From IMG/VR virus record IMGVR_UViG_3300010206_000020, positions 1 to 51,331 of that record: 51,331 bases of DNA; one strand, given 5' to 3'. The DNA comes from a virus. Its lineage: Duplodnaviria; Caudoviricetes. Below, in pieces: positions 1-51,331 of the stretch (positions within the stretch are counted from its first letter, which is position 1; every line of letters starts with the position of its first letter). The notes beneath the pieces are model-generated. The model made no database searches. It was not told the origin of the DNA and saw only the letters and a program-made list of their open reading frames with translations. A program made the translations under genes and the position numbers.

Positions 1-1298
1 CTCGCGACCACCGCGAAGCCGCGGCCGGCCTCGCCGGCGCGCGCCGCCTCGATGGTGGCGTTGAGCGCCAGCAGGTTGGTCTGGCCGGCAATGGTGTTGA
101 TCAGTTCGACCACGTCGCCGATCCGCGAGGCCGCGGCCGACAGTTCGCCGACGCGCTCGTTGGTGCTCTGCGCCTGCGCCACCGCCTCGCGGGCGATCCG
201 CGCGGAGTCCTGCACCTGGCGGCTGATCTCGGACACCGACGAGGCCATTTCCTCGGTCGCCGACGCCACCGATTGCACGTTGGCGGACGCCTGCTCGGAC
301 GCCGCGGCGACCGAGGTGGTGACCTCCTGGGCCCGCTGCGCATTCGAGGTCAGCGTGGTCGCCGACGCTTCCAGTTCGGTCGAGGCCGACGACACGGTCT
401 GGATCACCTCGCCGACCGCGGCTTCGAAGTCCTGCGCCAGCCGCGCCATGTCCTGCTTGCGCTGCGCCGCGATCTTGCGATCCTGCTCGACCTTGGCGGC
501 GGCTTCCTGCCGCGCCTTTTCGTCGAGCATCAGCTTGATGCCGCCGACCGCCTGGGCGGTCTGACCGATCTCGTCGCCCCGATCGATGCCGGAAATCTCG
601 ACGGTCTCGCCGCGGGCCATCGCCTGCAGATCGCCGACCAGCCGGCCGATCGGCCGCGCAATGCCGAACTGCACGATCGCAAACGCCAGCGCCAGCACCG
701 CGAGGAACGCCCCGCCGACCATCAGCACGGTGAGACGAACGGTGCTGACGACGTCGGCCGAGAGCGTTTCAGAACGCGCGGTCAGGTCCCGGTCGACCTT
801 CGCCGACACGACGGCCATCATGTCGCGGATGGCCTTGGTGTCCTTGGCGATGTCATACGACAGACGGATCGCCTCTTCGTTGTTGTTGCTCTTCGTCGCC
901 CGTTCCATCCGCGGAAACTTCTTCGTCATGACGTCGTCGAACATCCGCGCCATCGAATCAAAATCTGCAGCAAGGGCGGGCAAGAACTTCCGCGCCAGGG
1001 CAATCTGCTCGCTGAACTCCTTGGTGTTGGTGGCGACCTCCCCGCTGATGGCGTCCATCGCGGCGGCGTCGGTCTCGGCGATCATGCGCCACGACAGCCG
1101 GCCGAAATTGTAGATCCGCGCCGCGGCGCGGATGTTGGCCTTCACCCCCTGAACGTCTCTGTCGAGCATGTCCGAATACAATCGGTCGATCTCGCTCATC
1201 TTCGCGGTGGCGTACCAGACGCCGCCGCCCACCACGACGCTGAGCAAAAGAAGACAGGCGAGGATCTTGTAGAGAATCTTCACGTTCGAGAGTTTCAC
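1..1298 (-). CDS. Methyl-accepting chemotaxis protein (host; 3' end runs off the window)
   Basis: Manual translation from GTG at 1298 gives two TM segments, a HAMP region (RGDEIGQTA) and the signalling hairpin [33 protein letters not shown]. Confidence 0.95.
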
Positions 1299-1759
1299 GG
1301 CAGTGCCCCCAGAATTGGTCGCGCCAACCTCAGATCGAAGCCGGCACGTTGATGATCAGACAGTGTCCGGCAGCCGCCCGACACCTTTCGTTCAAGACAT
1401 CCACGACGACGGCCGTCGTCGCGCGACATGGTGTGTTGAATTGCCGCGGGTGATCGCGCGGCGATCCGCAATTCCGCGCCCGACCGGTTTCAGCGACGCT
1501 CTGCCGGTCAAACCGATCTGCAGAGCAGCGATGACAAAACGCCGGGCGGACAACGCCGAAATCAATTGATACGAGTCCTGCAGCCTCCGAAGTCAGCTAG
1601 GGCGATGCGAACGAGTTTGCAGCAGACGACATAATTCGCCGTGAGTACAAATTCGGTCAGCAGAGACAAGCACAGCGAGGGAGTTGATTTGGCGCAATCA
1701 ACGACCGAGGAGGTGGAGTAGTTGGCAAGGCCTACCCCGACCGATGAAAGAGGGGTGCG

Positions 1760-2827
1760 ATGGCGGCGAGCGACGGCGCGAAAGCGTCGACTTCGGTTTT
1801 CGCGCCTGAGTTTTTGACGCCGATGAAGCGCGACGATACGACCGAGCTGTTGAAGGATTTCTCGATCCTGCGGACAGCGGATCCCGGCGCGGCGCGCCGA
1901 GCGATCAAGGACCGCTTCGGTTTCGATCTGATCGCACCGGACGCCCCTGATTTTTTCGCACGGGGCAGCCTCGTCGAATTGTCGAGCATTTCGCTGTTCT
2001 GCGCGGCCAGTTCGCTGCCGCTTCGGGTGCAGCTTCCTGCCAGCGACACGACCTATGTCCGTTTGTTTCTCCGTGGCGGCTGCGCGATCACGACCGGCAA
2101 GTCCCGCGTCGAGGCCGCCGAGGGCGAAGCGCTGGTGTGCTCGCCCGGACGCGCCGCACAGCTCGACTACAGCGCCGACCACGAACAGCTGGTCCTGATC
2201 ATTCCGCCGGCGACGCTGGACCGAGCCATCACCAAGCTCACCGGGATCCCGTCACGGCTGCCGATCGCGTTCGAACCGGCGATTCCGCCCGACGACCCGC
2301 GCTACGCCGGCTTCCGCGATCTGATGCTGCTGCTGGCGGGAGGCCTCGACCGCGCGTTTTCGGCCTGGCCGCAGGCGACGCTGGTGCATCTCGAACAGGC
2401 GCTGGTCGGTTCGTTGCTGTTCTGCAGCCGCCACAACCTGCGGCGACTGCTGTCTCCGGAAGACGCCGGCACGGTGCCCGCCCCGGTCCGGATCGCCGAG
2501 CACTATGCCGAGCTTCGCTGCGAGTCCGAGATCGCCGTCGAGGACATGGCGCGCGCGGCCGCCGTCAGCGTCTCGACATTGACTCGGATGTTTCTCAAAT
2601 TCCGCGGGATGTCGCCCTCCGCCTTCATCAAGCGGACCAAGCTGGCGCACGCCAGACAGCTGCTCGAATCCGGCGCGGCGAGCACGGTGATCGGGGTGGC
2701 GCTGCGCTGCGGCTTCACCAATCCGAGCCGGTTCGCCAATGATTACCGCGAGGCGTTCGACGAATCGCCGACCGAAACGCTGCGCCGGCGGCGCCCCGCG
2801 GCGCCGCCAAACCTGCAAAAATATTAA
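1760..2827 (+). CDS. AraC-family transcriptional regulator (host)
   Basis: C-terminal double HTH (VEDMARAAAVSVSTLTRMF; VALRCGFTNPSRFANDYREAFDESPTETL); start could be a downstream ATG. Confidence 0.92.
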   Translation: MAASDGAKASTSVFAPEFLTPMKRDDTTELLKDFSILRTADPGAARRAIKDRFGFDLIAPDAPDFFARGSLVELSSISLFCAASSLPLRVQLPASDTTYVRLFLRGGCAITTGKSRVEAAEGEALVCSPGRAAQLDYSADHEQLVLIIPPATLDRAITKLTGIPSRLPIAFEPAIPPDDPRYAGFRDLMLLLAGGLDRAFSAWPQATLVHLEQALVGSLLFCSRHNLRRLLSPEDAGTVPAPVRIAEHYAELRCESEIAVEDMARAAAVSVSTLTRMFLKFRGMSPSAFIKRTKLAHARQLLESGAASTVIGVALRCGFTNPSRFANDYREAFDESPTETLRRRRPAAPPNLQKY

Positions 2828-2832
2828 GCTTT
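2820..2832 (+). repeat. Left att core AATATTAAGCTTT
   Basis: Identical to 50569-50581; overlaps the AraC TAA. Confidence 0.8.
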
Positions 2833-2937
2833 CTTCGTTACAACAGCATACACACGCCAGCAAAACCGTTTTAACATACTGACGTAGCTGTGTTTTCTAG
2901 TTCAGCGCCAGCCTTGAATTTTGGCATACGTACAAGA

Positions 2938-2961
2938 CTTTGGGCGCGCCTTTGGGCGCGC
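2938..2961 (+). repeat. Tandem CTTTGGGCGCGC x2, candidate integrase arm-type sites
   Basis: Perfect 12-bp tandem about 105 bp inside the left att; related TTGGGCGC/TTGAGCGCG copies near 50415-50443. Confidence 0.5.
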
Positions 2962-3597
2962 TCACGCGAACAGCCCGCCGCCAAGCAGCGCTTGGCGGCG
3001 TTGCTGTTCAGCAGCGGCCAAGCTGGCGCGCGCCTGCGCCGCATTGCTCCCCTGCACCGCGAACATCGCCCCGAGATCGAGAGCCGGCGGAACGGCCGGC
3101 GGTGGCACGAACGCCGCTGATAGCGGCGCGGACGCGTCGGCCATCGCCGGCGTTGCGCCTGGCGCCGGCGCAACGCCGGCCAGTTCCTGCGCTTTCCCGA
3201 GCCGGTTCGCCCAGCCGTGCCCCGCTTCCGGGTTCGCCGCGCTGTAGCCCGCCGGGCGCTCGTACATCATGCCGGCGCGGACGGCCGACGCGACGTCCGG
3301 AGCGGCGCGCAGCGCGTCCCCCGCCCGCTTCTCGGTCGTGTTCAGCTCGCGGTCGAGCCAGCCGAGCTGCGTATCGAGCGCGTTGGGGTCCTGGCCGGTC
3401 GAGCGGGCGAAGTCGTAGAGCCCGGACAGCCGATCGCCGCGCCACTGGAAAACGCCGCGCGCGGTGCCGTTATCGCCGACGGCGTCGGTGCGCAGGCCGC
3501 TTTCCTGCACGCCGTGGCCGACAAGGGCGGCCGCCTGGTGCGGCTGGTAGCCGCGTTTCAGCAGCCATTGCATGGCGTATTGAACATTACCGGCCAT
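2962..3597 (-). CDS. Phage tail lysozyme-domain (Phage_lysozyme2-like) virion/ejection protein
   Basis: QAAALVGHGVQESGL..GDNGTARGVFQW..R motif; last gene of the virion operon; ends GGLFA. Confidence 0.85.
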   Translation of the reverse strand: MAGNVQYAMQWLLKRGYQPHQAAALVGHGVQESGLRTDAVGDNGTARGVFQWRGDRLSGLYDFARSTGQDPNALDTQLGWLDRELNTTEKRAGDALRAAPDVASAVRAGMMYERPAGYSAANPEAGHGWANRLGKAQELAGVAPAPGATPAMADASAPLSAAFVPPPAVPPALDLGAMFAVQGSNAAQARASLAAAEQQRRQALLGGGLFA

Positions 3598-6535
3598 CGC
3601 CGTTCTTCCTCGTGATCGCGCTCTTGACCGGATCGTCCTCGGGCTTCGCCGTCAGGATCTCGGTCAGCGTCGAGGCCTCGTTGCCGAGATAGGCCTTGGC
3701 GGTCCGCGCCAGCGCCGCCCGGTTCGCCGGGTTGCCTTCGCGCAGCAGATTGGCCGCCAACTCGGGTTCGAGCAGCGCGCGATCGAGCAGCCGTTCGACG
3801 GCATCGTTCTGCGCTCCGCGGACCGCGCGCCGGGCCACGACTGAGCCGAGCGCGGTCAGCATGAAGCCGAGCGACGTCTGGCCACGCTTGTAGGCGTAGA
3901 ACCGGCTTTGCAGCGTCTCGGGCGTCAGCACCTGCGAAATGCTCTGCGCGGTGCCCGAGGTGTTGGTGGCCTTCGCGCGTGAGCGCAAATCGACGTTCTG
4001 CAGCTCGTCGGCGATCCGCCGGACGTTCTGCAGGTGCTCCGGATTGTCGCGGTACAACCGCTCGGCGACGGCCGCGTTCGCGGGGTTGTCGAGAAAGTTT
4101 TTCAGGCGGTTCGGCATCCACGGTTGAGTGCCGTCGAGCGTCCGCGTCGTCTCCCCGTTCGACCGCGACTTTGCCTGCATCAGATCCCAAAACGATTTCC
4201 GCGCACCGGCGACAGCGGCCGGGTCGTTGTTCACAAACCCCAGCAATTCGTCGGCCGCCTGTGACGGGTTCTTGGACGCCAGCACGCCCTTGATCGCGTC
4301 CTGCGCGCGCTCGTCGCCGTACTGCAGGTATTTGCCCACGGTGCTGACGCCGCGCTCGTCGCCCGGCTGGCCGTAGTCGCGCACGGTCTGCTGCTGCCGA
4401 CCCTGCGCGGCGGCTTCCGCCTCGCGCGCCGCGGTCGCCGCATCCAGTTCCTGCCGGAGCCCCGGAAAGCGGTCGATTTGCTCGCCGTGCGCACCGACGA
4501 AGTCGCGAATGCGCTGCGCGCTCGACGTGTCGCCGCGCGACAGCACCTCGTCGCGGATCGCAGCTCGGGTCTGCGGCGTGTCGGCCTGCGCGAATAGCCG
4601 GTCCATCGCTTCCGGGTTGACGAAGCGCCCGGCTACCTGATCGTCGCGCAGCCGCGGCCGCCCGCCCTCACGCACGGCCAGCGCGTCGGCGACGGGATCT
4701 CCGGGGCGGCCGAACGCCTCGGCCTCGGCGAACTTCGCCTGACGGGCGGCCGCGAGCGCCTGCTGCTGCTCGGGGGTGAGGTTTTGCCCGACGAACCGCT
4801 CGACCGCGTCGCCGACTTGGCTCATGACGCGCGCGGCGTTGCGCCCGCCGTTCTCCGCCCGCGGATCGGCCAGCGCAGCGCGCTCGCGGCGGCTCAGCTC
4901 GGACAGCAGATCCGTTGCTTCCTTCATGTCGACAGGCTCGGGCGCCGGCGGCGCGCGCATGATCGGCTGGCCGTCCGGGCCGAGCACGCCGGTTGGCGTC
5001 GGCGCTTCCTCGACCGGCGCCAGGCGCTGCACGCGCGCCAATAGGCCCTCCGGCAACAGGCTGCGCTCCGTCTGCGTCAGGTTGGCCGTGGCGCCGTCCA
5101 CAGCGGCCGCCAGCTCGCCCCCGTCGATCGGCTCGCGCGCGATGTCGGCATTCGCGTAGGCGGCCTCGGTGCGATCGCGGGCGGTCTGGCGCGCGTCTTC
5201 AAGCGCCGTCCGGACGGTGTTTCCGCGTTCGCCCGGCGTGGTCGTCGGCGTGAGCCCCGCGGCGGCGCGCGCGGCTTCGTCCTGCGCGTTCGTGGCCTGA
5301 ACCGTGGCGTCGCTCAACCTTCGGTTTCGTTCCAGCTCCAATTCTGCGCGCAGATCCGCCGGGTTGCCGTCGGGCGCGTTGCGGTTCATGGCCTGGTCGA
5401 CGGCCGCTGTGTTCTCGGTCCGCCGTTCGGTGAAGCGCCCAGCGTTCGGGCCGGACTGCCGGCCGTATTCGAGCGCGGCCAGGCCCGGGTCGCCCGTGCG
5501 GTCGGCGACGCTGTCCTTGAACCCCGGAATGACCGTTTCGACACGGCGGCCGCCCGTGATTGCGTCGACCAGCGCCTGTGTGTCGATCGGCTGGCCGTCG
5601 ACCTTCGGCAGCATGTCGGCGTTGTTCGCGAGCCGGTCAACCACCGTGTCGGTGACGGTCTGGTTGCTGAATTTGTCGGGCCGGAAAACGGCGGTCGCCA
5701 CGTCCTTGACCGGGCCGCCGACCATGCGCGCCGCGCCGAGGCTTGCGGCGCCGCCGAGCGCGCCGAGGATATCGAGCGTGTTCGCCACCGCGCCGTGCTC
5801 TTTGGCGCCACCAGCGCGCGCCAGCTCGCCGGCCACGGCCGCGCCGCCGCCGGCGGCCGCCGCGGTCGCCATCTCTTTGCCCGCGAATGCGCCCGGGTTG
5901 ATCGCCGCCGGCTCGACGAACATTCGCGCCAGCGTCGGCAGCTCGCGGGCCGCCTGAACGCCCATGCGTCCAGCCCGCACCGCGGCGCCGACCGGCAGCG
6001 CGGCCGCGCCGATCTCCTCGGCGCCGCGCGTCAACATGCGCTCGGTTGCCGTGCTCGGCGGCCGGACGTCCGGGATGATGCCGCCCAAGCGCAGCAACTC
6101 GTCGAGCGACGCCGAGCCGCCGACCGGCTTTTCCGCGACCGGAAGCCCCGCCAGCGAAAGCCCGGCATTCACGGCGTCGACGGGCAGGCCGACGATTTTC
6201 GTCAAACCGCGGCGGATGCCGGCCGGCACATAGGCCGCTTGGTCGCCAACCGCCGACAGGGTCGCGCCGCTGTTCATCACCGCGGATTTCAGTGTGTCCA
6301 GCCAGGACGGCTGCGGCGGGTTGGCGGCCGCGCTGAGCGCCGCAACGTCGGCCTTCGCGCGCGCATCCATCACCTCGGGCTGTTGCGCCACCGCGCGGTC
6401 CGCCTCGGCGGCGAGCGCGGGCAGAGCCGGAGCGGCAGGCGCCGGCGCGGCCGACAGGATCTCGGACACTTCCGCGTCCGTCGCGTCGTCGGGAACGGCG
6501 ATCGAGCGGCCTTCGAACTGAACGAGGCGCGTCAA
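3587..6535 (-). CDS. Large internal virion/ejection protein (~980 aa)
   Basis: TTG start at 6535 overlaps the upstream TGA with GGAGG upstream; Ala-rich helical protein at the usual podovirus position. Confidence 0.7.
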   Translation of the reverse strand: MTRLVQFEGRSIAVPDDATDAEVSEILSAAPAPAAPALPALAAEADRAVAQQPEVMDARAKADVAALSAAANPPQPSWLDTLKSAVMNSGATLSAVGDQAAYVPAGIRRGLTKIVGLPVDAVNAGLSLAGLPVAEKPVGGSASLDELLRLGGIIPDVRPPSTATERMLTRGAEEIGAAALPVGAAVRAGRMGVQAARELPTLARMFVEPAAINPGAFAGKEMATAAAAGGGAAVAGELARAGGAKEHGAVANTLDILGALGGAASLGAARMVGGPVKDVATAVFRPDKFSNQTVTDTVVDRLANNADMLPKVDGQPIDTQALVDAITGGRRVETVIPGFKDSVADRTGDPGLAALEYGRQSGPNAGRFTERRTENTAAVDQAMNRNAPDGNPADLRAELELERNRRLSDATVQATNAQDEAARAAAGLTPTTTPGERGNTVRTALEDARQTARDRTEAAYANADIAREPIDGGELAAAVDGATANLTQTERSLLPEGLLARVQRLAPVEEAPTPTGVLGPDGQPIMRAPPAPEPVDMKEATDLLSELSRRERAALADPRAENGGRNAARVMSQVGDAVERFVGQNLTPEQQQALAAARQAKFAEAEAFGRPGDPVADALAVREGGRPRLRDDQVAGRFVNPEAMDRLFAQADTPQTRAAIRDEVLSRGDTSSAQRIRDFVGAHGEQIDRFPGLRQELDAATAAREAEAAAQGRQQQTVRDYGQPGDERGVSTVGKYLQYGDERAQDAIKGVLASKNPSQAADELLGFVNNDPAAVAGARKSFWDLMQAKSRSNGETTRTLDGTQPWMPNRLKNFLDNPANAAVAERLYRDNPEHLQNVRRIADELQNVDLRSRAKATNTSGTAQSISQVLTPETLQSRFYAYKRGQTSLGFMLTALGSVVARRAVRGAQNDAVERLLDRALLEPELAANLLREGNPANRAALARTAKAYLGNEASTLTEILTAKPEDDPVKSAITRKNGDGR

Positions 6536-7977
6536 TTTGCCGCCCTCCGCAGCTTGCCGTCCGGCCCGCGCTCCCACACCTCCGGCGCAGCGGGGGCCGC
6601 GGGCGCGGCAGGCGGCGCGCCGGCGGTCTGGCCGATCTTCGCGGCGGCCGGGGCCGACGGTGCCAGGATCGCGCGCCGGCTCTCGATCATGCGGTCGAGC
6701 TGGTCCAACGTCGCGACCGTCCGTTGCGAGTTGCCGGTCAGTCCGCCGTTGCCGAGCGCCGCCGCAACCTGCTGGTAGCGGTCGTTCGAAATGCGGCCGT
6801 TCGGGTCGAGCACCTTGGCGACCTGTGCGGTCAACAGCGTTTCGAGCAGCGACGTTGCCGGGATGCTCGGGTCGAAATTGTTGAACTTCGCCACCACTTC
6901 CGGGTCGATGCGGCCAGCCGCAATGTCGGCCTTCGCTTTCTGGATATTCACGTCGAACAGTTTGCCGACCTCGCCGCCGGCGGCGAGCACGTCCTGCACG
7001 GTGCCGCGGAGCTTGCCGACCAGCCCCTGCGAGCCGGGGTTGGAGGTGATCATCTGGCGCAGTTGCTTCGACGTGTCCTGCGCGAGCGTCAGGTCGACCA
7101 ACATGCTGTCGACGTTGTTCTGCGTACTGGCGCCGAGGCCGGTGTTCTGCTTGTCGCCCTGCAAATTGGCCGAGTAAGTTTGGGTGCCGGCCGGAAGCTC
7201 GGCGCCGGTCTGCGTCTCGGTCCACTTTCCCGTGTCGCGGTTGAACGCCGCGGTGCCGACACGGCCGTCGGGCGTTTTGAAGTTCGCCACCTGCGCCGGC
7301 AGGTTGTCTTTCTCGTAGGCCGTCTGACCGACCGCGTCGGGCGTGAACGCGACCGTCGGCTTGCCGTCCGGGCCGACGACGTTCGTCGTGCCGACACCTT
7401 GCAGCGCCGCGGCGCGCTGCTCGCCGGCGGGGAGCCGGCCGATGATCGCGGCTTTGATCTCGCTCTCGTTCAGCGGCTTCGCCGCCCCGGTCACGGTGCT
7501 GCCGTCCGGCCGCTGCACGATCTGGCCTTGGCCGACGGTCACGTTGCCGCCGATCGTCTGCGGCAAGCCGGTCGCGGCTTGCGTCTGCTGCGGCAAGACG
7601 GCCGTCTGGCCGTCACCGACGACGATCGGCGTCGCATAGAGCCGCGACAGCGCCGCGTCGGCGCCGATCTTCGCAACGTCGCGTTGCGCGCCGGCGGCGA
7701 CGTCCTGCCCGCGGAGCGTGGTCGTGTTGTTCTGATCCTGCGCATAGAAACTCTGCGTCGGCGCGTAGTTGCCGACGGCGATGTTCTTGCGGTCGAAATT
7801 CGGGTCGCTCGGGTTGGCGAACAACTCGGCGAGCCGCGCCGCTTTCTCGCGCTCGGCCGACGCCTTGGTGTAGCCGAGCACGTCCGCGCCGGTCGGCGTC
7901 GCGAACGCCGCTGACAAATTGTCGAACGCCGACGCGATTGCCGGGTCGTAGTAATAGCTGTTCTTCCTGATCGCCAT
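6532..7977 (-). CDS. Internal virion/ejection protein
   Basis: 481-aa ORF coupled in the virion operon; Gln/Ala/Gly/Thr-rich. Confidence 0.65.
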   Translation of the reverse strand: MAIRKNSYYYDPAIASAFDNLSAAFATPTGADVLGYTKASAEREKAARLAELFANPSDPNFDRKNIAVGNYAPTQSFYAQDQNNTTTLRGQDVAAGAQRDVAKIGADAALSRLYATPIVVGDGQTAVLPQQTQAATGLPQTIGGNVTVGQGQIVQRPDGSTVTGAAKPLNESEIKAAIIGRLPAGEQRAAALQGVGTTNVVGPDGKPTVAFTPDAVGQTAYEKDNLPAQVANFKTPDGRVGTAAFNRDTGKWTETQTGAELPAGTQTYSANLQGDKQNTGLGASTQNNVDSMLVDLTLAQDTSKQLRQMITSNPGSQGLVGKLRGTVQDVLAAGGEVGKLFDVNIQKAKADIAAGRIDPEVVAKFNNFDPSIPATSLLETLLTAQVAKVLDPNGRISNDRYQQVAAALGNGGLTGNSQRTVATLDQLDRMIESRRAILAPSAPAAAKIGQTAGAPPAAPAAPAAPEVWERGPDGKLRRAAN

Positions 7978-7978
7978 C

Positions 7979-8698
7979 TTAGGCCCCGTACGTCAAGAAC
8001 GGCGAAACGGCGGTCGGCCAAGCACTGCTGGCCTGCGCGGCCGCCGGCAGGATATTGAGCGGCGCGCCGACGGCCGCCGTCGCGCCCGCGGCGACCGGCG
8101 CCAGAGCGCCCGATAGACCGGCTGACAGCCCGACCTTGCCGAGCCCGGCGAACAAGTCGGCGAGTTGCTTCTCGCTGTCGCCCGCATGGCTCGCCGCGTC
8201 CATTTCCAGAGCGTTGACGCCTGCTGAGCCCTTTTTATATCCGCCGATCTGCGACAGCGTGCCGGCGTCGCGCGCCTGGTTCAAGCTGATCCGGCCAAGC
8301 AAATCGCCGAAGGACTGCAGATTGCCTTTGGCTTCGCCCTGCTGCACCCCGAACGCCTTGGCGATCGCCATCCGGTTGTCGATCTCGCGGTTCACAAGAT
8401 CCGAAGTCGATGCCGGCACCGTCGAGCCCGGCAGCACAGTGCCCGCGCCGACAGCCGATTTGTAGAAGTCGCCGAGCGTCTTCGCGCGGTCCGCCATCTG
8501 AGTGTCGAAGCCGGCGTAGCGCTGCAGCGCGCCGGAATTGACACCTGCCGCCTCGGCGTCAAGCGCACCCTGCCGGCCCCGCTCGGCGCCGAACGTGCTG
8601 GCGCGCGCCGCGTTGACCTCATCCTGCGCGTTACCCGCGAACAGCGACGAGAGAAGCGTTGACCCGGCGCCGGCGCCGGCAAGCAGCAAAGGAAGCAT
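7979..8698 (-). CDS. Small ejection (pilot-like) protein
   Basis: Hydrophobic Gly/Ala N-terminus (MLPLLLAGAGAGSTLLSSLF) and gene position. Confidence 0.6.
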   Translation of the reverse strand: MLPLLLAGAGAGSTLLSSLFAGNAQDEVNAARASTFGAERGRQGALDAEAAGVNSGALQRYAGFDTQMADRAKTLGDFYKSAVGAGTVLPGSTVPASTSDLVNREIDNRMAIAKAFGVQQGEAKGNLQSFGDLLGRISLNQARDAGTLSQIGGYKKGSAGVNALEMDAASHAGDSEKQLADLFAGLGKVGLSAGLSGALAPVAAGATAAVGAPLNILPAAAQASSAWPTAVSPFLTYGA

Positions 8699-9471
8699 TA
8701 CGACACCCTCACAGATCCCGAGGGCGCGAACAGCCCGGTATTGAACGGGGCCTTTACCGCGCCGTTACTGTAGTACTGCGCGCGCTCCGCGGCGGCTTGC
8801 GTTCCGAGCGCGCTGGTGAAGTTGTCGAATAGCGCGCTCAGCGGCGAAAACGCCGTCGGCGCCGATAGCGCATTCGCGCGCGACAACGCGCTATTGACTG
8901 CGCCCTCGACGTCGCCGGTGCTCGACAGCATCTTGATCAGATCGGCGCGGGCCGCCTCGACGTTGCCGCGCGCGTCGGTCGCCGTGGCGTTGGCCTTGTC
9001 GTAAAGGCCCTGCCGCGCGGCGTCAGTCTCGCGCTGCAGCTGGGCCTCTTTCTCGGCGCGCGTCGAGCTGTTCAGCGTCCCGGAGCGGTCGAGCGCGAAC
9101 GTCAGTTGCTTGCGTGCGTCCGCGGCTTGCTGGTCGAGCTGCGGCAGCGCGTAGTCGAGATACGACTGCTTGCGCCCGTTGTAGAAGTCCTCGTTGAACC
9201 CCTTGAAACCGCCGTTGTCGAACGGTGCCGGTTCAGGCGCCGCGGCCTGGCCGCCGACAGCGCCGCCGGACGCGACAAAGGCTTTTGCGTCGCCGACCGA
9301 CAGCCCCGGCCCGGACGTCGGCGCTGCGGCCGGCGTGTAGGGTGTGCCATCGAACAGAGAGTTGATCCGGGCCGTGCCGTCGCGGATCTTCGCCTGCCGT
9401 GCGGCCTCGTCGGCCCGCGCTTGCGCGGCGATCGTTGCCGAGTTGTCGTTTCCGCCTTTTTTAGCCATCAC
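8698..9471 (-). CDS. Virion-associated protein
   Basis: 257-aa ORF coupled between the GNAT gene and the ejection genes. Confidence 0.6.
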   Translation of the reverse strand: MMAKKGGNDNSATIAAQARADEAARQAKIRDGTARINSLFDGTPYTPAAAPTSGPGLSVGDAKAFVASGGAVGGQAAAPEPAPFDNGGFKGFNEDFYNGRKQSYLDYALPQLDQQAADARKQLTFALDRSGTLNSSTRAEKEAQLQRETDAARQGLYDKANATATDARGNVEAARADLIKMLSSTGDVEGAVNSALSRANALSAPTAFSPLSALFDNFTSALGTQAAAERAQYYSNGAVKAPFNTGLFAPSGSVRVS

Positions 9472-9920
9472 GCGCCCCGTTTTCGCGTAACGAAATTCCC
9501 CACGGGCTCAAAGCCGAAGTGCCCTAGCAGGCGCGTGGTTCTATCCGTCGTCAGCCGGTTGTCGTTGCCGCCGGTGCTCTCGGTTGCGCCGAGACGGTCA
9601 CTCCAACGACAAAATTCGGCTATCAGAAGCGCGGCGGCCCGAGTGCCGCGATAGTCGGGGTGAACAAACGTACCACAAAGCGTGGTGAAAATGCCATCCG
9701 AGAAATCGAACGCCGAGATCGAGGCCTGCAATACGCCGGCCACCGCCCCTCGGTCGTCGCAGAAGAAAAACGTCGGATTGGCGGTTTTCAGGTAGGCTCG
9801 GAACGTCCTCCGGGCCGCGGTCTCGCTGAACGGCCGGTGCGGGTAGCTCTCCAACGCGCAGGCGCGCGCCAGCTCGACGAACGTGTTTTCCTCGCATTCG
9901 AGCGGCAGGCGGACGAACAC
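9468..9920 (-). CDS. GNAT-family acetyltransferase
   Basis: FVHPDYRGTRAAALL acetyl-CoA motif and GFEPVG; GTG start at 9920. Confidence 0.75.
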   Translation of the reverse strand: MFVRLPLECEENTFVELARACALESYPHRPFSETAARRTFRAYLKTANPTFFFCDDRGAVAGVLQASISAFDFSDGIFTTLCGTFVHPDYRGTRAAALLIAEFCRWSDRLGATESTGGNDNRLTTDRTTRLLGHFGFEPVGNFVTRKRGA

Positions 9921-9921
9921 G

Positions 9922-12006
9922 CTAGGACCCCTTTTCCCCGGCGAAATGAACCGCGGCCGCGCCGATCTTCTTGTACCCGGCACCGTTGCCCTTGAAGCGG
10001 AGCGAAATGTGGGTGCTGCGCGCCCCGTAGCCGACCCGCGGCAAGGCGTATGTGGTGCCGTCGATAACGGCCACCTTCTCGACCGCTTTCAGGTTCGTCG
10101 GGTCGAGAGCGGCGCTGACTGTCCACGAGCCGACGCAGGCGACGTCGATCGCGCTGAATACTTTATCCACAGCGGGCGTTTCGGCGTCGAGATACGGCGT
10201 CCACAGCTCCGGCTCGGTCGCGTCATATTGCGGCGTCGAGCCGAACCCGCCGTAGCTATAGATTTTGTCGCCCGAGCGCAGCACGACGTTCCGCTTGAAA
10301 ACCTGCGCGCTGTCGATCACCAGCGGTGCGCCGCCGGCGGTCGGTTTGTAGGTCGACCATGCGCTGATCTTCGATCCGGTGAAGAAGCTGAAAACGAAAA
10401 TCTCGTCGGCGAACACCAGCCAGAAACGGCCGTCCGACGGCTCGATCAAGCCGATAACTTCGCTGCGCTGCTTAGCCGTCAGCGCCCTCAATTTCGCGAC
10501 CACAAGCGGGTCGATCGGAATGCCGACGTCAGACGTCGAAGCCGCGTTCGACGCGTCGCGGGCGCGCAGCGATCGAACGCCACTTTCGTCGAGGAAGAAC
10601 AGGTCGTTGTCGCCGAACTGCGTGACGCTGCGCGGGCTGATCGTGCCCATGTTGTACAGCGCCTGCGCGGCCTTGTTGTTGGCCGGGTCGGGGTCGACGA
10701 ACCAGATTTGAATGACGCGGCTGGAAAAAACGACGATGTACTGCAGATACTTCGCGATCGCGAGCAGCGTTTCCGAACCGGCCGCCTCCGTCGACATATC
10801 GATAAAGCCGGCGCCGACGTTGCCCGTCGTGTTGAAGCCCGTCGGCGCTCTGACGCCCGAGAACACCAGGGACGAGGACGCCGCGACATACACTTTCGAG
10901 CCGACCGTCTTCGCGAACGTGCCGGACTGGTAGGCCCCGGCGCTGAGCGCCGCGCCGTTTGCGAGCACAATTCCGGACGAAGGCGTGACCACGAGGCCCC
11001 GCAAAACGCTGGTCACTACGGCGTAACCGTTCGCCGCCGCCCCGGGGCCCGCCGCCAGGATATTGACGCGCGAACCGACAGCCGTCGCCACGTACTCGGG
11101 GCTCGACGAGTAGCCGTTGATCGCCTCGGCGATGGCCTGCGCCGTGAGCGCGTTGCTGGTGCGCCAATCGACCGGCTCGCCGATGATCGAGACGCCGTTG
11201 ACCGTCAGATCGGACAGTTGCGACGGCAGCGGCCCCGCGCCGCCGGAAAGCGCGCCGACGCCGGACACGGCCGCGTCTCCCGTCACAGCGACGCTGATGG
11301 ACAGGCCGTTCGCCGTATCGTCGAACGCCGCGGACGAGATCAACACCGCGGCGCCGGTCGAGATCGCCGTGTAATCCGGGGCCGACGTGACGGCATTGAT
11401 GGCCGCTGCGATCGCGGCGGCCGTCGTGGTGTTGTTGCCGGTGTGCTGAACCGTCCCGACGTGCAGCGGAACGCCGTTGATCGACACCGAAAACCGATTG
11501 CCCGTGCCGGCCGATCCGCCGGCCACGGTGAATGAGCCGGTCGCGGGCGTCGCGGCTTGGATACCGCCGCCGACGACGCTGAACGACGCCCGCGCTCGAC
11601 CGTCCTGCCAATCTGAGATCCGGGCGCCGTCATAGAAGTGATAGATCGTGCCGTCGACGAACTCGCCGGCGGCGTAAATCTTGCCGGCGAAAAGGTCCGT
11701 CGACAGAACGCGATTGAGCGCCGTGGCGCCGTCCGGGTGCTGCAGCCGTTGATACGCGACGCCCTTTGGCATCGTCGGCGCAGCGTTGTGGCCGAACACC
11801 ACGAGCGACGTTGCGGACGCCGCGAGCCCGACGGTGGAGCCCGCCGGCAGGTTGTACTCCTCGACGAACTCGGCGCGCTGCTCGAACTCGCCGCCCCGGG
11901 TAATGTGGCCATCAACGGCGCGAATGGCACAGCCGCCCGGCAACAGCTCCGGCATCCGGCGCGCGTCGAGCCCGCCCTTGAAATCGCGCAGCCAGATCGT
12001 GCTCAT
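9922..12006 (-). CDS. Tail nozzle / packaged-DNA stabilisation protein
   Basis: Starts MSTIWLRDFKGGLD; beta-rich, ~690 aa; follows the adaptor gene with an ATGA overlap. Confidence 0.7.
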   Translation of the reverse strand: MSTIWLRDFKGGLDARRMPELLPGGCAIRAVDGHITRGGEFEQRAEFVEEYNLPAGSTVGLAASATSLVVFGHNAAPTMPKGVAYQRLQHPDGATALNRVLSTDLFAGKIYAAGEFVDGTIYHFYDGARISDWQDGRARASFSVVGGGIQAATPATGSFTVAGGSAGTGNRFSVSINGVPLHVGTVQHTGNNTTTAAAIAAAINAVTSAPDYTAISTGAAVLISSAAFDDTANGLSISVAVTGDAAVSGVGALSGGAGPLPSQLSDLTVNGVSIIGEPVDWRTSNALTAQAIAEAINGYSSSPEYVATAVGSRVNILAAGPGAAANGYAVVTSVLRGLVVTPSSGIVLANGAALSAGAYQSGTFAKTVGSKVYVAASSSLVFSGVRAPTGFNTTGNVGAGFIDMSTEAAGSETLLAIAKYLQYIVVFSSRVIQIWFVDPDPANNKAAQALYNMGTISPRSVTQFGDNDLFFLDESGVRSLRARDASNAASTSDVGIPIDPLVVAKLRALTAKQRSEVIGLIEPSDGRFWLVFADEIFVFSFFTGSKISAWSTYKPTAGGAPLVIDSAQVFKRNVVLRSGDKIYSYGGFGSTPQYDATEPELWTPYLDAETPAVDKVFSAIDVACVGSWTVSAALDPTNLKAVEKVAVIDGTTYALPRVGYGARSTHISLRFKGNGAGYKKIGAAAVHFAGEKGS

Positions 12007-12710
12007 GCGTTGCTCGGCGGCCTGTACTGGCCAACGCACAGCCTGGCCGAGGCGCGCGTCCGTTCGATACCGAACATCTTGAACTCACGCCGCGGCGTCA
12101 GCTCGCCCTTAAGGCGCGCGAGCCGGCGGTTCGCCATGTTCAGCTTGACTTTCCCCTCGGTCGTTTCGCCGAGATACTTGGCCGCCGCGTACAGGTAAAT
12201 CAGCTGGTCGTCGATATCGCAGCGGTCGCCCGCCGCAACGAGCGGCCGCAGCGGCCGAATACCGATCACCTTGATATACGCGTTCTGCGTCGCCGGGTCG
12301 CCGTTGGCGTCCGGAACCGGCCAGATTTCGATCTGCTCGCCCTCGTAAATGCGCCAGCGGCGCGCGGGCGACGCGCGTTGGTCGAGCGAACTGTCATGCG
12401 CCGCGTAATGTTGAGCGGCGATCCCCGCAGTGAGCGGTTTCCAACGACCGTCGATCTTCGTCTCGATCCGCTCGATCCGATCAATCAGCATGTCGGTCTT
12501 GACGTCATACAGGCGCTGACCGGCTTGCAGCCGATAGACGCGTTCGATCCGCAGGTGCGGCCAGGTGAAGTCTTCCCAAAGCCATTCTTGGGTGGTCTGC
12601 AGCAGCGCGACTTGCTGATCGCGCGCACCGGCATTGTGCGCGGCGTTACCTGACGCCTTGATCTCGACGCGGTACTTATCGAGCAGCTTCGCCAGAGTAA
12701 CGTCGCGCAT
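12003..12710 (-). CDS. Head-tail adaptor (tail tubular protein A-like)
   Basis: LWEDFTWPHL and EIWPVPD motifs; lies between head and nozzle genes. Confidence 0.65.
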   Translation of the reverse strand: MRDVTLAKLLDKYRVEIKASGNAAHNAGARDQQVALLQTTQEWLWEDFTWPHLRIERVYRLQAGQRLYDVKTDMLIDRIERIETKIDGRWKPLTAGIAAQHYAAHDSSLDQRASPARRWRIYEGEQIEIWPVPDANGDPATQNAYIKVIGIRPLRPLVAAGDRCDIDDQLIYLYAAAKYLGETTEGKVKLNMANRRLARLKGELTPRREFKMFGIERTRASARLCVGQYRPPSNA

Positions 12711-12723
12711 TGGTCAGCCGTCC

Positions 12724-13377
12724 TTAGTCGTCCAGCAAGCTCGTCTTCTTCGAAGCCGGCGCCGCGGGCTTCGCGGCGGGCTTCGCGGCAGGCTTGGCCG
12801 AAGGCTTCGCAGCGGACTTGGCCGCGGGCTTCGCGGCCGCCGGCGCCGGCGGATTGCCGTTGCTCTGGCTGACGACGGTCGACTGGTTGGTGCCCTCGTT
12901 CGGCTCGCCCCCGGCGAAATCGGGATCGCCGCTGCCGTCGGCGTGCTCGTCGTCCATGTCGCCGAGGCCTTCGTCCTCGTCCTCGTTGTCGTCCTCGCCG
13001 GCGGAGCCCGTCAGCGCTTGCGCCTGCGCGCGCGGGCTGATCGGGTCGCCGATGCGCGCTCGCGACGTCGGCTTGAAAAAGCTCTCGTCGAGGTCCAGCT
13101 CGTCGAGCTTTTCGAAGACGCGCGCGGCGACGCCCGGAAACAGGCTCTCGACGACGAGCTTGTTCTCGCCGAACTTGGCGTGGCCATAGACGCCAACCAG
13201 GCGCTGCCGCTCCTCACGGTTCGAGCGCTTGACCTCCCCGGCGGGCTCGACGTCCTTGACGGCGGCCTCCCCGTGGATCATGCGCAGCACGGCGATTTCC
13301 GCGGCGGTGACGCCGAATTTCTGAATGGTGTTGCCGTCGTCTCCGCCGAGCGACAACGTGATGTTCGCGGTTTCCAT
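12724..13377 (-). CDS. Head-region protein with an acidic patch and PAAK-repeat tail
   Basis: EDDNEDEDE tract followed by AAKP/AAKS repeats; GGAG RBS. Confidence 0.7.
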   Translation of the reverse strand: METANITLSLGGDDGNTIQKFGVTAAEIAVLRMIHGEAAVKDVEPAGEVKRSNREERQRLVGVYGHAKFGENKLVVESLFPGVAARVFEKLDELDLDESFFKPTSRARIGDPISPRAQAQALTGSAGEDDNEDEDEGLGDMDDEHADGSGDPDFAGGEPNEGTNQSTVVSQSNGNPPAPAAAKPAAKSAAKPSAKPAAKPAAKPAAPASKKTSLLDD

Positions 13378-13400
13378 GTAACCTTCTCCCTCGCGTGAAA

Positions 13401-13423
13401 GGCTTCGCGGCGAGGCCGAAGCC
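13401..13423 (-). terminator. Hairpin after the capsid decoration gene
   Basis: GGCTTCG...CGAAGCC stem followed by TTT on the minus strand. Confidence 0.4.
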
Positions 13424-13437
13424 CCGCCGCACGCCGC

Positions 13438-14106
13438 TTACCAGTTCTGGCCCTGATCGAGCCGGATACGAATGAACGCAGTGCCCTCGCCTTCCACGAA
13501 GGCCGTGACGCTCGACGCCTCGATCGACAGCCGGCTCGTCGGCGTCAGCTTGTTGTTGGCCGTGATCGGCGTGCCGACGATCACCTTGCCCAGCGGGGTC
13601 GCCGCGGCTGAGGTGAGCGCGATCACGCCGCCGGTGACGTCGGTGGTGTCGATCTCCAGATTGAGTGTGGCCGCCTTGGACGCGGTGGTGACGGGGTCGG
13701 TCATCACGATCGCGAAGCTTTCGATGTTGCCGAACACGCCGGGCTGATATTCGGTCAGAACGTCGCCGTTCGCCACGCGAGCCAGCTTGATCGGGAGCTG
13801 CAGCGTGATCACCTGATTGCCGGACTGCTGCGCGGCGTTCAGCGCGATCTTGGTGCCCGCCGGCCAGGTGTAGCCGCTCTGGTTGGTGATCGTGATCAGC
13901 GACGCGCCGAACGACACCGACACGCCCGAGCCGGCGGCCAGCTTGTCGTTGTCGTTCAGCATCACGTAATGGCCGGCGCTGTTGGCGTTGCCGCCGCTGA
14001 ACGTGTACTGCGTCGTGCCGCCCGGATACGGGACGTCGACGGTGCCGTTGTTCGCGACAGCGCTCGCGAGCACCGCCGAGATCGTGGAAGATCGGTTCGA
14101 AGGCAT
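13438..14106 (-). CDS. Putative capsid decoration/cement protein
   Basis: Beta-rich, Thr/Ser/Gly-rich, 222 aa, directly after the capsid gene. Confidence 0.55.
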   Translation of the reverse strand: MPSNRSSTISAVLASAVANNGTVDVPYPGGTTQYTFSGGNANSAGHYVMLNDNDKLAAGSGVSVSFGASLITITNQSGYTWPAGTKIALNAAQQSGNQVITLQLPIKLARVANGDVLTEYQPGVFGNIESFAIVMTDPVTTASKAATLNLEIDTTDVTGGVIALTSAAATPLGKVIVGTPITANNKLTPTSRLSIEASSVTAFVEGEGTAFIRIRLDQGQNW

Positions 14107-14177
14107 TGGACTGTTCCTTGCGTGATTGAGCGAAACGCGGGCGGCGGGCGCGTCGGCGCCCGCCGTATCACAGCGTC

Positions 14178-15257
14178 TTAAGCGATGTCATACACCGCGG
14201 ACGTGCTGAGCTGCTTGGCGGTCAGCACGCACGTCGTCGAGATGCCGTTGTACATCACCATGCGGTCGAACGGCCGCGCCGGGCGGTGCTTGCTCATACG
14301 CTTGCCGTTCAGGTACAGCAGCCGCAGCCCCGTCTTGCTCATGTCGAGCACATAGAGCCGCTTCGACAGGCCGATGTCGTCCATCGTCGGGTCCCACTCG
14401 ATCGGGTTGCCCTTCCACTTCACATCGCCCTGCCCGCCGTCGACGTCGCCTTTCAGACCGTTCATGGTGTAGAAGCCGTTCGCCCGCATTTCCTTGCGAT
14501 AGGCCGCAATGAAGTCCGAGCCGGCGAACAGCCGATAGCGGGTCGAGCCCTTGCGGTACTTCGACAGCTGCAGCCATTCCTTTTCCAGAAACTCGATCAG
14601 CGCGCCGCCGTTGGCGGTGTTCGAGGTAATCGCGCCCTGCCCGCCGGCGACCCCGAACGCCGCGGTCGCCGCGCGATTGCGCCACCACGGGTTGGCGACA
14701 CGAGACAGGTTGCCGGTCATGCCGGCAGACGGCACGTCGACCACGATGGACGCGACACCGGCGACGGCCTTCGCGTCGGTCGAGCCGTCGGAGTGCAGCA
14801 AGCGATCGAGGCTGAATGCGTAGTCCTCGCCGAGATCGTCGAGCTTCTCGTCGAGCAGGTTCGCCAGGACGTGGTCCTCGCGGCCTTCGATCGCGTTGGT
14901 GGTCTGCTCGGCGCCGTCCTCGACGACTTCGATACCGTCGGTCTTCAACTCGGTATGCGTGACTTGAATACCGATGAAGTGTTCCTTCCACGGGTAGCGA
15001 GCCCGCTTCGTGCCGGTGGGGTTGTAGTAGTTCAGCTGGTCGTCGCCGCTGTAGCCGGCCAGCGATCCGCCGCCCTGCCCGGACTTCACGCCGAGGCTGA
15101 CATAGTCCTTGCCGCCGGTGAACTTCCCGGCGGTGGCGTTGAACGCTTGAAGCATCGGCTTGTTGGCGACGTTCTGTTTCCAGACCTTGCCCTTGTCGAT
15201 GTATTCTTCAAGCGCCGAGTTGTTGATATTCGCGATTTCGTCTGCAGTGAACGGCAT
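14178..15257 (-). CDS. Major capsid protein
   Basis: 359 aa, follows portal and scaffold; NPWWRN and KGNPIEWDPTMDD motifs typical of podovirus capsids. Confidence 0.8.
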   Translation of the reverse strand: MPFTADEIANINNSALEEYIDKGKVWKQNVANKPMLQAFNATAGKFTGGKDYVSLGVKSGQGGGSLAGYSGDDQLNYYNPTGTKRARYPWKEHFIGIQVTHTELKTDGIEVVEDGAEQTTNAIEGREDHVLANLLDEKLDDLGEDYAFSLDRLLHSDGSTDAKAVAGVASIVVDVPSAGMTGNLSRVANPWWRNRAATAAFGVAGGQGAITSNTANGGALIEFLEKEWLQLSKYRKGSTRYRLFAGSDFIAAYRKEMRANGFYTMNGLKGDVDGGQGDVKWKGNPIEWDPTMDDIGLSKRLYVLDMSKTGLRLLYLNGKRMSKHRPARPFDRMVMYNGISTTCVLTAKQLSTSAVYDIA

Positions 15258-15274
15258 CGTTCCTGTACCCTGAT

Positions 15275-16258
15275 TTAGTTCGCGCCTCGCCGATGCGCTC
15301 GCACGATATCGAGCGTCGATTTCGGTGCCGGGCGAACGTTCCCAGCTTTCACTCCGCCGGTCACAGGGCGCGTCGCAGGCTTCTGCTGTTGCTGGGCCGG
15401 GGCTGCAGCCTTGAACACCGCGTTGATAGCGTCGTAGGCCTTTTTGAGCTGGGCCTTAACGCCTTCGGCGTCCTTCGGTACACCTTCGGTCCTCTGCAGA
15501 AACGCCACCTCCCTGAACAAAGCGGGCTTCTTCGCAGCGAAATTCGGGTCCTTCGTGGCGCGATCCGCCTCCCAGGTATCAGCTGCCGACTGCAAGCTTT
15601 TGACGCGCTCGGCGTCGCTGTCTCGCTGCTGGCGCTGCTGATCGAAGCTCTGGCGCGTCTCGTACGATTTCGACTTCGCACGCTCGCGGCTGAACTCCAA
15701 CGCGATATCGGGCGTCAATTCACCCTTCTCGACACGCGCTTGAAGATCGGCCGGCAGGACTTCACCTGCCGCAACCAGAAGCTCCTGCAGCCACGGTTTC
15801 AGCTCCGCGAACGCGCCGGCCGGGTCGTGCTTCGCACGAGCGAAGGTGGCGAGCGCATTGGCGGCTTCCTCGGCGGAAAGGCTGTTCGCAGCGAGATAGT
15901 TTTCAATGTTCTGATACCGAACATGACCTTCTCGATACGAATTCTTCTCCGCGACCAGAGCCTGAAAACGGGGGTGCTTGTTGAACGGGACGTCTGAATA
16001 GTCGTCCTGTCCTTGGGCGGCGGCCGCGCCCGGATCGGCTCCGGTATCGCTGCCATCGGCTGACGAGGCCTGATCCTGCTCGCTCCGCTCGTCGACCACG
16101 TCGCGGACGACGTCGAGAAGGGCAGCATCATCGTCGGCCGCGCTGGACGAAGTCGCGGTTGCTTCCGTGCCGTCCTCGTTCGAGGTGGCGTCGGCGTCCT
16201 GCTGGCTGGTGGACGAACCCAGCTCCTCGTCGTCGTCCGTGAGGTTCGTGATAGCCAT
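15275..16258 (-). CDS. Scaffolding protein
   Basis: Acidic disordered N-terminus, VPFNKHPRFQ motif, coiled coils; lies between portal and capsid. Confidence 0.75.
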   Translation of the reverse strand: MAITNLTDDDEELGSSTSQQDADATSNEDGTEATATSSSAADDDAALLDVVRDVVDERSEQDQASSADGSDTGADPGAAAAQGQDDYSDVPFNKHPRFQALVAEKNSYREGHVRYQNIENYLAANSLSAEEAANALATFARAKHDPAGAFAELKPWLQELLVAAGEVLPADLQARVEKGELTPDIALEFSRERAKSKSYETRQSFDQQRQQRDSDAERVKSLQSAADTWEADRATKDPNFAAKKPALFREVAFLQRTEGVPKDAEGVKAQLKKAYDAINAVFKAAAPAQQQQKPATRPVTGGVKAGNVRPAPKSTLDIVRAHRRGAN

Positions 16259-16330
16259 TGATCCCTCTGATTTGGCGGAACACTTGTAACGCAGGTGTGG
16301 CCGTGTATCAAGTCACTGCATACAATCCAG

Positions 16331-18571
16331 TCATTCCCGGTTGTCCCCCATCGGCGCGTCGCTCCCCGGCGGCCGGTCCGCCGGCCCTTTCGGGGCGTTG
16401 GCCCCGCCGTGCGGCCCCTGCGCGCTCGGATCGTTCGGCGAGCCGGCCGCGCCGGGCTGTGGGTTCTGGTTCATGGTGGCGATCGACGGCAGGCCCTCGA
16501 CCAACGCCTCGGTCAGATCCATGCGGTCGTCGAGCCGCCGCAGTGTTTCCTTCGCCAGCCAGATCGGGTTGATCGAACCGAGCTGGATCAGCAGCGGCAG
16601 CATTTCCCGCCAGTTCTTGACCTCGATCGCCTGGTTCGGCTTACCCATCGATCCGGCTTCGATATCGAGATAGATTTCGCCGGCGATGTCCGCGAGCGTC
16701 ATCTGCGGCCACAGCGCCCCGGGGCCAACGATCTGCTTGACTTGTTCCTCGGACATTTCCCGGAGCAAAATCTGCCCGGCGGCGCGAGCCAGCGTCGCCA
16801 TGAACGCGTCGAGGTCGTCAACGCTCGAACCGTCGGCCGTGTTCGTGCTGCCCGCGGCGATCGCCGCCTCGGTCGCGCTCGAACTCGACGTGCCGCCGAG
16901 CTGCGCCTCTTGAGCGCCGACGACGAGTTGCGCGTCGCCGAACGTCTCTCCGGTGTCGTACAGGTTCGGGTCGACGCCGGGAACCGGCATCGCCTGTAGG
17001 ACCTTCGAAATGTCGGTACCCGGGTCCATGTTGAGCCCGATCGCGTCGTAAGGCTTCATTTTGCTGATACGGTCGACGTCTTCTTCTTCGAAGGCGCCGT
17101 TCGGGAAAACCCATCGCGGCCGACGCGCCTCGCGGTGCTCCCGCTTACCTTGGCGCGAGCGGTTGTGCTCGTTGACCATGTCGCGCAGCAGATAGACGTC
17201 GCTCGGCGGGAACAGCTCGTCCTCGTTCTCGCACTCGTTGAACGTCAGCGCGTACACCGGCCAAAAGTCTTCAACGTAGGCGTCCGGCGCCGCCGGCTCG
17301 CGCAGGAAACGGTCGACGCCGTCAGCGACGAAATAGACGAGGCCGCTCAGCTTGTCGTAGCGCTTCCACACGCGCACCAAGCCTTCCGACGTATCAACCT
17401 TCACGTCGTCGCCATCCTCGTCGAAAACGTCGCCCCCGAAGTTGCCGTAGGCCTTGCCGTCGACGGTGTAGGGCGTGAATTTCTTGAAGTCGAAGTCGAA
17501 CAGCTCACGCGCCTCGTCCGGCGTGTAGTCGTATTCGATCGTGATATGCCGAGCGCCGATAAAGCCAACCAGCGTCTTGCACAGCTGATCGGGGATTACT
17601 TTCGTCGAGCGCGGGTAGTCGAAGATCAGGCCCTCACGAATGACGATCTCGGGTTCGTTCTGCAGCGCTTCCACCGACGCCGTCAGCTCGGCCATTTCGG
17701 CGTCGGTGCTCTCAATGTCTCCCTCGGCGACGCGCTCCGCGAGCGCCCGAAGGTGGTCGAGCCGCGCGCGGGCGTCAGCCAGGCGCTCGGCGATCCCCGG
17801 GCGCGGTCCGTACTCGCGCTGAAACCCCAGTTCGACGTACCCGACGCCGGTCGTCGCGGTGCGCCGTACCAGCTGCTTGGCGCCCGTCTTGAAGTCGACC
17901 GGCTTCTGCTCTTTCAGCGCCTTGGCGTAGAGAATTTCGAGCGTCTTGCCGATCCGGTCGAGCTGCTTGCGCCGCTCCATCCCCTGTTGGAAGTCGTTCA
18001 GCAGTTCATTGGCCTGCACCGCCTCGGGCGGCGGCTGGTAGGGCGCAAGCGGCGAGCCACCGTTATGGCCCATCAGCGCGGCGCCGATCGGGTCCTGCGC
18101 GACACTCGCGGCGGCTTGCGCCTGCATCTGCGCGTGCGCCTGCGCCGCAACCTGCGCCTGCTGCATCAACTGGATCGCTTGCGCCAGGCTCTCGGGGTTC
18201 TCGTCCCACACCGCGAACTCCAAACGCTCGGCGCGCTTCGCCGTCGCCTTCGGGTTCTTGGCGTACAGCGTCGCCGTCTTCTGCTTGACGTGCCGACCGG
18301 CGATATTGGCCTTGTAGTTGTCCTCGCTCCAATTTTCGTCGCGGCCCCACATAGCGACGAACATATCGCGCTTCATCCGCTTGAACGCCGGCGCGTGCTT
18401 GGCCTTGTCCGATTTGATGCTGCGCAGGATCTTGCTGACAAGCGCGCGCTCGCTCTCCTCGGGCTGCTTGTCGTCGGCGTCCTGTTTCTCGCCCGCAGCG
18501 GCGTCGCCGACGAAATCGGTGTCCTCCGGCACGGCGTTTGTCAGTTCGAGCGGTGCATCCAGCAAAGACAT
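16331..18571 (-). CDS. Portal protein
   Basis: 746 aa directly after TerL; SATEAAI motif, helical composition, Pro/Gln-rich tail. Confidence 0.8.
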   Translation of the reverse strand: MSLLDAPLELTNAVPEDTDFVGDAAAGEKQDADDKQPEESERALVSKILRSIKSDKAKHAPAFKRMKRDMFVAMWGRDENWSEDNYKANIAGRHVKQKTATLYAKNPKATAKRAERLEFAVWDENPESLAQAIQLMQQAQVAAQAHAQMQAQAAASVAQDPIGAALMGHNGGSPLAPYQPPPEAVQANELLNDFQQGMERRKQLDRIGKTLEILYAKALKEQKPVDFKTGAKQLVRRTATTGVGYVELGFQREYGPRPGIAERLADARARLDHLRALAERVAEGDIESTDAEMAELTASVEALQNEPEIVIREGLIFDYPRSTKVIPDQLCKTLVGFIGARHITIEYDYTPDEARELFDFDFKKFTPYTVDGKAYGNFGGDVFDEDGDDVKVDTSEGLVRVWKRYDKLSGLVYFVADGVDRFLREPAAPDAYVEDFWPVYALTFNECENEDELFPPSDVYLLRDMVNEHNRSRQGKREHREARRPRWVFPNGAFEEEDVDRISKMKPYDAIGLNMDPGTDISKVLQAMPVPGVDPNLYDTGETFGDAQLVVGAQEAQLGGTSSSSATEAAIAAGSTNTADGSSVDDLDAFMATLARAAGQILLREMSEEQVKQIVGPGALWPQMTLADIAGEIYLDIEAGSMGKPNQAIEVKNWREMLPLLIQLGSINPIWLAKETLRRLDDRMDLTEALVEGLPSIATMNQNPQPGAAGSPNDPSAQGPHGGANAPKGPADRPPGSDAPMGDNRE

Positions 18572-20203
18572 TTAGAAACCTCCGGCAGCTTTCTCGGCGG
18601 CGCGCTCAGCTGACCATTTATCGTTCTTCTTCATCCACGCCAGCGTCCCAAACGCCGGCCCCGCAGTCTTCTTCGGCGCCGCGTTGGCTCTAACCATCGT
18701 CTGCAGCAGCCGGCCGAAGATGCCGAGCGTGTCCGGCCACTCGTCGTGCAAGCCGTTCGGGAACGCGAGCAGCTCGTTAATGGCGCGCTCAACCCACGGC
18801 TTGCCTTTCGGCCAGAACACCTTGCCCATCGCAAAACGGCCGATGATCGGTTGCGCCCGAGCGACCTTGTCGCCGATCATCGGCAGCTCGCGCATGTTGA
18901 TATACGCCTCGCGCTCGTACATGCGCTTGCGCAGGAACGGCCCAATAGACTTGGTGATATGGTCGCGCTCAGCGCCCCACAGGATCGGCTTGTGGATCTG
19001 CGCCATGTCTAGCATGGCTTCAACTACGCGGTCGGTCGGTTGCTTCCGCCAGTAGCAATCGAGAATATACAGATTGCTCTGCGCGTCGACACCGGCGGCG
19101 ACGAGCAGCGAAGGGTCATTCCGCTCTTTGGCTTCCAGCGCGTGGTCCGAAGCGCAATAGACCCGCAGATTGTCGGGCGTGTCGTCGTAGTAGTTGACGT
19201 TCTCGCGCTTAAACAAATCGCCGTCGAGCGCGGACGGCCGCCCCTGGTACAGCGCCGCGAAGCCGGTCGGGTCGAGCGCCTGCATTTCCTTGAGATAGGT
19301 CAGGTCGAATTTGTCCGGGCCGTCCGGCCACAGCGGTTGCCCCGGCTTTCGACCGAGCGGGTCGTTCTCCTCGGCGATCGCTGCCATTTTGATGATCTTG
19401 ATACGCTTGGCGATCTCACGGTTGAAATACGGGTTCTCCGGGTCGGTCAGCCGCCCGATCGGGTCGTCGGCGTGCCAACGCGTGAACGTCATGATCACGA
19501 GCTTGCGGCCCTGCCGCCGAGTTAGCGCGACGCGCGTCAGCCAGTTCCAAGCCTGATCGCGGATCGCCTGGCTGGCCGCTTCCTTGTCATCCTTGATCAG
19601 GTCGTCGACGATCAGAAGATGCGCGCCGCGCCCGGTCAGTGCGCCGCCGCGGCCGACGAAGAACAGCAACCCGCCTTTCGTCGTTTTCAGCCGGTCTTTG
19701 GCCCCGCCGCCGCGCACGAGCCGCACCTCGGGGAATACCTGCTTGTAGGTGGGGCTGTGCATGATCGCGCGGACGTTGTCGCCGAAGTCCGCGGCAAACT
19801 CGTCGCTGTAGGTTGCGACTACGACGTTCTGATCCGGGAAACGCCCCGCGAACCACGCCGGCAGCTTGCGCGACACCTGTTCGGACTTGCCGTGCCGCGG
19901 CGGCTCGATCAGGATCAGGAACTCGATTTTCCCCTTCACCACTTCTTCGATCACGCGTGCGGTCGCGTCGTGGTGGCGAGCGTTCTTGTAGCTCGATCGG
20001 TCGGGGTCGTTCGGCGCTTCCGGATCGGGCGAGGTGTACTTGATGAACGGCATGAACCGCTCGCGAGCCTCGCGCGCCATCGCCTCGCGCCGCAGCAGCG
20101 CGACTTGCTGCGCGAGCTGCGAAACGCCGTCGTCCTTTTTGTTCGGATCGACGAACCCATAGCGCTTCCCCGTCATCGGGTTGATGCTAGTCGCGCGAGG
20201 CAT
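18572..20203 (-). CDS. terL: Terminase large subunit
   Basis: Walker A PPRHGKS, Walker B LLIVDD, YQGRP, nuclease motif FPNGLHDEWPD. Confidence 0.93.
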   Translation of the reverse strand: MPRATSINPMTGKRYGFVDPNKKDDGVSQLAQQVALLRREAMAREARERFMPFIKYTSPDPEAPNDPDRSSYKNARHHDATARVIEEVVKGKIEFLILIEPPRHGKSEQVSRKLPAWFAGRFPDQNVVVATYSDEFAADFGDNVRAIMHSPTYKQVFPEVRLVRGGGAKDRLKTTKGGLLFFVGRGGALTGRGAHLLIVDDLIKDDKEAASQAIRDQAWNWLTRVALTRRQGRKLVIMTFTRWHADDPIGRLTDPENPYFNREIAKRIKIIKMAAIAEENDPLGRKPGQPLWPDGPDKFDLTYLKEMQALDPTGFAALYQGRPSALDGDLFKRENVNYYDDTPDNLRVYCASDHALEAKERNDPSLLVAAGVDAQSNLYILDCYWRKQPTDRVVEAMLDMAQIHKPILWGAERDHITKSIGPFLRKRMYEREAYINMRELPMIGDKVARAQPIIGRFAMGKVFWPKGKPWVERAINELLAFPNGLHDEWPDTLGIFGRLLQTMVRANAAPKKTAGPAFGTLAWMKKNDKWSAERAAEKAAGGF

Positions 20204-20615
20204 TCGACGTCTTCTCCATGCGTTCCATGATGCGATCGAAACGCTGATCGATACGGTTGCCGAGCGCATCCATGCCGCGTTCGAGCCGCGTTACGACAAG
20301 CTCGAAACTACCCTTTCTGACAAACTCGTCGCGCGACCACGTCTCGAAATCCTGCACCTTCTGCCGGATCGCCGACGCAACCTCGCCGAACTCGCGCCGC
20401 GTCGTGTCGATCTTGTCGTCACGCTCGCGCTTGGCCGCGTCTATCTTCTCCGCGTGGTCCTCTTTCACTTCCTGAACCGCGGCCATGAAGTCTTTCCGGA
20501 TCTCCACTTCCGATGCCGACACAGCGCGCGTGATCTTCACCACCGCCGTAATGACGGTGGCGATCAGACCAACCACGGCGACGATCAGCATGATGGTCTG
20601 ATATTCTACGGCCAC
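20187..20615 (-). CDS. Membrane-anchored coiled-coil protein (lysis cassette)
   Basis: N-terminal TM segment then a charged coiled coil. Confidence 0.6.
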   Translation of the reverse strand: MAVEYQTIMLIVAVVGLIATVITAVVKITRAVSASEVEIRKDFMAAVQEVKEDHAEKIDAAKRERDDKIDTTRREFGEVASAIRQKVQDFETWSRDEFVRKGSFELVVTRLERGMDALGNRIDQRFDRIMERMEKTSNASRD

Positions 20616-20618
20616 CGC

Positions 20619-21233
20619 TTACTTCCTCTTTGTCGCGAGGGCGGACGTGACGGCCGACACGACGCCGCCGACCGGCTGGCCAGTAATCGCGGTTTGCCGC
20701 TCGTTGCTCCCGGTCCAAACGTGGATGCCGAGCACGCCGAAGCGAGCGCCCCACCACACCGTCAGCAGCGACGAAGCCGCGACCAGCTCACTGATCCGGC
20801 CGTCGAGGATGCACCACGCCAGCAGCGCGGCCCACAGCGGGCATTCGACCACCAGCTCGTAGGCCATGATCGTCCGCCACTGGCCCCACCAGTGATCCGG
20901 CATCGCCGCCTCGGCGGCGATCGCCTGGTTGACCGCCGTTATCTGCGTCTTGGCGACGTCGGCCTGCGCCTCGGCGAGCCTGGCGAGATACTCCCACTTC
21001 GCCGCCGCCTCGCTGTTGGCCTGCTCGAACGCGGCCTTCGCCGCGCCCGGGTCTGCCGCGATCGTGCTCTGCACGGTGCTTTCCGACACATTCGGCGCCA
21101 GGCCGAGCGCGCGTTTCAGCATCTGCCCCGCCTCGCCGGCGAGCGCCGGCACGCCGAGCGCCGCACCGAGCACAGGAAAACCCATGTCGATTGCCAGGCT
21201 TGCCGCCCAGCTCCATTTGCCGAGATCCACCAT
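20619..21233 (-). CDS. Holin-like membrane protein
   Basis: C-terminal TM segments after HWWGQWR; follows the endolysin gene. Confidence 0.55.
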   Translation of the reverse strand: MVDLGKWSWAASLAIDMGFPVLGAALGVPALAGEAGQMLKRALGLAPNVSESTVQSTIAADPGAAKAAFEQANSEAAAKWEYLARLAEAQADVAKTQITAVNQAIAAEAAMPDHWWGQWRTIMAYELVVECPLWAALLAWCILDGRISELVAASSLLTVWWGARFGVLGIHVWTGSNERQTAITGQPVGGVVSAVTSALATKRK

Positions 21234-21234
21234 G

Positions 21235-22089
21235 TCAGGCCACCTCTTGATCGACGGGTGCCGCGGCGGCCGGCTTGCGCTTTGCCGCCGGCTTATTGCG
21301 CTTCGGCTTCGCGGCCTTCTTCCGCGGGCGCTTCGCCTTGGCCGCTACCGCCTTCTTCCGCGGGCTCGTCGCGGCGACTTCGGGCAGGGAAGCGATCAGC
21401 GCGGCCAGCCCGGCGTTGTCGTCCGAGGCGGGCACGAGCAGCGTCTTGCGCGCCTGGTCGGCCGCGCGGCGGTGCAGGAAATACACCGCCGCGGCGGCAA
21501 GCCCCGCGACGACGAGCAGGACCGCGGCCGCGACCAACCATTGCGACACCGACCAACCTTGATGCGCGCCGGCCGTCACGGTGGCCGTGCCCGCGCCGAC
21601 GACGACGGCCGTTCCGGTCGACGCCGTGGTCGGCTTCACCGCCGGCTTGCCGAACACCTTCTGCTGCGCCTCGATCCAGTCACCGGCGGGCGCCGGATAG
21701 GGCTTGTTCGGCAGGCCCGCCTCGTGCTGAGCCTGCGCCTTCAAAAACTGGATACCCATCGGGCTATTCAGAAAGGCGTCGTTGATGATCGTCGCGCCTG
21801 TCATGCCCGGGACGCGGTCAGTGACGAACTTGACGTACGCAGCGGGCGAGTTGCCGCCCGACCAGACGCGGATCGCCTCGTCGAACCGCTTGTTCCGGTA
21901 CCGCGGCGTGCGCCACAGGTCGATCTGCGCGCAGATCCCGGCGACGAACGTCGGAAACACGGCGATATGGTTGCCCTGCCCGGTGCCGTCTTTCAGCGCG
22001 ACGTTGCCGACCTCGCCCCACTTCCGCGAGATCGCGTTGCCGCCCCACATTGCGCCGGGGTTCTTGTAGCGGACCGATGCAGGCTCCAT
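21235..22089 (-). CDS. Putative endolysin (lysozyme-like N-domain, C-terminal TM, basic tail)
   Basis: SVRYKNPGAM..FPT...G motif; hydrophobic WLVAAAVLLVVAGLAAAAVYFL; Lys-rich tail. Confidence 0.6.
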   Translation of the reverse strand: MEPASVRYKNPGAMWGGNAISRKWGEVGNVALKDGTGQGNHIAVFPTFVAGICAQIDLWRTPRYRNKRFDEAIRVWSGGNSPAAYVKFVTDRVPGMTGATIINDAFLNSPMGIQFLKAQAQHEAGLPNKPYPAPAGDWIEAQQKVFGKPAVKPTTASTGTAVVVGAGTATVTAGAHQGWSVSQWLVAAAVLLVVAGLAAAAVYFLHRRAADQARKTLLVPASDDNAGLAALIASLPEVAATSPRKKAVAAKAKRPRKKAAKPKRNKPAAKRKPAAAAPVDQEVA

Positions 22090-22117
22090 AGCGATTACTC
22101 CGTATTAGCGGGCAAGC

Positions 22118-23368
22118 TCACAGCTTAAGCTCCGCGTTCATGAAGGTTGACGGTTGCATGTTGTTGTGCGGCAGACCCCCGCCGACTTCCGACGTGGTGA
22201 ACGAGAACGAGTAGTAGTGCTCGTGATCGGTGTTCGTCGAAGTGGTGTAATCGGTCGTGTACCGATCGAACCAGAAGGCGCCGCCACCATCCGCCGTCAA
22301 GCCGAACGTCGCGCGCGAATACTGATGAGAGTGCGACGAGTTTCTAGTCATCGAGCCGGTGTATCCGGCGCCGCCGCCCGTGTGCGAATGCGCCGGGCTT
22401 TCGGTAAGTAACAACTGGTGCGTCTCGGCGCCGACGATGGCCGCGAGCTGTCGCGCGGTCAGCCCCGCGCCGATACCCGCAACGGCCAGCGCCCGGCCGA
22501 GGACACGCGGCAAAACCATGCGCCGGTGAGCGGCAAAGTCGGCGTCGGCCGACGCGCCCCGCGCCACGGTCGCGCCGGCGCTGTCCTGCACCGTCAACCC
22601 TATCGGCAGTGCGTACATCACCCTGAACAACGCGAGCGTGTCGTTGTTCGCTCTCGTGGTCGCGCCGGACGCCGCGTCGCCGATCGAACCGTCGTCGAGC
22701 ATTATCCAGCCAGCCTGCGCGATCTGTCTGTAAGTCAGCCGAACGTCGCCGGGCCCCCACGCGCTGCCGCCGATAGTGCTGTCGACATACTGCTTTGTGG
22801 CCGCGTGCGCCGCTGCCGTGGGCGGCCCGGCCAGCGTAAGCGCCCCCGTCATCGTGCCGCCCGCCAAGGCCAACGCGCCGAGGCGTTCGAGCGCGAGCGG
22901 CGGGTCGGTCAACCCGAGCAGGTTGTCAGACTTGAGCATGTCTCCGGAGCCGTCGCCGCTCGGCCCGGGCGGCCCCGCCGGAAGGTCAATGATGAAAACC
23001 CATTTGCCGGCGGCAAGGTCGAGCGAGAACGAAGACCCGGAGACGTGCGGCGCCGCCGCGCGATACAGTTTCCCGCTACGAAAAACATTCGCGTCGAGGC
23101 CGTAAGTTACGCCAGCGGCCCATGCACTGGCCGGTGCCAGGCCGGCGGTCTGCAGTTCGGCCGAAAGGCTGTCGTAGGTGACGATCCCGTTGTTCAACGC
23201 CCCGTCGGCGCGAATGACGTTCTGAACGAAGGCGCTGACGCTTTCGAGGCTGCCTTGTAAGCCCGCCAGGTCGTCGTCGATCTGCGTGCCGGGAAACGAA
23301 CTGCCCCCCTGCGAAATGGCAAAATCGGTGTAGCTGTAGGCTACGTTGTAGATGTTCGGGTAGGCCAC
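22118..23368 (-). CDS. Tail fibre 1 with tail-collar domain
   Basis: AATKQYVD, PGDVRLT..GWIMLD, GAETHQL...PAHSH and PHNNMQPS fibre motifs. Confidence 0.85.
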   Translation of the reverse strand: MAYPNIYNVAYSYTDFAISQGGSSFPGTQIDDDLAGLQGSLESVSAFVQNVIRADGALNNGIVTYDSLSAELQTAGLAPASAWAAGVTYGLDANVFRSGKLYRAAAPHVSGSSFSLDLAAGKWVFIIDLPAGPPGPSGDGSGDMLKSDNLLGLTDPPLALERLGALALAGGTMTGALTLAGPPTAAAHAATKQYVDSTIGGSAWGPGDVRLTYRQIAQAGWIMLDDGSIGDAASGATTRANNDTLALFRVMYALPIGLTVQDSAGATVARGASADADFAAHRRMVLPRVLGRALAVAGIGAGLTARQLAAIVGAETHQLLLTESPAHSHTGGGAGYTGSMTRNSSHSHQYSRATFGLTADGGGAFWFDRYTTDYTTSTNTDHEHYYSFSFTTSEVGGGLPHNNMQPSTFMNAELKL

Positions 23369-23481
23369 CGCCTGCGTCTTTCGTCGTCACGAATGGCGCA
23401 ATACTTATCATACACGGCGGACGCGAACAATCCTGCCCCTGACTGGGCTTAGCGCGGTGGACTGTCGGCTACGCGAGGCGT

Positions 23482-23742
23482 CTAGCCGCCTTGGCTGACC
23501 GGCGGGGCGGCCTTTTTGCCCGGCCTTCCTTCACGCCGCCCGGCCTCTCGTTCACGCCGGACAAGCTCGGCCTCTACAGCCTCACGAATGAACTTCGCCA
23601 TGCCACTGTCGCCTACCAGAGCGCGGATACGCGCCTTCGCCTCGCCCGATAGACGCACCTGCGTCGGCTTGATTCCCATCGGAGGCCTGCCCATGCGGCG
23701 AGCACTATCCGGTATCGGAAAGTCTGTCAAAATCGGCTCCAT
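23482..23742 (-). CDS. Ribbon-helix-helix DNA-binding protein
   Basis: MGRPP..KPTQVRLS....RIRALVG..GMAKFIREAVEAEL; true start may be the MGRPP-proximal Met. Confidence 0.7.
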   Translation of the reverse strand: MEPILTDFPIPDSARRMGRPPMGIKPTQVRLSGEAKARIRALVGDSGMAKFIREAVEAELVRREREAGRREGRPGKKAAPPVSQGG

Positions 23743-23783
23743 AAGCGATACCGCTTATTGACACGATAACCGATACCGTTTAT
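23741..23783. promoter_or_regulatory. Two operator palindromes flanking a TTGACA -35
   Basis: ATAAGCG-ATAC-CGCTTAT (23741-23758) and ATAACCG-ATAC-CGTTTAT (23766-23783); TTGACA at 23758-23763. Confidence 0.7.
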
Positions 23784-23837
23784 ATCTTCAACCATCAACT
23801 GACGGCGAGCCCCCACTTCACGACCGAAGCGAACCCA

Positions 23838-24038
23838 ATGACGATAGCTGCAATCCTGCTGACGCTTTTTGCCGTAGTGCTGATCGTATGGCTGAACCGG
23901 AGCGCCTGGCGGCTGAACCGGGATGGAAGCTGGCACTTTCACGGTGATGGCATGCGGCGCTTCGTCGGCGGCCGCTGGGAGCGGCGCGAAATGACCGAAC
24001 GCGAGCGCGCCGAACGGGAAGACTTCGTCAGCTGGTGA
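23838..24038 (+). CDS. Small membrane protein (moron)
   Basis: N-terminal TM IAAILLTLFAVVLIVWL; oriented against the late operon. Confidence 0.6.
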   Translation: MTIAAILLTLFAVVLIVWLNRSAWRLNRDGSWHFHGDGMRRFVGGRWERREMTERERAEREDFVSW

Positions 24039-24770
24039 CTACGGCGCTGTTACCCGCCTCAGAGCTGCCCTGACCCTGCTCGCGAGAACGGCCAACGTCG
24101 CCGGATCGGTGACGTGCTGCCCGTCGGCGCCGTAGGTCAGTGATGACAGCAGATTTCCAGACCCGTCGACAATGATGTCGTTGATCGAGACGAACTCGGA
24201 TCGCGACCGGACCGCGAGCAGGCCGGACAGGTACGCGTTGAGAGCGACTAGGTCCGACTTGATCCCTGACGTGGTCGAGGTCAGCGGATAGGCGGCGATC
24301 ATCACCAGCGGGCCGGTCAGATAGGCGAGGATCTTGTCGTAGTTGGCCTCGACGGTCGCCAGTGCGGCGCCGCCGGTGGTGTCGTTCTGCGACACCTGAA
24401 TGATCACGCCGCCGCAATTGCTGAGACAGGTCAGATCGGTCACGAGATGATTGACGTAGCCCGCGACCGTGTCGCCGCCGGCGGCAAACGGTACCGCGTA
24501 GGGCGAGAACATCGACACGTCGATCGCCTGCATCTGGCTATCGCCGATCACCGGAATGCAGCCGCCGCGGTACGCCAGCTCAGCCTGCTTGCGCTGAAAG
24601 CCGATCTTCTGCGACGTGTAGGTGGCCACCTCCGAATAGGACGGCAGCGACGGTACGGTTCCGGCCTTGCAGTTGTAGTTCTTCGGCCGCAGCAAGCGCG
24701 GCGCGGCGTCGGCCGCCACTGCGACCGTGACGCCGCCGCTTGGTGTCAGAGTGGTCGGGCTGATCGTCAT
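24039..24770 (-). CDS. SGNH/GDSL hydrolase
   Basis: Blocks IGDS, GGDT, QND and DGQH. Confidence 0.8.
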   Translation of the reverse strand: MTISPTTLTPSGGVTVAVAADAAPRLLRPKNYNCKAGTVPSLPSYSEVATYTSQKIGFQRKQAELAYRGGCIPVIGDSQMQAIDVSMFSPYAVPFAAGGDTVAGYVNHLVTDLTCLSNCGGVIIQVSQNDTTGGAALATVEANYDKILAYLTGPLVMIAAYPLTSTTSGIKSDLVALNAYLSGLLAVRSRSEFVSINDIIVDGSGNLLSSLTYGADGQHVTDPATLAVLASRVRAALRRVTAP

Positions 24771-26429
24771 TTAGGCCGACCACGTTTCGACGACGGCGCA
24801 GTGCTTGGCGCGCTTGTCGTTCGTGTACGTAAACTCGACGCAAACGCTCGACCCCGACGCCTGGCCGGACACGTCGATAACGGCCTCTATCAGCCGCCGC
24901 GAGCCGAGTTCAAAAAGCTGAGTGACAGACGTTGCGGTCGTCAGCGTCGTGCCGCCGTTGCGGCTCCCCTTGACGATGAGATCCGTCCCGAGCGTGATCG
25001 CGTCCACTGGCTCGACCACGAACAGCACTTTGATCTGCGCCGGCACAAAGTCGATCGCCTTGGTGACGGTCCGGATAATGGCGTCGTCAACGACCGGCGT
25101 CGCCTCGCCGAAGACCACCTGTGCGACGCAGGGCCGGTTGCCGGACGCGTCGCCAGTGTTCTTCACGTTCACCCAGCGGTGCAGCCAGGTGTTCGCGGTG
25201 TCGGTCGACGTGACCGTGCGGCCGGCGCTCTCATCGTTGGTGTTGGTGAACGACAGCGTCCCCAGCAGCACGCCGTCGGTCTCGTTGGCCGGCGCCGCCC
25301 CGGAGGCTTTGCCGTACAGTTCGAGCGTCGTCGCGTCGATATTGCTGGCCCCGGTCCAGAAACCCTTGTCGTTCGACCCGTAAACCTTGACGCGGCCGAT
25401 TTTCTTGGCCACCGCATCGGTGGTGCCGATGCTATCCGAGGTGTCGTTTGCGGCACCGTACAGCGATGTGGCGAACCCCCGGTTTGTCGTTCCGTCGAAC
25501 GCAACGGACGCGGCCAATGACCCGTTCTGGTCGAGCCCGAAGCGCCACGGCGTTCCCGTGCCGCCCGGAATATCGGCGATCGACACGCTGCTGGTGGTGT
25601 AGCCGACGTTCAGAACCTTGCCGGTCGGGTCCCAGGTGTAGCCGGAGGACGCTGCGCCGTTGACACCGTCATTTGACGCGTACCCGTCGGCCCAACCCTT
25701 GATCAAGTACAGCGCCGAGCCGAGCGACTTCGCGGCGCTAACCGCTGCAATCAAGGTCTGCCGAATGTCGTCGGGGCTGCTGCCCCCTCCGGCCCCGTCG
25801 GCGCCTTTTGCCGCGACTTTGAGCCACTTCCCCGCGGCGAGGTCCGTCGCGAACACCCCCGACACATGGTCGAGCAGCGCCGCGTAGGCTTCTCCGTTGA
25901 CCACCGCCACCGATCGCGGCGCCGTGGCGACGTAGTTCTGCCCCGTCGCCCAATTCACCGGCGCCGCCCACGCTGCCGGCCCCGCGACACCCTGCGGCCC
26001 TTGGTCCCCCTGTGCTCCGGTTTCGCCCGGCGGGCCGGCGGGTAGTACCGCAACCAGAACCCAGCGGCCCGCGGCCAAATCCACCGCGAACGACGCGCCC
26101 GAGGTGTGCGCGATCGCCGCCCGGTATAGCCCCTCGCCTGCTATGACGCCTTGCTGCAACGCGTAATCGACGCCGGGCGCCCAATTCATCGCCGGCGCCA
26201 GGCCCGCGGTCTGCAGCTCGGCCGAAAGGCTGTCGTAAGTGACGACGCCGTTTTGCAGCTTGCCGTCCGACCGCATGACGCCCTGAACGAACACCGCCAG
26301 GTTATGGACGCCAGCGCTCAGCCCAGCGAGGTCGTTGTCGACTTGCTGCCCCGGAAACGAGCCGTCGCCCTGCGCCGCCGAAAAGTCGGTGTAGCTGTAG
26401 CTCGGACTGTAAATTGACGGATACGGCAA
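24771..26429 (-). CDS. Tail fibre/spike 2 (paralogous N-terminal anchor, collagen-like linker)
   Basis: TTG start at 26429 aligns with the fibre 1 N-terminus; GPPGETGAQGDQGPQG; two W..G..Y...G..Y.A...H.SG modules. Confidence 0.8.
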   Translation of the reverse strand: MPYPSIYSPSYSYTDFSAAQGDGSFPGQQVDNDLAGLSAGVHNLAVFVQGVMRSDGKLQNGVVTYDSLSAELQTAGLAPAMNWAPGVDYALQQGVIAGEGLYRAAIAHTSGASFAVDLAAGRWVLVAVLPAGPPGETGAQGDQGPQGVAGPAAWAAPVNWATGQNYVATAPRSVAVVNGEAYAALLDHVSGVFATDLAAGKWLKVAAKGADGAGGGSSPDDIRQTLIAAVSAAKSLGSALYLIKGWADGYASNDGVNGAASSGYTWDPTGKVLNVGYTTSSVSIADIPGGTGTPWRFGLDQNGSLAASVAFDGTTNRGFATSLYGAANDTSDSIGTTDAVAKKIGRVKVYGSNDKGFWTGASNIDATTLELYGKASGAAPANETDGVLLGTLSFTNTNDESAGRTVTSTDTANTWLHRWVNVKNTGDASGNRPCVAQVVFGEATPVVDDAIIRTVTKAIDFVPAQIKVLFVVEPVDAITLGTDLIVKGSRNGGTTLTTATSVTQLFELGSRRLIEAVIDVSGQASGSSVCVEFTYTNDKRAKHCAVVETWSA

Positions 26430-26481
26430 GCCCCGGCCCTCGCGTCCTGAATTGCGCAATACATATCAGGCCACGGCGCAC

Positions 26482-26518
26482 AAGAAAAGGCCGCCCGGCG
26501 AGGCATCGCGGGGCGGCC
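26482..26518 (-). terminator. Rho-independent terminator of the Acb2/RyR operon
   Basis: Minus strand reads GGCCGCCC...GGGCGGCC-TTTTCTT. Confidence 0.75.
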
Positions 26519-26607
26519 GAAGTCAACGCTCGGGAGGAAACACCAATCACGGACCGCCAACCGTCAGAGGCTGGCGATCGCCTTTGTATCGCGCTGTATC
26601 CCGCGCG

Positions 26608-26850
26608 TCAACGGACGTGCGGAGGCTTCGGCGCCGGGTTCGTCAGCAGGAAGATCCGCGCGTGCTGCGCCATCATCAGCAGCTCAGCCTCGGCCAGTTC
26701 GCCGTCGCCGGCCGGGACTTGGATCGAGAACACCTGCTGGCCGTCGGCCTGCCGCACGGCGAGTAGTGACGGCACGTTCATGTCGACCGGCAGCACGGAC
26801 AGGCTCGGAACGTTCTCGTCGATCAGGCGCTTCGCTTTTTCCCAGTCCAT
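26608..26850 (-). CDS. Hypothetical protein, 80 aa
   Basis: GGAGG RBS; last gene of the four-gene operon. Confidence 0.65.
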   Translation of the reverse strand: MDWEKAKRLIDENVPSLSVLPVDMNVPSLLAVRQADGQQVFSIQVPAGDGELAEAELLMMAQHARIFLLTNPAPKPPHVR

Positions 26851-26856
26851 TTCGAA

Positions 26857-27099
26857 CTACCTCCCCTTCTTCATGGCGCGCGGTGACGCCGATCGGCGGG
26901 CCGGTGCAGCTTTGAACTCGCCGCACCAGCCGTTGTCGACCCCGACGATCGGGAATGCGCTCTTGCCGTCCAGCAGCGCGGTCGGCGGCCGTATCCGGCA
27001 CTGTCCGACCGCGATTTCGTTGCCGTCGTGGTCCTTGCCGGACCGCGGCAACAGATACACGTAGCGGCAGCGCCCACACGCGGCTTTCACCTCCGCCAT
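26857..27099 (-). CDS. Small Cys-rich (CxxC..C..C) protein, 80 aa
   Basis: MAEVKAACGRCRY...GQCRIRPP...FPIV...WCGEF; ATG at 27099. Confidence 0.7.
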   Translation of the reverse strand: MAEVKAACGRCRYVYLLPRSGKDHDGNEIAVGQCRIRPPTALLDGKSAFPIVGVDNGWCGEFKAAPARRSASPRAMKKGR

Positions 27100-27464
27100 A
27101 ACGTCGTCTCCGCGATCCCGAGCCCCGCGACGCAGGCCGCGACCACCGCCTTGAAGAGGTGATCCTTGACGCGCTGCTCGGGCGGCAGCTGGTCGAACGG
27201 CACGATGCAGGGGTGCAGCTTCTTCTCCGGGTCCTTCACCGGGCCGTAGGCCCAACCGTCGACTATCTTCTGCGCCATCCAACTGCTGTGATTGGCGCTC
27301 GCCGGCGCGTCGGGGTTCAGGATGCAGAACTCGACGCCCTTGATAGCGCTGTCCTTCTGCCATTGCGGCGCCAAGCCCCATTCGACCTGGCTGTGATCGT
27401 TGAACACCTTGCACAGTGCGCGATTTGCCTCGTGGCAAACGCTGGCAATCTCTTCTCGCGTCAT
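27087..27464 (-). CDS. RyR-domain protein
   Basis: HSSWMAQKIVDGWAYGPVKDPEKKLHPCIVPFDQLPPEQRVKD matches the RyR repeat consensus. Confidence 0.88.
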   Translation of the reverse strand: MTREEIASVCHEANRALCKVFNDHSQVEWGLAPQWQKDSAIKGVEFCILNPDAPASANHSSWMAQKIVDGWAYGPVKDPEKKLHPCIVPFDQLPPEQRVKDHLFKAVVAACVAGLGIAETTLWRR

Positions 27465-27476
27465 GCGTCGGCCTCC

Positions 27477-27737
27477 CTATTCCACCTGCTTGCCGTCTTC
27501 GGGCAGCTCGACGCGGCCCGGCCGGAAGATCGCGCGGTTGAGCGCCATGAAGCCCTGCTCGATCTGCGTTCGGGCGATCGCCAGCCAACGGTGGTTGACG
27601 TCCAAACGGCCGTTAAGGTCGTCGATCACGCGCAAGACGCGCTCTTCGTCCTGCTTGTTGGCGTTGACGAGTTCGACAGCTTTGTCGCTCTGCGGTTTGT
27701 AGCCTGCGACGGGCAGGCCCGGGTGTTTGTCGGCCAT
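27477..27737 (-). CDS. acb2: Acb2-like cyclic-oligonucleotide sponge (anti-CBASS family)
   Basis: GYKPQS...VNANK...RWLAIARTQIEQGFMALNRAIFRP parallels Acb2 GYR.LS...N..K...RWLAI.KT.IQ.G.MA..RAIAQP as recalled; GAGGA RBS. Confidence 0.8.
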   Translation of the reverse strand: MADKHPGLPVAGYKPQSDKAVELVNANKQDEERVLRVIDDLNGRLDVNHRWLAIARTQIEQGFMALNRAIFRPGRVELPEDGKQVE

Positions 27738-27787
27738 TTCGGGGTCCTCGTGATTGCGGTTACACCGCCTGCGGCGATGTATTCCAC

Positions 27788-27815
27788 GTATCTCACGAGT
27801 GACATACACCGTCAA
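27788..27815 (-). promoter_or_regulatory. Promoter/operator of the Acb2 operon
   Basis: TTGAC on the minus strand at 27811-27815; near-palindrome GTATCTCACGAGTGACATAC at 27788-27807. Confidence 0.6.
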
Positions 27816-28139
27816 GGCGTCGCGCTCGGGGCTTGCTGATGCGGCGGCGCGCCTCGGCGGCCGATTAACTCCGAAGTCTGGTTAGCCCGCGCGAGCCGTT
27901 TCCCAAATTCGGATTTTCGGGCGCAATTTTGTGTGGGTGCTCGACGGCGTCCGCGGCTCAAGCGGCAAACCGTACCCCGGGGGTCGGGTCCGGCCTCCGG
28001 GCGGGAGCCCGGGCGCCGTCGAGCGCCCCGGCGTCGAGGCTCAATCGCCTGGAATACTATCAGGCATATTCACGCAAAGCCCGTATTTGCTGGGGTCCCG
28101 CAGTTATAGCCAGCAGTTTTGCGCGCTACCCGGCGCGCC

Positions 28140-28613
28140 TCAATCGAAGATGCCGGCGCCTGGCGCGGCGATCGGCGCCGGTTCGTGGTCAATCACCTTC
28201 GCCGCGGCCATGCGCTCGGATAGCAGCCGCTCCGCCTCCGCGAGCAGCTCCCGGACCTTCTCCGCCGGCATTTCCGCCAAGTCCTCGGGCGACAGCGCAT
28301 TGCCGCCCGCGATGCCCGACAGCTGAACCAGCGCTTTCGCGGCCATGCCGCGCGTTGAGCCCTTCTGCAGTTTGTCACTCGCCAGCTCTATTAGCACGCC
28401 GACGCCGATTTCAGCGCCTTCGGTGCGCAAGCGGTGCTGCGCCTGGCGCCTGATCTCCTCTTGCACCTCGGGCCGCTGCAGCGCCTGCGAGGCGCGTTTT
28501 TCCGGCGACGCGTAGCCCGCGCGCGTCGCCGAATAGACCTTATCGCCGGTTCGCGCCATTTGCTTCGCAAACTCCCGTTCCATCGGTGTAATCGCGCCTT
28601 TTTTGAGCTTCAT
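28140..28613 (-). CDS. terS: Terminase small subunit
   Basis: TPMEREFA......SATRAGYA.....ASQALQRPEVQEEI HTH typical of TerS; ends GIFD. Confidence 0.75.
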   Translation of the reverse strand: MKLKKGAITPMEREFAKQMARTGDKVYSATRAGYASPEKRASQALQRPEVQEEIRRQAQHRLRTEGAEIGVGVLIELASDKLQKGSTRGMAAKALVQLSGIAGGNALSPEDLAEMPAEKVRELLAEAERLLSERMAAAKVIDHEPAPIAAPGAGIFD

Positions 28614-28728
28614 CCGCCTTCGCCACTTATGCTAAAACCCGTCAAAAGGTTGCAACCCTTTGTTTTCCGCCAGAAATCGCACCATAGCCGTTCCGGACAA
28701 TCGCCGCAACTTTTGTCATTCTCTGCGC

Positions 28729-28765
28729 TTGACAGTAGAATACAAATGACATACAAACGGCATAC
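28729..28765 (+). promoter_or_regulatory. Early promoter with ATAC repeats
   Basis: TTGACA-N17-TACAAA; ATAC at 28740, 28751 and 28762. Confidence 0.65.
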
Positions 28766-28801
28766 GGCAATCACGCCGTCGAACATGAGGATACCCCGAC
28801 T

Positions 28802-29821
28802 ATGGCTCACAATATCGACATGACAAACGGCCGCGCCAATATCGCCTTTCTCGGCTCCCGGATGGATGTTTGGCACCGCCTCGGGCAGGAAATGCAGCCC
28901 GGCATGACGACTGCCGACTGGTCCCGCGCCGCTGGCTTGGACTGGACCGCCGTCAAGGTTCCCGCGCTCGCCGCGCTGGAAGGCGCGCAGTTCGATCATA
29001 TCGACGCTGGCCACCGCTTCCGCCCCGTCGAGCAACGCAACTTCCTCGTTCGCTCGGACAACGGTCAGCCGCTCGGCTATGTGTCGGACCGCTACCAGCC
29101 GGTGCAGCCCGCCGAAGTGCTGGAATGGTTCGACCGCTATATTTCGGTCGACGACCGTTTCGCGCTCGACGTCGCCGGGTCGCTCCGCAACGGTGAGATC
29201 ATTTGGGCGACCGCGACTTACCGCGACCCGCTCGACGTCGCGGGCGATAAGCACGTTGCCCGCATTCTCATGACGACCACCTACGACGGCACCGGCTCGA
29301 CCATCAACCAAGGCACCATGACGCGCGTGGTCTGCAACAACACGTTGAATGTTGCCCTGGCGGAGAAAAACGCCGTTGTTCGCACGCGCCATTCGACCAA
29401 ATTCGACGCGGGCCGGGTCGGCCGTGAGCTGGCGCAGATTGCGAACGGCTTCGCCGCTTACAAGGCGATGGGCGACGCTATGGCGCAAGTCGAAATGAGC
29501 CGTGAGCAGGTTTCCGACTTCTTCAAGCAGGTGCTCGATATCCCGTTCGACGCGCGGGAGGCCGACATTTCGACGCGCAAAGCGAACCAGTTCAAGGCGG
29601 TGGTTAGCGCCTATCGGACGTCTGTGCAGGAAGGCGCCCCGGCTAATTCGGCCTGGGCTGCGTTGAACGCAATTACGCGATACGTCGACCACGACCGCAC
29701 CGGCGGCACCGACGAGGCGAAGTTCAGTTCGTCGCAATTCGGGAGCGGCGCGCAAATGAAAGCGCTCGCCGTCGACCTTCTCATGCCGCGCGTGCGCGAC
29801 CTCGTTCCGATCGCAGCCTAA
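28802..29821 (+). CDS. DUF932-family phage/plasmid protein
   Basis: WHRLG, AGLDW, VSDRYQPVQ, AGSLRNG, RVVCNNT, RTRHS, SAWAALNAITRYVDH. Confidence 0.88.
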   Translation: MAHNIDMTNGRANIAFLGSRMDVWHRLGQEMQPGMTTADWSRAAGLDWTAVKVPALAALEGAQFDHIDAGHRFRPVEQRNFLVRSDNGQPLGYVSDRYQPVQPAEVLEWFDRYISVDDRFALDVAGSLRNGEIIWATATYRDPLDVAGDKHVARILMTTTYDGTGSTINQGTMTRVVCNNTLNVALAEKNAVVRTRHSTKFDAGRVGRELAQIANGFAAYKAMGDAMAQVEMSREQVSDFFKQVLDIPFDAREADISTRKANQFKAVVSAYRTSVQEGAPANSAWAALNAITRYVDHDRTGGTDEAKFSSSQFGSGAQMKALAVDLLMPRVRDLVPIAA

Positions 29822-29826
29822 TCACT

Positions 29827-29861
29827 TGGCGCCGCGCAGCAATGCGCGGCGCCATTGTATT
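29827..29861 (+). terminator. 12-bp hairpin with GCAA loop
   Basis: TGGCGCCGCGCA-GCAA-TGCGCGGCGCCA-TTGTATT. Confidence 0.6.
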
Positions 29862-29886
29862 AAATCACCCAATACACGAGGCACAC

Positions 29887-30105
29887 ATGCACACGCTTTC
29901 CCGCGACCCCTTCGCCAGAACTGAATTGCGCCGTGAGACGGTCCCCGCACCGGCCTATTGCTGTGATTGGTGCGGCAACTTCCGCGGCAAGACGGCAGCA
30001 ACTAACCGCCTGTTCCGTTACACCACCGAGACGGATGGCGGACGCAAGATGCAACACCGCGGCCTGTTCTGCAGCGCGGATTGCTTCCGCAGCTACAGCG
30101 CTTAG
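29887..30105 (+). CDS. Small Zn-finger-like protein
   Basis: CDWCG ... FCSADC; GAGG RBS. Confidence 0.65.
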   Translation: MHTLSRDPFARTELRRETVPAPAYCCDWCGNFRGKTAATNRLFRYTTETDGGRKMQHRGLFCSADCFRSYSA

Positions 30106-30115
30106 GTGCGGCGCC

Positions 30116-30367
30116 ATGACGCTCAAAATCCGCAGTGACTTCCTGTCGTCGCCCACCGGGCCCGCTATCGAACGGTTGTGCGCATACCAAAAATTCGACC
30201 GTTCTAACCCTGTCGCCCACGCGCTTCAAACGCCTCGCGGTTTCTGGATCATCTGCCGAAGCGGCCAACGAGGCGAAGTAGCAACTACGCGCGACGAAGC
30301 AATAGCCATGCTGTCACGCGCTGACACCGATCCTGCTTGGACCCCGGAGGCTATTCGCCATGCCTGA
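30116..30367 (+). CDS. Hypothetical protein
   Basis: ATG after AGGTG, in the early operon. Confidence 0.55.
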   Translation: MTLKIRSDFLSSPTGPAIERLCAYQKFDRSNPVAHALQTPRGFWIICRSGQRGEVATTRDEAIAMLSRADTDPAWTPEAIRHA

Positions 30368-30425
30368 CCGCTACACGTTGTTAGTTGCCTTTGTCGGCGT
30401 GTTCGCCCTCGCCTGCCTAGTCTAA
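30360..30425 (+). CDS. 21-aa hydrophobic micropeptide
   Basis: MPDRYTLLVAFVGVFALACLV with GGAGG at 30346-30350. Confidence 0.5.
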   Translation: MPDRYTLLVAFVGVFALACLV

Positions 30426-30443
30426 TCAGTAGGAGCGAACGCC

Positions 30444-30659
30444 ATGAAACACCCTACAGAGGCTCAAATCGACGTCGCCGTTCTCTGGCTACAGAGCAAC
30501 GAAGGTGAGGAATACAAAGATTGCGAGGCCGTCGCGGCCTGGCTGGACCACTTAGTAGCAGAACGACTTTTACGCGGCTACGCGCGAAGACACGGCATCA
30601 CGATGGCGACAGCGCGCAAGCAACTCGCCGACAGCATCAACGGGAACAAATCACCATGA
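30444..30659 (+). CDS. Hypothetical protein
   Basis: AGGAG RBS; ATGA-coupled to the next gene. Confidence 0.65.
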   Translation: MKHPTEAQIDVAVLWLQSNEGEEYKDCEAVAAWLDHLVAERLLRGYARRHGITMATARKQLADSINGNKSP

Positions 30660-30952
30660 CCGCACCGACCTTGCCCGAGACAGGATGGATGGGCGATCCG
30701 AGAAGAGGCGCCGCGCTTGGCCGCAGCGACCGCGGCGAAGCGCGGGCCGATCTGATCCGCTTCTTTCTGTGCCGCGTGTATTTGAACCGCGGCGGTTACG
30801 ACAGCGCCGGCGCCTATTGGGGTGTTGGATCGCCGCTCTATTGGGCCTGCAGCGAAGACGGCACGCACGACCGATATTTTCGCGCCGCCGATCGCGTAGC
30901 GGCCAAAGCGCATATTCGCAACGAATTTCCGAACGCGAGGTTTTTCCGATGA
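30656..30952 (+). CDS. Hypothetical phage protein
   Basis: RVYLNRGGYDSAGAYWG.G.PLYW; ATGA overlaps at both ends. Confidence 0.7.
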   Translation: MTAPTLPETGWMGDPRRGAALGRSDRGEARADLIRFFLCRVYLNRGGYDSAGAYWGVGSPLYWACSEDGTHDRYFRAADRVAAKAHIRNEFPNARFFR

Positions 30953-31164
30953 CCAACGACGCCCAGCAACCCGACAGATTAGAACCCCCGCAATCCTGGC
31001 TGCGGGAGCTATTCGAGTACGAATGGTGCGCTGATTGCGGCCGCGACCACCGACACCATGCGGCTATCCCCGTTTTGGATAACTGGTTCGCTCAGTGCGA
31101 ACGGGAGCCCATTTTCGATAGCCGCGGCGGTTTGGTGTGCAACCCCGAAGGCTACGCGTCATGA
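30949..31164 (+). CDS. Small Cys/His protein
   Basis: CADCGRDHRHH...WFAQC; ATGA overlaps. Confidence 0.6.
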   Translation: MTNDAQQPDRLEPPQSWLRELFEYEWCADCGRDHRHHAAIPVLDNWFAQCEREPIFDSRGGLVCNPEGYAS

Positions 31165-31406
31165 CCGGCACCCGTGAACCGTCGATCGGCGCGTTTCATG
31201 ACGCGCCAGTTTATTTCCGCTACGGCTCAAACAAGCGGCGCGTGCTAATCGACGCGCTGACCGCTAGCGCCGTGCTCGCGTGCTACAACGCCGCAAGCCC
31301 CGGCAACCGCGCCAAGCTCGCCCGCATGGTTTCGGGGAGCCCGGAACAGCTCGACCGTGTGATTTCGTTCTGCTGGAAACACGTTCGGATCGGGGCGCCG
31401 CAATGA
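31161..31406 (+). CDS. Hypothetical protein
   Basis: ATGA-coupled; VLIDALTASAVLACYNA. Confidence 0.6.
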   Translation: MTGTREPSIGAFHDAPVYFRYGSNKRRVLIDALTASAVLACYNAASPGNRAKLARMVSGSPEQLDRVISFCWKHVRIGAPQ

Positions 31407-31645
31407 CCGCGTCGCAGATCACACCCGAGACGCTGCGCGCATTCTACCGCGGCGCGCTGTCCGTCGGCTTCCACAGCGCAGCGCTTGGCGCCGTGCTGGC
31501 GATCGTCGAAGACATGCCAGGTTACCCGCTGCGCGTTCTGCGGTTCTACCCGCAGGAAGGCCGCGCAAAGGCACTGCGCTCCTACCCGATGCCCGAACGC
31601 GATACCGAATTGCACCTTCGGCTTCTACTGGACTGCCCGACATGA
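31403..31645 (+). CDS. Hypothetical protein
   Basis: ATGA-coupled. Confidence 0.55.
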   Translation: MTASQITPETLRAFYRGALSVGFHSAALGAVLAIVEDMPGYPLRVLRFYPQEGRAKALRSYPMPERDTELHLRLLLDCPT

Positions 31646-31779
31646 TCGCCTGGCTTGTGCTGCTCGGCCTGGCGCTGGTGATGCTGACAGCGCCTGCCCG
31701 GATCTTCGGTTGGTTCTGCGGCGCGGTAGCTCGGGCTCTGATCAGAGACAACCGCCCGCCCCTGCCGCCACCGAGATAG
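31642..31779 (+). CDS. Small membrane protein, 45 aa
   Basis: MIAWLVLLGLALVMLTAPARIFGWFCG...; ATGA overlap. Confidence 0.55.
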   Translation: MIAWLVLLGLALVMLTAPARIFGWFCGAVARALIRDNRPPLPPPR

Positions 31780-31857
31780 ACGGCATACATTCCGCCGCGT
31801 ATGCTATGGGCCGCTCCCGTGACCAGGGAGCGGCCCATAGCATGTCCGGACGCCCCG

Positions 31858-32163
31858 ATGCACGTCGCACCCCGATTTATCGCACCAGCGATCGCCCTAG
31901 CCGCGGCGCTGGCCGCTCCTGGCGCCGCCCGAACCGCCGAAGACGTCGACGCGAAGCTAAACCGGCTTGTCGGGCGGACGATGGAACGCTTCATCCGAGA
32001 CAGCGGCGTGTTGCCGTCCGACGCCTTGCCCGTCCGCGGCGGCAAGGTGTTCATCGTGGTCAACGGCGCTTGCCAACTCTGGCTCGACGCGGCGCCAACC
32101 GGGCCCGGCTCGACGTCGAGCGATTGGACGATCACAGCGGTTCGATACTCCGGGCCTTGCTGA
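31858..32163 (+). CDS. Secreted/periplasmic protein
   Basis: Signal-peptide-like IAPAIALAAALAAPGAA; two Cys, one of them terminal. Confidence 0.55.
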   Translation: MHVAPRFIAPAIALAAALAAPGAARTAEDVDAKLNRLVGRTMERFIRDSGVLPSDALPVRGGKVFIVVNGACQLWLDAAPTGPGSTSSDWTITAVRYSGPC

Positions 32164-32332
32164 CAGCCCGCGCCGCGATCGGTTCCGGTTCCCGCCCGCG
32201 GCGCTCGACCCGCCGCGCCTGCCGTGCGCGCCTTCGCGTCGGCCGCTTCCGCTGGATTTTTCAAAAGGCGTGGCGAACTTTTATAAATCGGCCTTTCGGA
32301 TTTGTATGTCATCGTCGCCCCTGGGCCCCCGT

Positions 32333-32610
32333 GGGGAGGTGCGCCGTAGGCACCTCCCCCTTTAGGGGGAGGGTCTTACTCGATGCACACGAGAGCAAGT
32401 TGGAGCACTGAAATTGTTGATGAATTTCGCCACTCGATGCACACGAGAGCAAACTAACTAACAGCAGAGCAGCAACACGAGAGCAGCACACGAGAGCAGC
32501 GCTAAGCGCTTGACGCTCTTGCGCTTTTTCGGCACCCGATGCACACGAGAGCAGGCATACGTTTTTCACTCGATGCACACGAGAGCAGGCATACAAAAGC
32601 ACGAGAGCAG
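32333..32610. repeat. Putative phage replication origin: hairpins plus 7 iteron-like repeats
   Basis: Core CACGAGAGCA x7, four copies extended to CGATGCACACGAGAGCA; immediately after the primase-helicase stop. Confidence 0.75.
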
Positions 32611-32622
32611 AGGCCCGGAGCA

Positions 32623-34887
32623 TCACGCGAACACCCCTTCGTCCGTCTGCATTACGTATGATAGCAATGGCATACGATTAGCCTTTTTGCCGACGGTGGC
32701 CACCCTCACCCGCCCCGCCTTGACGAGACGAGACCACCCCGCCTCGACGTCGTCGATCGGGTACAGCCCCAAGACGTCAGAGCGCTTCCGCAGGACCCGC
32801 GGGGCGAAGCTCCGGGAGTTGGGCGCCGACGACAGCGCCACCGGCTCCGCCTCGCTCCCAGCCTCGACCACGGCCGCCAGCAGAGCGTCGTCGATCACGT
32901 CCGCCATGTCGCGCGGTCCAGCACCACCACCAGCGCCAGCAAAACCAGCCCCACCCTTGGCCGAAGCCTGGCTTTGAGCACCACCCTCCGCGTCGTCCTC
33001 GATCACGTCGAAATCGTCGGTGCCGAGCGTCTTGCCGGACACCATTTCAAACGCGCCGGCGTGCCACCGCAGCATGAACGCGTCGCCCGCGGCGCCGTAG
33101 TTCGCTTTGCGGTTTTCGAGCCTGCGGAACGGCCCTGTGCCGTCCTTGGTGGCGTGCTGCAGGTACAGCCGCGAACGGACCGACGCGTGCCAGGCCGTGG
33201 ACCCGGACGTGCCGTCGCCGCCGACCGCCTGGCCCGCTTTCGACGGGTGGCCGAGCGCGAGCACGGCGCCGCCGATGTCCTGCGCCAGCTTGCCGAGACA
33301 GGCCTGCACGAACTGCCGGACTTGCGAGCGGTCGATTTCACTGCCGGCGAACGTGTCGGCGATCGTGTCGACCACGACGACGGTTGCGCCCCACGCTGCG
33401 GCGTCGTCGCGAAGCTGCTGCCAAAGCGCCGAGCGTTTCATGACGCCGGTGGCGCGATCCCACGAGCACAACAGGTTGTCCATGTATTTGCGCGAAGCGA
33501 TGCGCAGGACGTCGTTGACGTCGGCCATCGTCACGCCGAGCGCCTTGTTGATATCCCGCTGGCGCAGGTTCAGCTCGTCCTCGCTGTCCTCACACAGGAA
33601 CATCATGACCCGGGACTGCGTCGTCCGGCGGCCGAGGAACGGTCTGCCGAGCGCAACGCACGTCATGGCCTGTTGCGCGAGCAGCGTCTTGCCGACGCCG
33701 CCCTGGCCGGTCAACAGCGTCACCTCGCCATCGGGGACCATGTTGGCGATCTTCCATCGCCGGACGGGCGGCGTTGTGCCTTCCCACTCGTTCGGCTGAA
33801 CCCATTTGATCGTGACGGGCTCGGGCGCCGGCGGCGCGTCCTTCGGGAACAGTCCTTCCGGCTCGTCGGGCAGCACGTCGAAGAACGCGTCGGCGCGCTT
33901 GAACTTCCCACCGCTCGTCTCCTCGGCCAGCTCGTACAGCCAGGACGCGCCGCGCCTGAACGGCGGCTTCATGCGGCGCCAGTCGGCCGCCACGATGTCG
34001 GGGTCGTTCTCGCCGTCCTGCCACCGCTCGCACCAGCTGGCGAAGATGTCGAACGCCTCGGGCTCGTTGTCGGGGAGCGCGGCCTTGATCGCGTAGCCGA
34101 AATCGCGGTAGGCCTCGCGCGAACCGAACGCCGCCGAGCTGTTAGGCGTGGCGGCTACCGCGGCCCGGACCTTTTCGAGGTCGCCGCGCAGTGACGCCTG
34201 CGCGATGTCCGTTGTTGCGCCTTCGGTGACGATCGGCGCGGTGTTCGGCAGGATCTGGCGCAGCTCGGCCATGAACGCCGCCAGCTGCTGCGGCGTGACG
34301 ATCGGAAGCTGGTCGACGTGGCAGAGCGGCGTCGTCCAAACGTAGGGCTGCAGCGTGACCGGGTGAACGCCGCGCGCGACGAATTGGCGGCCGGTCGACA
34401 GGCACTCGACGCGGTCGACGCGGCGGCCTTCGTCGTTGACCGGGCCGAACTCGACGCGGCAATACAGCACTGGCTCTGTGACGCGTATCAGATAGAGCGC
34501 CTTCGGCGCGCGGCCGATCCGGACCGGCGTGGCGCCGAAATGCGTCATGCTGGCGATCATGATCTTGCCGGCGCAGGCCTGGTCGAGCGTGTCGGCGTCG
34601 ACCGCCACGATGTCGAGCGGGCCGCCGGTCATGATGCCGACGCCGGCGCCCATGTTTTGCCAGCGGCCGAGATCGCGCGCGTCGGGCTCGGGCTGGCTGA
34701 GCCAGTCGTAGCCGTACCAGCCGTTCGCACCGCGGACGCCGACTGCTTTGCCGCGGCTGTCCTGTTTGGTGCCGACACGCTTAAATAGCGAGGACCCTTC
34801 GGAGATCGCCGCATCGGGCGGGATGATCGGAACGAGGCGCGTGTAGCCGAGCGCGGCGAAATCGGCGAAGGTCTGCGGCTGTGTCAC
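32623..34887 (-). CDS. Primase-polymerase / PriCT-2 / RepA-type AAA helicase
   Basis: VAVDAD and QFVARGVHP (Prim-Pol); Walker A GQGGVGKT, VVVDT, GHPSK, SGSTAW; ends GVFA. Confidence 0.9.
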   Translation of the reverse strand: MTQPQTFADFAALGYTRLVPIIPPDAAISEGSSLFKRVGTKQDSRGKAVGVRGANGWYGYDWLSQPEPDARDLGRWQNMGAGVGIMTGGPLDIVAVDADTLDQACAGKIMIASMTHFGATPVRIGRAPKALYLIRVTEPVLYCRVEFGPVNDEGRRVDRVECLSTGRQFVARGVHPVTLQPYVWTTPLCHVDQLPIVTPQQLAAFMAELRQILPNTAPIVTEGATTDIAQASLRGDLEKVRAAVAATPNSSAAFGSREAYRDFGYAIKAALPDNEPEAFDIFASWCERWQDGENDPDIVAADWRRMKPPFRRGASWLYELAEETSGGKFKRADAFFDVLPDEPEGLFPKDAPPAPEPVTIKWVQPNEWEGTTPPVRRWKIANMVPDGEVTLLTGQGGVGKTLLAQQAMTCVALGRPFLGRRTTQSRVMMFLCEDSEDELNLRQRDINKALGVTMADVNDVLRIASRKYMDNLLCSWDRATGVMKRSALWQQLRDDAAAWGATVVVVDTIADTFAGSEIDRSQVRQFVQACLGKLAQDIGGAVLALGHPSKAGQAVGGDGTSGSTAWHASVRSRLYLQHATKDGTGPFRRLENRKANYGAAGDAFMLRWHAGAFEMVSGKTLGTDDFDVIEDDAEGGAQSQASAKGGAGFAGAGGGAGPRDMADVIDDALLAAVVEAGSEAEPVALSSAPNSRSFAPRVLRKRSDVLGLYPIDDVEAGWSRLVKAGRVRVATVGKKANRMPLLSYVMQTDEGVFA

Positions 34888-35069
34888 TGTCTATCGCGCT
34901 TCTGCAGCTCTGCGAACATCGCGTCGCACTTCTCTTTGCCGTGTTCTTCGACGAACTTCTTAACGGCCATGCGGGCAGCAATGCGTGTCATTTGGTTTTG
35001 CGACGATTGAAGCGCGGTCAGCTCGTCGAATACCAGCAGCTCGTCCGGTGTGTAAATCGGCTGGCTCAT
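34884..35069 (-). CDS. Hypothetical protein, paralogue of 35726-35944
   Basis: FVEEHGKEKCDAM; coupled at both ends. Confidence 0.65.
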   Translation of the reverse strand: MSQPIYTPDELLVFDELTALQSSQNQMTRIAARMAVKKFVEEHGKEKCDAMFAELQKRDRQ

Positions 35070-35329
35070 TTGCTCCCCCTCGACGGGTCCGCCTTCGCGT
35101 TGCGCCAAGCGAAGTCGAAATTCTCCATCGCAGCAGCCGGCGTTGGGCCGAACCCGGCGACACCTTCCTGCAGGCTCTCGCCGTACAGCGCGCACCACAT
35201 ATCGCCGTCGGAGAACAGCGCTGGGCGCATCAGAACGTGCGGCGCCTGGCGCGCAGCCTCGGCGGCGCAGGCCTCAGACGCGGCGCTCCATTGCATGTTC
35301 AGAACGCCTTGCTCGGTCGCATAGCTCAT
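35066..35329 (-). CDS. Hypothetical protein, HicB-like beta-beta-alpha pattern
   Basis: DGDMWCALYGESLQEGVAGFGPTPAAAMENF. Confidence 0.6.
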   Translation of the reverse strand: MSYATEQGVLNMQWSAASEACAAEAARQAPHVLMRPALFSDGDMWCALYGESLQEGVAGFGPTPAAAMENFDFAWRNAKADPSRGSK

Positions 35330-35515
35330 GTTGTCCCCCTCGCCTCAACGGCTTTCGCGTGGTTGAGTGCTTCGCGTCCGGCATCCGTCAGCGCCCAGCG
35401 GTCCGGTGCGCTCGATCAGGCCCTGCGCCTCAAGCCGTCTAGTCGTGCCGGGGAATTTGCGGATCACGTAGTTGTTCTCGATATGCCCGAGAACGCGGCG
35501 GTCAATATCACGCAC
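35326..35515 (-). pseudogene. Frameshifted small winged-helix gene
   Basis: ..RRLEAQGLIERTG in one frame continues as RWALTDAGREAL.. in another near 35401; the second frame ends in an ATGA overlap at 35326. Confidence 0.55.
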
Positions 35516-35723
35516 GGGGCGCCGCCTCCGGGGCGTGCGTGTCGTCCAGCTCGGCAATGCAGCTTTCAATCTCGGGGTCTCCGACTTCGCGCGCGCACTG
35601 GTGGCACACCGAAACCCCGCCGTTCTCCGCCATCGCCAGTTCCTCGGCGGCCTCGGCGTTGTCAGCTTCGAACGCGCCGAGGTATTTCGTCGCGACCACT
35701 TTTCCATAAACGTGGTACTTCAT
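35508..35723 (-). CDS. Hypothetical CxxC protein
   Basis: AGGAG RBS; VCHQC. Confidence 0.6.
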   Translation of the reverse strand: MKYHVYGKVVATKYLGAFEADNAEAAEELAMAENGGVSVCHQCAREVGDPEIESCIAELDDTHAPEAAPRA

Positions 35724-35725
35724 GC

Positions 35726-35944
35726 TTAGTGCTCCTGCGGTTGTTCGTGCTTCTTCGACAGCACCGCGGTCATGAGATCGCATTTGCCGCTGCCGTGCTC
35801 GTTCAGAAAATCGGCGAGATCCGCGCGGGCGCGCAGCCGCGCGGCGTGATCGTCGAGGTTCGAGGTGAAGATCAGAGCCTCGAACTCGTCAAGCTCGGCC
35901 TTGGTAAACGGCTCGGCGTGAATGATCGTCGGCTTGCCGGTCAT
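35726..35944 (-). CDS. Hypothetical protein, paralogue of 34884-35069
   Basis: FLNEHGSGKCDLM. Confidence 0.6.
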   Translation of the reverse strand: MTGKPTIIHAEPFTKAELDEFEALIFTSNLDDHAARLRARADLADFLNEHGSGKCDLMTAVLSKKHEQPQEH

Positions 35945-36798
35945 CAGCGCGTCGCCGCGTCGAGCAGCGCGTACAGGCGCTCCGTCTGCTCGTGGGAGAT
36001 CCGCAACGCCTTCTCGAACATTTCGGCGCGCTGTCGATAGTAGCAGGCGTCATGTGCGAAGCGCTGACCCGGCGCCGTCGCCGGTTCCGAGTTAAACTTC
36101 GTTGTGGCGCGCTGCTCGACTTCTCCAAGGGACGCTTTCGCCTTTAACAGATCGCGCAGTTTCTTTACGGCCGCAGTCTGCGAGGTGACGCCGAGCAGCG
36201 TCCACAAACGGTTCAGCGCGACCGTCTTGACCGCCAGCGCGTTAGCCACCATGCGAAGGTCCGACACGGTCAATCCGGCGACACGGTATTGCCATCCGAA
36301 ATCGTGCTTGATCGGGTAGTAGAGATCGACCGGGCGCGGCAGCGTCTCGGCAGTTTCGAGCGCGGTGGCAACCTCGTTGAACTTTGCCGCCAGATCCGCG
36401 AGAGCCGGCACTTTCGGTGCGGGCGGTGGTTCAGCCGGCGACGCCAGATAGGTGTCGCGCAGAGTCTCGGCCTCGCCGGGGTGCTCAGCCGCGCCCGATG
36501 AACGCATGTCGCCGATCTTGGCCGCGCCGAGCACGCGCAGCTTTGCCACAATCGCTCGGATGCGCTCGCCGCGCGCAGCGCGCGTGCCGACGGTATCGGC
36601 CCAGGGTGGCGTGACCGCGTCGGCGGCTTTCAGCTCGGCCAGCTCGGCCTCAAGCGCCGCGCGCTCGGTCAGCCCCTGGCTCGTGCCGGTCCCGTGGCAG
36701 TCCGGGCAAGCATCATCCGAATAGCCGGGGAACCCCGTACCGCGGCACGTCCTGCATTCCGTATTCTGTTGCGTTCCTTCATTCAATACGCTATCCAT
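35944..36798 (-). CDS. Hypothetical protein with DnaJ-type CxxCxGxG Zn repeats
   Basis: CRTCRGTG and CPDCHGTG; GAGGA RBS. Confidence 0.65.
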   Translation of the reverse strand: MDSVLNEGTQQNTECRTCRGTGFPGYSDDACPDCHGTGTSQGLTERAALEAELAELKAADAVTPPWADTVGTRAARGERIRAIVAKLRVLGAAKIGDMRSSGAAEHPGEAETLRDTYLASPAEPPPAPKVPALADLAAKFNEVATALETAETLPRPVDLYYPIKHDFGWQYRVAGLTVSDLRMVANALAVKTVALNRLWTLLGVTSQTAAVKKLRDLLKAKASLGEVEQRATTKFNSEPATAPGQRFAHDACYYRQRAEMFEKALRISHEQTERLYALLDAATR

Positions 36799-36932
36799 AG
36801 CGCTGTCCTCTCTTGACGGTGGGGATTGCGGTGGTGTGGGGAACGGCGGGCCGAGCGATCGGGCCGCCGTTTTCCGTTTCAGGCGACGAACCTAGTCCTC
36901 CGCACGTCGTCGTATCAAGCTGAAAGATACAC

Positions 36933-37085
36933 TCAGCCCGAGAATGCGAGCAGCACCAGGCCGGCGACGCCGACCGCGGCGTACGCGAAAGCGGCCGGCT
37001 TGTGAATGTTCAGCACGAACAGCAGGACCGCGATCGACGCCCCGCCGCTGAGCGCCGCGATGTAGAGGTTGTGCAGTGTGGTCAT
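36933..37085 (-). CDS. Small two-TM membrane protein
   Basis: MTTLHNLYIAALSGGASIAVLLFVL..AAFAYAAVGVAGLVLLAFSG; ATGA overlap. Confidence 0.6.
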   Translation of the reverse strand: MTTLHNLYIAALSGGASIAVLLFVLNIHKPAAFAYAAVGVAGLVLLAFSG

Positions 37086-37453
37086 GTCGCCCCTCGACGC
37101 TTTTGAACGGATCGGTGTTCCGGCGTGGCCCCTGGCGGCAGCAGCACGTAGCCGCCGCGCGCGACGTCGATCGTGATGTCGTCGGGTTCGAGCAGCTTGC
37201 GCAGGTGCCAGACGTGAACGCCTACAGCCTTGTCGCCCGATTTCGGCACCGCCGTCGCGCCGTACAGGCCGAGCATCGCGGCCTTCGCGGGGAGCGACTT
37301 CGGGTAGGCCGCGACGAGCAGCGAGTACAGTTCGATGCACTTCGGCTTGGCGCGTACCAACCCTCGCCGGAGCGCGATCGTGTTCGTGTTGAGATCGTAA
37401 GCCGGCCATCGCCCCGTAATCTCGCCGCCGCAGAGCGGGCAGCAGGCGCTCAC
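37082..37453 (-). CDS. Stand-alone OmpR/CtrA-type winged-helix DNA-binding protein
   Basis: AMLGLYG......KAVGVHVWHLRKLL....IDVARGGYVL; N-terminal CPLCG. Confidence 0.7.
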   Translation of the reverse strand: MSACCPLCGGEITGRWPAYDLNTNTIALRRGLVRAKPKCIELYSLLVAAYPKSLPAKAAMLGLYGATAVPKSGDKAVGVHVWHLRKLLEPDDITIDVARGGYVLLPPGATPEHRSVQKRRGAT

Positions 37454-37890
37454 GCCGCCCTCGTGCCGAGGAATGACGGCAGCGGCAGGTGGTCGGCCTC
37501 GATCTCGTCAGGTTTCAACACGTCGCCGGTCGCCAGGGTGATACGCTCTGGCGTCGTGCTCGGTATCCAGCCTTCGGCGGTCTGAACGGCGCCCTGCGGC
37601 AGGTCGGCGATCATCTTTCTGGTGACCGCCGAGACCATCGTGGTGAATACGTCCTGGCGCGTCGCGCGCAGCATGTCGAGCGCCTTCGTGGCGACGGCTT
37701 CGCACATCTCGCGCGAGTTGGTCGCGAACGCCAGCAGCTCGGCGTTCTTCGCCATAAGCGCCGTGTTCTCGCTGCGCAGCAGTTCGTTGTCGCCCCTCAA
37801 GGCGTCGATGGTCGCGCGCAGCGAGGTCAGTTCAGCCTTGGCGGCTTCGTGGTCCTGTTCAAGATCGGCGACTTGTGTAGCGAGCGGCAT
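37450..37890 (-). CDS. Coiled-coil protein
   Basis: Heptad-like N-terminal half; GGAG RBS. Confidence 0.6.
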   Translation of the reverse strand: MPLATQVADLEQDHEAAKAELTSLRATIDALRGDNELLRSENTALMAKNAELLAFATNSREMCEAVATKALDMLRATRQDVFTTMVSAVTRKMIADLPQGAVQTAEGWIPSTTPERITLATGDVLKPDEIEADHLPLPSFLGTRAA

Positions 37891-37893
37891 AGG

Positions 37894-38448
37894 TCAGTTC
37901 TCCGGTTGCGGGGCGGGTTCGAAGCTCACGACTTCGTAACTGTTGTCGTCGTTGCGCCGCAGCGTCAGCGTGAACGCCTCGGCCTTATTGTGCACGATGG
38001 CGCGGTCGAGGCGAATACATCGCGTCGAGATCACGGGGTTGCGCAGCGGCCGTTTCAGATAGAACTGGTTGACGCCGCCCTTGCGCAGGTGTGCCATCAG
38101 GTCGCGCGAGAAGACGCCAGCGCCGTGGGCTTCGCGCAGCGCCGTGGCGTAGCGGTGAATGTTCGCCGTGTGCTCCTCGCCGAAGAACACGTAGCGGCAC
38201 ACGCGCTGATAGGCGTCGCTGCCGCGCTCGACATACTGCCGGTTCTTGCCGCCTCGCGGCAGCTCGGCGATCAGCCGGCCGAGCGCCAGATCCTGCTCGG
38301 CGTCGGCCAGGCAAAGCTCGGAAGCCTGCATCGCCAGCACCAGAGCGCGGTACAGTTCGGCGTTGTGGCCGCGCTTGCGCATTGGCATCAAGGCGCGCGC
38401 CGCGCTGATTACTTCAATAACGCTGGCGCGTTCGGGGCGGGCGAGCAT
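37894..38448 (-). CDS. Hypothetical protein
   Basis: 184-aa ORF with GAGG RBS in the operon. Confidence 0.6.
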   Translation of the reverse strand: MLARPERASVIEVISAARALMPMRKRGHNAELYRALVLAMQASELCLADAEQDLALGRLIAELPRGGKNRQYVERGSDAYQRVCRYVFFGEEHTANIHRYATALREAHGAGVFSRDLMAHLRKGGVNQFYLKRPLRNPVISTRCIRLDRAIVHNKAEAFTLTLRRNDDNSYEVVSFEPAPQPEN

Positions 38449-38597
38449 GACGGTGTGGCCTCAATCCGGTTCAGTTCGATCCGCCGTTCGAACTCGGCGG
38501 TTACCGCGTCGAGCGTCAGGTTCGCGTCGTCGCGGGCGTGCGCACGGACGCGGCTTCTCAGCTGCATCAGCAAAAGGATTTCGGTGTTGGTGAGCAC
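38409..38597 (-). CDS. Hypothetical protein
   Basis: GTG at 38597; fills the operon gap. Confidence 0.4.
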   Translation of the reverse strand: MLTNTEILLLMQLRSRVRAHARDDANLTLDAVTAEFERRIELNRIEATPSCSPAPNAPALLK

Positions 38598-38601
38598 GGC
38601 G

Positions 38602-38964
38602 TCACCGGGAGATTTTACGCGGCGTGGTGTTGAACCGCACGCTGCTCTTGATCCAGCCTTTGGCCTTTGCCGTCGCAACGGCGATCCCGATCAGCGCCAG
38701 AACCTGCGCGGATGTACGCCGGACGCTGGGCGCGTAGTTGCGCCCCGCCGAAACCCAATGCCTTCGGGCTTCTTTGAGCGTCATATACTGACAGCCGGCA
38801 CGAACCATCGGCTCGCGCTCATCGCGGTTTTTCTGCAGCCGGATCGCGTAGCCGCGCTCGTCGTAGCCGGCAAGGATTGACCAGCTATGGCCGAGGTTAG
38901 TTATGCCGGCGTTCAACAGATGTTTGTCGTAGCCGTTCTCGGGTGAAAAAGTGTCGCGCGCCAT
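38602..38964 (-). CDS. Hypothetical protein
   Basis: AAGGA RBS; VRAGCQYMTLKEARRHW motif. Confidence 0.65.
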   Translation of the reverse strand: MARDTFSPENGYDKHLLNAGITNLGHSWSILAGYDERGYAIRLQKNRDEREPMVRAGCQYMTLKEARRHWVSAGRNYAPSVRRTSAQVLALIGIAVATAKAKGWIKSSVRFNTTPRKISR

Positions 38965-38980
38965 GACGGTGGGTGTCCTT

Positions 38981-39205
38981 TCAGTCGAATATGCTGCTCG
39001 CAGCGGGGGGCGGTGAAGGTTGCTCGGCTTCCGGCGGTGACGGGAAAGCCGCTTCGATCGCGTCGTGCTCGGTGGCGCCGGTAAACACGAACGTCTCGCC
39101 GCCGTGCAGGATTTCCAACGTCAGGTGCCCGCCGGGCGTGTAGGCGTACAGCGCCAGGCCCAGCTCGGGCCGCGCCGCGCGCAGGTCATCCAAAGATCGA
39201 CGCAT
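38981..39205 (-). CDS. Hypothetical protein ending SIFD
   Basis: Compact beta domain, Pro-rich linker, terminal SSIFD. Confidence 0.65.
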   Translation of the reverse strand: MRRSLDDLRAARPELGLALYAYTPGGHLTLEILHGGETFVFTGATEHDAIEAAFPSPPEAEQPSPPPAASSIFD

Positions 39206-39386
39206 CGGCGTTTGCTTTCTTGGGTTGCCTTCCGAGCGCTTCGCGCAGCAGCTGGTCGATCGTGCGCGCGAGCGAGCTGTTGTCGACTGCGCAGCGGCGG
39301 TCGAGCTTCGCGCGCAGGTCGTTAGCCAGCCAGATTGAGGTCCGGGTTTTGGTCGGCGGGACAGCCGCCTTCTTTCTCGCGCCCAA
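39186..39386 (-). CDS. Ribbon-helix-helix (CopG/Arc-like) regulator ending SIFG
   Basis: RTSIWLANDLRAKLD......SLARTIDQLLREAL; GGGAG RBS before TTG. Confidence 0.7.
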   Translation of the reverse strand: MGARKKAAVPPTKTRTSIWLANDLRAKLDRRCAVDNSSLARTIDQLLREALGRQPKKANADASIFG

Positions 39387-39416
39387 AGTAGAAGCTCCCT
39401 AGTTGAGGCATGTACG

Positions 39417-39445
39417 TTTGTATGTCACTCGTATGCCATTGTCAA
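39417..39445 (-). promoter_or_regulatory. Promoter with operator-like motif
   Basis: Minus strand TTGACA-N17-TACAAA containing ACGAGTGACATAC. Confidence 0.65.
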
Positions 39446-39454
39446 GTGACGATC

Positions 39455-41722
39455 TCAGTCCTTGCGGTAGCGTTTGCCGATAAAGCCGCTCGCGGTGAGC
39501 GGTAGGCCCTCCGCCCACGCCGGAAGCTGGCAAATCAGGTCGGTGAAGAAACGGAGATCGGCCTGCCCGCGCGGCAGCTCGGCGATCAGTTCGTCGTGGA
39601 CGTGGCCGACGATCGGGTAGTTGTTCGCCTCGGCGAGCTTGATCCCTTCCGCCAGCAAATCGCGCGCGATCGCCTGTACGATGTTCTCGAACGCGAGCCC
39701 GCCATACAGCGCGAAGCGCACGTATTTCCGCGTCACGCTATCGACGCCGAGCGCCGTCGCGGACGGCTTCGCCTTGCTCTCGATCTTCGCCAGGCCCGCG
39801 CGTTCAAGATGCTCTGCGGTGGTCCGCAGCATCACCTCGGCGGTGTCCTCGCCTTTGCGTTTCGCCCACACCTGTTCCGACAGCCGCGGCTTGCCGTAGG
39901 CCAGGCAGCGGCCGGACGGCAGGCGGCACCACAGGAAGCTGCGCGCGACCAGATAGGTGCATTTCATCACCTGAACCTTGGCGCCCGGGTTCTCGATCGC
40001 CTCTCGAATGCCGTCCTGCAGCGCCGGCCATGCCCCGGTGATCGCCGGGTGCGTCGCGCGCCAGCCGATCTTGACCAGCTCAGCGGCCAGCCAGGCCTTG
40101 CGTGAGAGCTGCAGTGTCGTCGCCTCGCCGCGCTTCAAGCACTGCTCGTATCGCCGCTCAGCGGCCGCCCTGCGCTCGTCGCTCGCGGCGGACCAAACCG
40201 GGTCATAGACGGGCTCGATCTTTAGGCTGTAGTTCCGCGCCATCGATCGGAAAGCGCCGACGCCGCCCTGGTATTGCAGCGACAGCTCGGACACCTTGCC
40301 AACCTGGCGCCGCGGGTCCTTTTTGTTCAGCAGCTCCGTCGTGGTGTCGAAAATGCCGGCGGCGGCGCGGCGGTACAGGTCGGGCAGGTTCGGGTCGGCG
40401 ATCAGGTCGAACATCGCCTGAACCTTCCAATCCTCATTCGCAAACCACGCCGCGACCGCGCCCTCGATCCCCGAATAGTCCGCGGCGATCAGCTCGTGGC
40501 CAGGCGCCGCCCAAATGAACGAGCGCAGAGCGTCGGCGATCAGGTGCAGCGGCTTGCCCAGCTCGTCGCCGTAGCAGAAGCGCAGGTAGGTCGGATCGGC
40601 GAAGCTGAACGCCTCGAACAGTGCTTCAAGGTTCAGCGCGTGCTTTTCGACGAGGTCGCCGTAAACCTTGCGCGGCCGTGGCAGGTTGTGCATCTGCGCG
40701 CCGATTGAGGACCAGCGGCCGGGGCCAGCGGCGTGGTACAAGAACGCGCCTCGGACGCGGCCGCCTGCGCCGGCGCGCGCCAGGAAGGCTTTCAGTTTGG
40801 AGACGCTGCTTTTGGCCGCGGTCTGGCGCAGTTCGAGCACGCGGCGGACGTGAGCCGGCAAATCTTCGGCCTCTAGCAGCTCCTCAATTTCGGCCTTCGC
40901 CGTGCTCGGGATCGGGACGCCCTGCCCCGTCACCCAATCACGGATTTTCGTCACCTGCGAACAGGCCGTAACCTTGCCGCCGGTCGCCGCGTGCATTTCC
41001 AGATCAAGCAGCGCCTTCGCGCGCTCGGCGATCAGCAGCGCGGCGCGAGCCGAACGAACATCGATCCGCAGACCGCGATCGTTGATGCGCTGGTCGATCT
41101 GATAGATTTCTTGTTCGGCGGCTGACAGCGGCACCATGCGCGCCGCGGCGCCCGCCTCGGCTTCCACGTCGTCGTCGCAGTAGTCGTGAAACTCCTCGAA
41201 TTTGTCCGGGTAGTCCTCGGGCTCGTTGAAATACAGCCCCGGCGGTTCGCCCTTTTTGGGCCGTCGCGGCACGGAGAAAAACCGGATCAGCGCCGAGCCG
41301 GATTTGTTCTTTTTCACGGGCAGATCGAGCGCGGCGCCGAGCCCGTCGAGATCGCGCGGCAGGCTCATGGCGGCGGCCGTCGCCGCGGTGCAAACGAACT
41401 GCTCGTTGCTCACCTCGGGCCAGCCGCAGCGCGGCGCCAGGACCATCTGCCACAGCAGCCGTTCGAAGCTGGCGTTGTGCGCCAGGATCAGCCCGCCGGC
41501 GCGGACATGCGCGGCGATATCGGCCGGGCACGGATCGGTGTAGCGCCAGCGCCGGCGCGGGCCACCGTTGATCTTGTAGCTGGCGAGCAGCGCCTTTGTG
41601 TGCGGCGACGCCATGTATAGATACGCGCCCGCCGTCTTGATATTGACGTCGCTGCGCGTTTCGAAATCGATTTCGAGCTGTGGCAGTGGCGGGCCGCCGT
41701 TGTGGCCGATCGGCGCGTTCAT
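39455..41722 (-). CDS. Phage DNA polymerase, family A, with 3'-5' exonuclease
   Basis: Exo motifs DFET, AHNASFE, YCDDDV; polymerase motifs ADYSGIE, RQVGKVSELSLQY, HVHDE. Confidence 0.95.
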   Translation of the reverse strand: MNAPIGHNGGPPLPQLEIDFETRSDVNIKTAGAYLYMASPHTKALLASYKINGGPRRRWRYTDPCPADIAAHVRAGGLILAHNASFERLLWQMVLAPRCGWPEVSNEQFVCTAATAAAMSLPRDLDGLGAALDLPVKKNKSGSALIRFFSVPRRPKKGEPPGLYFNEPEDYPDKFEEFHDYCDDDVEAEAGAAARMVPLSAAEQEIYQIDQRINDRGLRIDVRSARAALLIAERAKALLDLEMHAATGGKVTACSQVTKIRDWVTGQGVPIPSTAKAEIEELLEAEDLPAHVRRVLELRQTAAKSSVSKLKAFLARAGAGGRVRGAFLYHAAGPGRWSSIGAQMHNLPRPRKVYGDLVEKHALNLEALFEAFSFADPTYLRFCYGDELGKPLHLIADALRSFIWAAPGHELIAADYSGIEGAVAAWFANEDWKVQAMFDLIADPNLPDLYRRAAAGIFDTTTELLNKKDPRRQVGKVSELSLQYQGGVGAFRSMARNYSLKIEPVYDPVWSAASDERRAAAERRYEQCLKRGEATTLQLSRKAWLAAELVKIGWRATHPAITGAWPALQDGIREAIENPGAKVQVMKCTYLVARSFLWCRLPSGRCLAYGKPRLSEQVWAKRKGEDTAEVMLRTTAEHLERAGLAKIESKAKPSATALGVDSVTRKYVRFALYGGLAFENIVQAIARDLLAEGIKLAEANNYPIVGHVHDELIAELPRGQADLRFFTDLICQLPAWAEGLPLTASGFIGKRYRKD

Positions 41723-42063
41723 GCGAAGATCCCCGGCTCGACGCCGAGCGTGGCCACAGTGCCCGGTGCGAGCCGTAGCGTGCCGCTCGCGAAGCCGTCG
41801 AGGAGAGCGGCAACGACGGCCGCGCGCGGGTCGCGGCACTTCACGAGCCGCTTATGCCAACTGTGCAGTAGCAGCGCCCCTTTGTCGTGGTTGCAGCGGT
41901 AACAGCACATGACGACGCGGCGGCCTTTCAACCGGCGCGGCACGATATGGTCGCGGGTCGGCGCCAGCGGCTGGCACTTAAACCCGGTCATCGGCGCGCT
42001 GCAGTAAATGCAAGGGAGACCGCGGGCGAGATCGACGCGGTTGCGGGCGCTGCGGCCGGTCAC
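41719..42063 (-). CDS. HNH endonuclease (CxxC type) ending GIFA
   Basis: CIYC...TRDHIVPR......CCYRCNHDKG. Confidence 0.85.
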   Translation of the reverse strand: MTGRSARNRVDLARGLPCIYCSAPMTGFKCQPLAPTRDHIVPRRLKGRRVVMCCYRCNHDKGALLLHSWHKRLVKCRDPRAAVVAALLDGFASGTLRLAPGTVATLGVEPGIFA

Positions 42064-42464
42064 AGCATCGCCTCTTGCACCGCCGCAGCGGCGCCGTAGT
42101 AATTCGCCCGGTTCTCCGCCGCCGTCGCCCAGCGCAGGTTTTCGCGCCGGCAGTTCAAACTTTCGCCGTCTCGGTGATCGCCGATCGTGTGGCGCGGGCT
42201 CGGCTGGATTACGTGAGCGCGATGCAGAATTTCTTTGTGCAGAAACAGCCTCGTCTGAGGTCCCGCGCGGCCGCTGAGCCTGGTCGAGCGCGTCGCATAG
42301 GCCTTGCGCCCGTGCTTGTCGAACGTCACCGACCAGGCCCACTGCAGCGCCCACGCGTAGTCGATCATGTCGACGACGGCATAAATGCCCTCGTCGACAT
42401 TTAGCCAGATCCTGCCCGTCTCCGGCGGAGCCGGCCAGGTATTCGGGTCGAGGAAGTCAATCAC
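42060..42464 (-). CDS. HNH endonuclease (HNH_3-like)
   Basis: LFLHKEI...GDHRDGESLNCRRENLRWATAAEN. Confidence 0.85.
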   Translation of the reverse strand: MIDFLDPNTWPAPPETGRIWLNVDEGIYAVVDMIDYAWALQWAWSVTFDKHGRKAYATRSTRLSGRAGPQTRLFLHKEILHRAHVIQPSPRHTIGDHRDGESLNCRRENLRWATAAENRANYYGAAAAVQEAML

Positions 42465-42823
42465 CCGAAAATGCCCCCGTCGTCCGGGAGGGCGCTTTCG
42501 AATGGCTGATCAAGCTCGAAATTGCGATCGTCCTCGGCCATCGCGTCGGCGATCGCCGCGTCGGCGTAGTCCGTCTCGCTGCGCGCCATGCGCGCCGCCG
42601 GCGGCACACCCGAGGCCTCGTCGATCGCTTCGACGTAGTCCATATCGAGGACTTTCCGAATTGCTTCGCTCGGCGTCGTGCCGCGCTGCACCCGCCAGCT
42701 GTTCTTTGCGCCGGTCTGCATATTGGCCTGGTAATGATCCGTGCATTTCCAGAGCGTGAAGCCATGCAGGGCGCCGGTGGCGGCCAGCTCGTCGAGCCGC
42801 GCTACGATGCTGTCCGCGCTCAT
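42461..42823 (-). CDS. Hypothetical protein with acidic tail ending GIFG
   Basis: Coupled at both ends. Confidence 0.65.
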
Positions 42824-43125
42824 CCGAACACCCCCATGCCGAGCGCGTGGCAGTAGGTTTCGAGGATCGCCTGTTCTTCGGCGAGCTTGTTCTGGTCGGC
42901 AGCGCGTATCCGGACGATCGCGCGCAACGCCTTGACGTCGTAGCCGTTGCCTTTCGCTTCGGCGTACACGTCCTTGATATCTTCGCCGATCGTCGACTTT
43001 TCATCTTCAAGCCGCTCGATCCGTTCGATGATCGCCTTGAGCTGATCCTTGGCGAATTTCGTCGCGACTTGTTCCGGGCCGCTGTTGTCTCCCGCCACGG
43101 CGCGCGGGTTCTCTGCTTTTGCCAT
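42820..43125 (-). CDS. gapR: GapR-like (DUF2312) DNA-binding protein
   Basis: [41 protein letters not shown]. Confidence 0.92.
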
Positions 43126-43151
43126 CTTGACGTTCTCCGGTGGTGCGGTGT

Positions 43152-43182
43152 GGCGCCGGCGGGCGGTATTGCCCGCCGGTGT
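43152..43182. terminator. Hairpin after the SSB gene
   Basis: CCGGCGGGC-GGTATT-GCCCGCCGG; no U-tract. Confidence 0.35.
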
Positions 43183-43202
43183 CGTGCGTTATTTGATACA
43201 CT

Positions 43203-43823
43203 CTAGCCGAACAGGCCGCCGGCGCCGGCGCCGGCCTTCGTGCTGTCCGGCGCGTCGCCCTCGTCCGGAATGGTCTCGGCCCATTTGTCGACGTCGACCC
43301 CGCCCCCGCCGCCGAGACGGTCGCCGCGCTCCGCCGATTGGAACATGGAGATCCCGAACGTCAGGCCCTTGCCCTTCTTCGGGTTGTCCCAAGTGAAGCA
43401 GTGCAGCACGCCGTAGCCGTAGCAGCCGCTCCACAGCTTCGACTTGTCGGTGATCAGCACCTTCTGCCGGTCGACCAGCGCGGGCCGATAGTCAGCCCCC
43501 GACTTGACGCGAATGAAGTTGTGACCCGGGAAGCCGGCGTGCGGTTCGCCCGTCTTCTTCGACTTGCCTTGCGGGCCGTCGCCGTCGAGGAACGGGCTGT
43601 GGATGATCTTATCCTTGATCATCTGCAGCGCCTTGTCGCCCCACTCCGCCTTCGCGGCTTCGACGGCCGCCTTTTCGTAGGGCGCCAGGCTTTCCGTCTT
43701 CGGGATCAGCAGCGAACACGTCCAGTTCTTGTTGCCCCACTCGTCCTCCTGCAGCTCGAACAGGCCGTTGACGAACGCCGCGCGCACCAGTCCAGTCTTA
43801 AAATCTTCCGATCTCGATCCCAT
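43203..43823 (-). CDS. Phage ssDNA-binding protein (DUF2815 / gp2.5-like)
   Basis: WTCSLLIPK, PFLDGD, WSGCYG, KGLTFGI..FQ...GDRLGG; acidic tail ending GLFG. Confidence 0.85.
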   Translation of the reverse strand: MGSRSEDFKTGLVRAAFVNGLFELQEDEWGNKNWTCSLLIPKTESLAPYEKAAVEAAKAEWGDKALQMIKDKIIHSPFLDGDGPQGKSKKTGEPHAGFPGHNFIRVKSGADYRPALVDRQKVLITDKSKLWSGCYGYGVLHCFTWDNPKKGKGLTFGISMFQSAERGDRLGGGGGVDVDKWAETIPDEGDAPDSTKAGAGAGGLFG

Positions 43824-43827
43824 GCTG

Positions 43828-45105
43828 TCAGTCCTTCAATTCTTCAAAAAAGCGATCCACGGCAGGCCGGATGGCCTCCCGCGTCGTCTTGTCGGCGCGA
43901 ACAAGGTTCGTGCCCTTAGCGGGCGTGGTCGATAGACCAGCCACCAAGCTCTCAAATTTCTTGCCGAGTTCCTTCTGGATCTGTTTCGGCGTCCTCAACT
44001 TCGCCGGGTTCAGATACTGCTCGGGTTTCAAGCCCGCGGCGCTGCAGGCGTAGCGCACGTCAGCGTCGACGCCGTCGATGAACACCTCGCGGCCTTCCTT
44101 CGGCACAACGATGTAGTTCGGGATCTCGACGCCGCTCTCGGCGAGCTGGTGAGCGCGAGCGCGGCGCGCATTGCACCAGTCTTGGATCATGTCGAGCACG
44201 TCGAGATCCCGCGCCAGCGCCTCGGGCGTATCATCTTCCGGCGTGTTGCTGATCCGCGGCTGGTCGAGGTCGTCGAACCATACTCGGGCCGCGTCGAGCG
44301 CCTCTTGCTTGAGCTTCGGGCAGCTTCCCTCTGACGGGCAGAATTTGCAGTTGCCCGGGGTCAACCACTTCGCCCACCAGGCGGCGAACGGCATCGTTGT
44401 CATTTCGTCGAGCGCCAGTTTCGACAGCGCCATGCGGTCGAGCAGTTCGGTCGTCCAATCGATCAGGTCGCCGACGTGGAAACTGTCGTCGCGGGTCCGA
44501 CCTTTCTTGTGCGGCGCCCGCGGTTGAACGATCGTCACCTGAACATTCTCGATCGCACGGCCGGGGTTTGCCAGCATGGCGCCGAGCCCGTAGGTGCGGA
44601 GCTGCTTGTTGTCGGCCGCCTCGACGACGCCGCGGCCGGCTTTCAGGTCGACAACTTCCAAGAGCTGCCGAGCCGGGAAATAGATCACGGTGTCGCCGGT
44701 GCCGCCGGCGTCGAACGGCGTGTTGAGCGCGTTCAGGGAAAAGTGCTGCTCGTAAACGACAACGGCCGGCGCCTCGGGGTGCTCGGCGTTGTAGTCGGCG
44801 ATCCGCTTGCGGACGTAGTCGACATACACCTGCGCCGTCTCGGCCATTTCCTCGTCGACTTCGACCGTGCGCTCTTTGGTGCGCTCGAACGTGCCGATAA
44901 ATTCGTCAGCGTCGCGGTTGCTGAAAAAGCACTTCTCGCTGAGCTGGTGGCAAGCGGTACCCCACGCCGACGCTTCGCTCTCGCGCTCCGGCAAGGTCAT
45001 TCGGCTGTTGAGCGCGATGGCGCCCGAGCAGTTCCAATTTCGTGCGGTCGAGCTGGCCGACCACGTAGCGTGGTCGCGTGCTCCGTGATCGGCCGACTTC
45101 GTCAT
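43828..45105 (-). CDS. DUF2800 PD-(D/E)xK (Cas4-like) nuclease
   Basis: HATWSAS, GTACH, GGTGD, VVDLKAGRG, QLRTYGLGA, IVQPR, CKFCP....C. Confidence 0.88.
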   Translation of the reverse strand: MTKSADHGARDHATWSASSTARNWNCSGAIALNSRMTLPERESEASAWGTACHQLSEKCFFSNRDADEFIGTFERTKERTVEVDEEMAETAQVYVDYVRKRIADYNAEHPEAPAVVVYEQHFSLNALNTPFDAGGTGDTVIYFPARQLLEVVDLKAGRGVVEAADNKQLRTYGLGAMLANPGRAIENVQVTIVQPRAPHKKGRTRDDSFHVGDLIDWTTELLDRMALSKLALDEMTTMPFAAWWAKWLTPGNCKFCPSEGSCPKLKQEALDAARVWFDDLDQPRISNTPEDDTPEALARDLDVLDMIQDWCNARRARAHQLAESGVEIPNYIVVPKEGREVFIDGVDADVRYACSAAGLKPEQYLNPAKLRTPKQIQKELGKKFESLVAGLSTTPAKGTNLVRADKTTREAIRPAVDRFFEELKD

Positions 45106-45126
45106 TTGCTACGGTCCTTTGCAGTG

Positions 45127-45702
45127 TTACTTGCCGGTGACGGCGCGGGCGATCTGAACGATGGCCTTCATTTCGGCCATCTTCTCGGGCGAAATCTCGC
45201 CGGTCATTTCGCGCTTGTTCGAGTTCTTCTCGAACCCCACAGCGACGCCGATCACCGCCTTGGCGAGCGCGGTCTGATCTTCCGGGAGGGCGCTGATCAT
45301 CTTGGCGCCGATGAACGCGGCGCCGTCGGCTTGGGCGGCGTCCATGCCGTAGGCCTGCGCGTAGCCGCTCATCATTTTCTTGACGTCGTCGTGCGTCAGC
45401 TTCGCCGGCTCGGCCGCCTTCTCCTTCGCGGTGTCGGCGGCTTCGTCGGCGGCGTCCTGCGCGACCGCGTCCGTGCGCTCCTCGCCGGTCGAAATCGCCT
45501 GGCCGGTTTCGGCGGTCGCTCTGGTCGCGCGGCGCCCGCGCGCGGACTTGTCCGTCTCGGGCGTGGCGTTCGCCGCGCCGGCGCCAGGCGCGGTCTGCGC
45601 CGCAGCGCTGGCGCGATTGGCGAAGGTGCCAGCGAGCAGCGCTTGCATTTCCAAGTGCAGCTCGGCCACCGTGTCGGTGGTGAAGTTGACAATAACGGTC
45701 AT
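45127..45702 (-). CDS. Ala-rich hypothetical protein of the replication module
   Basis: ATG at 45702 overlaps the helicase stop. Confidence 0.7.
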   Translation of the reverse strand: MTVIVNFTTDTVAELHLEMQALLAGTFANRASAAAQTAPGAGAANATPETDKSARGRRATRATAETGQAISTGEERTDAVAQDAADEAADTAKEKAAEPAKLTHDDVKKMMSGYAQAYGMDAAQADGAAFIGAKMISALPEDQTALAKAVIGVAVGFEKNSNKREMTGEISPEKMAEMKAIVQIARAVTGK

Positions 45703-47054
45703 CCTAAAACCTCTCTGATTGCGGTCCACAGCCTCATGAGGCTGGCTTGAATTGCCTCGTCGATAGACTCTTCGATCACACAAACGCGGACGAGGACTTG
45801 GCGCGTCTGATTGTGATTTGTGATGCGCAGCGCAGCTTGCTTCATGTCCTTCGGGGTGAAGGACTGTTCGACAAACCAGAGCACTGCAGCGGAGCTGAGG
45901 TCGATCGCTTCCCCTGCGGCCACGATCTGGCCGAGGAATACGCGTTTCGAGTTGTCGTGGAGAAAGGCCTGCTCAAGCGGCCCGCGTTGTGCGGGCGACG
46001 TCGCCCCGTCGAGGCGTAGTACGCCGAACTTCTCCAGCCCGAGCGCGAGCGCGTCGCCAACCTCTTTGTGCCAATACATCAGCACGATCTTGTCGAGCCC
46101 GCCTTCGAACTCGTCCTTCACCGCGTCGACCACGGCCCGAGCTTTGAGCACGCCCGTATTGCGGCGGAGCGCGCCGAGGTGCATTTCGAGGTCGCGGGTT
46201 TTGCCTTCGTCGATCGCCTTCAAGATCGCTTCGCGATCGACGTCGCCCTCGGCCTGGCGCCGCATCGCGGCGCTGACTTGCAGCGGCAGCAGCTCGTACC
46301 GCGGCTCGCGGATGCCGACTTCCTTCTGCGTGCGCTTCAACATGAAGCCCTGCAGCCGGGCGTTCAGCTCCTCGGTGTTGCGGCCGCCGACGATCACCGG
46401 GATACGCCGGAAGCGCGAAGTCTTCTTCATCCGCACGACGCAGTAGCGGCTCTCGAACGCGCTGTAGCGCGTGACGTCCGGCCAGCCGCGCGCCTGATCT
46501 GCGGCCAGCCTCTCGGGCGCGAGAGCGCGAAGCGCCGGATAGATGTCGCTCGGGTCGTGCGGCAGCGGCGTCCCGGTGAGGAGCCAGGTCCCCGCCGCTC
46601 TCGCGGCGATCGAGGCGGTTGTGTCGAGCACGGCCCCGTCGTCGCGCAACGTGCCGAAAACCGCCTGCGTGCGCTTGGTCTGGAAATTCTTGGCGGCGTG
46701 CGCTTCGTCGAGAATGGCGCGGTCGAAGCGCCGCGCCAGAAGCGCGGCGCGCATCGTCGGCTCGGCGATCTGCCCCCAGCCGACGATTGTAGCGCCGGCG
46801 AGTTTCATGGAGTGGCTCGGCGGTTCGCTCAAGATACGAACGGAACGGCCGAAGTCTGACCATGCCCCGAATGCCCGGTTCCAAACCGGGCGCCCCGAGG
46901 CGGTGGTAATAACAAGTATGTCTCTCTCGATGTTGAGATCGGCGCCCATGATCGCGGCGCCGGTTTTCCCGACGCGGGGCTCGTCGGCCAGTAGCGCGTT
47001 TTTATTCCTTGCCAGGAACAAACTGCCACTGTGCTGAGTGGGTAAAGGGATCAT
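45699..47054 (-). CDS. SNF2-like DEAH helicase
   Basis: LADEPRVGKT, ILDEAH, LTGTP, LDGAT, AAGEAIDL. Confidence 0.9.
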   Translation of the reverse strand: MIPLPTQHSGSLFLARNKNALLADEPRVGKTGAAIMGADLNIERDILVITTASGRPVWNRAFGAWSDFGRSVRILSEPPSHSMKLAGATIVGWGQIAEPTMRAALLARRFDRAILDEAHAAKNFQTKRTQAVFGTLRDDGAVLDTTASIAARAAGTWLLTGTPLPHDPSDIYPALRALAPERLAADQARGWPDVTRYSAFESRYCVVRMKKTSRFRRIPVIVGGRNTEELNARLQGFMLKRTQKEVGIREPRYELLPLQVSAAMRRQAEGDVDREAILKAIDEGKTRDLEMHLGALRRNTGVLKARAVVDAVKDEFEGGLDKIVLMYWHKEVGDALALGLEKFGVLRLDGATSPAQRGPLEQAFLHDNSKRVFLGQIVAAGEAIDLSSAAVLWFVEQSFTPKDMKQAALRITNHNQTRQVLVRVCVIEESIDEAIQASLMRLWTAIREVLG

Positions 47055-47120
47055 GCAGGCCTGAGGAAAACTGTCATTCTGTCTTGCTGGTATGTTGTTG
47101 TATGCTTCGATTGATTACAG

Positions 47121-47417
47121 TCAAGACAAATCTAAAGCCATTTCACCCGCGATCGCAAAATAGGCGGCGCCGTCAACGTAGGTGTCACGCACCGGCGCCG
47201 GCGACGTCGCCACGCGGCCGAGCTTGGTCAGCACCATGTCGAGCGCTTCCTGCTCGGCGGGCGTCAATTTGCGGCGCAGGTGCTTCCGGAAGACAGCCTT
47301 CAATTCACCCGCGCACGTCAGGTTCGCGTTCGGCGGCCCGTAGCTCGCCTCCCGGCCAACGCCGGTGATGCGGGCGCCCTCTTCCAAGATTTCTACGCGG
47401 ACCGGCTTTCTGCTCAT
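47121..47417 (-). CDS. DUF6378-like protein
   Basis: ILEEG..I....REASYG.P..N...MVLTKLGR......DTYVDGAAY. Confidence 0.75.
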   Translation of the reverse strand: MSRKPVRVEILEEGARITGVGREASYGPPNANLTCAGELKAVFRKHLRRKLTPAEQEALDMVLTKLGRVATSPAPVRDTYVDGAAYFAIAGEMALDLS

Positions 47418-47869
47418 GCGAACACTCCATCTGAACTAACAACTTCGCCGCGGGCCGCGGAGCGGCCGACGACACGGAAGACGCGAATTTCAGTTCGCGG
47501 GCGGTCGCTGTACCACTTCTCGACATGCCCGGACACTACCTGCTTGTCATCAACCCAAACGATCAGGTTGAGCGCGTCGGTCAGCTTGCCGTTGTTGTCC
47601 CAATCAGGCTTCACGCAGGGCCGGATCTCGCCGGCGAGTGCGGCTTTCCGCCACGCCTTGGACTTCGACGCAGGCACAGGTATGAACAGTTCGATTTCGA
47701 GGCGCACGGGACCGTCGAGCGGCGGCCGCCCGTTCATTGTCAGCTGCGCAGCGTACGCTAAGCGCCCTTCGTACGACACGGTCCGCTCGGGCGTGTAGGC
47801 GTGGCCGTCGGCCCCGCGCTTGACGCGCTCTTTCCCGCGGGGCGGCCCGGCCAATTCGATGTAAATCAC
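47414..47869 (-). CDS. rusA: RusA-family Holliday junction resolvase ending GVFA
   Basis: PRGKER, YTP, KPDWDN..K..DALN.IVWVDDKQVV. Confidence 0.9.
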   Translation of the reverse strand: MIYIELAGPPRGKERVKRGADGHAYTPERTVSYEGRLAYAAQLTMNGRPPLDGPVRLEIELFIPVPASKSKAWRKAALAGEIRPCVKPDWDNNGKLTDALNLIVWVDDKQVVSGHVEKWYSDRPRTEIRVFRVVGRSAARGEVVSSDGVFA

Positions 47870-48081
47870 GCCCGCACCGCAACAGCGTCTTGAGCGCTGT
47901 CGATCAAACGCACGCACTCTCTTCTGACCCGCGCGCTACGGGTGTGCATCTTGACGATTTCCAGCTCGTCGATAAGCTGCTCGATCGTCTCGCCGTCGTC
48001 GATCCGTCTCGCCGCGGCCAAGTCGGCCGCGATCGCAAAAAATTCGCGTTGCTCTAGCAGATCGTCCGGGTCAGTCGGCAT
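47866..48081 (-). CDS. Hypothetical protein in the cro position
   Basis: AGGTGA RBS; first gene of the leftward operon; no HTH recognised. Confidence 0.5.
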   Translation of the reverse strand: MPTDPDDLLEQREFFAIAADLAAARRIDDGETIEQLIDELEIVKMHTRSARVRRECVRLIDSAQDAVAVRA

Positions 48082-48131
48082 TACAATCACCTGCAAAACG
48101 CAGCCTTCGAGGCCGTTTCTGATTTTCTAAT

Positions 48132-48340
48132 GTATTACGTTGTATGTCACTCGTTCGGAGCGGTCAAGTATATTATGCCTAGATCACGCCTGGCGTCCAC
48201 TAGGATTTTTATCCGAATTTTCGATGAGCAAATTTGATCGTCGGAACTTTGTGGAACGCGATTGACCGAGCGTGTTTCGTATGCTATCGCCGGAATACAA
48301 GAGGCATACGGTGATGGCATATCGAATGCCATACGTATTG
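48132..48340. promoter_or_regulatory. Immunity region with divergent promoters and GTAT/ATAC operator-like sites
   Basis: Minus strand TTGACC-N17-TACAAC with ACGAGTGACATAC; plus strand TTGACC at 48262; GTATG-N10-AATAC at 48279-48298. Confidence 0.65.
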
Positions 48341-48350
48341 CGAGGCAAAG

Positions 48351-48785
48351 ATGGCGAAGTCGTACCGAACACACCTATCCCCCGCCGAGGCGCCCATGCC
48401 GAAGCTGATCCCGAAGCACCTTGCGAAGGACGAGTTCGCGCGCCGGCTGCTGCAGTTGATGCGCCGCAGGGGCTGGCGCCAAGCGGAGTTCGCGCGGCAG
48501 GCCGGGCTCACGCGCAACGCGATCTCGGTCTATCTGCGCGGCGACAGCCTGCCGAACCCCGACAGCCTGCAAAAGCTGGCCGCCGCGCTCGGCATGAAGG
48601 CCGAGGAGCTGCTGCCGAATTACAAAGAGGCGGCGATCGAGCGCGACAACCCCGAGCTTGAATTTCGCGTCTCGCCGGCCGAGCCCAAGACGGCTTGGCT
48701 CCGCATCAATCGGGCTATGCCGACGTCGCTGGCGATCAAGATCATGGGGCTGATTGAAGCGCATGACGCTGCCGAGACAACTTAG
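48351..48785 (+). CDS. XRE-family HTH repressor
   Basis: FARRL...RGWRQAEFARQAGLTRNAISVYLRG.SLP....LQKLAAALG. Confidence 0.88.
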   Translation: MAKSYRTHLSPAEAPMPKLIPKHLAKDEFARRLLQLMRRRGWRQAEFARQAGLTRNAISVYLRGDSLPNPDSLQKLAAALGMKAEELLPNYKEAAIERDNPELEFRVSPAEPKTAWLRINRAMPTSLAIKIMGLIEAHDAAETT

Positions 48786-49065
48786 CGAGGCCGAGGCCGC
48801 CGAGATCCTCAACGTGTCCGTTGGCACGGTCCGACGTCTCCGCCACCGCGGCAAGCTCGGCTACACGCCAGGGCGCCCGCCGCGGATCGGCGAAGACGAC
48901 ATTGAGCTTTACCTAAGGTGTATCAAATGCCGACCTACAGCCTACGACAGCATGACAACGGAACTTGGTACGTCCACTGGTCAGAAGGACGACGAAGCCG
49001 CCGCGTCAGCACTGGCGCGAAGAAAGAGGCTGCAGCGCAGGTTTTCCTCGCGGAATGGATCTTAG
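48763..49065 (+). CDS. xis: Excisionase-like HTH_17 protein
   Basis: LSEAEAAEILNVSVGTVRRL...GKL......RI. Confidence 0.75.
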   Translation: MTLPRQLSEAEAAEILNVSVGTVRRLRHRGKLGYTPGRPPRIGEDDIELYLRCIKCRPTAYDSMTTELGTSTGQKDDEAAASALARRKRLQRRFSSRNGS

Positions 49066-50006
49066 GTGGCCAACAGGAAGCTGCCGGCGGCGCGCTCGAT
49101 CTCACGGTGGCCGACCTTTGGGCGCAGTATTTCGAGCAGCACGTCGAAAAGAACTACATGACCGCCCGCCCCGCCGAGGTGGCGTGGAAGAACCTCGCCG
49201 TGCATTTCGCGGCGCTCAAACTTCCGGACTTCGTCAAGAAAGATGCCGACGGCGCCGACAAGGTCGAGCAATACGTGAAGCTGCGCGCCTCGGGCAAGAT
49301 CGGCCGGCGCCCGGCGGCGCGGGCGACGATTCGGTACGAGGTCGCCACGCTGAAAGCGTGCCTGAACTGGTGCGCGAAGCCGAAGGTTGCGATTATCAAG
49401 CCCGGCGCGGTGCCGGCGATCGACCTACCGCCGGATAGTGAGCCCCGCGACCGCTGGCTGCGCGCCGACGAGCTGAAAGCGCTGATCAGCGAAGCCGGCA
49501 AGCGTCGGCCCGGCGCGCGGCTGTCCGGGGCCGAGGTGTTTACCTGGCTCGCGCTGGAAACGGCCGCCCGGATGCAGGCCATTCTCGACCTGACTTGGGA
49601 CCGCGTCGACCTTGAAGCCGGCTTGGTGCATTACAACGTGCCGGGGCGCCGGAAGACGAAGAAGCGCCGCGTAAGCGTCCCCATGTCCAAGGCGCTGCGG
49701 CCGGTCCTGGCGCGCGCCTACGGCGAGCGCGACGGCGATCGCGTGGCCAACATCACGGCGTCGACCGCGGCCCGGCACCTGGCGGCGATCGCCGCCCGAG
49801 CGGGTGTTGACGGCGTCACGCCGCACGTCTTGCGGCACACCGCGGCGACGCACATGCTGCGGCGCGGTGTGGCGATCTGGATTGTTGCCGGCGTCCTCGG
49901 CGACACGGTCGAGACGGTTCAGAAGGTTTACGGCCACCATTGCCCCGAGGGGCTGGCCGACGGCGTGGAAATGATCTCGGGCGGCATTTTGGAGTTGGCA
50001 GAATGA
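48927..50006 (+). CDS. int: Tyrosine integrase
   Basis: TAAR, KTKK, HVLRHT, LGD (in place of LGH), catalytic VYGH. Confidence 0.93.
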   Translation: MPTYSLRQHDNGTWYVHWSEGRRSRRVSTGAKKEAAAQVFLAEWILGGQQEAAGGALDLTVADLWAQYFEQHVEKNYMTARPAEVAWKNLAVHFAALKLPDFVKKDADGADKVEQYVKLRASGKIGRRPAARATIRYEVATLKACLNWCAKPKVAIIKPGAVPAIDLPPDSEPRDRWLRADELKALISEAGKRRPGARLSGAEVFTWLALETAARMQAILDLTWDRVDLEAGLVHYNVPGRRKTKKRRVSVPMSKALRPVLARAYGERDGDRVANITASTAARHLAAIAARAGVDGVTPHVLRHTAATHMLRRGVAIWIVAGVLGDTVETVQKVYGHHCPEGLADGVEMISGGILELAE

Positions 50007-50215
50007 TCAAAGGAGGCAAGGCGTTCGCGGCGGGCTACGGCTGCGCTGTAGCCGGTTTGGCCCGCGACCACCGCGAAGATCAGCTCGCGGCGTACCTTCT
50101 GCGCGATAGCGGCATGGCCCTTTCCGCATTCGTTGACGCCGGCATGGACGACTACGATCTCGACGTCATCAAAGCGCTTTACCGGGAGGACGCGGCGGGA
50201 GGCGGCGGCAAATGA
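50003..50215 (+). CDS. Hypothetical protein
   Basis: ATGA overlap with int; GGAG RBS. Confidence 0.6.
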   Translation: MIKGGKAFAAGYGCAVAGLARDHREDQLAAYLLRDSGMALSAFVDAGMDDYDLDVIKALYREDAAGGGGK

Positions 50216-50397
50216 GCGATTGCGAATGCGAATTTGACGCTGACCCTGACGACCCGGATGAAAACACGCCGGAGAAGTCGTGGCACTTCCGTCGAACGTG
50301 CCCCGCTTGCGGCGGCAACTACTGGAGCTTGCATTGCGCGCACGATGGTATTCAACGCCCCTGCCCGCACTGCTTGAAGGTGCCGCGGCCGGCGTAA
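50212..50397 (+). CDS. Small Zn-ribbon protein
   Basis: CPACG...HCAH...CPHC; ATGA overlap; GGAGG RBS. Confidence 0.6.
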   Translation: MSDCECEFDADPDDPDENTPEKSWHFRRTCPACGGNYWSLHCAHDGIQRPCPHCLKVPRPA

Positions 50398-50568
50398 GCT
50401 TGAAGCGCGCGGCCTTGGGCGCAAGCCGCCCAAATTGAGCGCGGAACGCGGCATACTGAGATACGAAAAGGGATACAAATGAAACATACAAAGAGAAGAT
50501 GACGGCATACCACAGCGCAAACTCGGCTAGTCGCCTGAATTACAATCGGATTACAATTTCACTGGTTT

Positions 50569-50581
50569 AATATTAAGCTTT
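50569..50581 (+). repeat. Right att core AATATTAAGCTTT
   Basis: Identical to 2820-2832; downstream of the integrase. Confidence 0.8.
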
Positions 50582-50843
50582 TTCAGTCGTTTCATGTATT
50601 GGCGGATTGACTTTGGGCGATTCCCGCCTATGTTCCGGCTGTGATGCGGCCCGATATCGCAACAGCGATATCCCGAATGAGCCGCCTGTCCGCGATCCGA
50701 CGTCCCCGTGCAGATTGCTTGCCGCTCCGGGGTAGAGCGCGACAGTGATTTTCCAAGAATCCAGCGGCGGTTCGATCCAATGGCGTGATCCCGAGTTCCG
50801 GTATTTCCGTTTCGGATCAGGTCCCGCCGACAACAGAGGCTCA

Positions 50844-51331
<488 letters not shown>

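Follow-up and report, generated by a model that had tools for sequence, protein, structure and literature searches.

The window, the whole 51,331-nucleotide stretch of viral DNA that was analysed, carries a prophage at about 2.9-50.1 kb for which our own codon-bias gene calls give 61 genes. The ten C-termini listed in a preliminary description of this DNA are all present in the sequence: ten of the genes, about one protein in six and every one on the minus strand, end in the strict tag [GS]-[ILV]-F-[GAD]-stop (Table 1). As the C-terminus is set by the stop codon, it is independent of the choice of start. The core of the tag consists of a small or acidic residue, then I, V or L, then F and then exactly one further residue.

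Table 1. Tagged genes of the prophage, together with the large terminase and the candidate reader
Product	Length (aa)	Coordinates	Strand	C-terminal end	Basis of the label
Phage_lysozyme2 protein	211	2962..3597	-	GLFA	Pfam PF18013, E = 1e-25
Large terminase TerL		18572..20269	-	GGF, Phe last	
Probable small terminase (TerS)	157	28140..28613	-	GIFD	Terminase_2, 23 bits, below cut-off; weak PHROG TerS matches
Primase-helicase	754	32623..34887	-	GVFA	Prim-Pol + PriCT_2 + AAA_25
Hypothetical protein	70-74	38981..39205	-	SIFD	no Pfam/PHROG match
Hypothetical protein	66	39186..39386	-	SIFG	no Pfam/PHROG match
Family-A DNA polymerase, candidate reader	755	39455..41722	-	untagged	PF00476
HNH-like protein	114 (GTG at 42063) or up to 211	41719..42354	-	GIFA	HNH_5, below cut-off
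Hypothetical protein	120	42461..42823	-	GIFG	no Pfam/PHROG match
Phage GapR	101	42820..43125	-	GVFG	PF10073, E = 2e-32, residues 25-96 of 101
gp2.5-like (DUF2815/Enc34-type) SSB	206	43203..43823	-	GLFG (stop TAG)	PF10991, E = 1.6e-24; PHROG 112
RusA resolvase	151-167	47414..47917	-	GVFA	PF05866, residues 24-146 of 167

Once the tails are removed, no pair among the ten tagged proteins matches below E = 0.086, so that the carriers are unrelated. Of the names initially given to them, TerS and HNH have matches behind them, but below the Pfam cut-offs, while the 'RHH' label of the 66-residue protein finds no backing in either Pfam or PHROG. The proposal that the tags of GapR and RusA lie past the family domain agrees with the Pfam limits, the RusA tail belonging to an extension of about 20 residues past the domain. 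The host chromosomal GapR proteins (genomes G003 and G002) stop three residues earlier and lack the tail, and judged from these domain limits and cellular counterparts the tag is appended to otherwise complete folds. The ending of TerL, which is also found in the related genome G001 and in Rhizobium phage RHph_N65, is by its residues related to the tag, but not the tag.

From the internal density of the motif 0.072 tagged ends are expected by chance (binomial p = 4.5e-19), far below one as had been estimated, whereas in Rhodopseudomonas pseudopalustris, a related host of whose genome 400 kb were used, none of the 340 called genes ends in the strict motif (Fisher p = 3.4e-9 against 10/61 in the prophage) and two of these 340 end in the loose form [ILVM]-F-x. 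A penultimate Phe occurs in 11 of the 61 prophage genes, compared with 0-2 at each other of the last six positions. The flexible linker that had been described before the tags is reflected in a share of 68-75% disorder-prone residues, where untagged proteins reach 55-57% (Mann-Whitney p = 4.6e-7); with a mean acidic-over-basic excess of 0.73 over the eight residues preceding the tag, this linker is only mildly acidic.

Among orthologues, the two codons of the core show eight synonymous and seven non-synonymous differences, all within the residue class; third codon positions vary, Ser is encoded by AGC or TCG, and TGA, TAG and TAA all follow as stop codons. As codons and stops vary while the residue classes are kept, the tag is on codon evidence under selection as a peptide and not a DNA repeat, in line with the original suggestion. 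Equally, Shine-Dalgarno/ATGA coupling fails as a cause, since according to the gene calls five tagged genes (stops at 2962, 28140, 32623, 38981 and 43203) lack an overlapping downstream start. The tail is very probably a recognition signal at the peptide level.

The tag is also present in related phages. The tagged share is 12 of 58 genes for a Rhodopseudomonas prophage and 11 of 63 for a prophage of Bradyrhizobium; RHph_N65 has 15 tagged among 69 annotated CDS, EBPR siphovirus 2 has 11 among 76 genes and a further relative 4 among 29. The residue classes recur across phages with 37-65% polymerase identity. The orthologues of TerS end in DVFD, SVFA and DIFE (G001, the G002 prophage and RHph_N65) and those of RusA in GIFA, GVFA, DIFG and GVFG (the same three and EBPR siphovirus 2). 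The ends of the primase-helicase orthologues (DVFN, SVFG, GIFD, PIFD) keep Phi-F-x in four relatives, and those of the hypothetical proteins read DIFD and SIFD (stop at 38981), SIFG and PIFG (39186) and SIFG and SVFG (42461). The gene of G001 at the position of the HNH-like protein is non-homologous, yet ends in GLFA. The Phe is present in 56 of 57 tags, the remaining one having Tyr, and by comparison of orthologues the tag is conserved through sequence turnover.

More distantly related phages, in which this polymerase/SSB module is also found, possess another tail, with a D-L-V or D-L-I end: acidic/small-L-[VI] ends are carried by 4 of 13 CDS in N133 and 6 of 49 in BPP-1, the SSB and the TerS, which bears the tail type of its own phage, included. 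Ralstonia phage RpY1 has a Phi-F-x tail and Bordetella phage BPP-1 a D-L-V tail, with Ralstonia and Bordetella both belonging to the Burkholderiales; among the phages compared, tail type tracks phage lineage, not host order. Among 55 dereplicated viral loci that were surveyed, those of the Phi-F-small class contain 306 non-SSB proteins, of which 39 share the tail class of the SSB, versus 4.33 expected. Common to all tag-bearing phages are only the polymerase, the SSB, a DUF2800 exonuclease and an SNF2 helicase, while the structural modules differ.

Within the phage itself, the tag matches the C-terminal tip of the gp2.5-like SSB. All of the 120 closest SSB homologues end in [GAF]-[LM]-F-[GSAE], and of 150 representatives of the SSB family 69 end in Phi-F-x and four in I/V-P-F; the SSB of EBPR siphovirus 2, with three residues after the Phe, counts against this correspondence. 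A precedent is provided by phage T7, where, according to passages of PMC12339929 and PMC8835902, gp2.5 and gp4 have a common C-terminal tail that is read by gp5. In both systems a gp2.5-family SSB and a primase-helicase share a short, flexible, partly acidic tail with an essential Phe, and a family-A phage polymerase is the reader in T7 and the candidate here. However, in the T7 record the tails end in D-x-D-F with the Phe last and are strongly acidic, whereas the Phe is penultimate in all ten tags of the prophage and the linker is rich in Gly, Ala and Pro; moreover, two proteins bear the tail in T7, but 10-15 (15-20% of the genes) here, among them TerS, RusA, GapR, HNH nucleases, the virion lysozyme and, in relatives, methylases. 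The tag would thus represent a much wider use of the T7 trick. The initial statement that no such system had been described is therefore to be narrowed, as the T7 precedent exists, while no account of such a tail spread over 10-15 proteins was found in our literature search.

The tag likewise resembles the C-terminal tip of bacterial SSB, a docking peptide of DNA metabolism with acidic, aliphatic and Phe residues on a disordered linker, but there a single tip serves many readers, the reverse of the present case, in which the tip is one and its carriers are many. In the bacterial type, I/L-P-F, the free carboxylate is that of the Phe. Host SSBs end in the canonical I-P-F with the Phe last, unlike the phage tip, which lacks the Pro and has one residue after the Phe, and the host pockets for the SSB tail, once considered as reader, consequently lose plausibility. 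In format, hydrophobic, aromatic, any residue and free C-terminus, the tag is also similar to the HbYX motif of proteasome activators (hydrophobic, Tyr, any residue, free C-terminus), which is read by the proteasome alpha ring; it differs in that the aromatic residue is Tyr in one tag only and in its context of DNA replication.

Considering these observations together, we regard the tag as an SSB-tip docking peptide for one phage-encoded reader, most likely the family-A polymerase, with a probability of about 0.5. The C-terminal tip of the SSB would have been copied onto about ten other phage proteins, where, carried on a flexible linker, it would serve as a short peptide for docking. The reader site may be a groove of the polymerase bordered by its exonuclease domain and, on the other side, by a conserved hairpin at about residues 589-611; there the polymerase would read the tails as T7 gp5 reads those of gp2.5 and gp4. 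Through docking, the replication forks of the phage would become enriched in the primase-helicase, SSB, RusA, GapR, HNH nucleases, small DNA-binding proteins and the small terminase, and the docked proteins could exchange on one site.

That we infer the polymerase to be the most likely reader is based on its retention, always untagged, in every tag-bearing phage examined and on a co-fold which, among all tagged proteins and candidate readers, covered the one pair of polymerase with SSB. The predicted complex has an ipSAE of 0.64 in three runs, compared with 0.41 for the best of three controls, an unrelated one; as a value of model confidence this leaves a narrow margin of +0.23 where +0.20 was required. 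Of solved complexes 58 of 80 attain this mark, and of mismatched pairs 2 of 110. At least 46% of contacts are common to the runs, with a partner pLDDT of at least 76. On the side of the SSB the modelled interface comprises residues 182-205 only, the tail alone, and on the side of the polymerase residues 118-133, 194-204, 582-611 and 658-669. Conservation of this predicted interface is not significantly above that of the rest of the polymerase (0.79 versus 0.73; 937 of 10,000 random sets reach it). A sequence search of solved structures retrieved no like complex and, the polymerase being far from the solved ones, one weak Pol I match. Against the polymerase as reader count the predicted site, for which no correspondence to the basic patch of T7 gp5 was mapped, two carriers, the lysozyme and a PAPS-reductase-like protein, with no obvious role at a polymerase, and the island L003 described below, which has tagged genes but lacks a polymerase. 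Of the four readers that the preliminary description had put forward, a phage hub protein has gained evidence through the SSB tip and the co-fold, and the other three have not.

The docking peptide could alternatively be read by another phage protein, such as the SSB with its OB-fold groove, the primase-helicase or the SNF2 helicase, or it could have more than one reader, like the tip of bacterial SSB; we consider this rather unlikely. The SSB is the sole protein tagged in every lineage examined, and in the crystal of the Enc34 SSB, according to the portion of PMC5686142 drawn upon, the C-terminus lies in the groove of the neighbouring molecule; the co-fold, however, sent the SSB tail to the polymerase and not to its own predicted fold. 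The conserved SNF2 helicase is in no case tagged, and the primase-helicase is retained without a polymerase in L003, a small integrase/primase-helicase island in a Rhodopseudomonas genome which has three tagged genes.

A minimal clamp-binding motif, by which phage proteins of DNA transactions would be held at the beta sliding clamp of the host, as for MuC/Mor of Mu and the T4 gp45 partners gp43, gp33 and gp55, is improbable; the gene for this clamp, dnaN, was located in the host. It would agree with most tagged proteins acting on DNA and with the L003 island, which would then need no phage polymerase, and the likeness extends to many unrelated proteins with one short hydrophobic motif ending in L-F that compete for one hub. 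As far as the relevant sections of PMC12867686 go, phages couple replication to other processes by this motif, and D-L-F alone suffices in Mor. The last three positions of the tag resemble the end of the consensus quoted there, with the nearly invariant Phe and, at F-2 or consensus position 3, S or D in 23 and G in 25 of 57 tags. Positions 1 and 2, on the other hand, are missing, with Q at position 1 in 1/57 tags and position 2 hydrophobic in 8/57, and position 4, L in the consensus, is a beta-branched I or V in 46 and L in 10. Furthermore, every tag is placed exactly one residue from the C-terminus, whereas in those sections of PMC12867686 clamp motifs are also N-terminal and internal. Both the scarcity of Q at position 1 and a tail type that follows phage lineage, not host, as in RpY1 and BPP-1, weaken the host clamp as a reader.

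A C-terminal degron, through which a protease of the host or phage would remove early proteins at a set time, is still less probable. Degrons usually take the form of a hydrophobic peptide exposed at the C-terminus and attached by a flexible linker, and the constant distance of one residue after the Phe suggests a reader of the free C-terminus, but carriers such as the SSB, helicase, TerS and virion lysozyme are needed in bulk and late and the tag is invariant on the SSB homologues (120/120). The ssrA-like type ends in two small, non-polar residues (Ala-Ala type), whereas the tags end in Phe plus G, D or A in 48/57 and plus another residue in 9/57. Host proteases, moreover, are conserved across hosts, while tail type changes with phage lineage. 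The tail behaves as the phage-wide tag on a flexible linker that was first proposed, but degradation, one of the two functions offered for it, has gained no positive evidence. A nucleotide-level by-product (coupling, stop context or repeat) or chance is hardly credible, as the overlap of five of the ten stops with the next start (ATGA/GTGA), a context favouring A or G as the final base of the last codon, and the post hoc definition of the motif are outweighed by the variable codons, the five genes without such a start, the residue classes maintained at 37-65% polymerase identity, the binomial probability and the host GapR without a tail.

The docking peptide may, although we regard this wider reading as rather doubtful, be part of a phage-encoded C-terminal 'address code', in which a lineage-specific three-residue tail co-evolving with one reader would assign 15-20% of the proteome to a single compartment of replication and packaging. 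Such a compartment would take in the terminase, the Holliday-junction resolvase, the nucleoid protein GapR, DNA methylases and perhaps the virion lysozyme, and the rule of exactly one residue after the Phe at a free C-terminus would imply a new type of peptide-recognition pocket. As L003 is without a polymerase, its reader would come from the host or a helper phage, and in such a code small, polymerase-less integrative elements of this kind would copy the tail of the resident phage to exploit its machinery.

The lysozyme gene is the last of the virion/ejection block, with its tail codons at 2965-2976 and its stop at 2962-2964. The orthologues of its product end in AMFG (G001), GLYG (G002 prophage) and SLYG ('lysin A' of RHph_N65), and because Tyr is found only in the lysozyme family, this tail may only resemble the tag and have a reader of its own.

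The provirus record, the assembly of which holds no other contig, comprises 51,331 bases with a G+C content of 62-72%. As it contains a host AraC-type regulator towards one end and, towards the other, a Cro/CI-type repressor together with a tyrosine integrase, the prophage extends from about 2.9 to 50.1 kb, almost all of its genes being on the minus strand. With genes called by a codon-bias caller trained on the long open reading frames of the window, all ten C-termini of the form [GS]-[ILV]-F-[GAD]-stop reported in the preliminary description are recovered (see table). Its functional labels fared unevenly, as family searches support lysozyme, primase-helicase, GapR, the gp2.5-like single-strand binding protein (SSB) and RusA, while TerS and HNH obtain sub-threshold matches only and 'RHH' finds no support. 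With the tails removed, the ten proteins display no pairwise similarity (best E = 0.086), which rules out paralogy. TerL ends with G-G-F, Phe being the last residue, in the window, in the Rhodopseudomonas pseudopalustris DSM 123 prophage G001 and in the Rhizobium phage RHph_N65, and with R-G-F in a Bradyrhizobium prophage, while TerL of Ralstonia phage RpY1 instead possesses a Phi-F-x tail. Between TerS and the primase-helicase lies a run of plus-strand genes, one of which encodes a DUF932 protein of 339 aa; none of these carries the tag.

Location of the tagged genes and of other features in the window and in related or host sequences
Feature	Position	C-terminus
Host AraC-type regulator	window 1760-2827	
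Lysozyme	window 2962-3597, stop 2962	GLFA
TerL, C-terminus	window 18572-18586	GGF
TerS candidate	window, stop 28140	GIFD
Plus-strand gene block	window 28802-32163	
Primase-helicase	window, stop 32623	GVFA
Tagged gene	window, stop 38981	SIFD
Tagged gene, earlier labelled RHH	window, stop 39186	SIFG
Polymerase, C-terminus	window 39455-39475	
HNH candidate, directly upstream of polymerase	window 41719-42063, stop 41719	GIFA
Gene directly upstream of polymerase, G001	G001 9903-10421	GLFA
Tagged gene	window, stop 42461	GIFG
GapR	window, stop 42820	GVFG
gp2.5-like SSB	window, stop 43203	GLFG
RusA	window, stop 47414	GVFA
Tyrosine integrase and Cro/CI-type repressor	window 48351-50006	
Integrative island L003	G003:C16 about 197-206 kb	
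L003 integrase	L003:7054-8454	
L003 primase-helicase	L003:9887-12217	
L003 small ORF	L003:12733-13164	tagged
L003 small ORF	L003:13161-13520	tagged
L003 resolvase	L003:14640-15179	
Host Zn-ribbon protein	G003:C16:425750-426013 (L032:5750-6013)	IFD
EBPR siphovirus 2 gp51 polymerase	L042:26691-29828	

The strict motif terminates 10 of the 61 prophage genes, where 0.072 are expected from its internal density (binomial p = 4.5e-19). In 400 kb of R. pseudopalustris, the host of a close relative of the prophage, none of 340 called genes ends with the strict motif and two end with the loose form [ILVM]-F-x (Fisher p = 3.4e-9), an exported DUF459/GDSL protein and a Zn-ribbon (PF13453) protein of 87 aa with a doubled I-F-D at its end. 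Phe is penultimate in 11/61 prophage genes compared to 4/340 host genes; each of the other five positions at the end of the protein has Phe in just 0-2 prophage genes.

Relatives were retrieved via the primase-helicase, which matches with 78% identity in G001, a 97% complete provirus, with 63% in the Bradyrhizobium prophage and with 58% in L003, a small island of the Rhodopseudomonas genome that also contains G001. Counted as [ILVM]-[FY]-x, the tail is found on 12/58 genes of G001, 11/63 of the Bradyrhizobium prophage, 15/69 in the deposited annotation of the cultured phage RHph_N65 (one of the 15 being a doubtful 32-aa ORF), 11/76 of EBPR siphovirus 2, nearly all with x-V-F-x, and 4/29 in the 20 kb examined of RpY1, TerL and the SSB among them. 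The letters often differ between orthologues while the format is kept, as in the primase-helicases with GVFA, DVFN, SVFG and GIFD. Among 57 tags, the residue two before the aromatic position is G (25), S (13), D (10) or N (5), the one directly before the aromatic position I (23), V (23), L (10) or M (1), the aromatic residue F (56) or Y (1) and the final one G (19), D (15), A (14) or another (9). L003 is flanked by the host amidase and EPSP-synthase genes; three of its genes share the tail type (PIFD, GIFG and GLFD), and it is devoid of polymerase, SSB and structural genes, with the full prophage G001 residing in the same genome. Possibly, L003 is a satellite with a tail copied from its helper.

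For nine of the ten tagged families, two related prophages contain orthologues. In the two core codons, these orthologues differ by 8 synonymous and 7 non-synonymous changes, none of the latter leaving the residue class (I/V/L/M, or F to Y), while the stop codon (TGA, TAG, TAA) and the residues on either side of the core are free to vary. Among the called genes, five tagged ones have no overlapping downstream start. The codon and stop-codon variation within a constant residue class, together with these five tags, rules out a DNA repeat and Shine-Dalgarno/ATGA coupling, as the preliminary description had argued; given the codon data and the statistics, neither a nucleotide-level cause nor chance can account for the pattern, and selection acts on the peptide.

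The 15 residues preceding the tag have a disorder-prone fraction of 0.68-0.75 versus 0.55-0.57 in untagged proteins (Mann-Whitney p = 4.6e-7), and this linker is mildly acidic. The Pfam domains of GapR and RusA stop short of the tail, consistent with the preliminary description, which had placed both tags beyond the family fold. GapR is the cleanest case of an appended tail, as in two host genomes the chromosomal GapR can be aligned with the phage protein up to the last residue of the host protein, where the phage tag begins. The genes directly upstream of the polymerase in the window and in G001 are not homologous, and both are tagged; the tail therefore survives gene replacement. Tyr occurs in the tail of the lysozyme only, with G-L-Y-G in the Bradyrhizobium prophage and S-L-Y-G in RHph_N65, and a Gly-rich stretch, not an acidic or Pro-rich linker, precedes this tail. 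With Tyr in two relatives, the tail of the virion lysozyme is perhaps a separate signal.

The tag corresponds to the tip of the SSB that the phage itself encodes: all 120 closest homologues of the window SSB (gp2.5-like, DUF2815; 55-100% identity) end with [GAF]-[LM]-F-[GSAE]. The host SSB retains the canonical bacterial tip with Phe last. Among 150 representatives of the SSB family clustered at 50%, 69 end with Phi-F-x, 7 with Phi-F-x-x, 10 with Phi-F, 4 with Phi-P-F, 10 with Phi-[ILM]-[GSA] and 7 with acidic-aliphatic residues, 43 being other or truncated. More distant phages that encode the same polymerase, SSB and exonuclease have another tail in common: in Klebsiella phage N133 (13.6 of 58 kb examined), acidic-x-L-[VI] ends the exonuclease, SSB, methyltransferase and TerS (4/13 CDS), and in Bordetella phage BPP-1, [DG]-L-[VI] ends Bpm, exonuclease, SSB, bbp45, bbp15 and TerS (6/49 CDS). 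Of about 530 viral contigs matching polymerase patterns, 80 with polymerase relatives were surveyed with our own gene caller, 55 of which have an SSB after dereplication; as the loci are related to one another, p-values are rough. In the 12 loci with a Phi-F-small SSB, 39/306 other proteins belong to the same class, against an expectation of 4.33 derived from loci in which the SSB tail is of another type. Sharing amounts to 8/217 versus 2.75 expected with aliphatic-ended and 2/115 versus 0.8 expected with F-terminal SSB tails, while none of 127 proteins shares the tail in the D-F-L SSB loci of these contigs. Judged from these sequences, tail sharing is strong in the clade of the window, weaker in some clades and absent in others, and is not universal.

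In a tblastn table, every tag-bearing phage has the polymerase, the SSB, the DUF2800 exonuclease and the SNF2 helicase, and no other protein occurs in all of them; polymerase and SNF2 helicase are never tagged in the window and its relatives. The Ralstonia and the Bordetella phage have different tails, the type going with the phage lineage and not with the host, which favours a reader encoded by the phage and co-evolving with the tail. The polymerase was co-folded with the full-length SSB, the sole tagged protein so treated, from alignments of 61 and 57 sequences, respectively. The score was 0.64 in three of three runs against 0.41 for the best of three controls, a narrow margin; it passes a mark reached by 58/80 solved complexes and 2/110 mismatched pairs, counts that are only rough with custom alignments. 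At least 46% of the contacts agree between runs, with a partner pLDDT of at least 76. The predicted interface involves only residues 182-205 of the SSB, of which L204 and F205 contact polymerase residues 591, 593 and 598, and on the polymerase residues 118-133 and 194-204 of the exonuclease domain and a hairpin at 582-611. The model supports binding of the SSB tail by the polymerase. A sequence search among solved structures returned no like complex (one weak Pol I hit in the PDB profile search), and the predicted interface is not significantly more conserved than the rest of the polymerase (937 of 10,000 random sets reach its mean). Residue 598 is aromatic in 26/30 phages with a Phi-F SSB tail versus 11/27 others, a hand count with two alignment-gap rows dropped, six near-identical 'other' rows and related phages, given without a p-value and regarded as weak evidence of covariation with the SSB tail. 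The MAFFT alignment with T7 gp5, with motif C misaligned, is too unreliable for placing the predicted site relative to the gp5 basic patch.

Besides the narrow co-fold margin and the unremarkable conservation of the interface, the tagged island L003, without a polymerase, and the Tyr-bearing lysozyme tails are points against the polymerase as reader. Another phage component, the SSB groove, the primase-helicase or the SNF2 helicase, is quite possible instead. The preliminary description had considered a docking or degradation tag, of which docking to a phage protein is backed by the SSB tip and the co-fold. Reading by the host beta-clamp, a candidate from motif likeness, is made less likely by the absence of clamp motif positions 1 and 2 and by the rigidly C-terminal location of the tag. 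A degron has no positive evidence and would be carried by proteins needed in bulk. A capsid or cargo-loading signal of encapsulin type is ruled out because EBPR siphovirus 2 and RpY1 have only the replication module in common with the window, their structural genes showing no relation to those of the window by tblastn.

The docking-tail principle is already known. According to passages in PMC12339929 and PMC8835902, the tails of T7 gp2.5 and gp4 bind surface patches of the gp5 polymerase. Both end with D-x-D-F, and this tail common to SSB and helicase, like the bacterial SSB tip, represents the same principle as proposed here. Full-text literature searches (main texts, without supplements) found no description of one tail across 10-15 unrelated phage proteins, of lineage-specific tail versions or of the penultimate-Phe format. 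Should the tail prove to be a shared docking peptide, it would provide a sequence-readable rule for phage proteins that cooperate at the replication fork, taking in several proteins of unknown function and, unexpectedly, the small terminase and GapR. The two-tail paradigm of T7 would become a general organising principle in a large group of temperate phages that infect alpha- and beta-proteobacteria, hinting at physical coupling of replication, recombination and packaging, and would yield a tag-and-reader pair that is naturally orthogonal and exists in lineage-specific versions. Peptides and one purified polymerase would suffice for a direct test.

The C-terminus of the polymerase itself is basic, with R-Y-R-K followed by D, E or the stop codon, a feature kept in each of the eight phages compared, N133 and BPP-1 among them. 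The gp51 polymerase of EBPR siphovirus 2 has an insertion of about 290 residues within motif B, absent from all others aligned, which looks like an intein.

Follow-up and report, generated by a model that had tools for sequence, protein, structure and literature searches.

The analysed window, a stretch of 51,331 nt from a temperate phage, carries on its minus strand a cassette of four tightly packed genes (27737-26608), here termed g1 to g4, which we read as a discrete counter-defence unit with a probability of roughly 75%. According to this reading, the unit combines an Acb2 sponge acting on CBASS (g1) with a RyR sponge acting on Thoeris (g2), is under early-type control and occupies a variable slot after a terS-like gene. 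In combination, the g1 and g2 products would weaken two signalling immune systems that are unrelated to each other. The first-pass annotation had interpreted these genes as one unit against nucleotide signals, and the computational checks, such as matches to the families PF24729 and PF02026, were in favour of this interpretation. The cassette thus appears as a credible and largely expected phage counter-defence island, with g1 and g2 belonging to known sponge families.

The four genes, all on the minus strand, encode an Acb2-family sponge of 86 aa read from its ATG (g1, 27737-27477), a RyR/R12-domain protein of the RyDEP / RyR Tad family of 125 aa (g2, 27464-27087), a four-cysteine protein of 80 aa (g3, 27099-26857) and a near-orphan protein, also of 80 aa (g4, 26850-26608). 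Genes g1 and g2 are separated by 12 nt, g2 and g3 overlap by 13 nt, and 6 nt lie between g3 and g4. Shine-Dalgarno boxes (GAGGA, GGAGG, GGAGA, and GGGAGG for g1 to g4, respectively) were found 7-9 nt 5' of each ATG, the GAGGA box of g1 lying 7 nt ahead of the start codon. The GC content at third codon positions was 0.85-0.86 in g1 to g4 (0.85 in g3 and 0.86 in g4), similar to that of terL (0.82) and of the major capsid gene (0.875), whereas in the 402-nt gap upstream of g1 (27738-28139) the GC content was flat over the codon positions (0.63-0.67). This indicated that all four genes are coding. The earlier description of four closely spaced genes was thus confirmed by coordinates, spacings, Shine-Dalgarno boxes and codon composition, and we infer from this anatomy and from its conservation that g1 to g4 are co-transcribed. 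The one sequencing run listed for this DNA is a DNA run labelled freshwater metagenome, from which the DNA itself may originate; RNA runs were absent from the listing.

The g1 product had been annotated as an Acb2-like sponge, and comparison with the PF24729 profile (Acb2_Tad1_hairpin) corroborated this well above the cut-off (E 3.3e-19, 69.3 bits versus a cut-off of 27), and the match covered all 58 positions of the profile. Among solved structures, it matched Acb2/p26 (8h2j, E 1e-4) and T4 Vs.4 (7uq2, E 0.02). The pocket residues could be aligned to those of the Acb2 from phage PaMx33: Y13 and K28 correspond to Y11 and K26 of the cyclic-dinucleotide pocket, R50 and T57 to R67 and T74 of the cyclic-trinucleotide pocket, which is variable within the Acb2 family, and A53, I54, and P73 to A70, I71, and P90. 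Mutation of Y11, K26, R67 or T74 in PaMx33 Acb2 has been reported to abolish or weaken the binding of cGAMP or cA3 (PMC10312549; 10.1101/2025.08.24.671296). The Acb2 sponge family is characterised by a homohexamer that binds its ligand and releases it intact. The g1 product would form a hexamer that sequesters CBASS cyclic dinucleotides of the 3',3'-cGAMP type in its Tyr/Lys pocket and cyclic trinucleotides of the cA3 type in its Arg/Thr pocket. The specificity of g1 is not certain, since some Acb2 homologs have been described to bind 3'cADPR in place of CBASS signals (10.1101/2025.08.24.671296). If g1 were such a variant, both sponges of the cassette would be aimed at Thoeris; we regard this as very unlikely, because g1 retains the cGAMP-pocket residues (Tyr, Lys, and Pro) as well as those for cA3 (Arg and Thr), whereas Acb2_43 is described to use residues of an extra N-terminal beta-strand instead (10.1101/2025.08.24.671296).

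The assignment of g2 as a RyR-domain protein was likewise borne out. It matched PF02026 (RyR) with an E value of 4.5e-10 (40.1 bits versus a cut-off of 27.4), phrog_5154 with 1.1e-41 and PDB chains of RyR Repeat12 with E values down to 2e-21. [quoted passage not shown] This domain alone has been reported to inhibit type I Thoeris and to bind 1''-3' gcADPR with a KD of 43 nM, and its residues H129, W132, K147, H154, K170, and D171 were mutated in the same work (10.64898/2026.06.04.730250). These align to H59, W62, K77, H84, K100, and D101 of g2, and the six ligand-contact positions were invariant in 28 homologs.

Phage RyR-domain proteins had been linked to the degradation of ADPR-derived signals in the first-pass annotation. 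The link to these signals holds, as two 2026 preprints describe phage RyR-domain proteins that cleave or sequester 2'/3'cADPR (PMC13232231; 10.64898/2026.06.04.730250); degradation is the less likely part of the claim. A g2 product working as a RyDEP-type glycosidase, which hydrolyzes the ribose-ribose bond of 2'/3'cADPR to give linear ADPR, was the mechanism named in that annotation, and it agrees with the identical spacing (+42) of the RyDEP catalytic dyad H75 and D117 and of H59 and D101 in g2, as well as with the matching W78 and H100, so that the whole His, Trp, His, Asp series of g2 has the spacing found in RyDEP. However, the dyad residues are also kept in sponges, where H129 and D171 of gp68 are reported to serve binding (10.64898/2026.06.04.730250). 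Moreover, in the accessible part of the RyDEP report, cleavage is described only for the DyoEdafos RyDEP; among eight further homologs assayed there, cleavage was seen in none and binding of the signals in six (PMC13232231). Besides, the similarity of g2 to the 139-aa chain 35tm_A, a 'RyR domain-containing protein', is far lower (E 1.4e-10) than that to the sponge gp68 (E 8e-39); unlike the DyoEdafos gene, g2 also has no NARP1 genes (Adps, Namat) next to it that would use ADPR. Cleavage by g2 is therefore considered unlikely and sequestration the more likely activity. The RyDEP / RyR Tad family is characterised by a back-to-back dimer through helices 1 and 4. The g2 product would dimerise and take up 3'cADPR and 2'cADPR, the signals of Thoeris, most likely as a sponge and less likely as a glycosidase.

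The remaining two genes had been left without an assignable family, and indeed neither g3 nor g4 matched any Pfam, PHROG or NCBIfam family. The g3 protein contains the motif CxxC..C-R-x-x-PP..WCGEF, and its residues C8, C11, C34, and C59 were invariant in 40 sequences; it is probably a metal-binding protein. HMMER searches gave 46 matches at E <= 1e-3, and g3 is a member of a widespread, undescribed family of small four-cysteine phage proteins. Only four proteins among 5.8 billion, including that of the window itself, were found for g4. AlphaFold2 models reached a pLDDT of 81 for g3 and of 86 for g4 (pTM 0.71), the latter with a predicted alpha-beta-beta-beta-alpha fold. At E <= 0.001, Foldseek returned no match for g3 in the PDB and none for g4 in the PDB and BFVD; the best non-significant rows for g3 were the gamma and beta subunits of benzylsuccinate synthase (E 0.6-1.2), those for g4 an NFS1 chain (E 0.04) and HicA (E 0.12). 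In the ESM Atlas, g3 was found in unnamed clusters only (0.92) and g4 reached scores of 0.80 or below. No match to g3 or g4 was obtained by tblastn against 50,697 phage records, and a word-indexed search with g3 returned g3 itself only. The idea that g3 or g4 represents a free-standing N-terminal domain of gp68 was rejected at the sequence level, as BLASTP gave no meaningful alignment and PHROGs no hit. A complex prediction for the RyR protein with g3 and g4 (g4 as partner) scored 0.00, with the controls not folded, and counts neither for nor against binding.

Genes g3 and g4 are linked to counter-defence by their position only. Both are coupled to g2 in translation and inherited along with it, and our best guess is a further counter-defence or an accessory role. 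The chances are about even that the cassette is mixed, with g1 and g2 alone countering immunity and g3 and g4 being unrelated, co-inherited cargo, for instance a metal-binding regulator or DNA-binding protein and its partner. In line with this, profile HMMs run on all loci retrieved placed g3 and g4 next to RyR only in the window and in one related prophage. Elsewhere, the phages with g3-family genes have a GC content of 40-64%, and these genes are surrounded by replication-type genes and further small ones, without RyR or Acb2; the narrow distribution of g4 and the lack of a fold match of g3 and g4 to a known sponge point the same way. Against it stand the tight coupling of g2 to g4 and the order RyR-g3-g4, which is kept in the relative although the cassette proteins are only 48-62% identical and the structural proteins 77-81%. 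Furthermore, the slot is otherwise filled by sponges, and in a comparable hot spot the unrelated non-sponge inhibitors Bes1 and Bes2 are described next to a sponge (10.64898/2026.06.04.730250). The bolder proposal, that g3 and g4 are new counter-defence proteins acting with or parallel to the RyR sponge, perhaps inhibiting signalling immunity by a route other than sequestration as Bes1 and Bes2 do, and that the loss of Acb2 in the relative was selected, seems improbable.

The nearest relative of the phage is a prophage of Rhodopseudomonas pseudopalustris strain DSM 123 (locus L088). In this prophage, the first ~18 codons of Acb2 are fused in frame to RyR and the body of Acb2 is deleted, while g3 (48-49% identical) and g4 are present. 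The remnant suggests that the four-gene state is ancestral, and since the relative does without Acb2, this sponge is dispensable. In the bolder proposal, its in-frame loss may be the outcome of selection, the sponge being a liability where it sets off a defence that senses sponges, for instance Panoptes.

The position of the cassette had been given as between terS and the tail fibres. On the downstream side this was supported by a tail-fibre-like gene (phrog_5073, 3.1e-5); on the upstream side, the gene at 28140-28613 (minus strand) is at best terS-like, as its match to Terminase_2 (E 1.3e-4) is under the cut-off and that to the PHROG terS is 1.6e-4. In tblastn searches, this terS-like gene was matched in 15 of 49 terL-related loci, in which it marks a variable slot. 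A terS-like gene could be recognised in 16 related phages, a set that includes near-duplicates (L115/L116/L128 and L127/L137), and in five of them this slot contains a sponge gene: RyR (L090), a member of the Acb4 family, PF13876 (L091, L098), or Acb2 (L095, L112). The remaining slots contain an HNH gene or unassigned ORFs. As the slot holds Acb2, Acb4 or RyR in relatives, it can be regarded as an anti-signalling hot spot. Among the neighbors of RyR genes in general (150 ORFs from 42 loci), PF24729 was the commonest Pfam family, with four ORFs, and PF13876 was found in two; RyR lay directly downstream in 2 of 37 Acb2 loci. A tblastn search with g1 in 50 RyR loci revealed no Acb2, a search evidently too insensitive, as Pfam gave four hairpin ORFs among the neighbors. 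Finally, 10 of the 61 genomes from the host family of the relative contained SMODS (the CD-NTase domain) above the cut-off and 13 contained ThsB_TIR; plausible targets for the cassette exist in this family.

Between the terS-like gene and g1 lies a non-coding leader (27738-28139, minus strand), of which several blocks are conserved in the relative; Rfam and tRNA scans of the window gave no family and no tRNA. It contains a conserved 31-nt block (27785-27815, minus strand) that resembles a promoter with an operator. It comprises a -35 hexamer TTGACG (27815-27810) and, after a spacer of 17 nt, a -10 candidate GATACG (27792-27787). The spacer includes the 14-mer TGTATGTCACTCGT (27808-27795), and a palindrome of 20 bp, GTATGTCAC-TC-GTGAGATAC (27807-27788), has 9-bp arms, complementary at 8 of 9 positions, and a 2-bp spacer. 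No second copy of this palindrome was present in the window, and 100 shuffles contained none. In the relative, 29 of the 31 bases are identical and the flanks diverge. The 14-mer has three exact occurrences in the window and none in 100 shuffles. The other two, at 39419-39432 and 48141-48154, lie inside TTGACA/C-17 nt-TACAAA/C arrangements (39417-39445 and 48139-48167) aimed at downstream genes. Neighbors of the site at 48139-48167 are an HTH_3 Cro/C1-type (CI-like repressor) gene (48351-48785), a gene with HTH_17 and one for an integrase.

A promoter of its own of the TTGAC type with a palindromic operator had been claimed for the cassette. The element itself is real, with its TTGACG hexamer, its palindrome and its conservation; the promoter call was not reproduced, as a sigma-70 consensus scan (hexamers 16-18 nt apart, the second base of the -10 being A and the sixth T) called no promoter at 27785-27815. 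The -35 hexamer matches the consensus at 5 of 6 positions and the -10 candidate at 3 of 6, and the missing call is explained by GATACG, which without a final T fails the -10 rule. The conservation of the element in the relative suggests a function despite the missing call, and we infer that this function is that of a promoter. As its 14-nt core is shared with early-promoter-like sites, one of them beside a CI-like repressor gene, early expression and silence in the lysogen are proposed: the cassette would probably become active together with the early genes once the phage infects a cell or is induced.

A possible, though doubtful, alternative is that transcription starts at the promoter of the terS-like gene and reads through into g1 to g4, which would then lack an own promoter, the 31-nt element being a remnant or antisense copy of the early promoter type. 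The 14-mer at g1 runs opposite to its other two copies and may therefore be what is left of an early promoter in antisense orientation, and not an operator; read in the orientation of the other copies, it gives TTCCAC-17-TACACC, a degenerate form of TTGACA-17-TACAAA. Besides the missing promoter call, neither a canonical terminator nor a strong hairpin with a T-run was found directly after the stop codon of the terS-like gene, so that read-through from upstream is possible. In the sense orientation, however, the -35 hexamer is good and at the right distance, and a TG lies one base ahead of the -10 candidate. The 31-nt block is the best conserved part of the 400-nt leader in the relative, and an untranslated gap of 402 nt inside an operon would be unusual.

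On its other side, the cassette ends at a strong intrinsic terminator (26482-26518, minus strand) with a GC-rich 13-bp stem and a 4-nt loop. Its 13-nt arms (26489-26501 and 26506-26518) are 92% complementary and are followed on the transcribed strand by UUUUCUU. The own terminator proposed earlier thus proved to be a GC-rich hairpin with a U-tract; it was also flagged by a terminator scanner, and the relative keeps its 3' arm and T-tract. In the surrounding 3-kb region, terminator-like sites were not more frequent than expected (three found versus 2.7 expected from shuffles).

The cassette represents a natural stacking of sponges against CBASS and Thoeris in one small, probably early-expressed unit and extends the 2026 findings on RyR-domain proteins to temperate alphaproteobacterial phages. 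It defines the place behind the terS-like gene as a new hot spot in which inhibitors could be sought, and offers two conserved genes, g3 and g4, as candidates for testing. As R. pseudopalustris DSM 123 is a cultured strain, its prophage provides a natural Acb2-deletion variant for comparison.

Compared with known systems, g1 resembles the Acb2 proteins of the Pseudomonas phages PaMx33/JBD67 (8H2J/8IXZ) and T4 Vs.4 (7UQ2) in being a single helical-hairpin domain of ~90 aa, and the residues of both nucleotide pockets are conserved in it. It differs from the solved proteins by low similarity outside the last helix (phmmer E 1e-4), by its shorter length and by its alphaproteobacterial host. Gene g2 has the R12/RyR domain in common with RyR Tad gp68 and with the sponge-type RyDEP homologs H4 and H7 (PMC13232231) and keeps the six ligand contacts of gp68, but is devoid of the N-terminal beta-sheet domain of gp68. 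Moreover, RyR Tad lies in a replication-region hot spot of N4-like phages, whereas g2 lies near the packaging and tail genes of a temperate phage. The RyDEP of the mycobacteriophage DyoEdafos (PMC13232231) belongs to the same Pfam family as g2 and shares its conserved His, Trp, His, and Asp; it differs by the adjoining NARP1 genes, and actinophage-type members are apparently much less similar to g2. With regard to the locus as a whole, the Migulavirinae / N4-like hot spot with Acb4-Sequestin, Bes1, and Bes2 is likewise described as a fixed slot with varied inhibitors of signalling immunity in which, as here, known sponges adjoin small proteins of unknown mechanism (10.64898/2026.06.04.730250). 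The slot described here belongs to another phage lineage, lies after a terS-like gene and before the tail fibres, and is set apart by the conserved operator-like element and the terminator that bracket the cassette.

The virus, whose whole record of 51,331 bases makes up the window, is a temperate phage (GC about 65%) with an integrase gene (48918-50006), an HTH_3 Cro/C1-type gene (48351-48785), an HTH_17 excisionase-like gene and RusA. It also contains genes for terL, a major head protein and tail proteins, and a replication module (family A DNA polymerase, primase-helicase, DUF2800, SNF2 helicase). Downstream of a terS-like gene (weak match; 28613-28140, minus strand) and a 402-nt non-coding gap (27738-28139) lie four minus-strand genes: g1 (27737-27477, 86 aa), g2 (27464-27087, 125 aa), g3 (27099-26857, 80 aa) and g4 (26850-26608, 80 aa). 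Genes g1 and g2 are 12 nt apart, g2 and g3 overlap by 13 nt and g3 and g4 are separated by 6 nt. At third codon positions all four have a GC of 0.85-0.86, comparable to terL and the capsid gene, whereas GC across the gap is flat (0.63-0.67); together with a Shine-Dalgarno box 7-9 nt before each ATG, this marks all four as genuine coding genes. The first-pass annotation had described four closely spaced genes with their own terminator, and both features were recovered: the unit ends in a hairpin (26518-26482; 13-bp arms with 12 of 13 positions paired, 4-nt loop) followed by UUUUCUU, and the tail-fibre gene starts about 50 nt beyond it.

The terS-like gene and terL (18572-28613, minus) are about 8 kb apart. 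Between them lie the cassette, genes for tail fibres and a gene with weak holin similarity (20619-21233; GTA_holin_3TM at E 3.5e-4, short of the cut-off), an unusual order that recurs in relatives. A 562-aa tail-fibre protein (24771-26459, minus) and a 416-aa tail protein (22118-23368, minus) match the same N-terminal region of about 130 residues in the relatives' fibres, which suggests a pair of fibres with a common anchor domain and differing distal parts.

The g1 product covers the full Acb2/Tad1 hairpin-domain profile (E 3.3e-19) and matches the solved Pseudomonas-phage Acb2 proteins 8h2j and 8ixz (E 1e-4) as well as T4 Vs.4 (E 0.02). Y13 and K28 of g1 align with Y11 and K26 of PaMx33 in the cyclic-dinucleotide pocket, and R50 and T57 (with A53 and I54) align with R67 and T74 (with A70 and I71) in the cyclic-trinucleotide pocket; P73 aligns with P90. 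The roles of these residues are those described in PMC10312549 and 10.1101/2025.08.24.671296. By homology g1 is thus a member of the Acb2 family, as proposed earlier. 10.1101/2025.08.24.671296 also shows that some Acb2 homologues, a minority, use an extra N-terminal strand to bind 3'cADPR rather than the usual ligands; that g1 does so rather than binding CBASS signals has a low probability.

The g2 product scored above the cut-off for PF02026, matched PHROG 5154 (1e-41) and, among PDB entries, matched Repeat12 domains from ryanodine receptors of animals, in agreement with the RyR-domain protein annotated next to Acb2. The earlier proposed link of such phage proteins to ADPR-type signals was borne out by two 2026 preprints. 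RyDEP of mycobacteriophage DyoEdafos is a glycosidase opening 2'/3'cADPR, and of eight further homologues assayed there six bound the signals and none cleaved them (PMC13232231). RyR Tad (gp68 of Pectobacterium phage vB_PatP_CB1) is a dimeric sponge for 1''-3' gcADPR (10.64898/2026.06.04.730250). With the active C-terminal domain of gp68, g2 has 52% identity (E 8e-39). All six gp68 residues whose mutation weakens binding correspond to H59, W62, K77, H84, K100 and D101 of g2, which do not vary across 28 aligned homologues. Judged by sequence, g2 is a RyR/R12-domain anti-Thoeris protein. Sponge- and glycosidase-type members have the same six residues, and the mode of g2 therefore cannot be read from them. 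Sequestration is the better bet over cleavage, at roughly 3 to 1, because g2 is close to a proven sponge, because none of the eight other homologues cleaved, and because no NARP1 genes were found beside g2.

The nearest relative (L088/L090) has terS-like, terL and portal proteins 80, 77 and 81% identical to those of the window, and the same cassette occurs in L151, Rhodopseudomonas pseudopalustris DSM 123. The nearest relative's layout is the same with RyR, g3 and g4 only (62, 48 and 49% identity). In the DNA alignment about 230 nt are absent from the relative; the gap opens near codon 19 of Acb2 and closes near codon 4 of RyR. What is left of Acb2, its start codon and first 18 or so codons (MSEHEGLPAGG...; MADKHPGLPVAGY... 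in the window), is joined in frame to RyR, giving a 133-aa protein (L088 6851-7252, and likewise in L090, L140 and L151). This remnant indicates that the four-gene state is ancestral, that Acb2 was lost in the relative's lineage and that the L088-type gene arose naturally when the body of Acb2 was deleted in frame.

Among 49 terL-related loci, a terS-like gene was located in 16 (15 by tblastn, one by eye). Behind it, a recognisable sponge gene occupied the slot in 5 of these 16 loci, some of which are near-duplicates: RyR in L090, PF13876 in L091 and L098, and Acb2 in L095 and L112. 10.1101/2024.12.30.630793 identifies PF13876 as the Acb4 family. The remaining slots hold an HNH gene or uncharacterised ORFs. 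Three slots (L127 4335-4658, L137 2905-3228, L126 6886-7251) encode small proteins that match no Pfam family but carry an HExxH-like motif (HEVIH, HECVH), possibly further accessory or counter-defence genes. A wider scan took in 150 ORFs (50-230 aa) that share the strand of a RyR gene and lie no more than about 900 nt from it, at 42 loci (seven duplicate loci, ORFs of other sizes and two further ORFs being set aside). The Acb2/Tad1 hairpin was the most frequent Pfam family there, with 4 ORFs; Acb4 accounted for 2. RyR lay directly downstream of Acb2 in 2 of 37 Acb2 loci. In the host family of the relative (61 sampled genomes), SMODS (CD-NTase domain) exceeded the cut-off in 10 and ThsB_TIR in 13; the relative's host has one SMODS gene.

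Neither g3 nor g4 had a match in Pfam, PHROGs or NCBIfam, or by tblastn in phage records, and no resemblance of either to the N-terminal domain of gp68 was seen. When g3 and its homologue were used in a full HMMER scan, 46 proteins scored at E <= 1e-3, mostly of 60-82 aa, and a 40-sequence alignment revealed four cysteines and a motif C-R-x-x-P-P ... W-C-G-E-F that are invariant or nearly so. No PDB entry significantly matched the predicted g3 model, which is beta-rich (pLDDT 81); the top-ranking entries, short of significance, were the iron-sulfur subunits of benzylsuccinate synthase, which are small and have four Cys, and the ESM Atlas leaned the same way. A metal-binding mini-protein is a reasonable guess, no more. 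One phage contig (L150 3015-3629) encodes a 204-aa protein that joins a Cys-rich N-terminal region to a g3-type four-Cys module at its C-terminal end. For g4, only three relatives were found among 5.8 billion proteins; its confident alpha-beta-beta-beta-alpha model (pLDDT 86) had no significant structural match. With profile HMMs, the window and the R. pseudopalustris prophage were the only loci, of those compared, in which g3 and g4 adjoin RyR, so that only position and coupling suggest their link to counter-defence.

Upstream of g1, a 31-nt block (27815-27785; TTGACG-GTGTATGTCACTCGTGA-GATACG-TG) is identical at 29 of 31 positions in the relative, whereas the flanking leader has diverged. The palindrome noted earlier lies within this block and is unique in the window. 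The promoter claimed there fared less evenly: the TTGAC(G) -35 and the conservation of the block speak for it, but a consensus promoter scan called none, and the -10 candidate GATACG, preceded by TG, is poor by E. coli rules. Read-through transcription from upstream is the rival to a promoter at this block. Within the block, the 14-mer TGTATGTCACTCGT has exactly three copies in the window and was absent from 100 shuffles; a further copy, at 28742-28755, has two mismatches. At 28729-28757 (plus, facing DUF932), 39445-39417 (minus, facing genes after the DNA polymerase gene) and 48167-48139 (minus, facing leftward genes beside the CI-like repressor), the motif, read as its reverse complement, makes up the spacer and -10 of TTGACA/C-17 nt-TACAAA/C, with the common core GTGACATACAA (ATGACATACAA at 28729-28757). 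These three sites are probably an early promoter/operator set of the phage. The g1 copy of the motif is inverted and sits in the spacer of the sense-strand promoter candidate; it could be a decayed antisense promoter copy, but we infer a shared operator or early-promoter signature. With such an operator, the cassette would be expressed early and under repressor control. The 402-nt leader (L088 6475-6850 in the relative) had no Rfam family match; the relative shares several of its blocks, among them CACACAAAATTGCGCCCGAAAATCCGAATTTGGG at 27935-27902, and has the AAATCCGAATTTG part in duplicate.

In the literature on RyR-domain phage proteins and Acb2, supplements aside, no paper on the cassette or the g3 family was found. 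The novelties are modest: a hot spot that, in this phage lineage, sits behind the terS-like gene; a naturally occurring in-frame loss of Acb2; a putative operator common to the cassette and early promoters; and two conserved genes worth testing (g3 and g4). Stacked sponges in hot spots are already described in 10.64898/2026.06.04.730250, and g1 and g2 are additions to published families.
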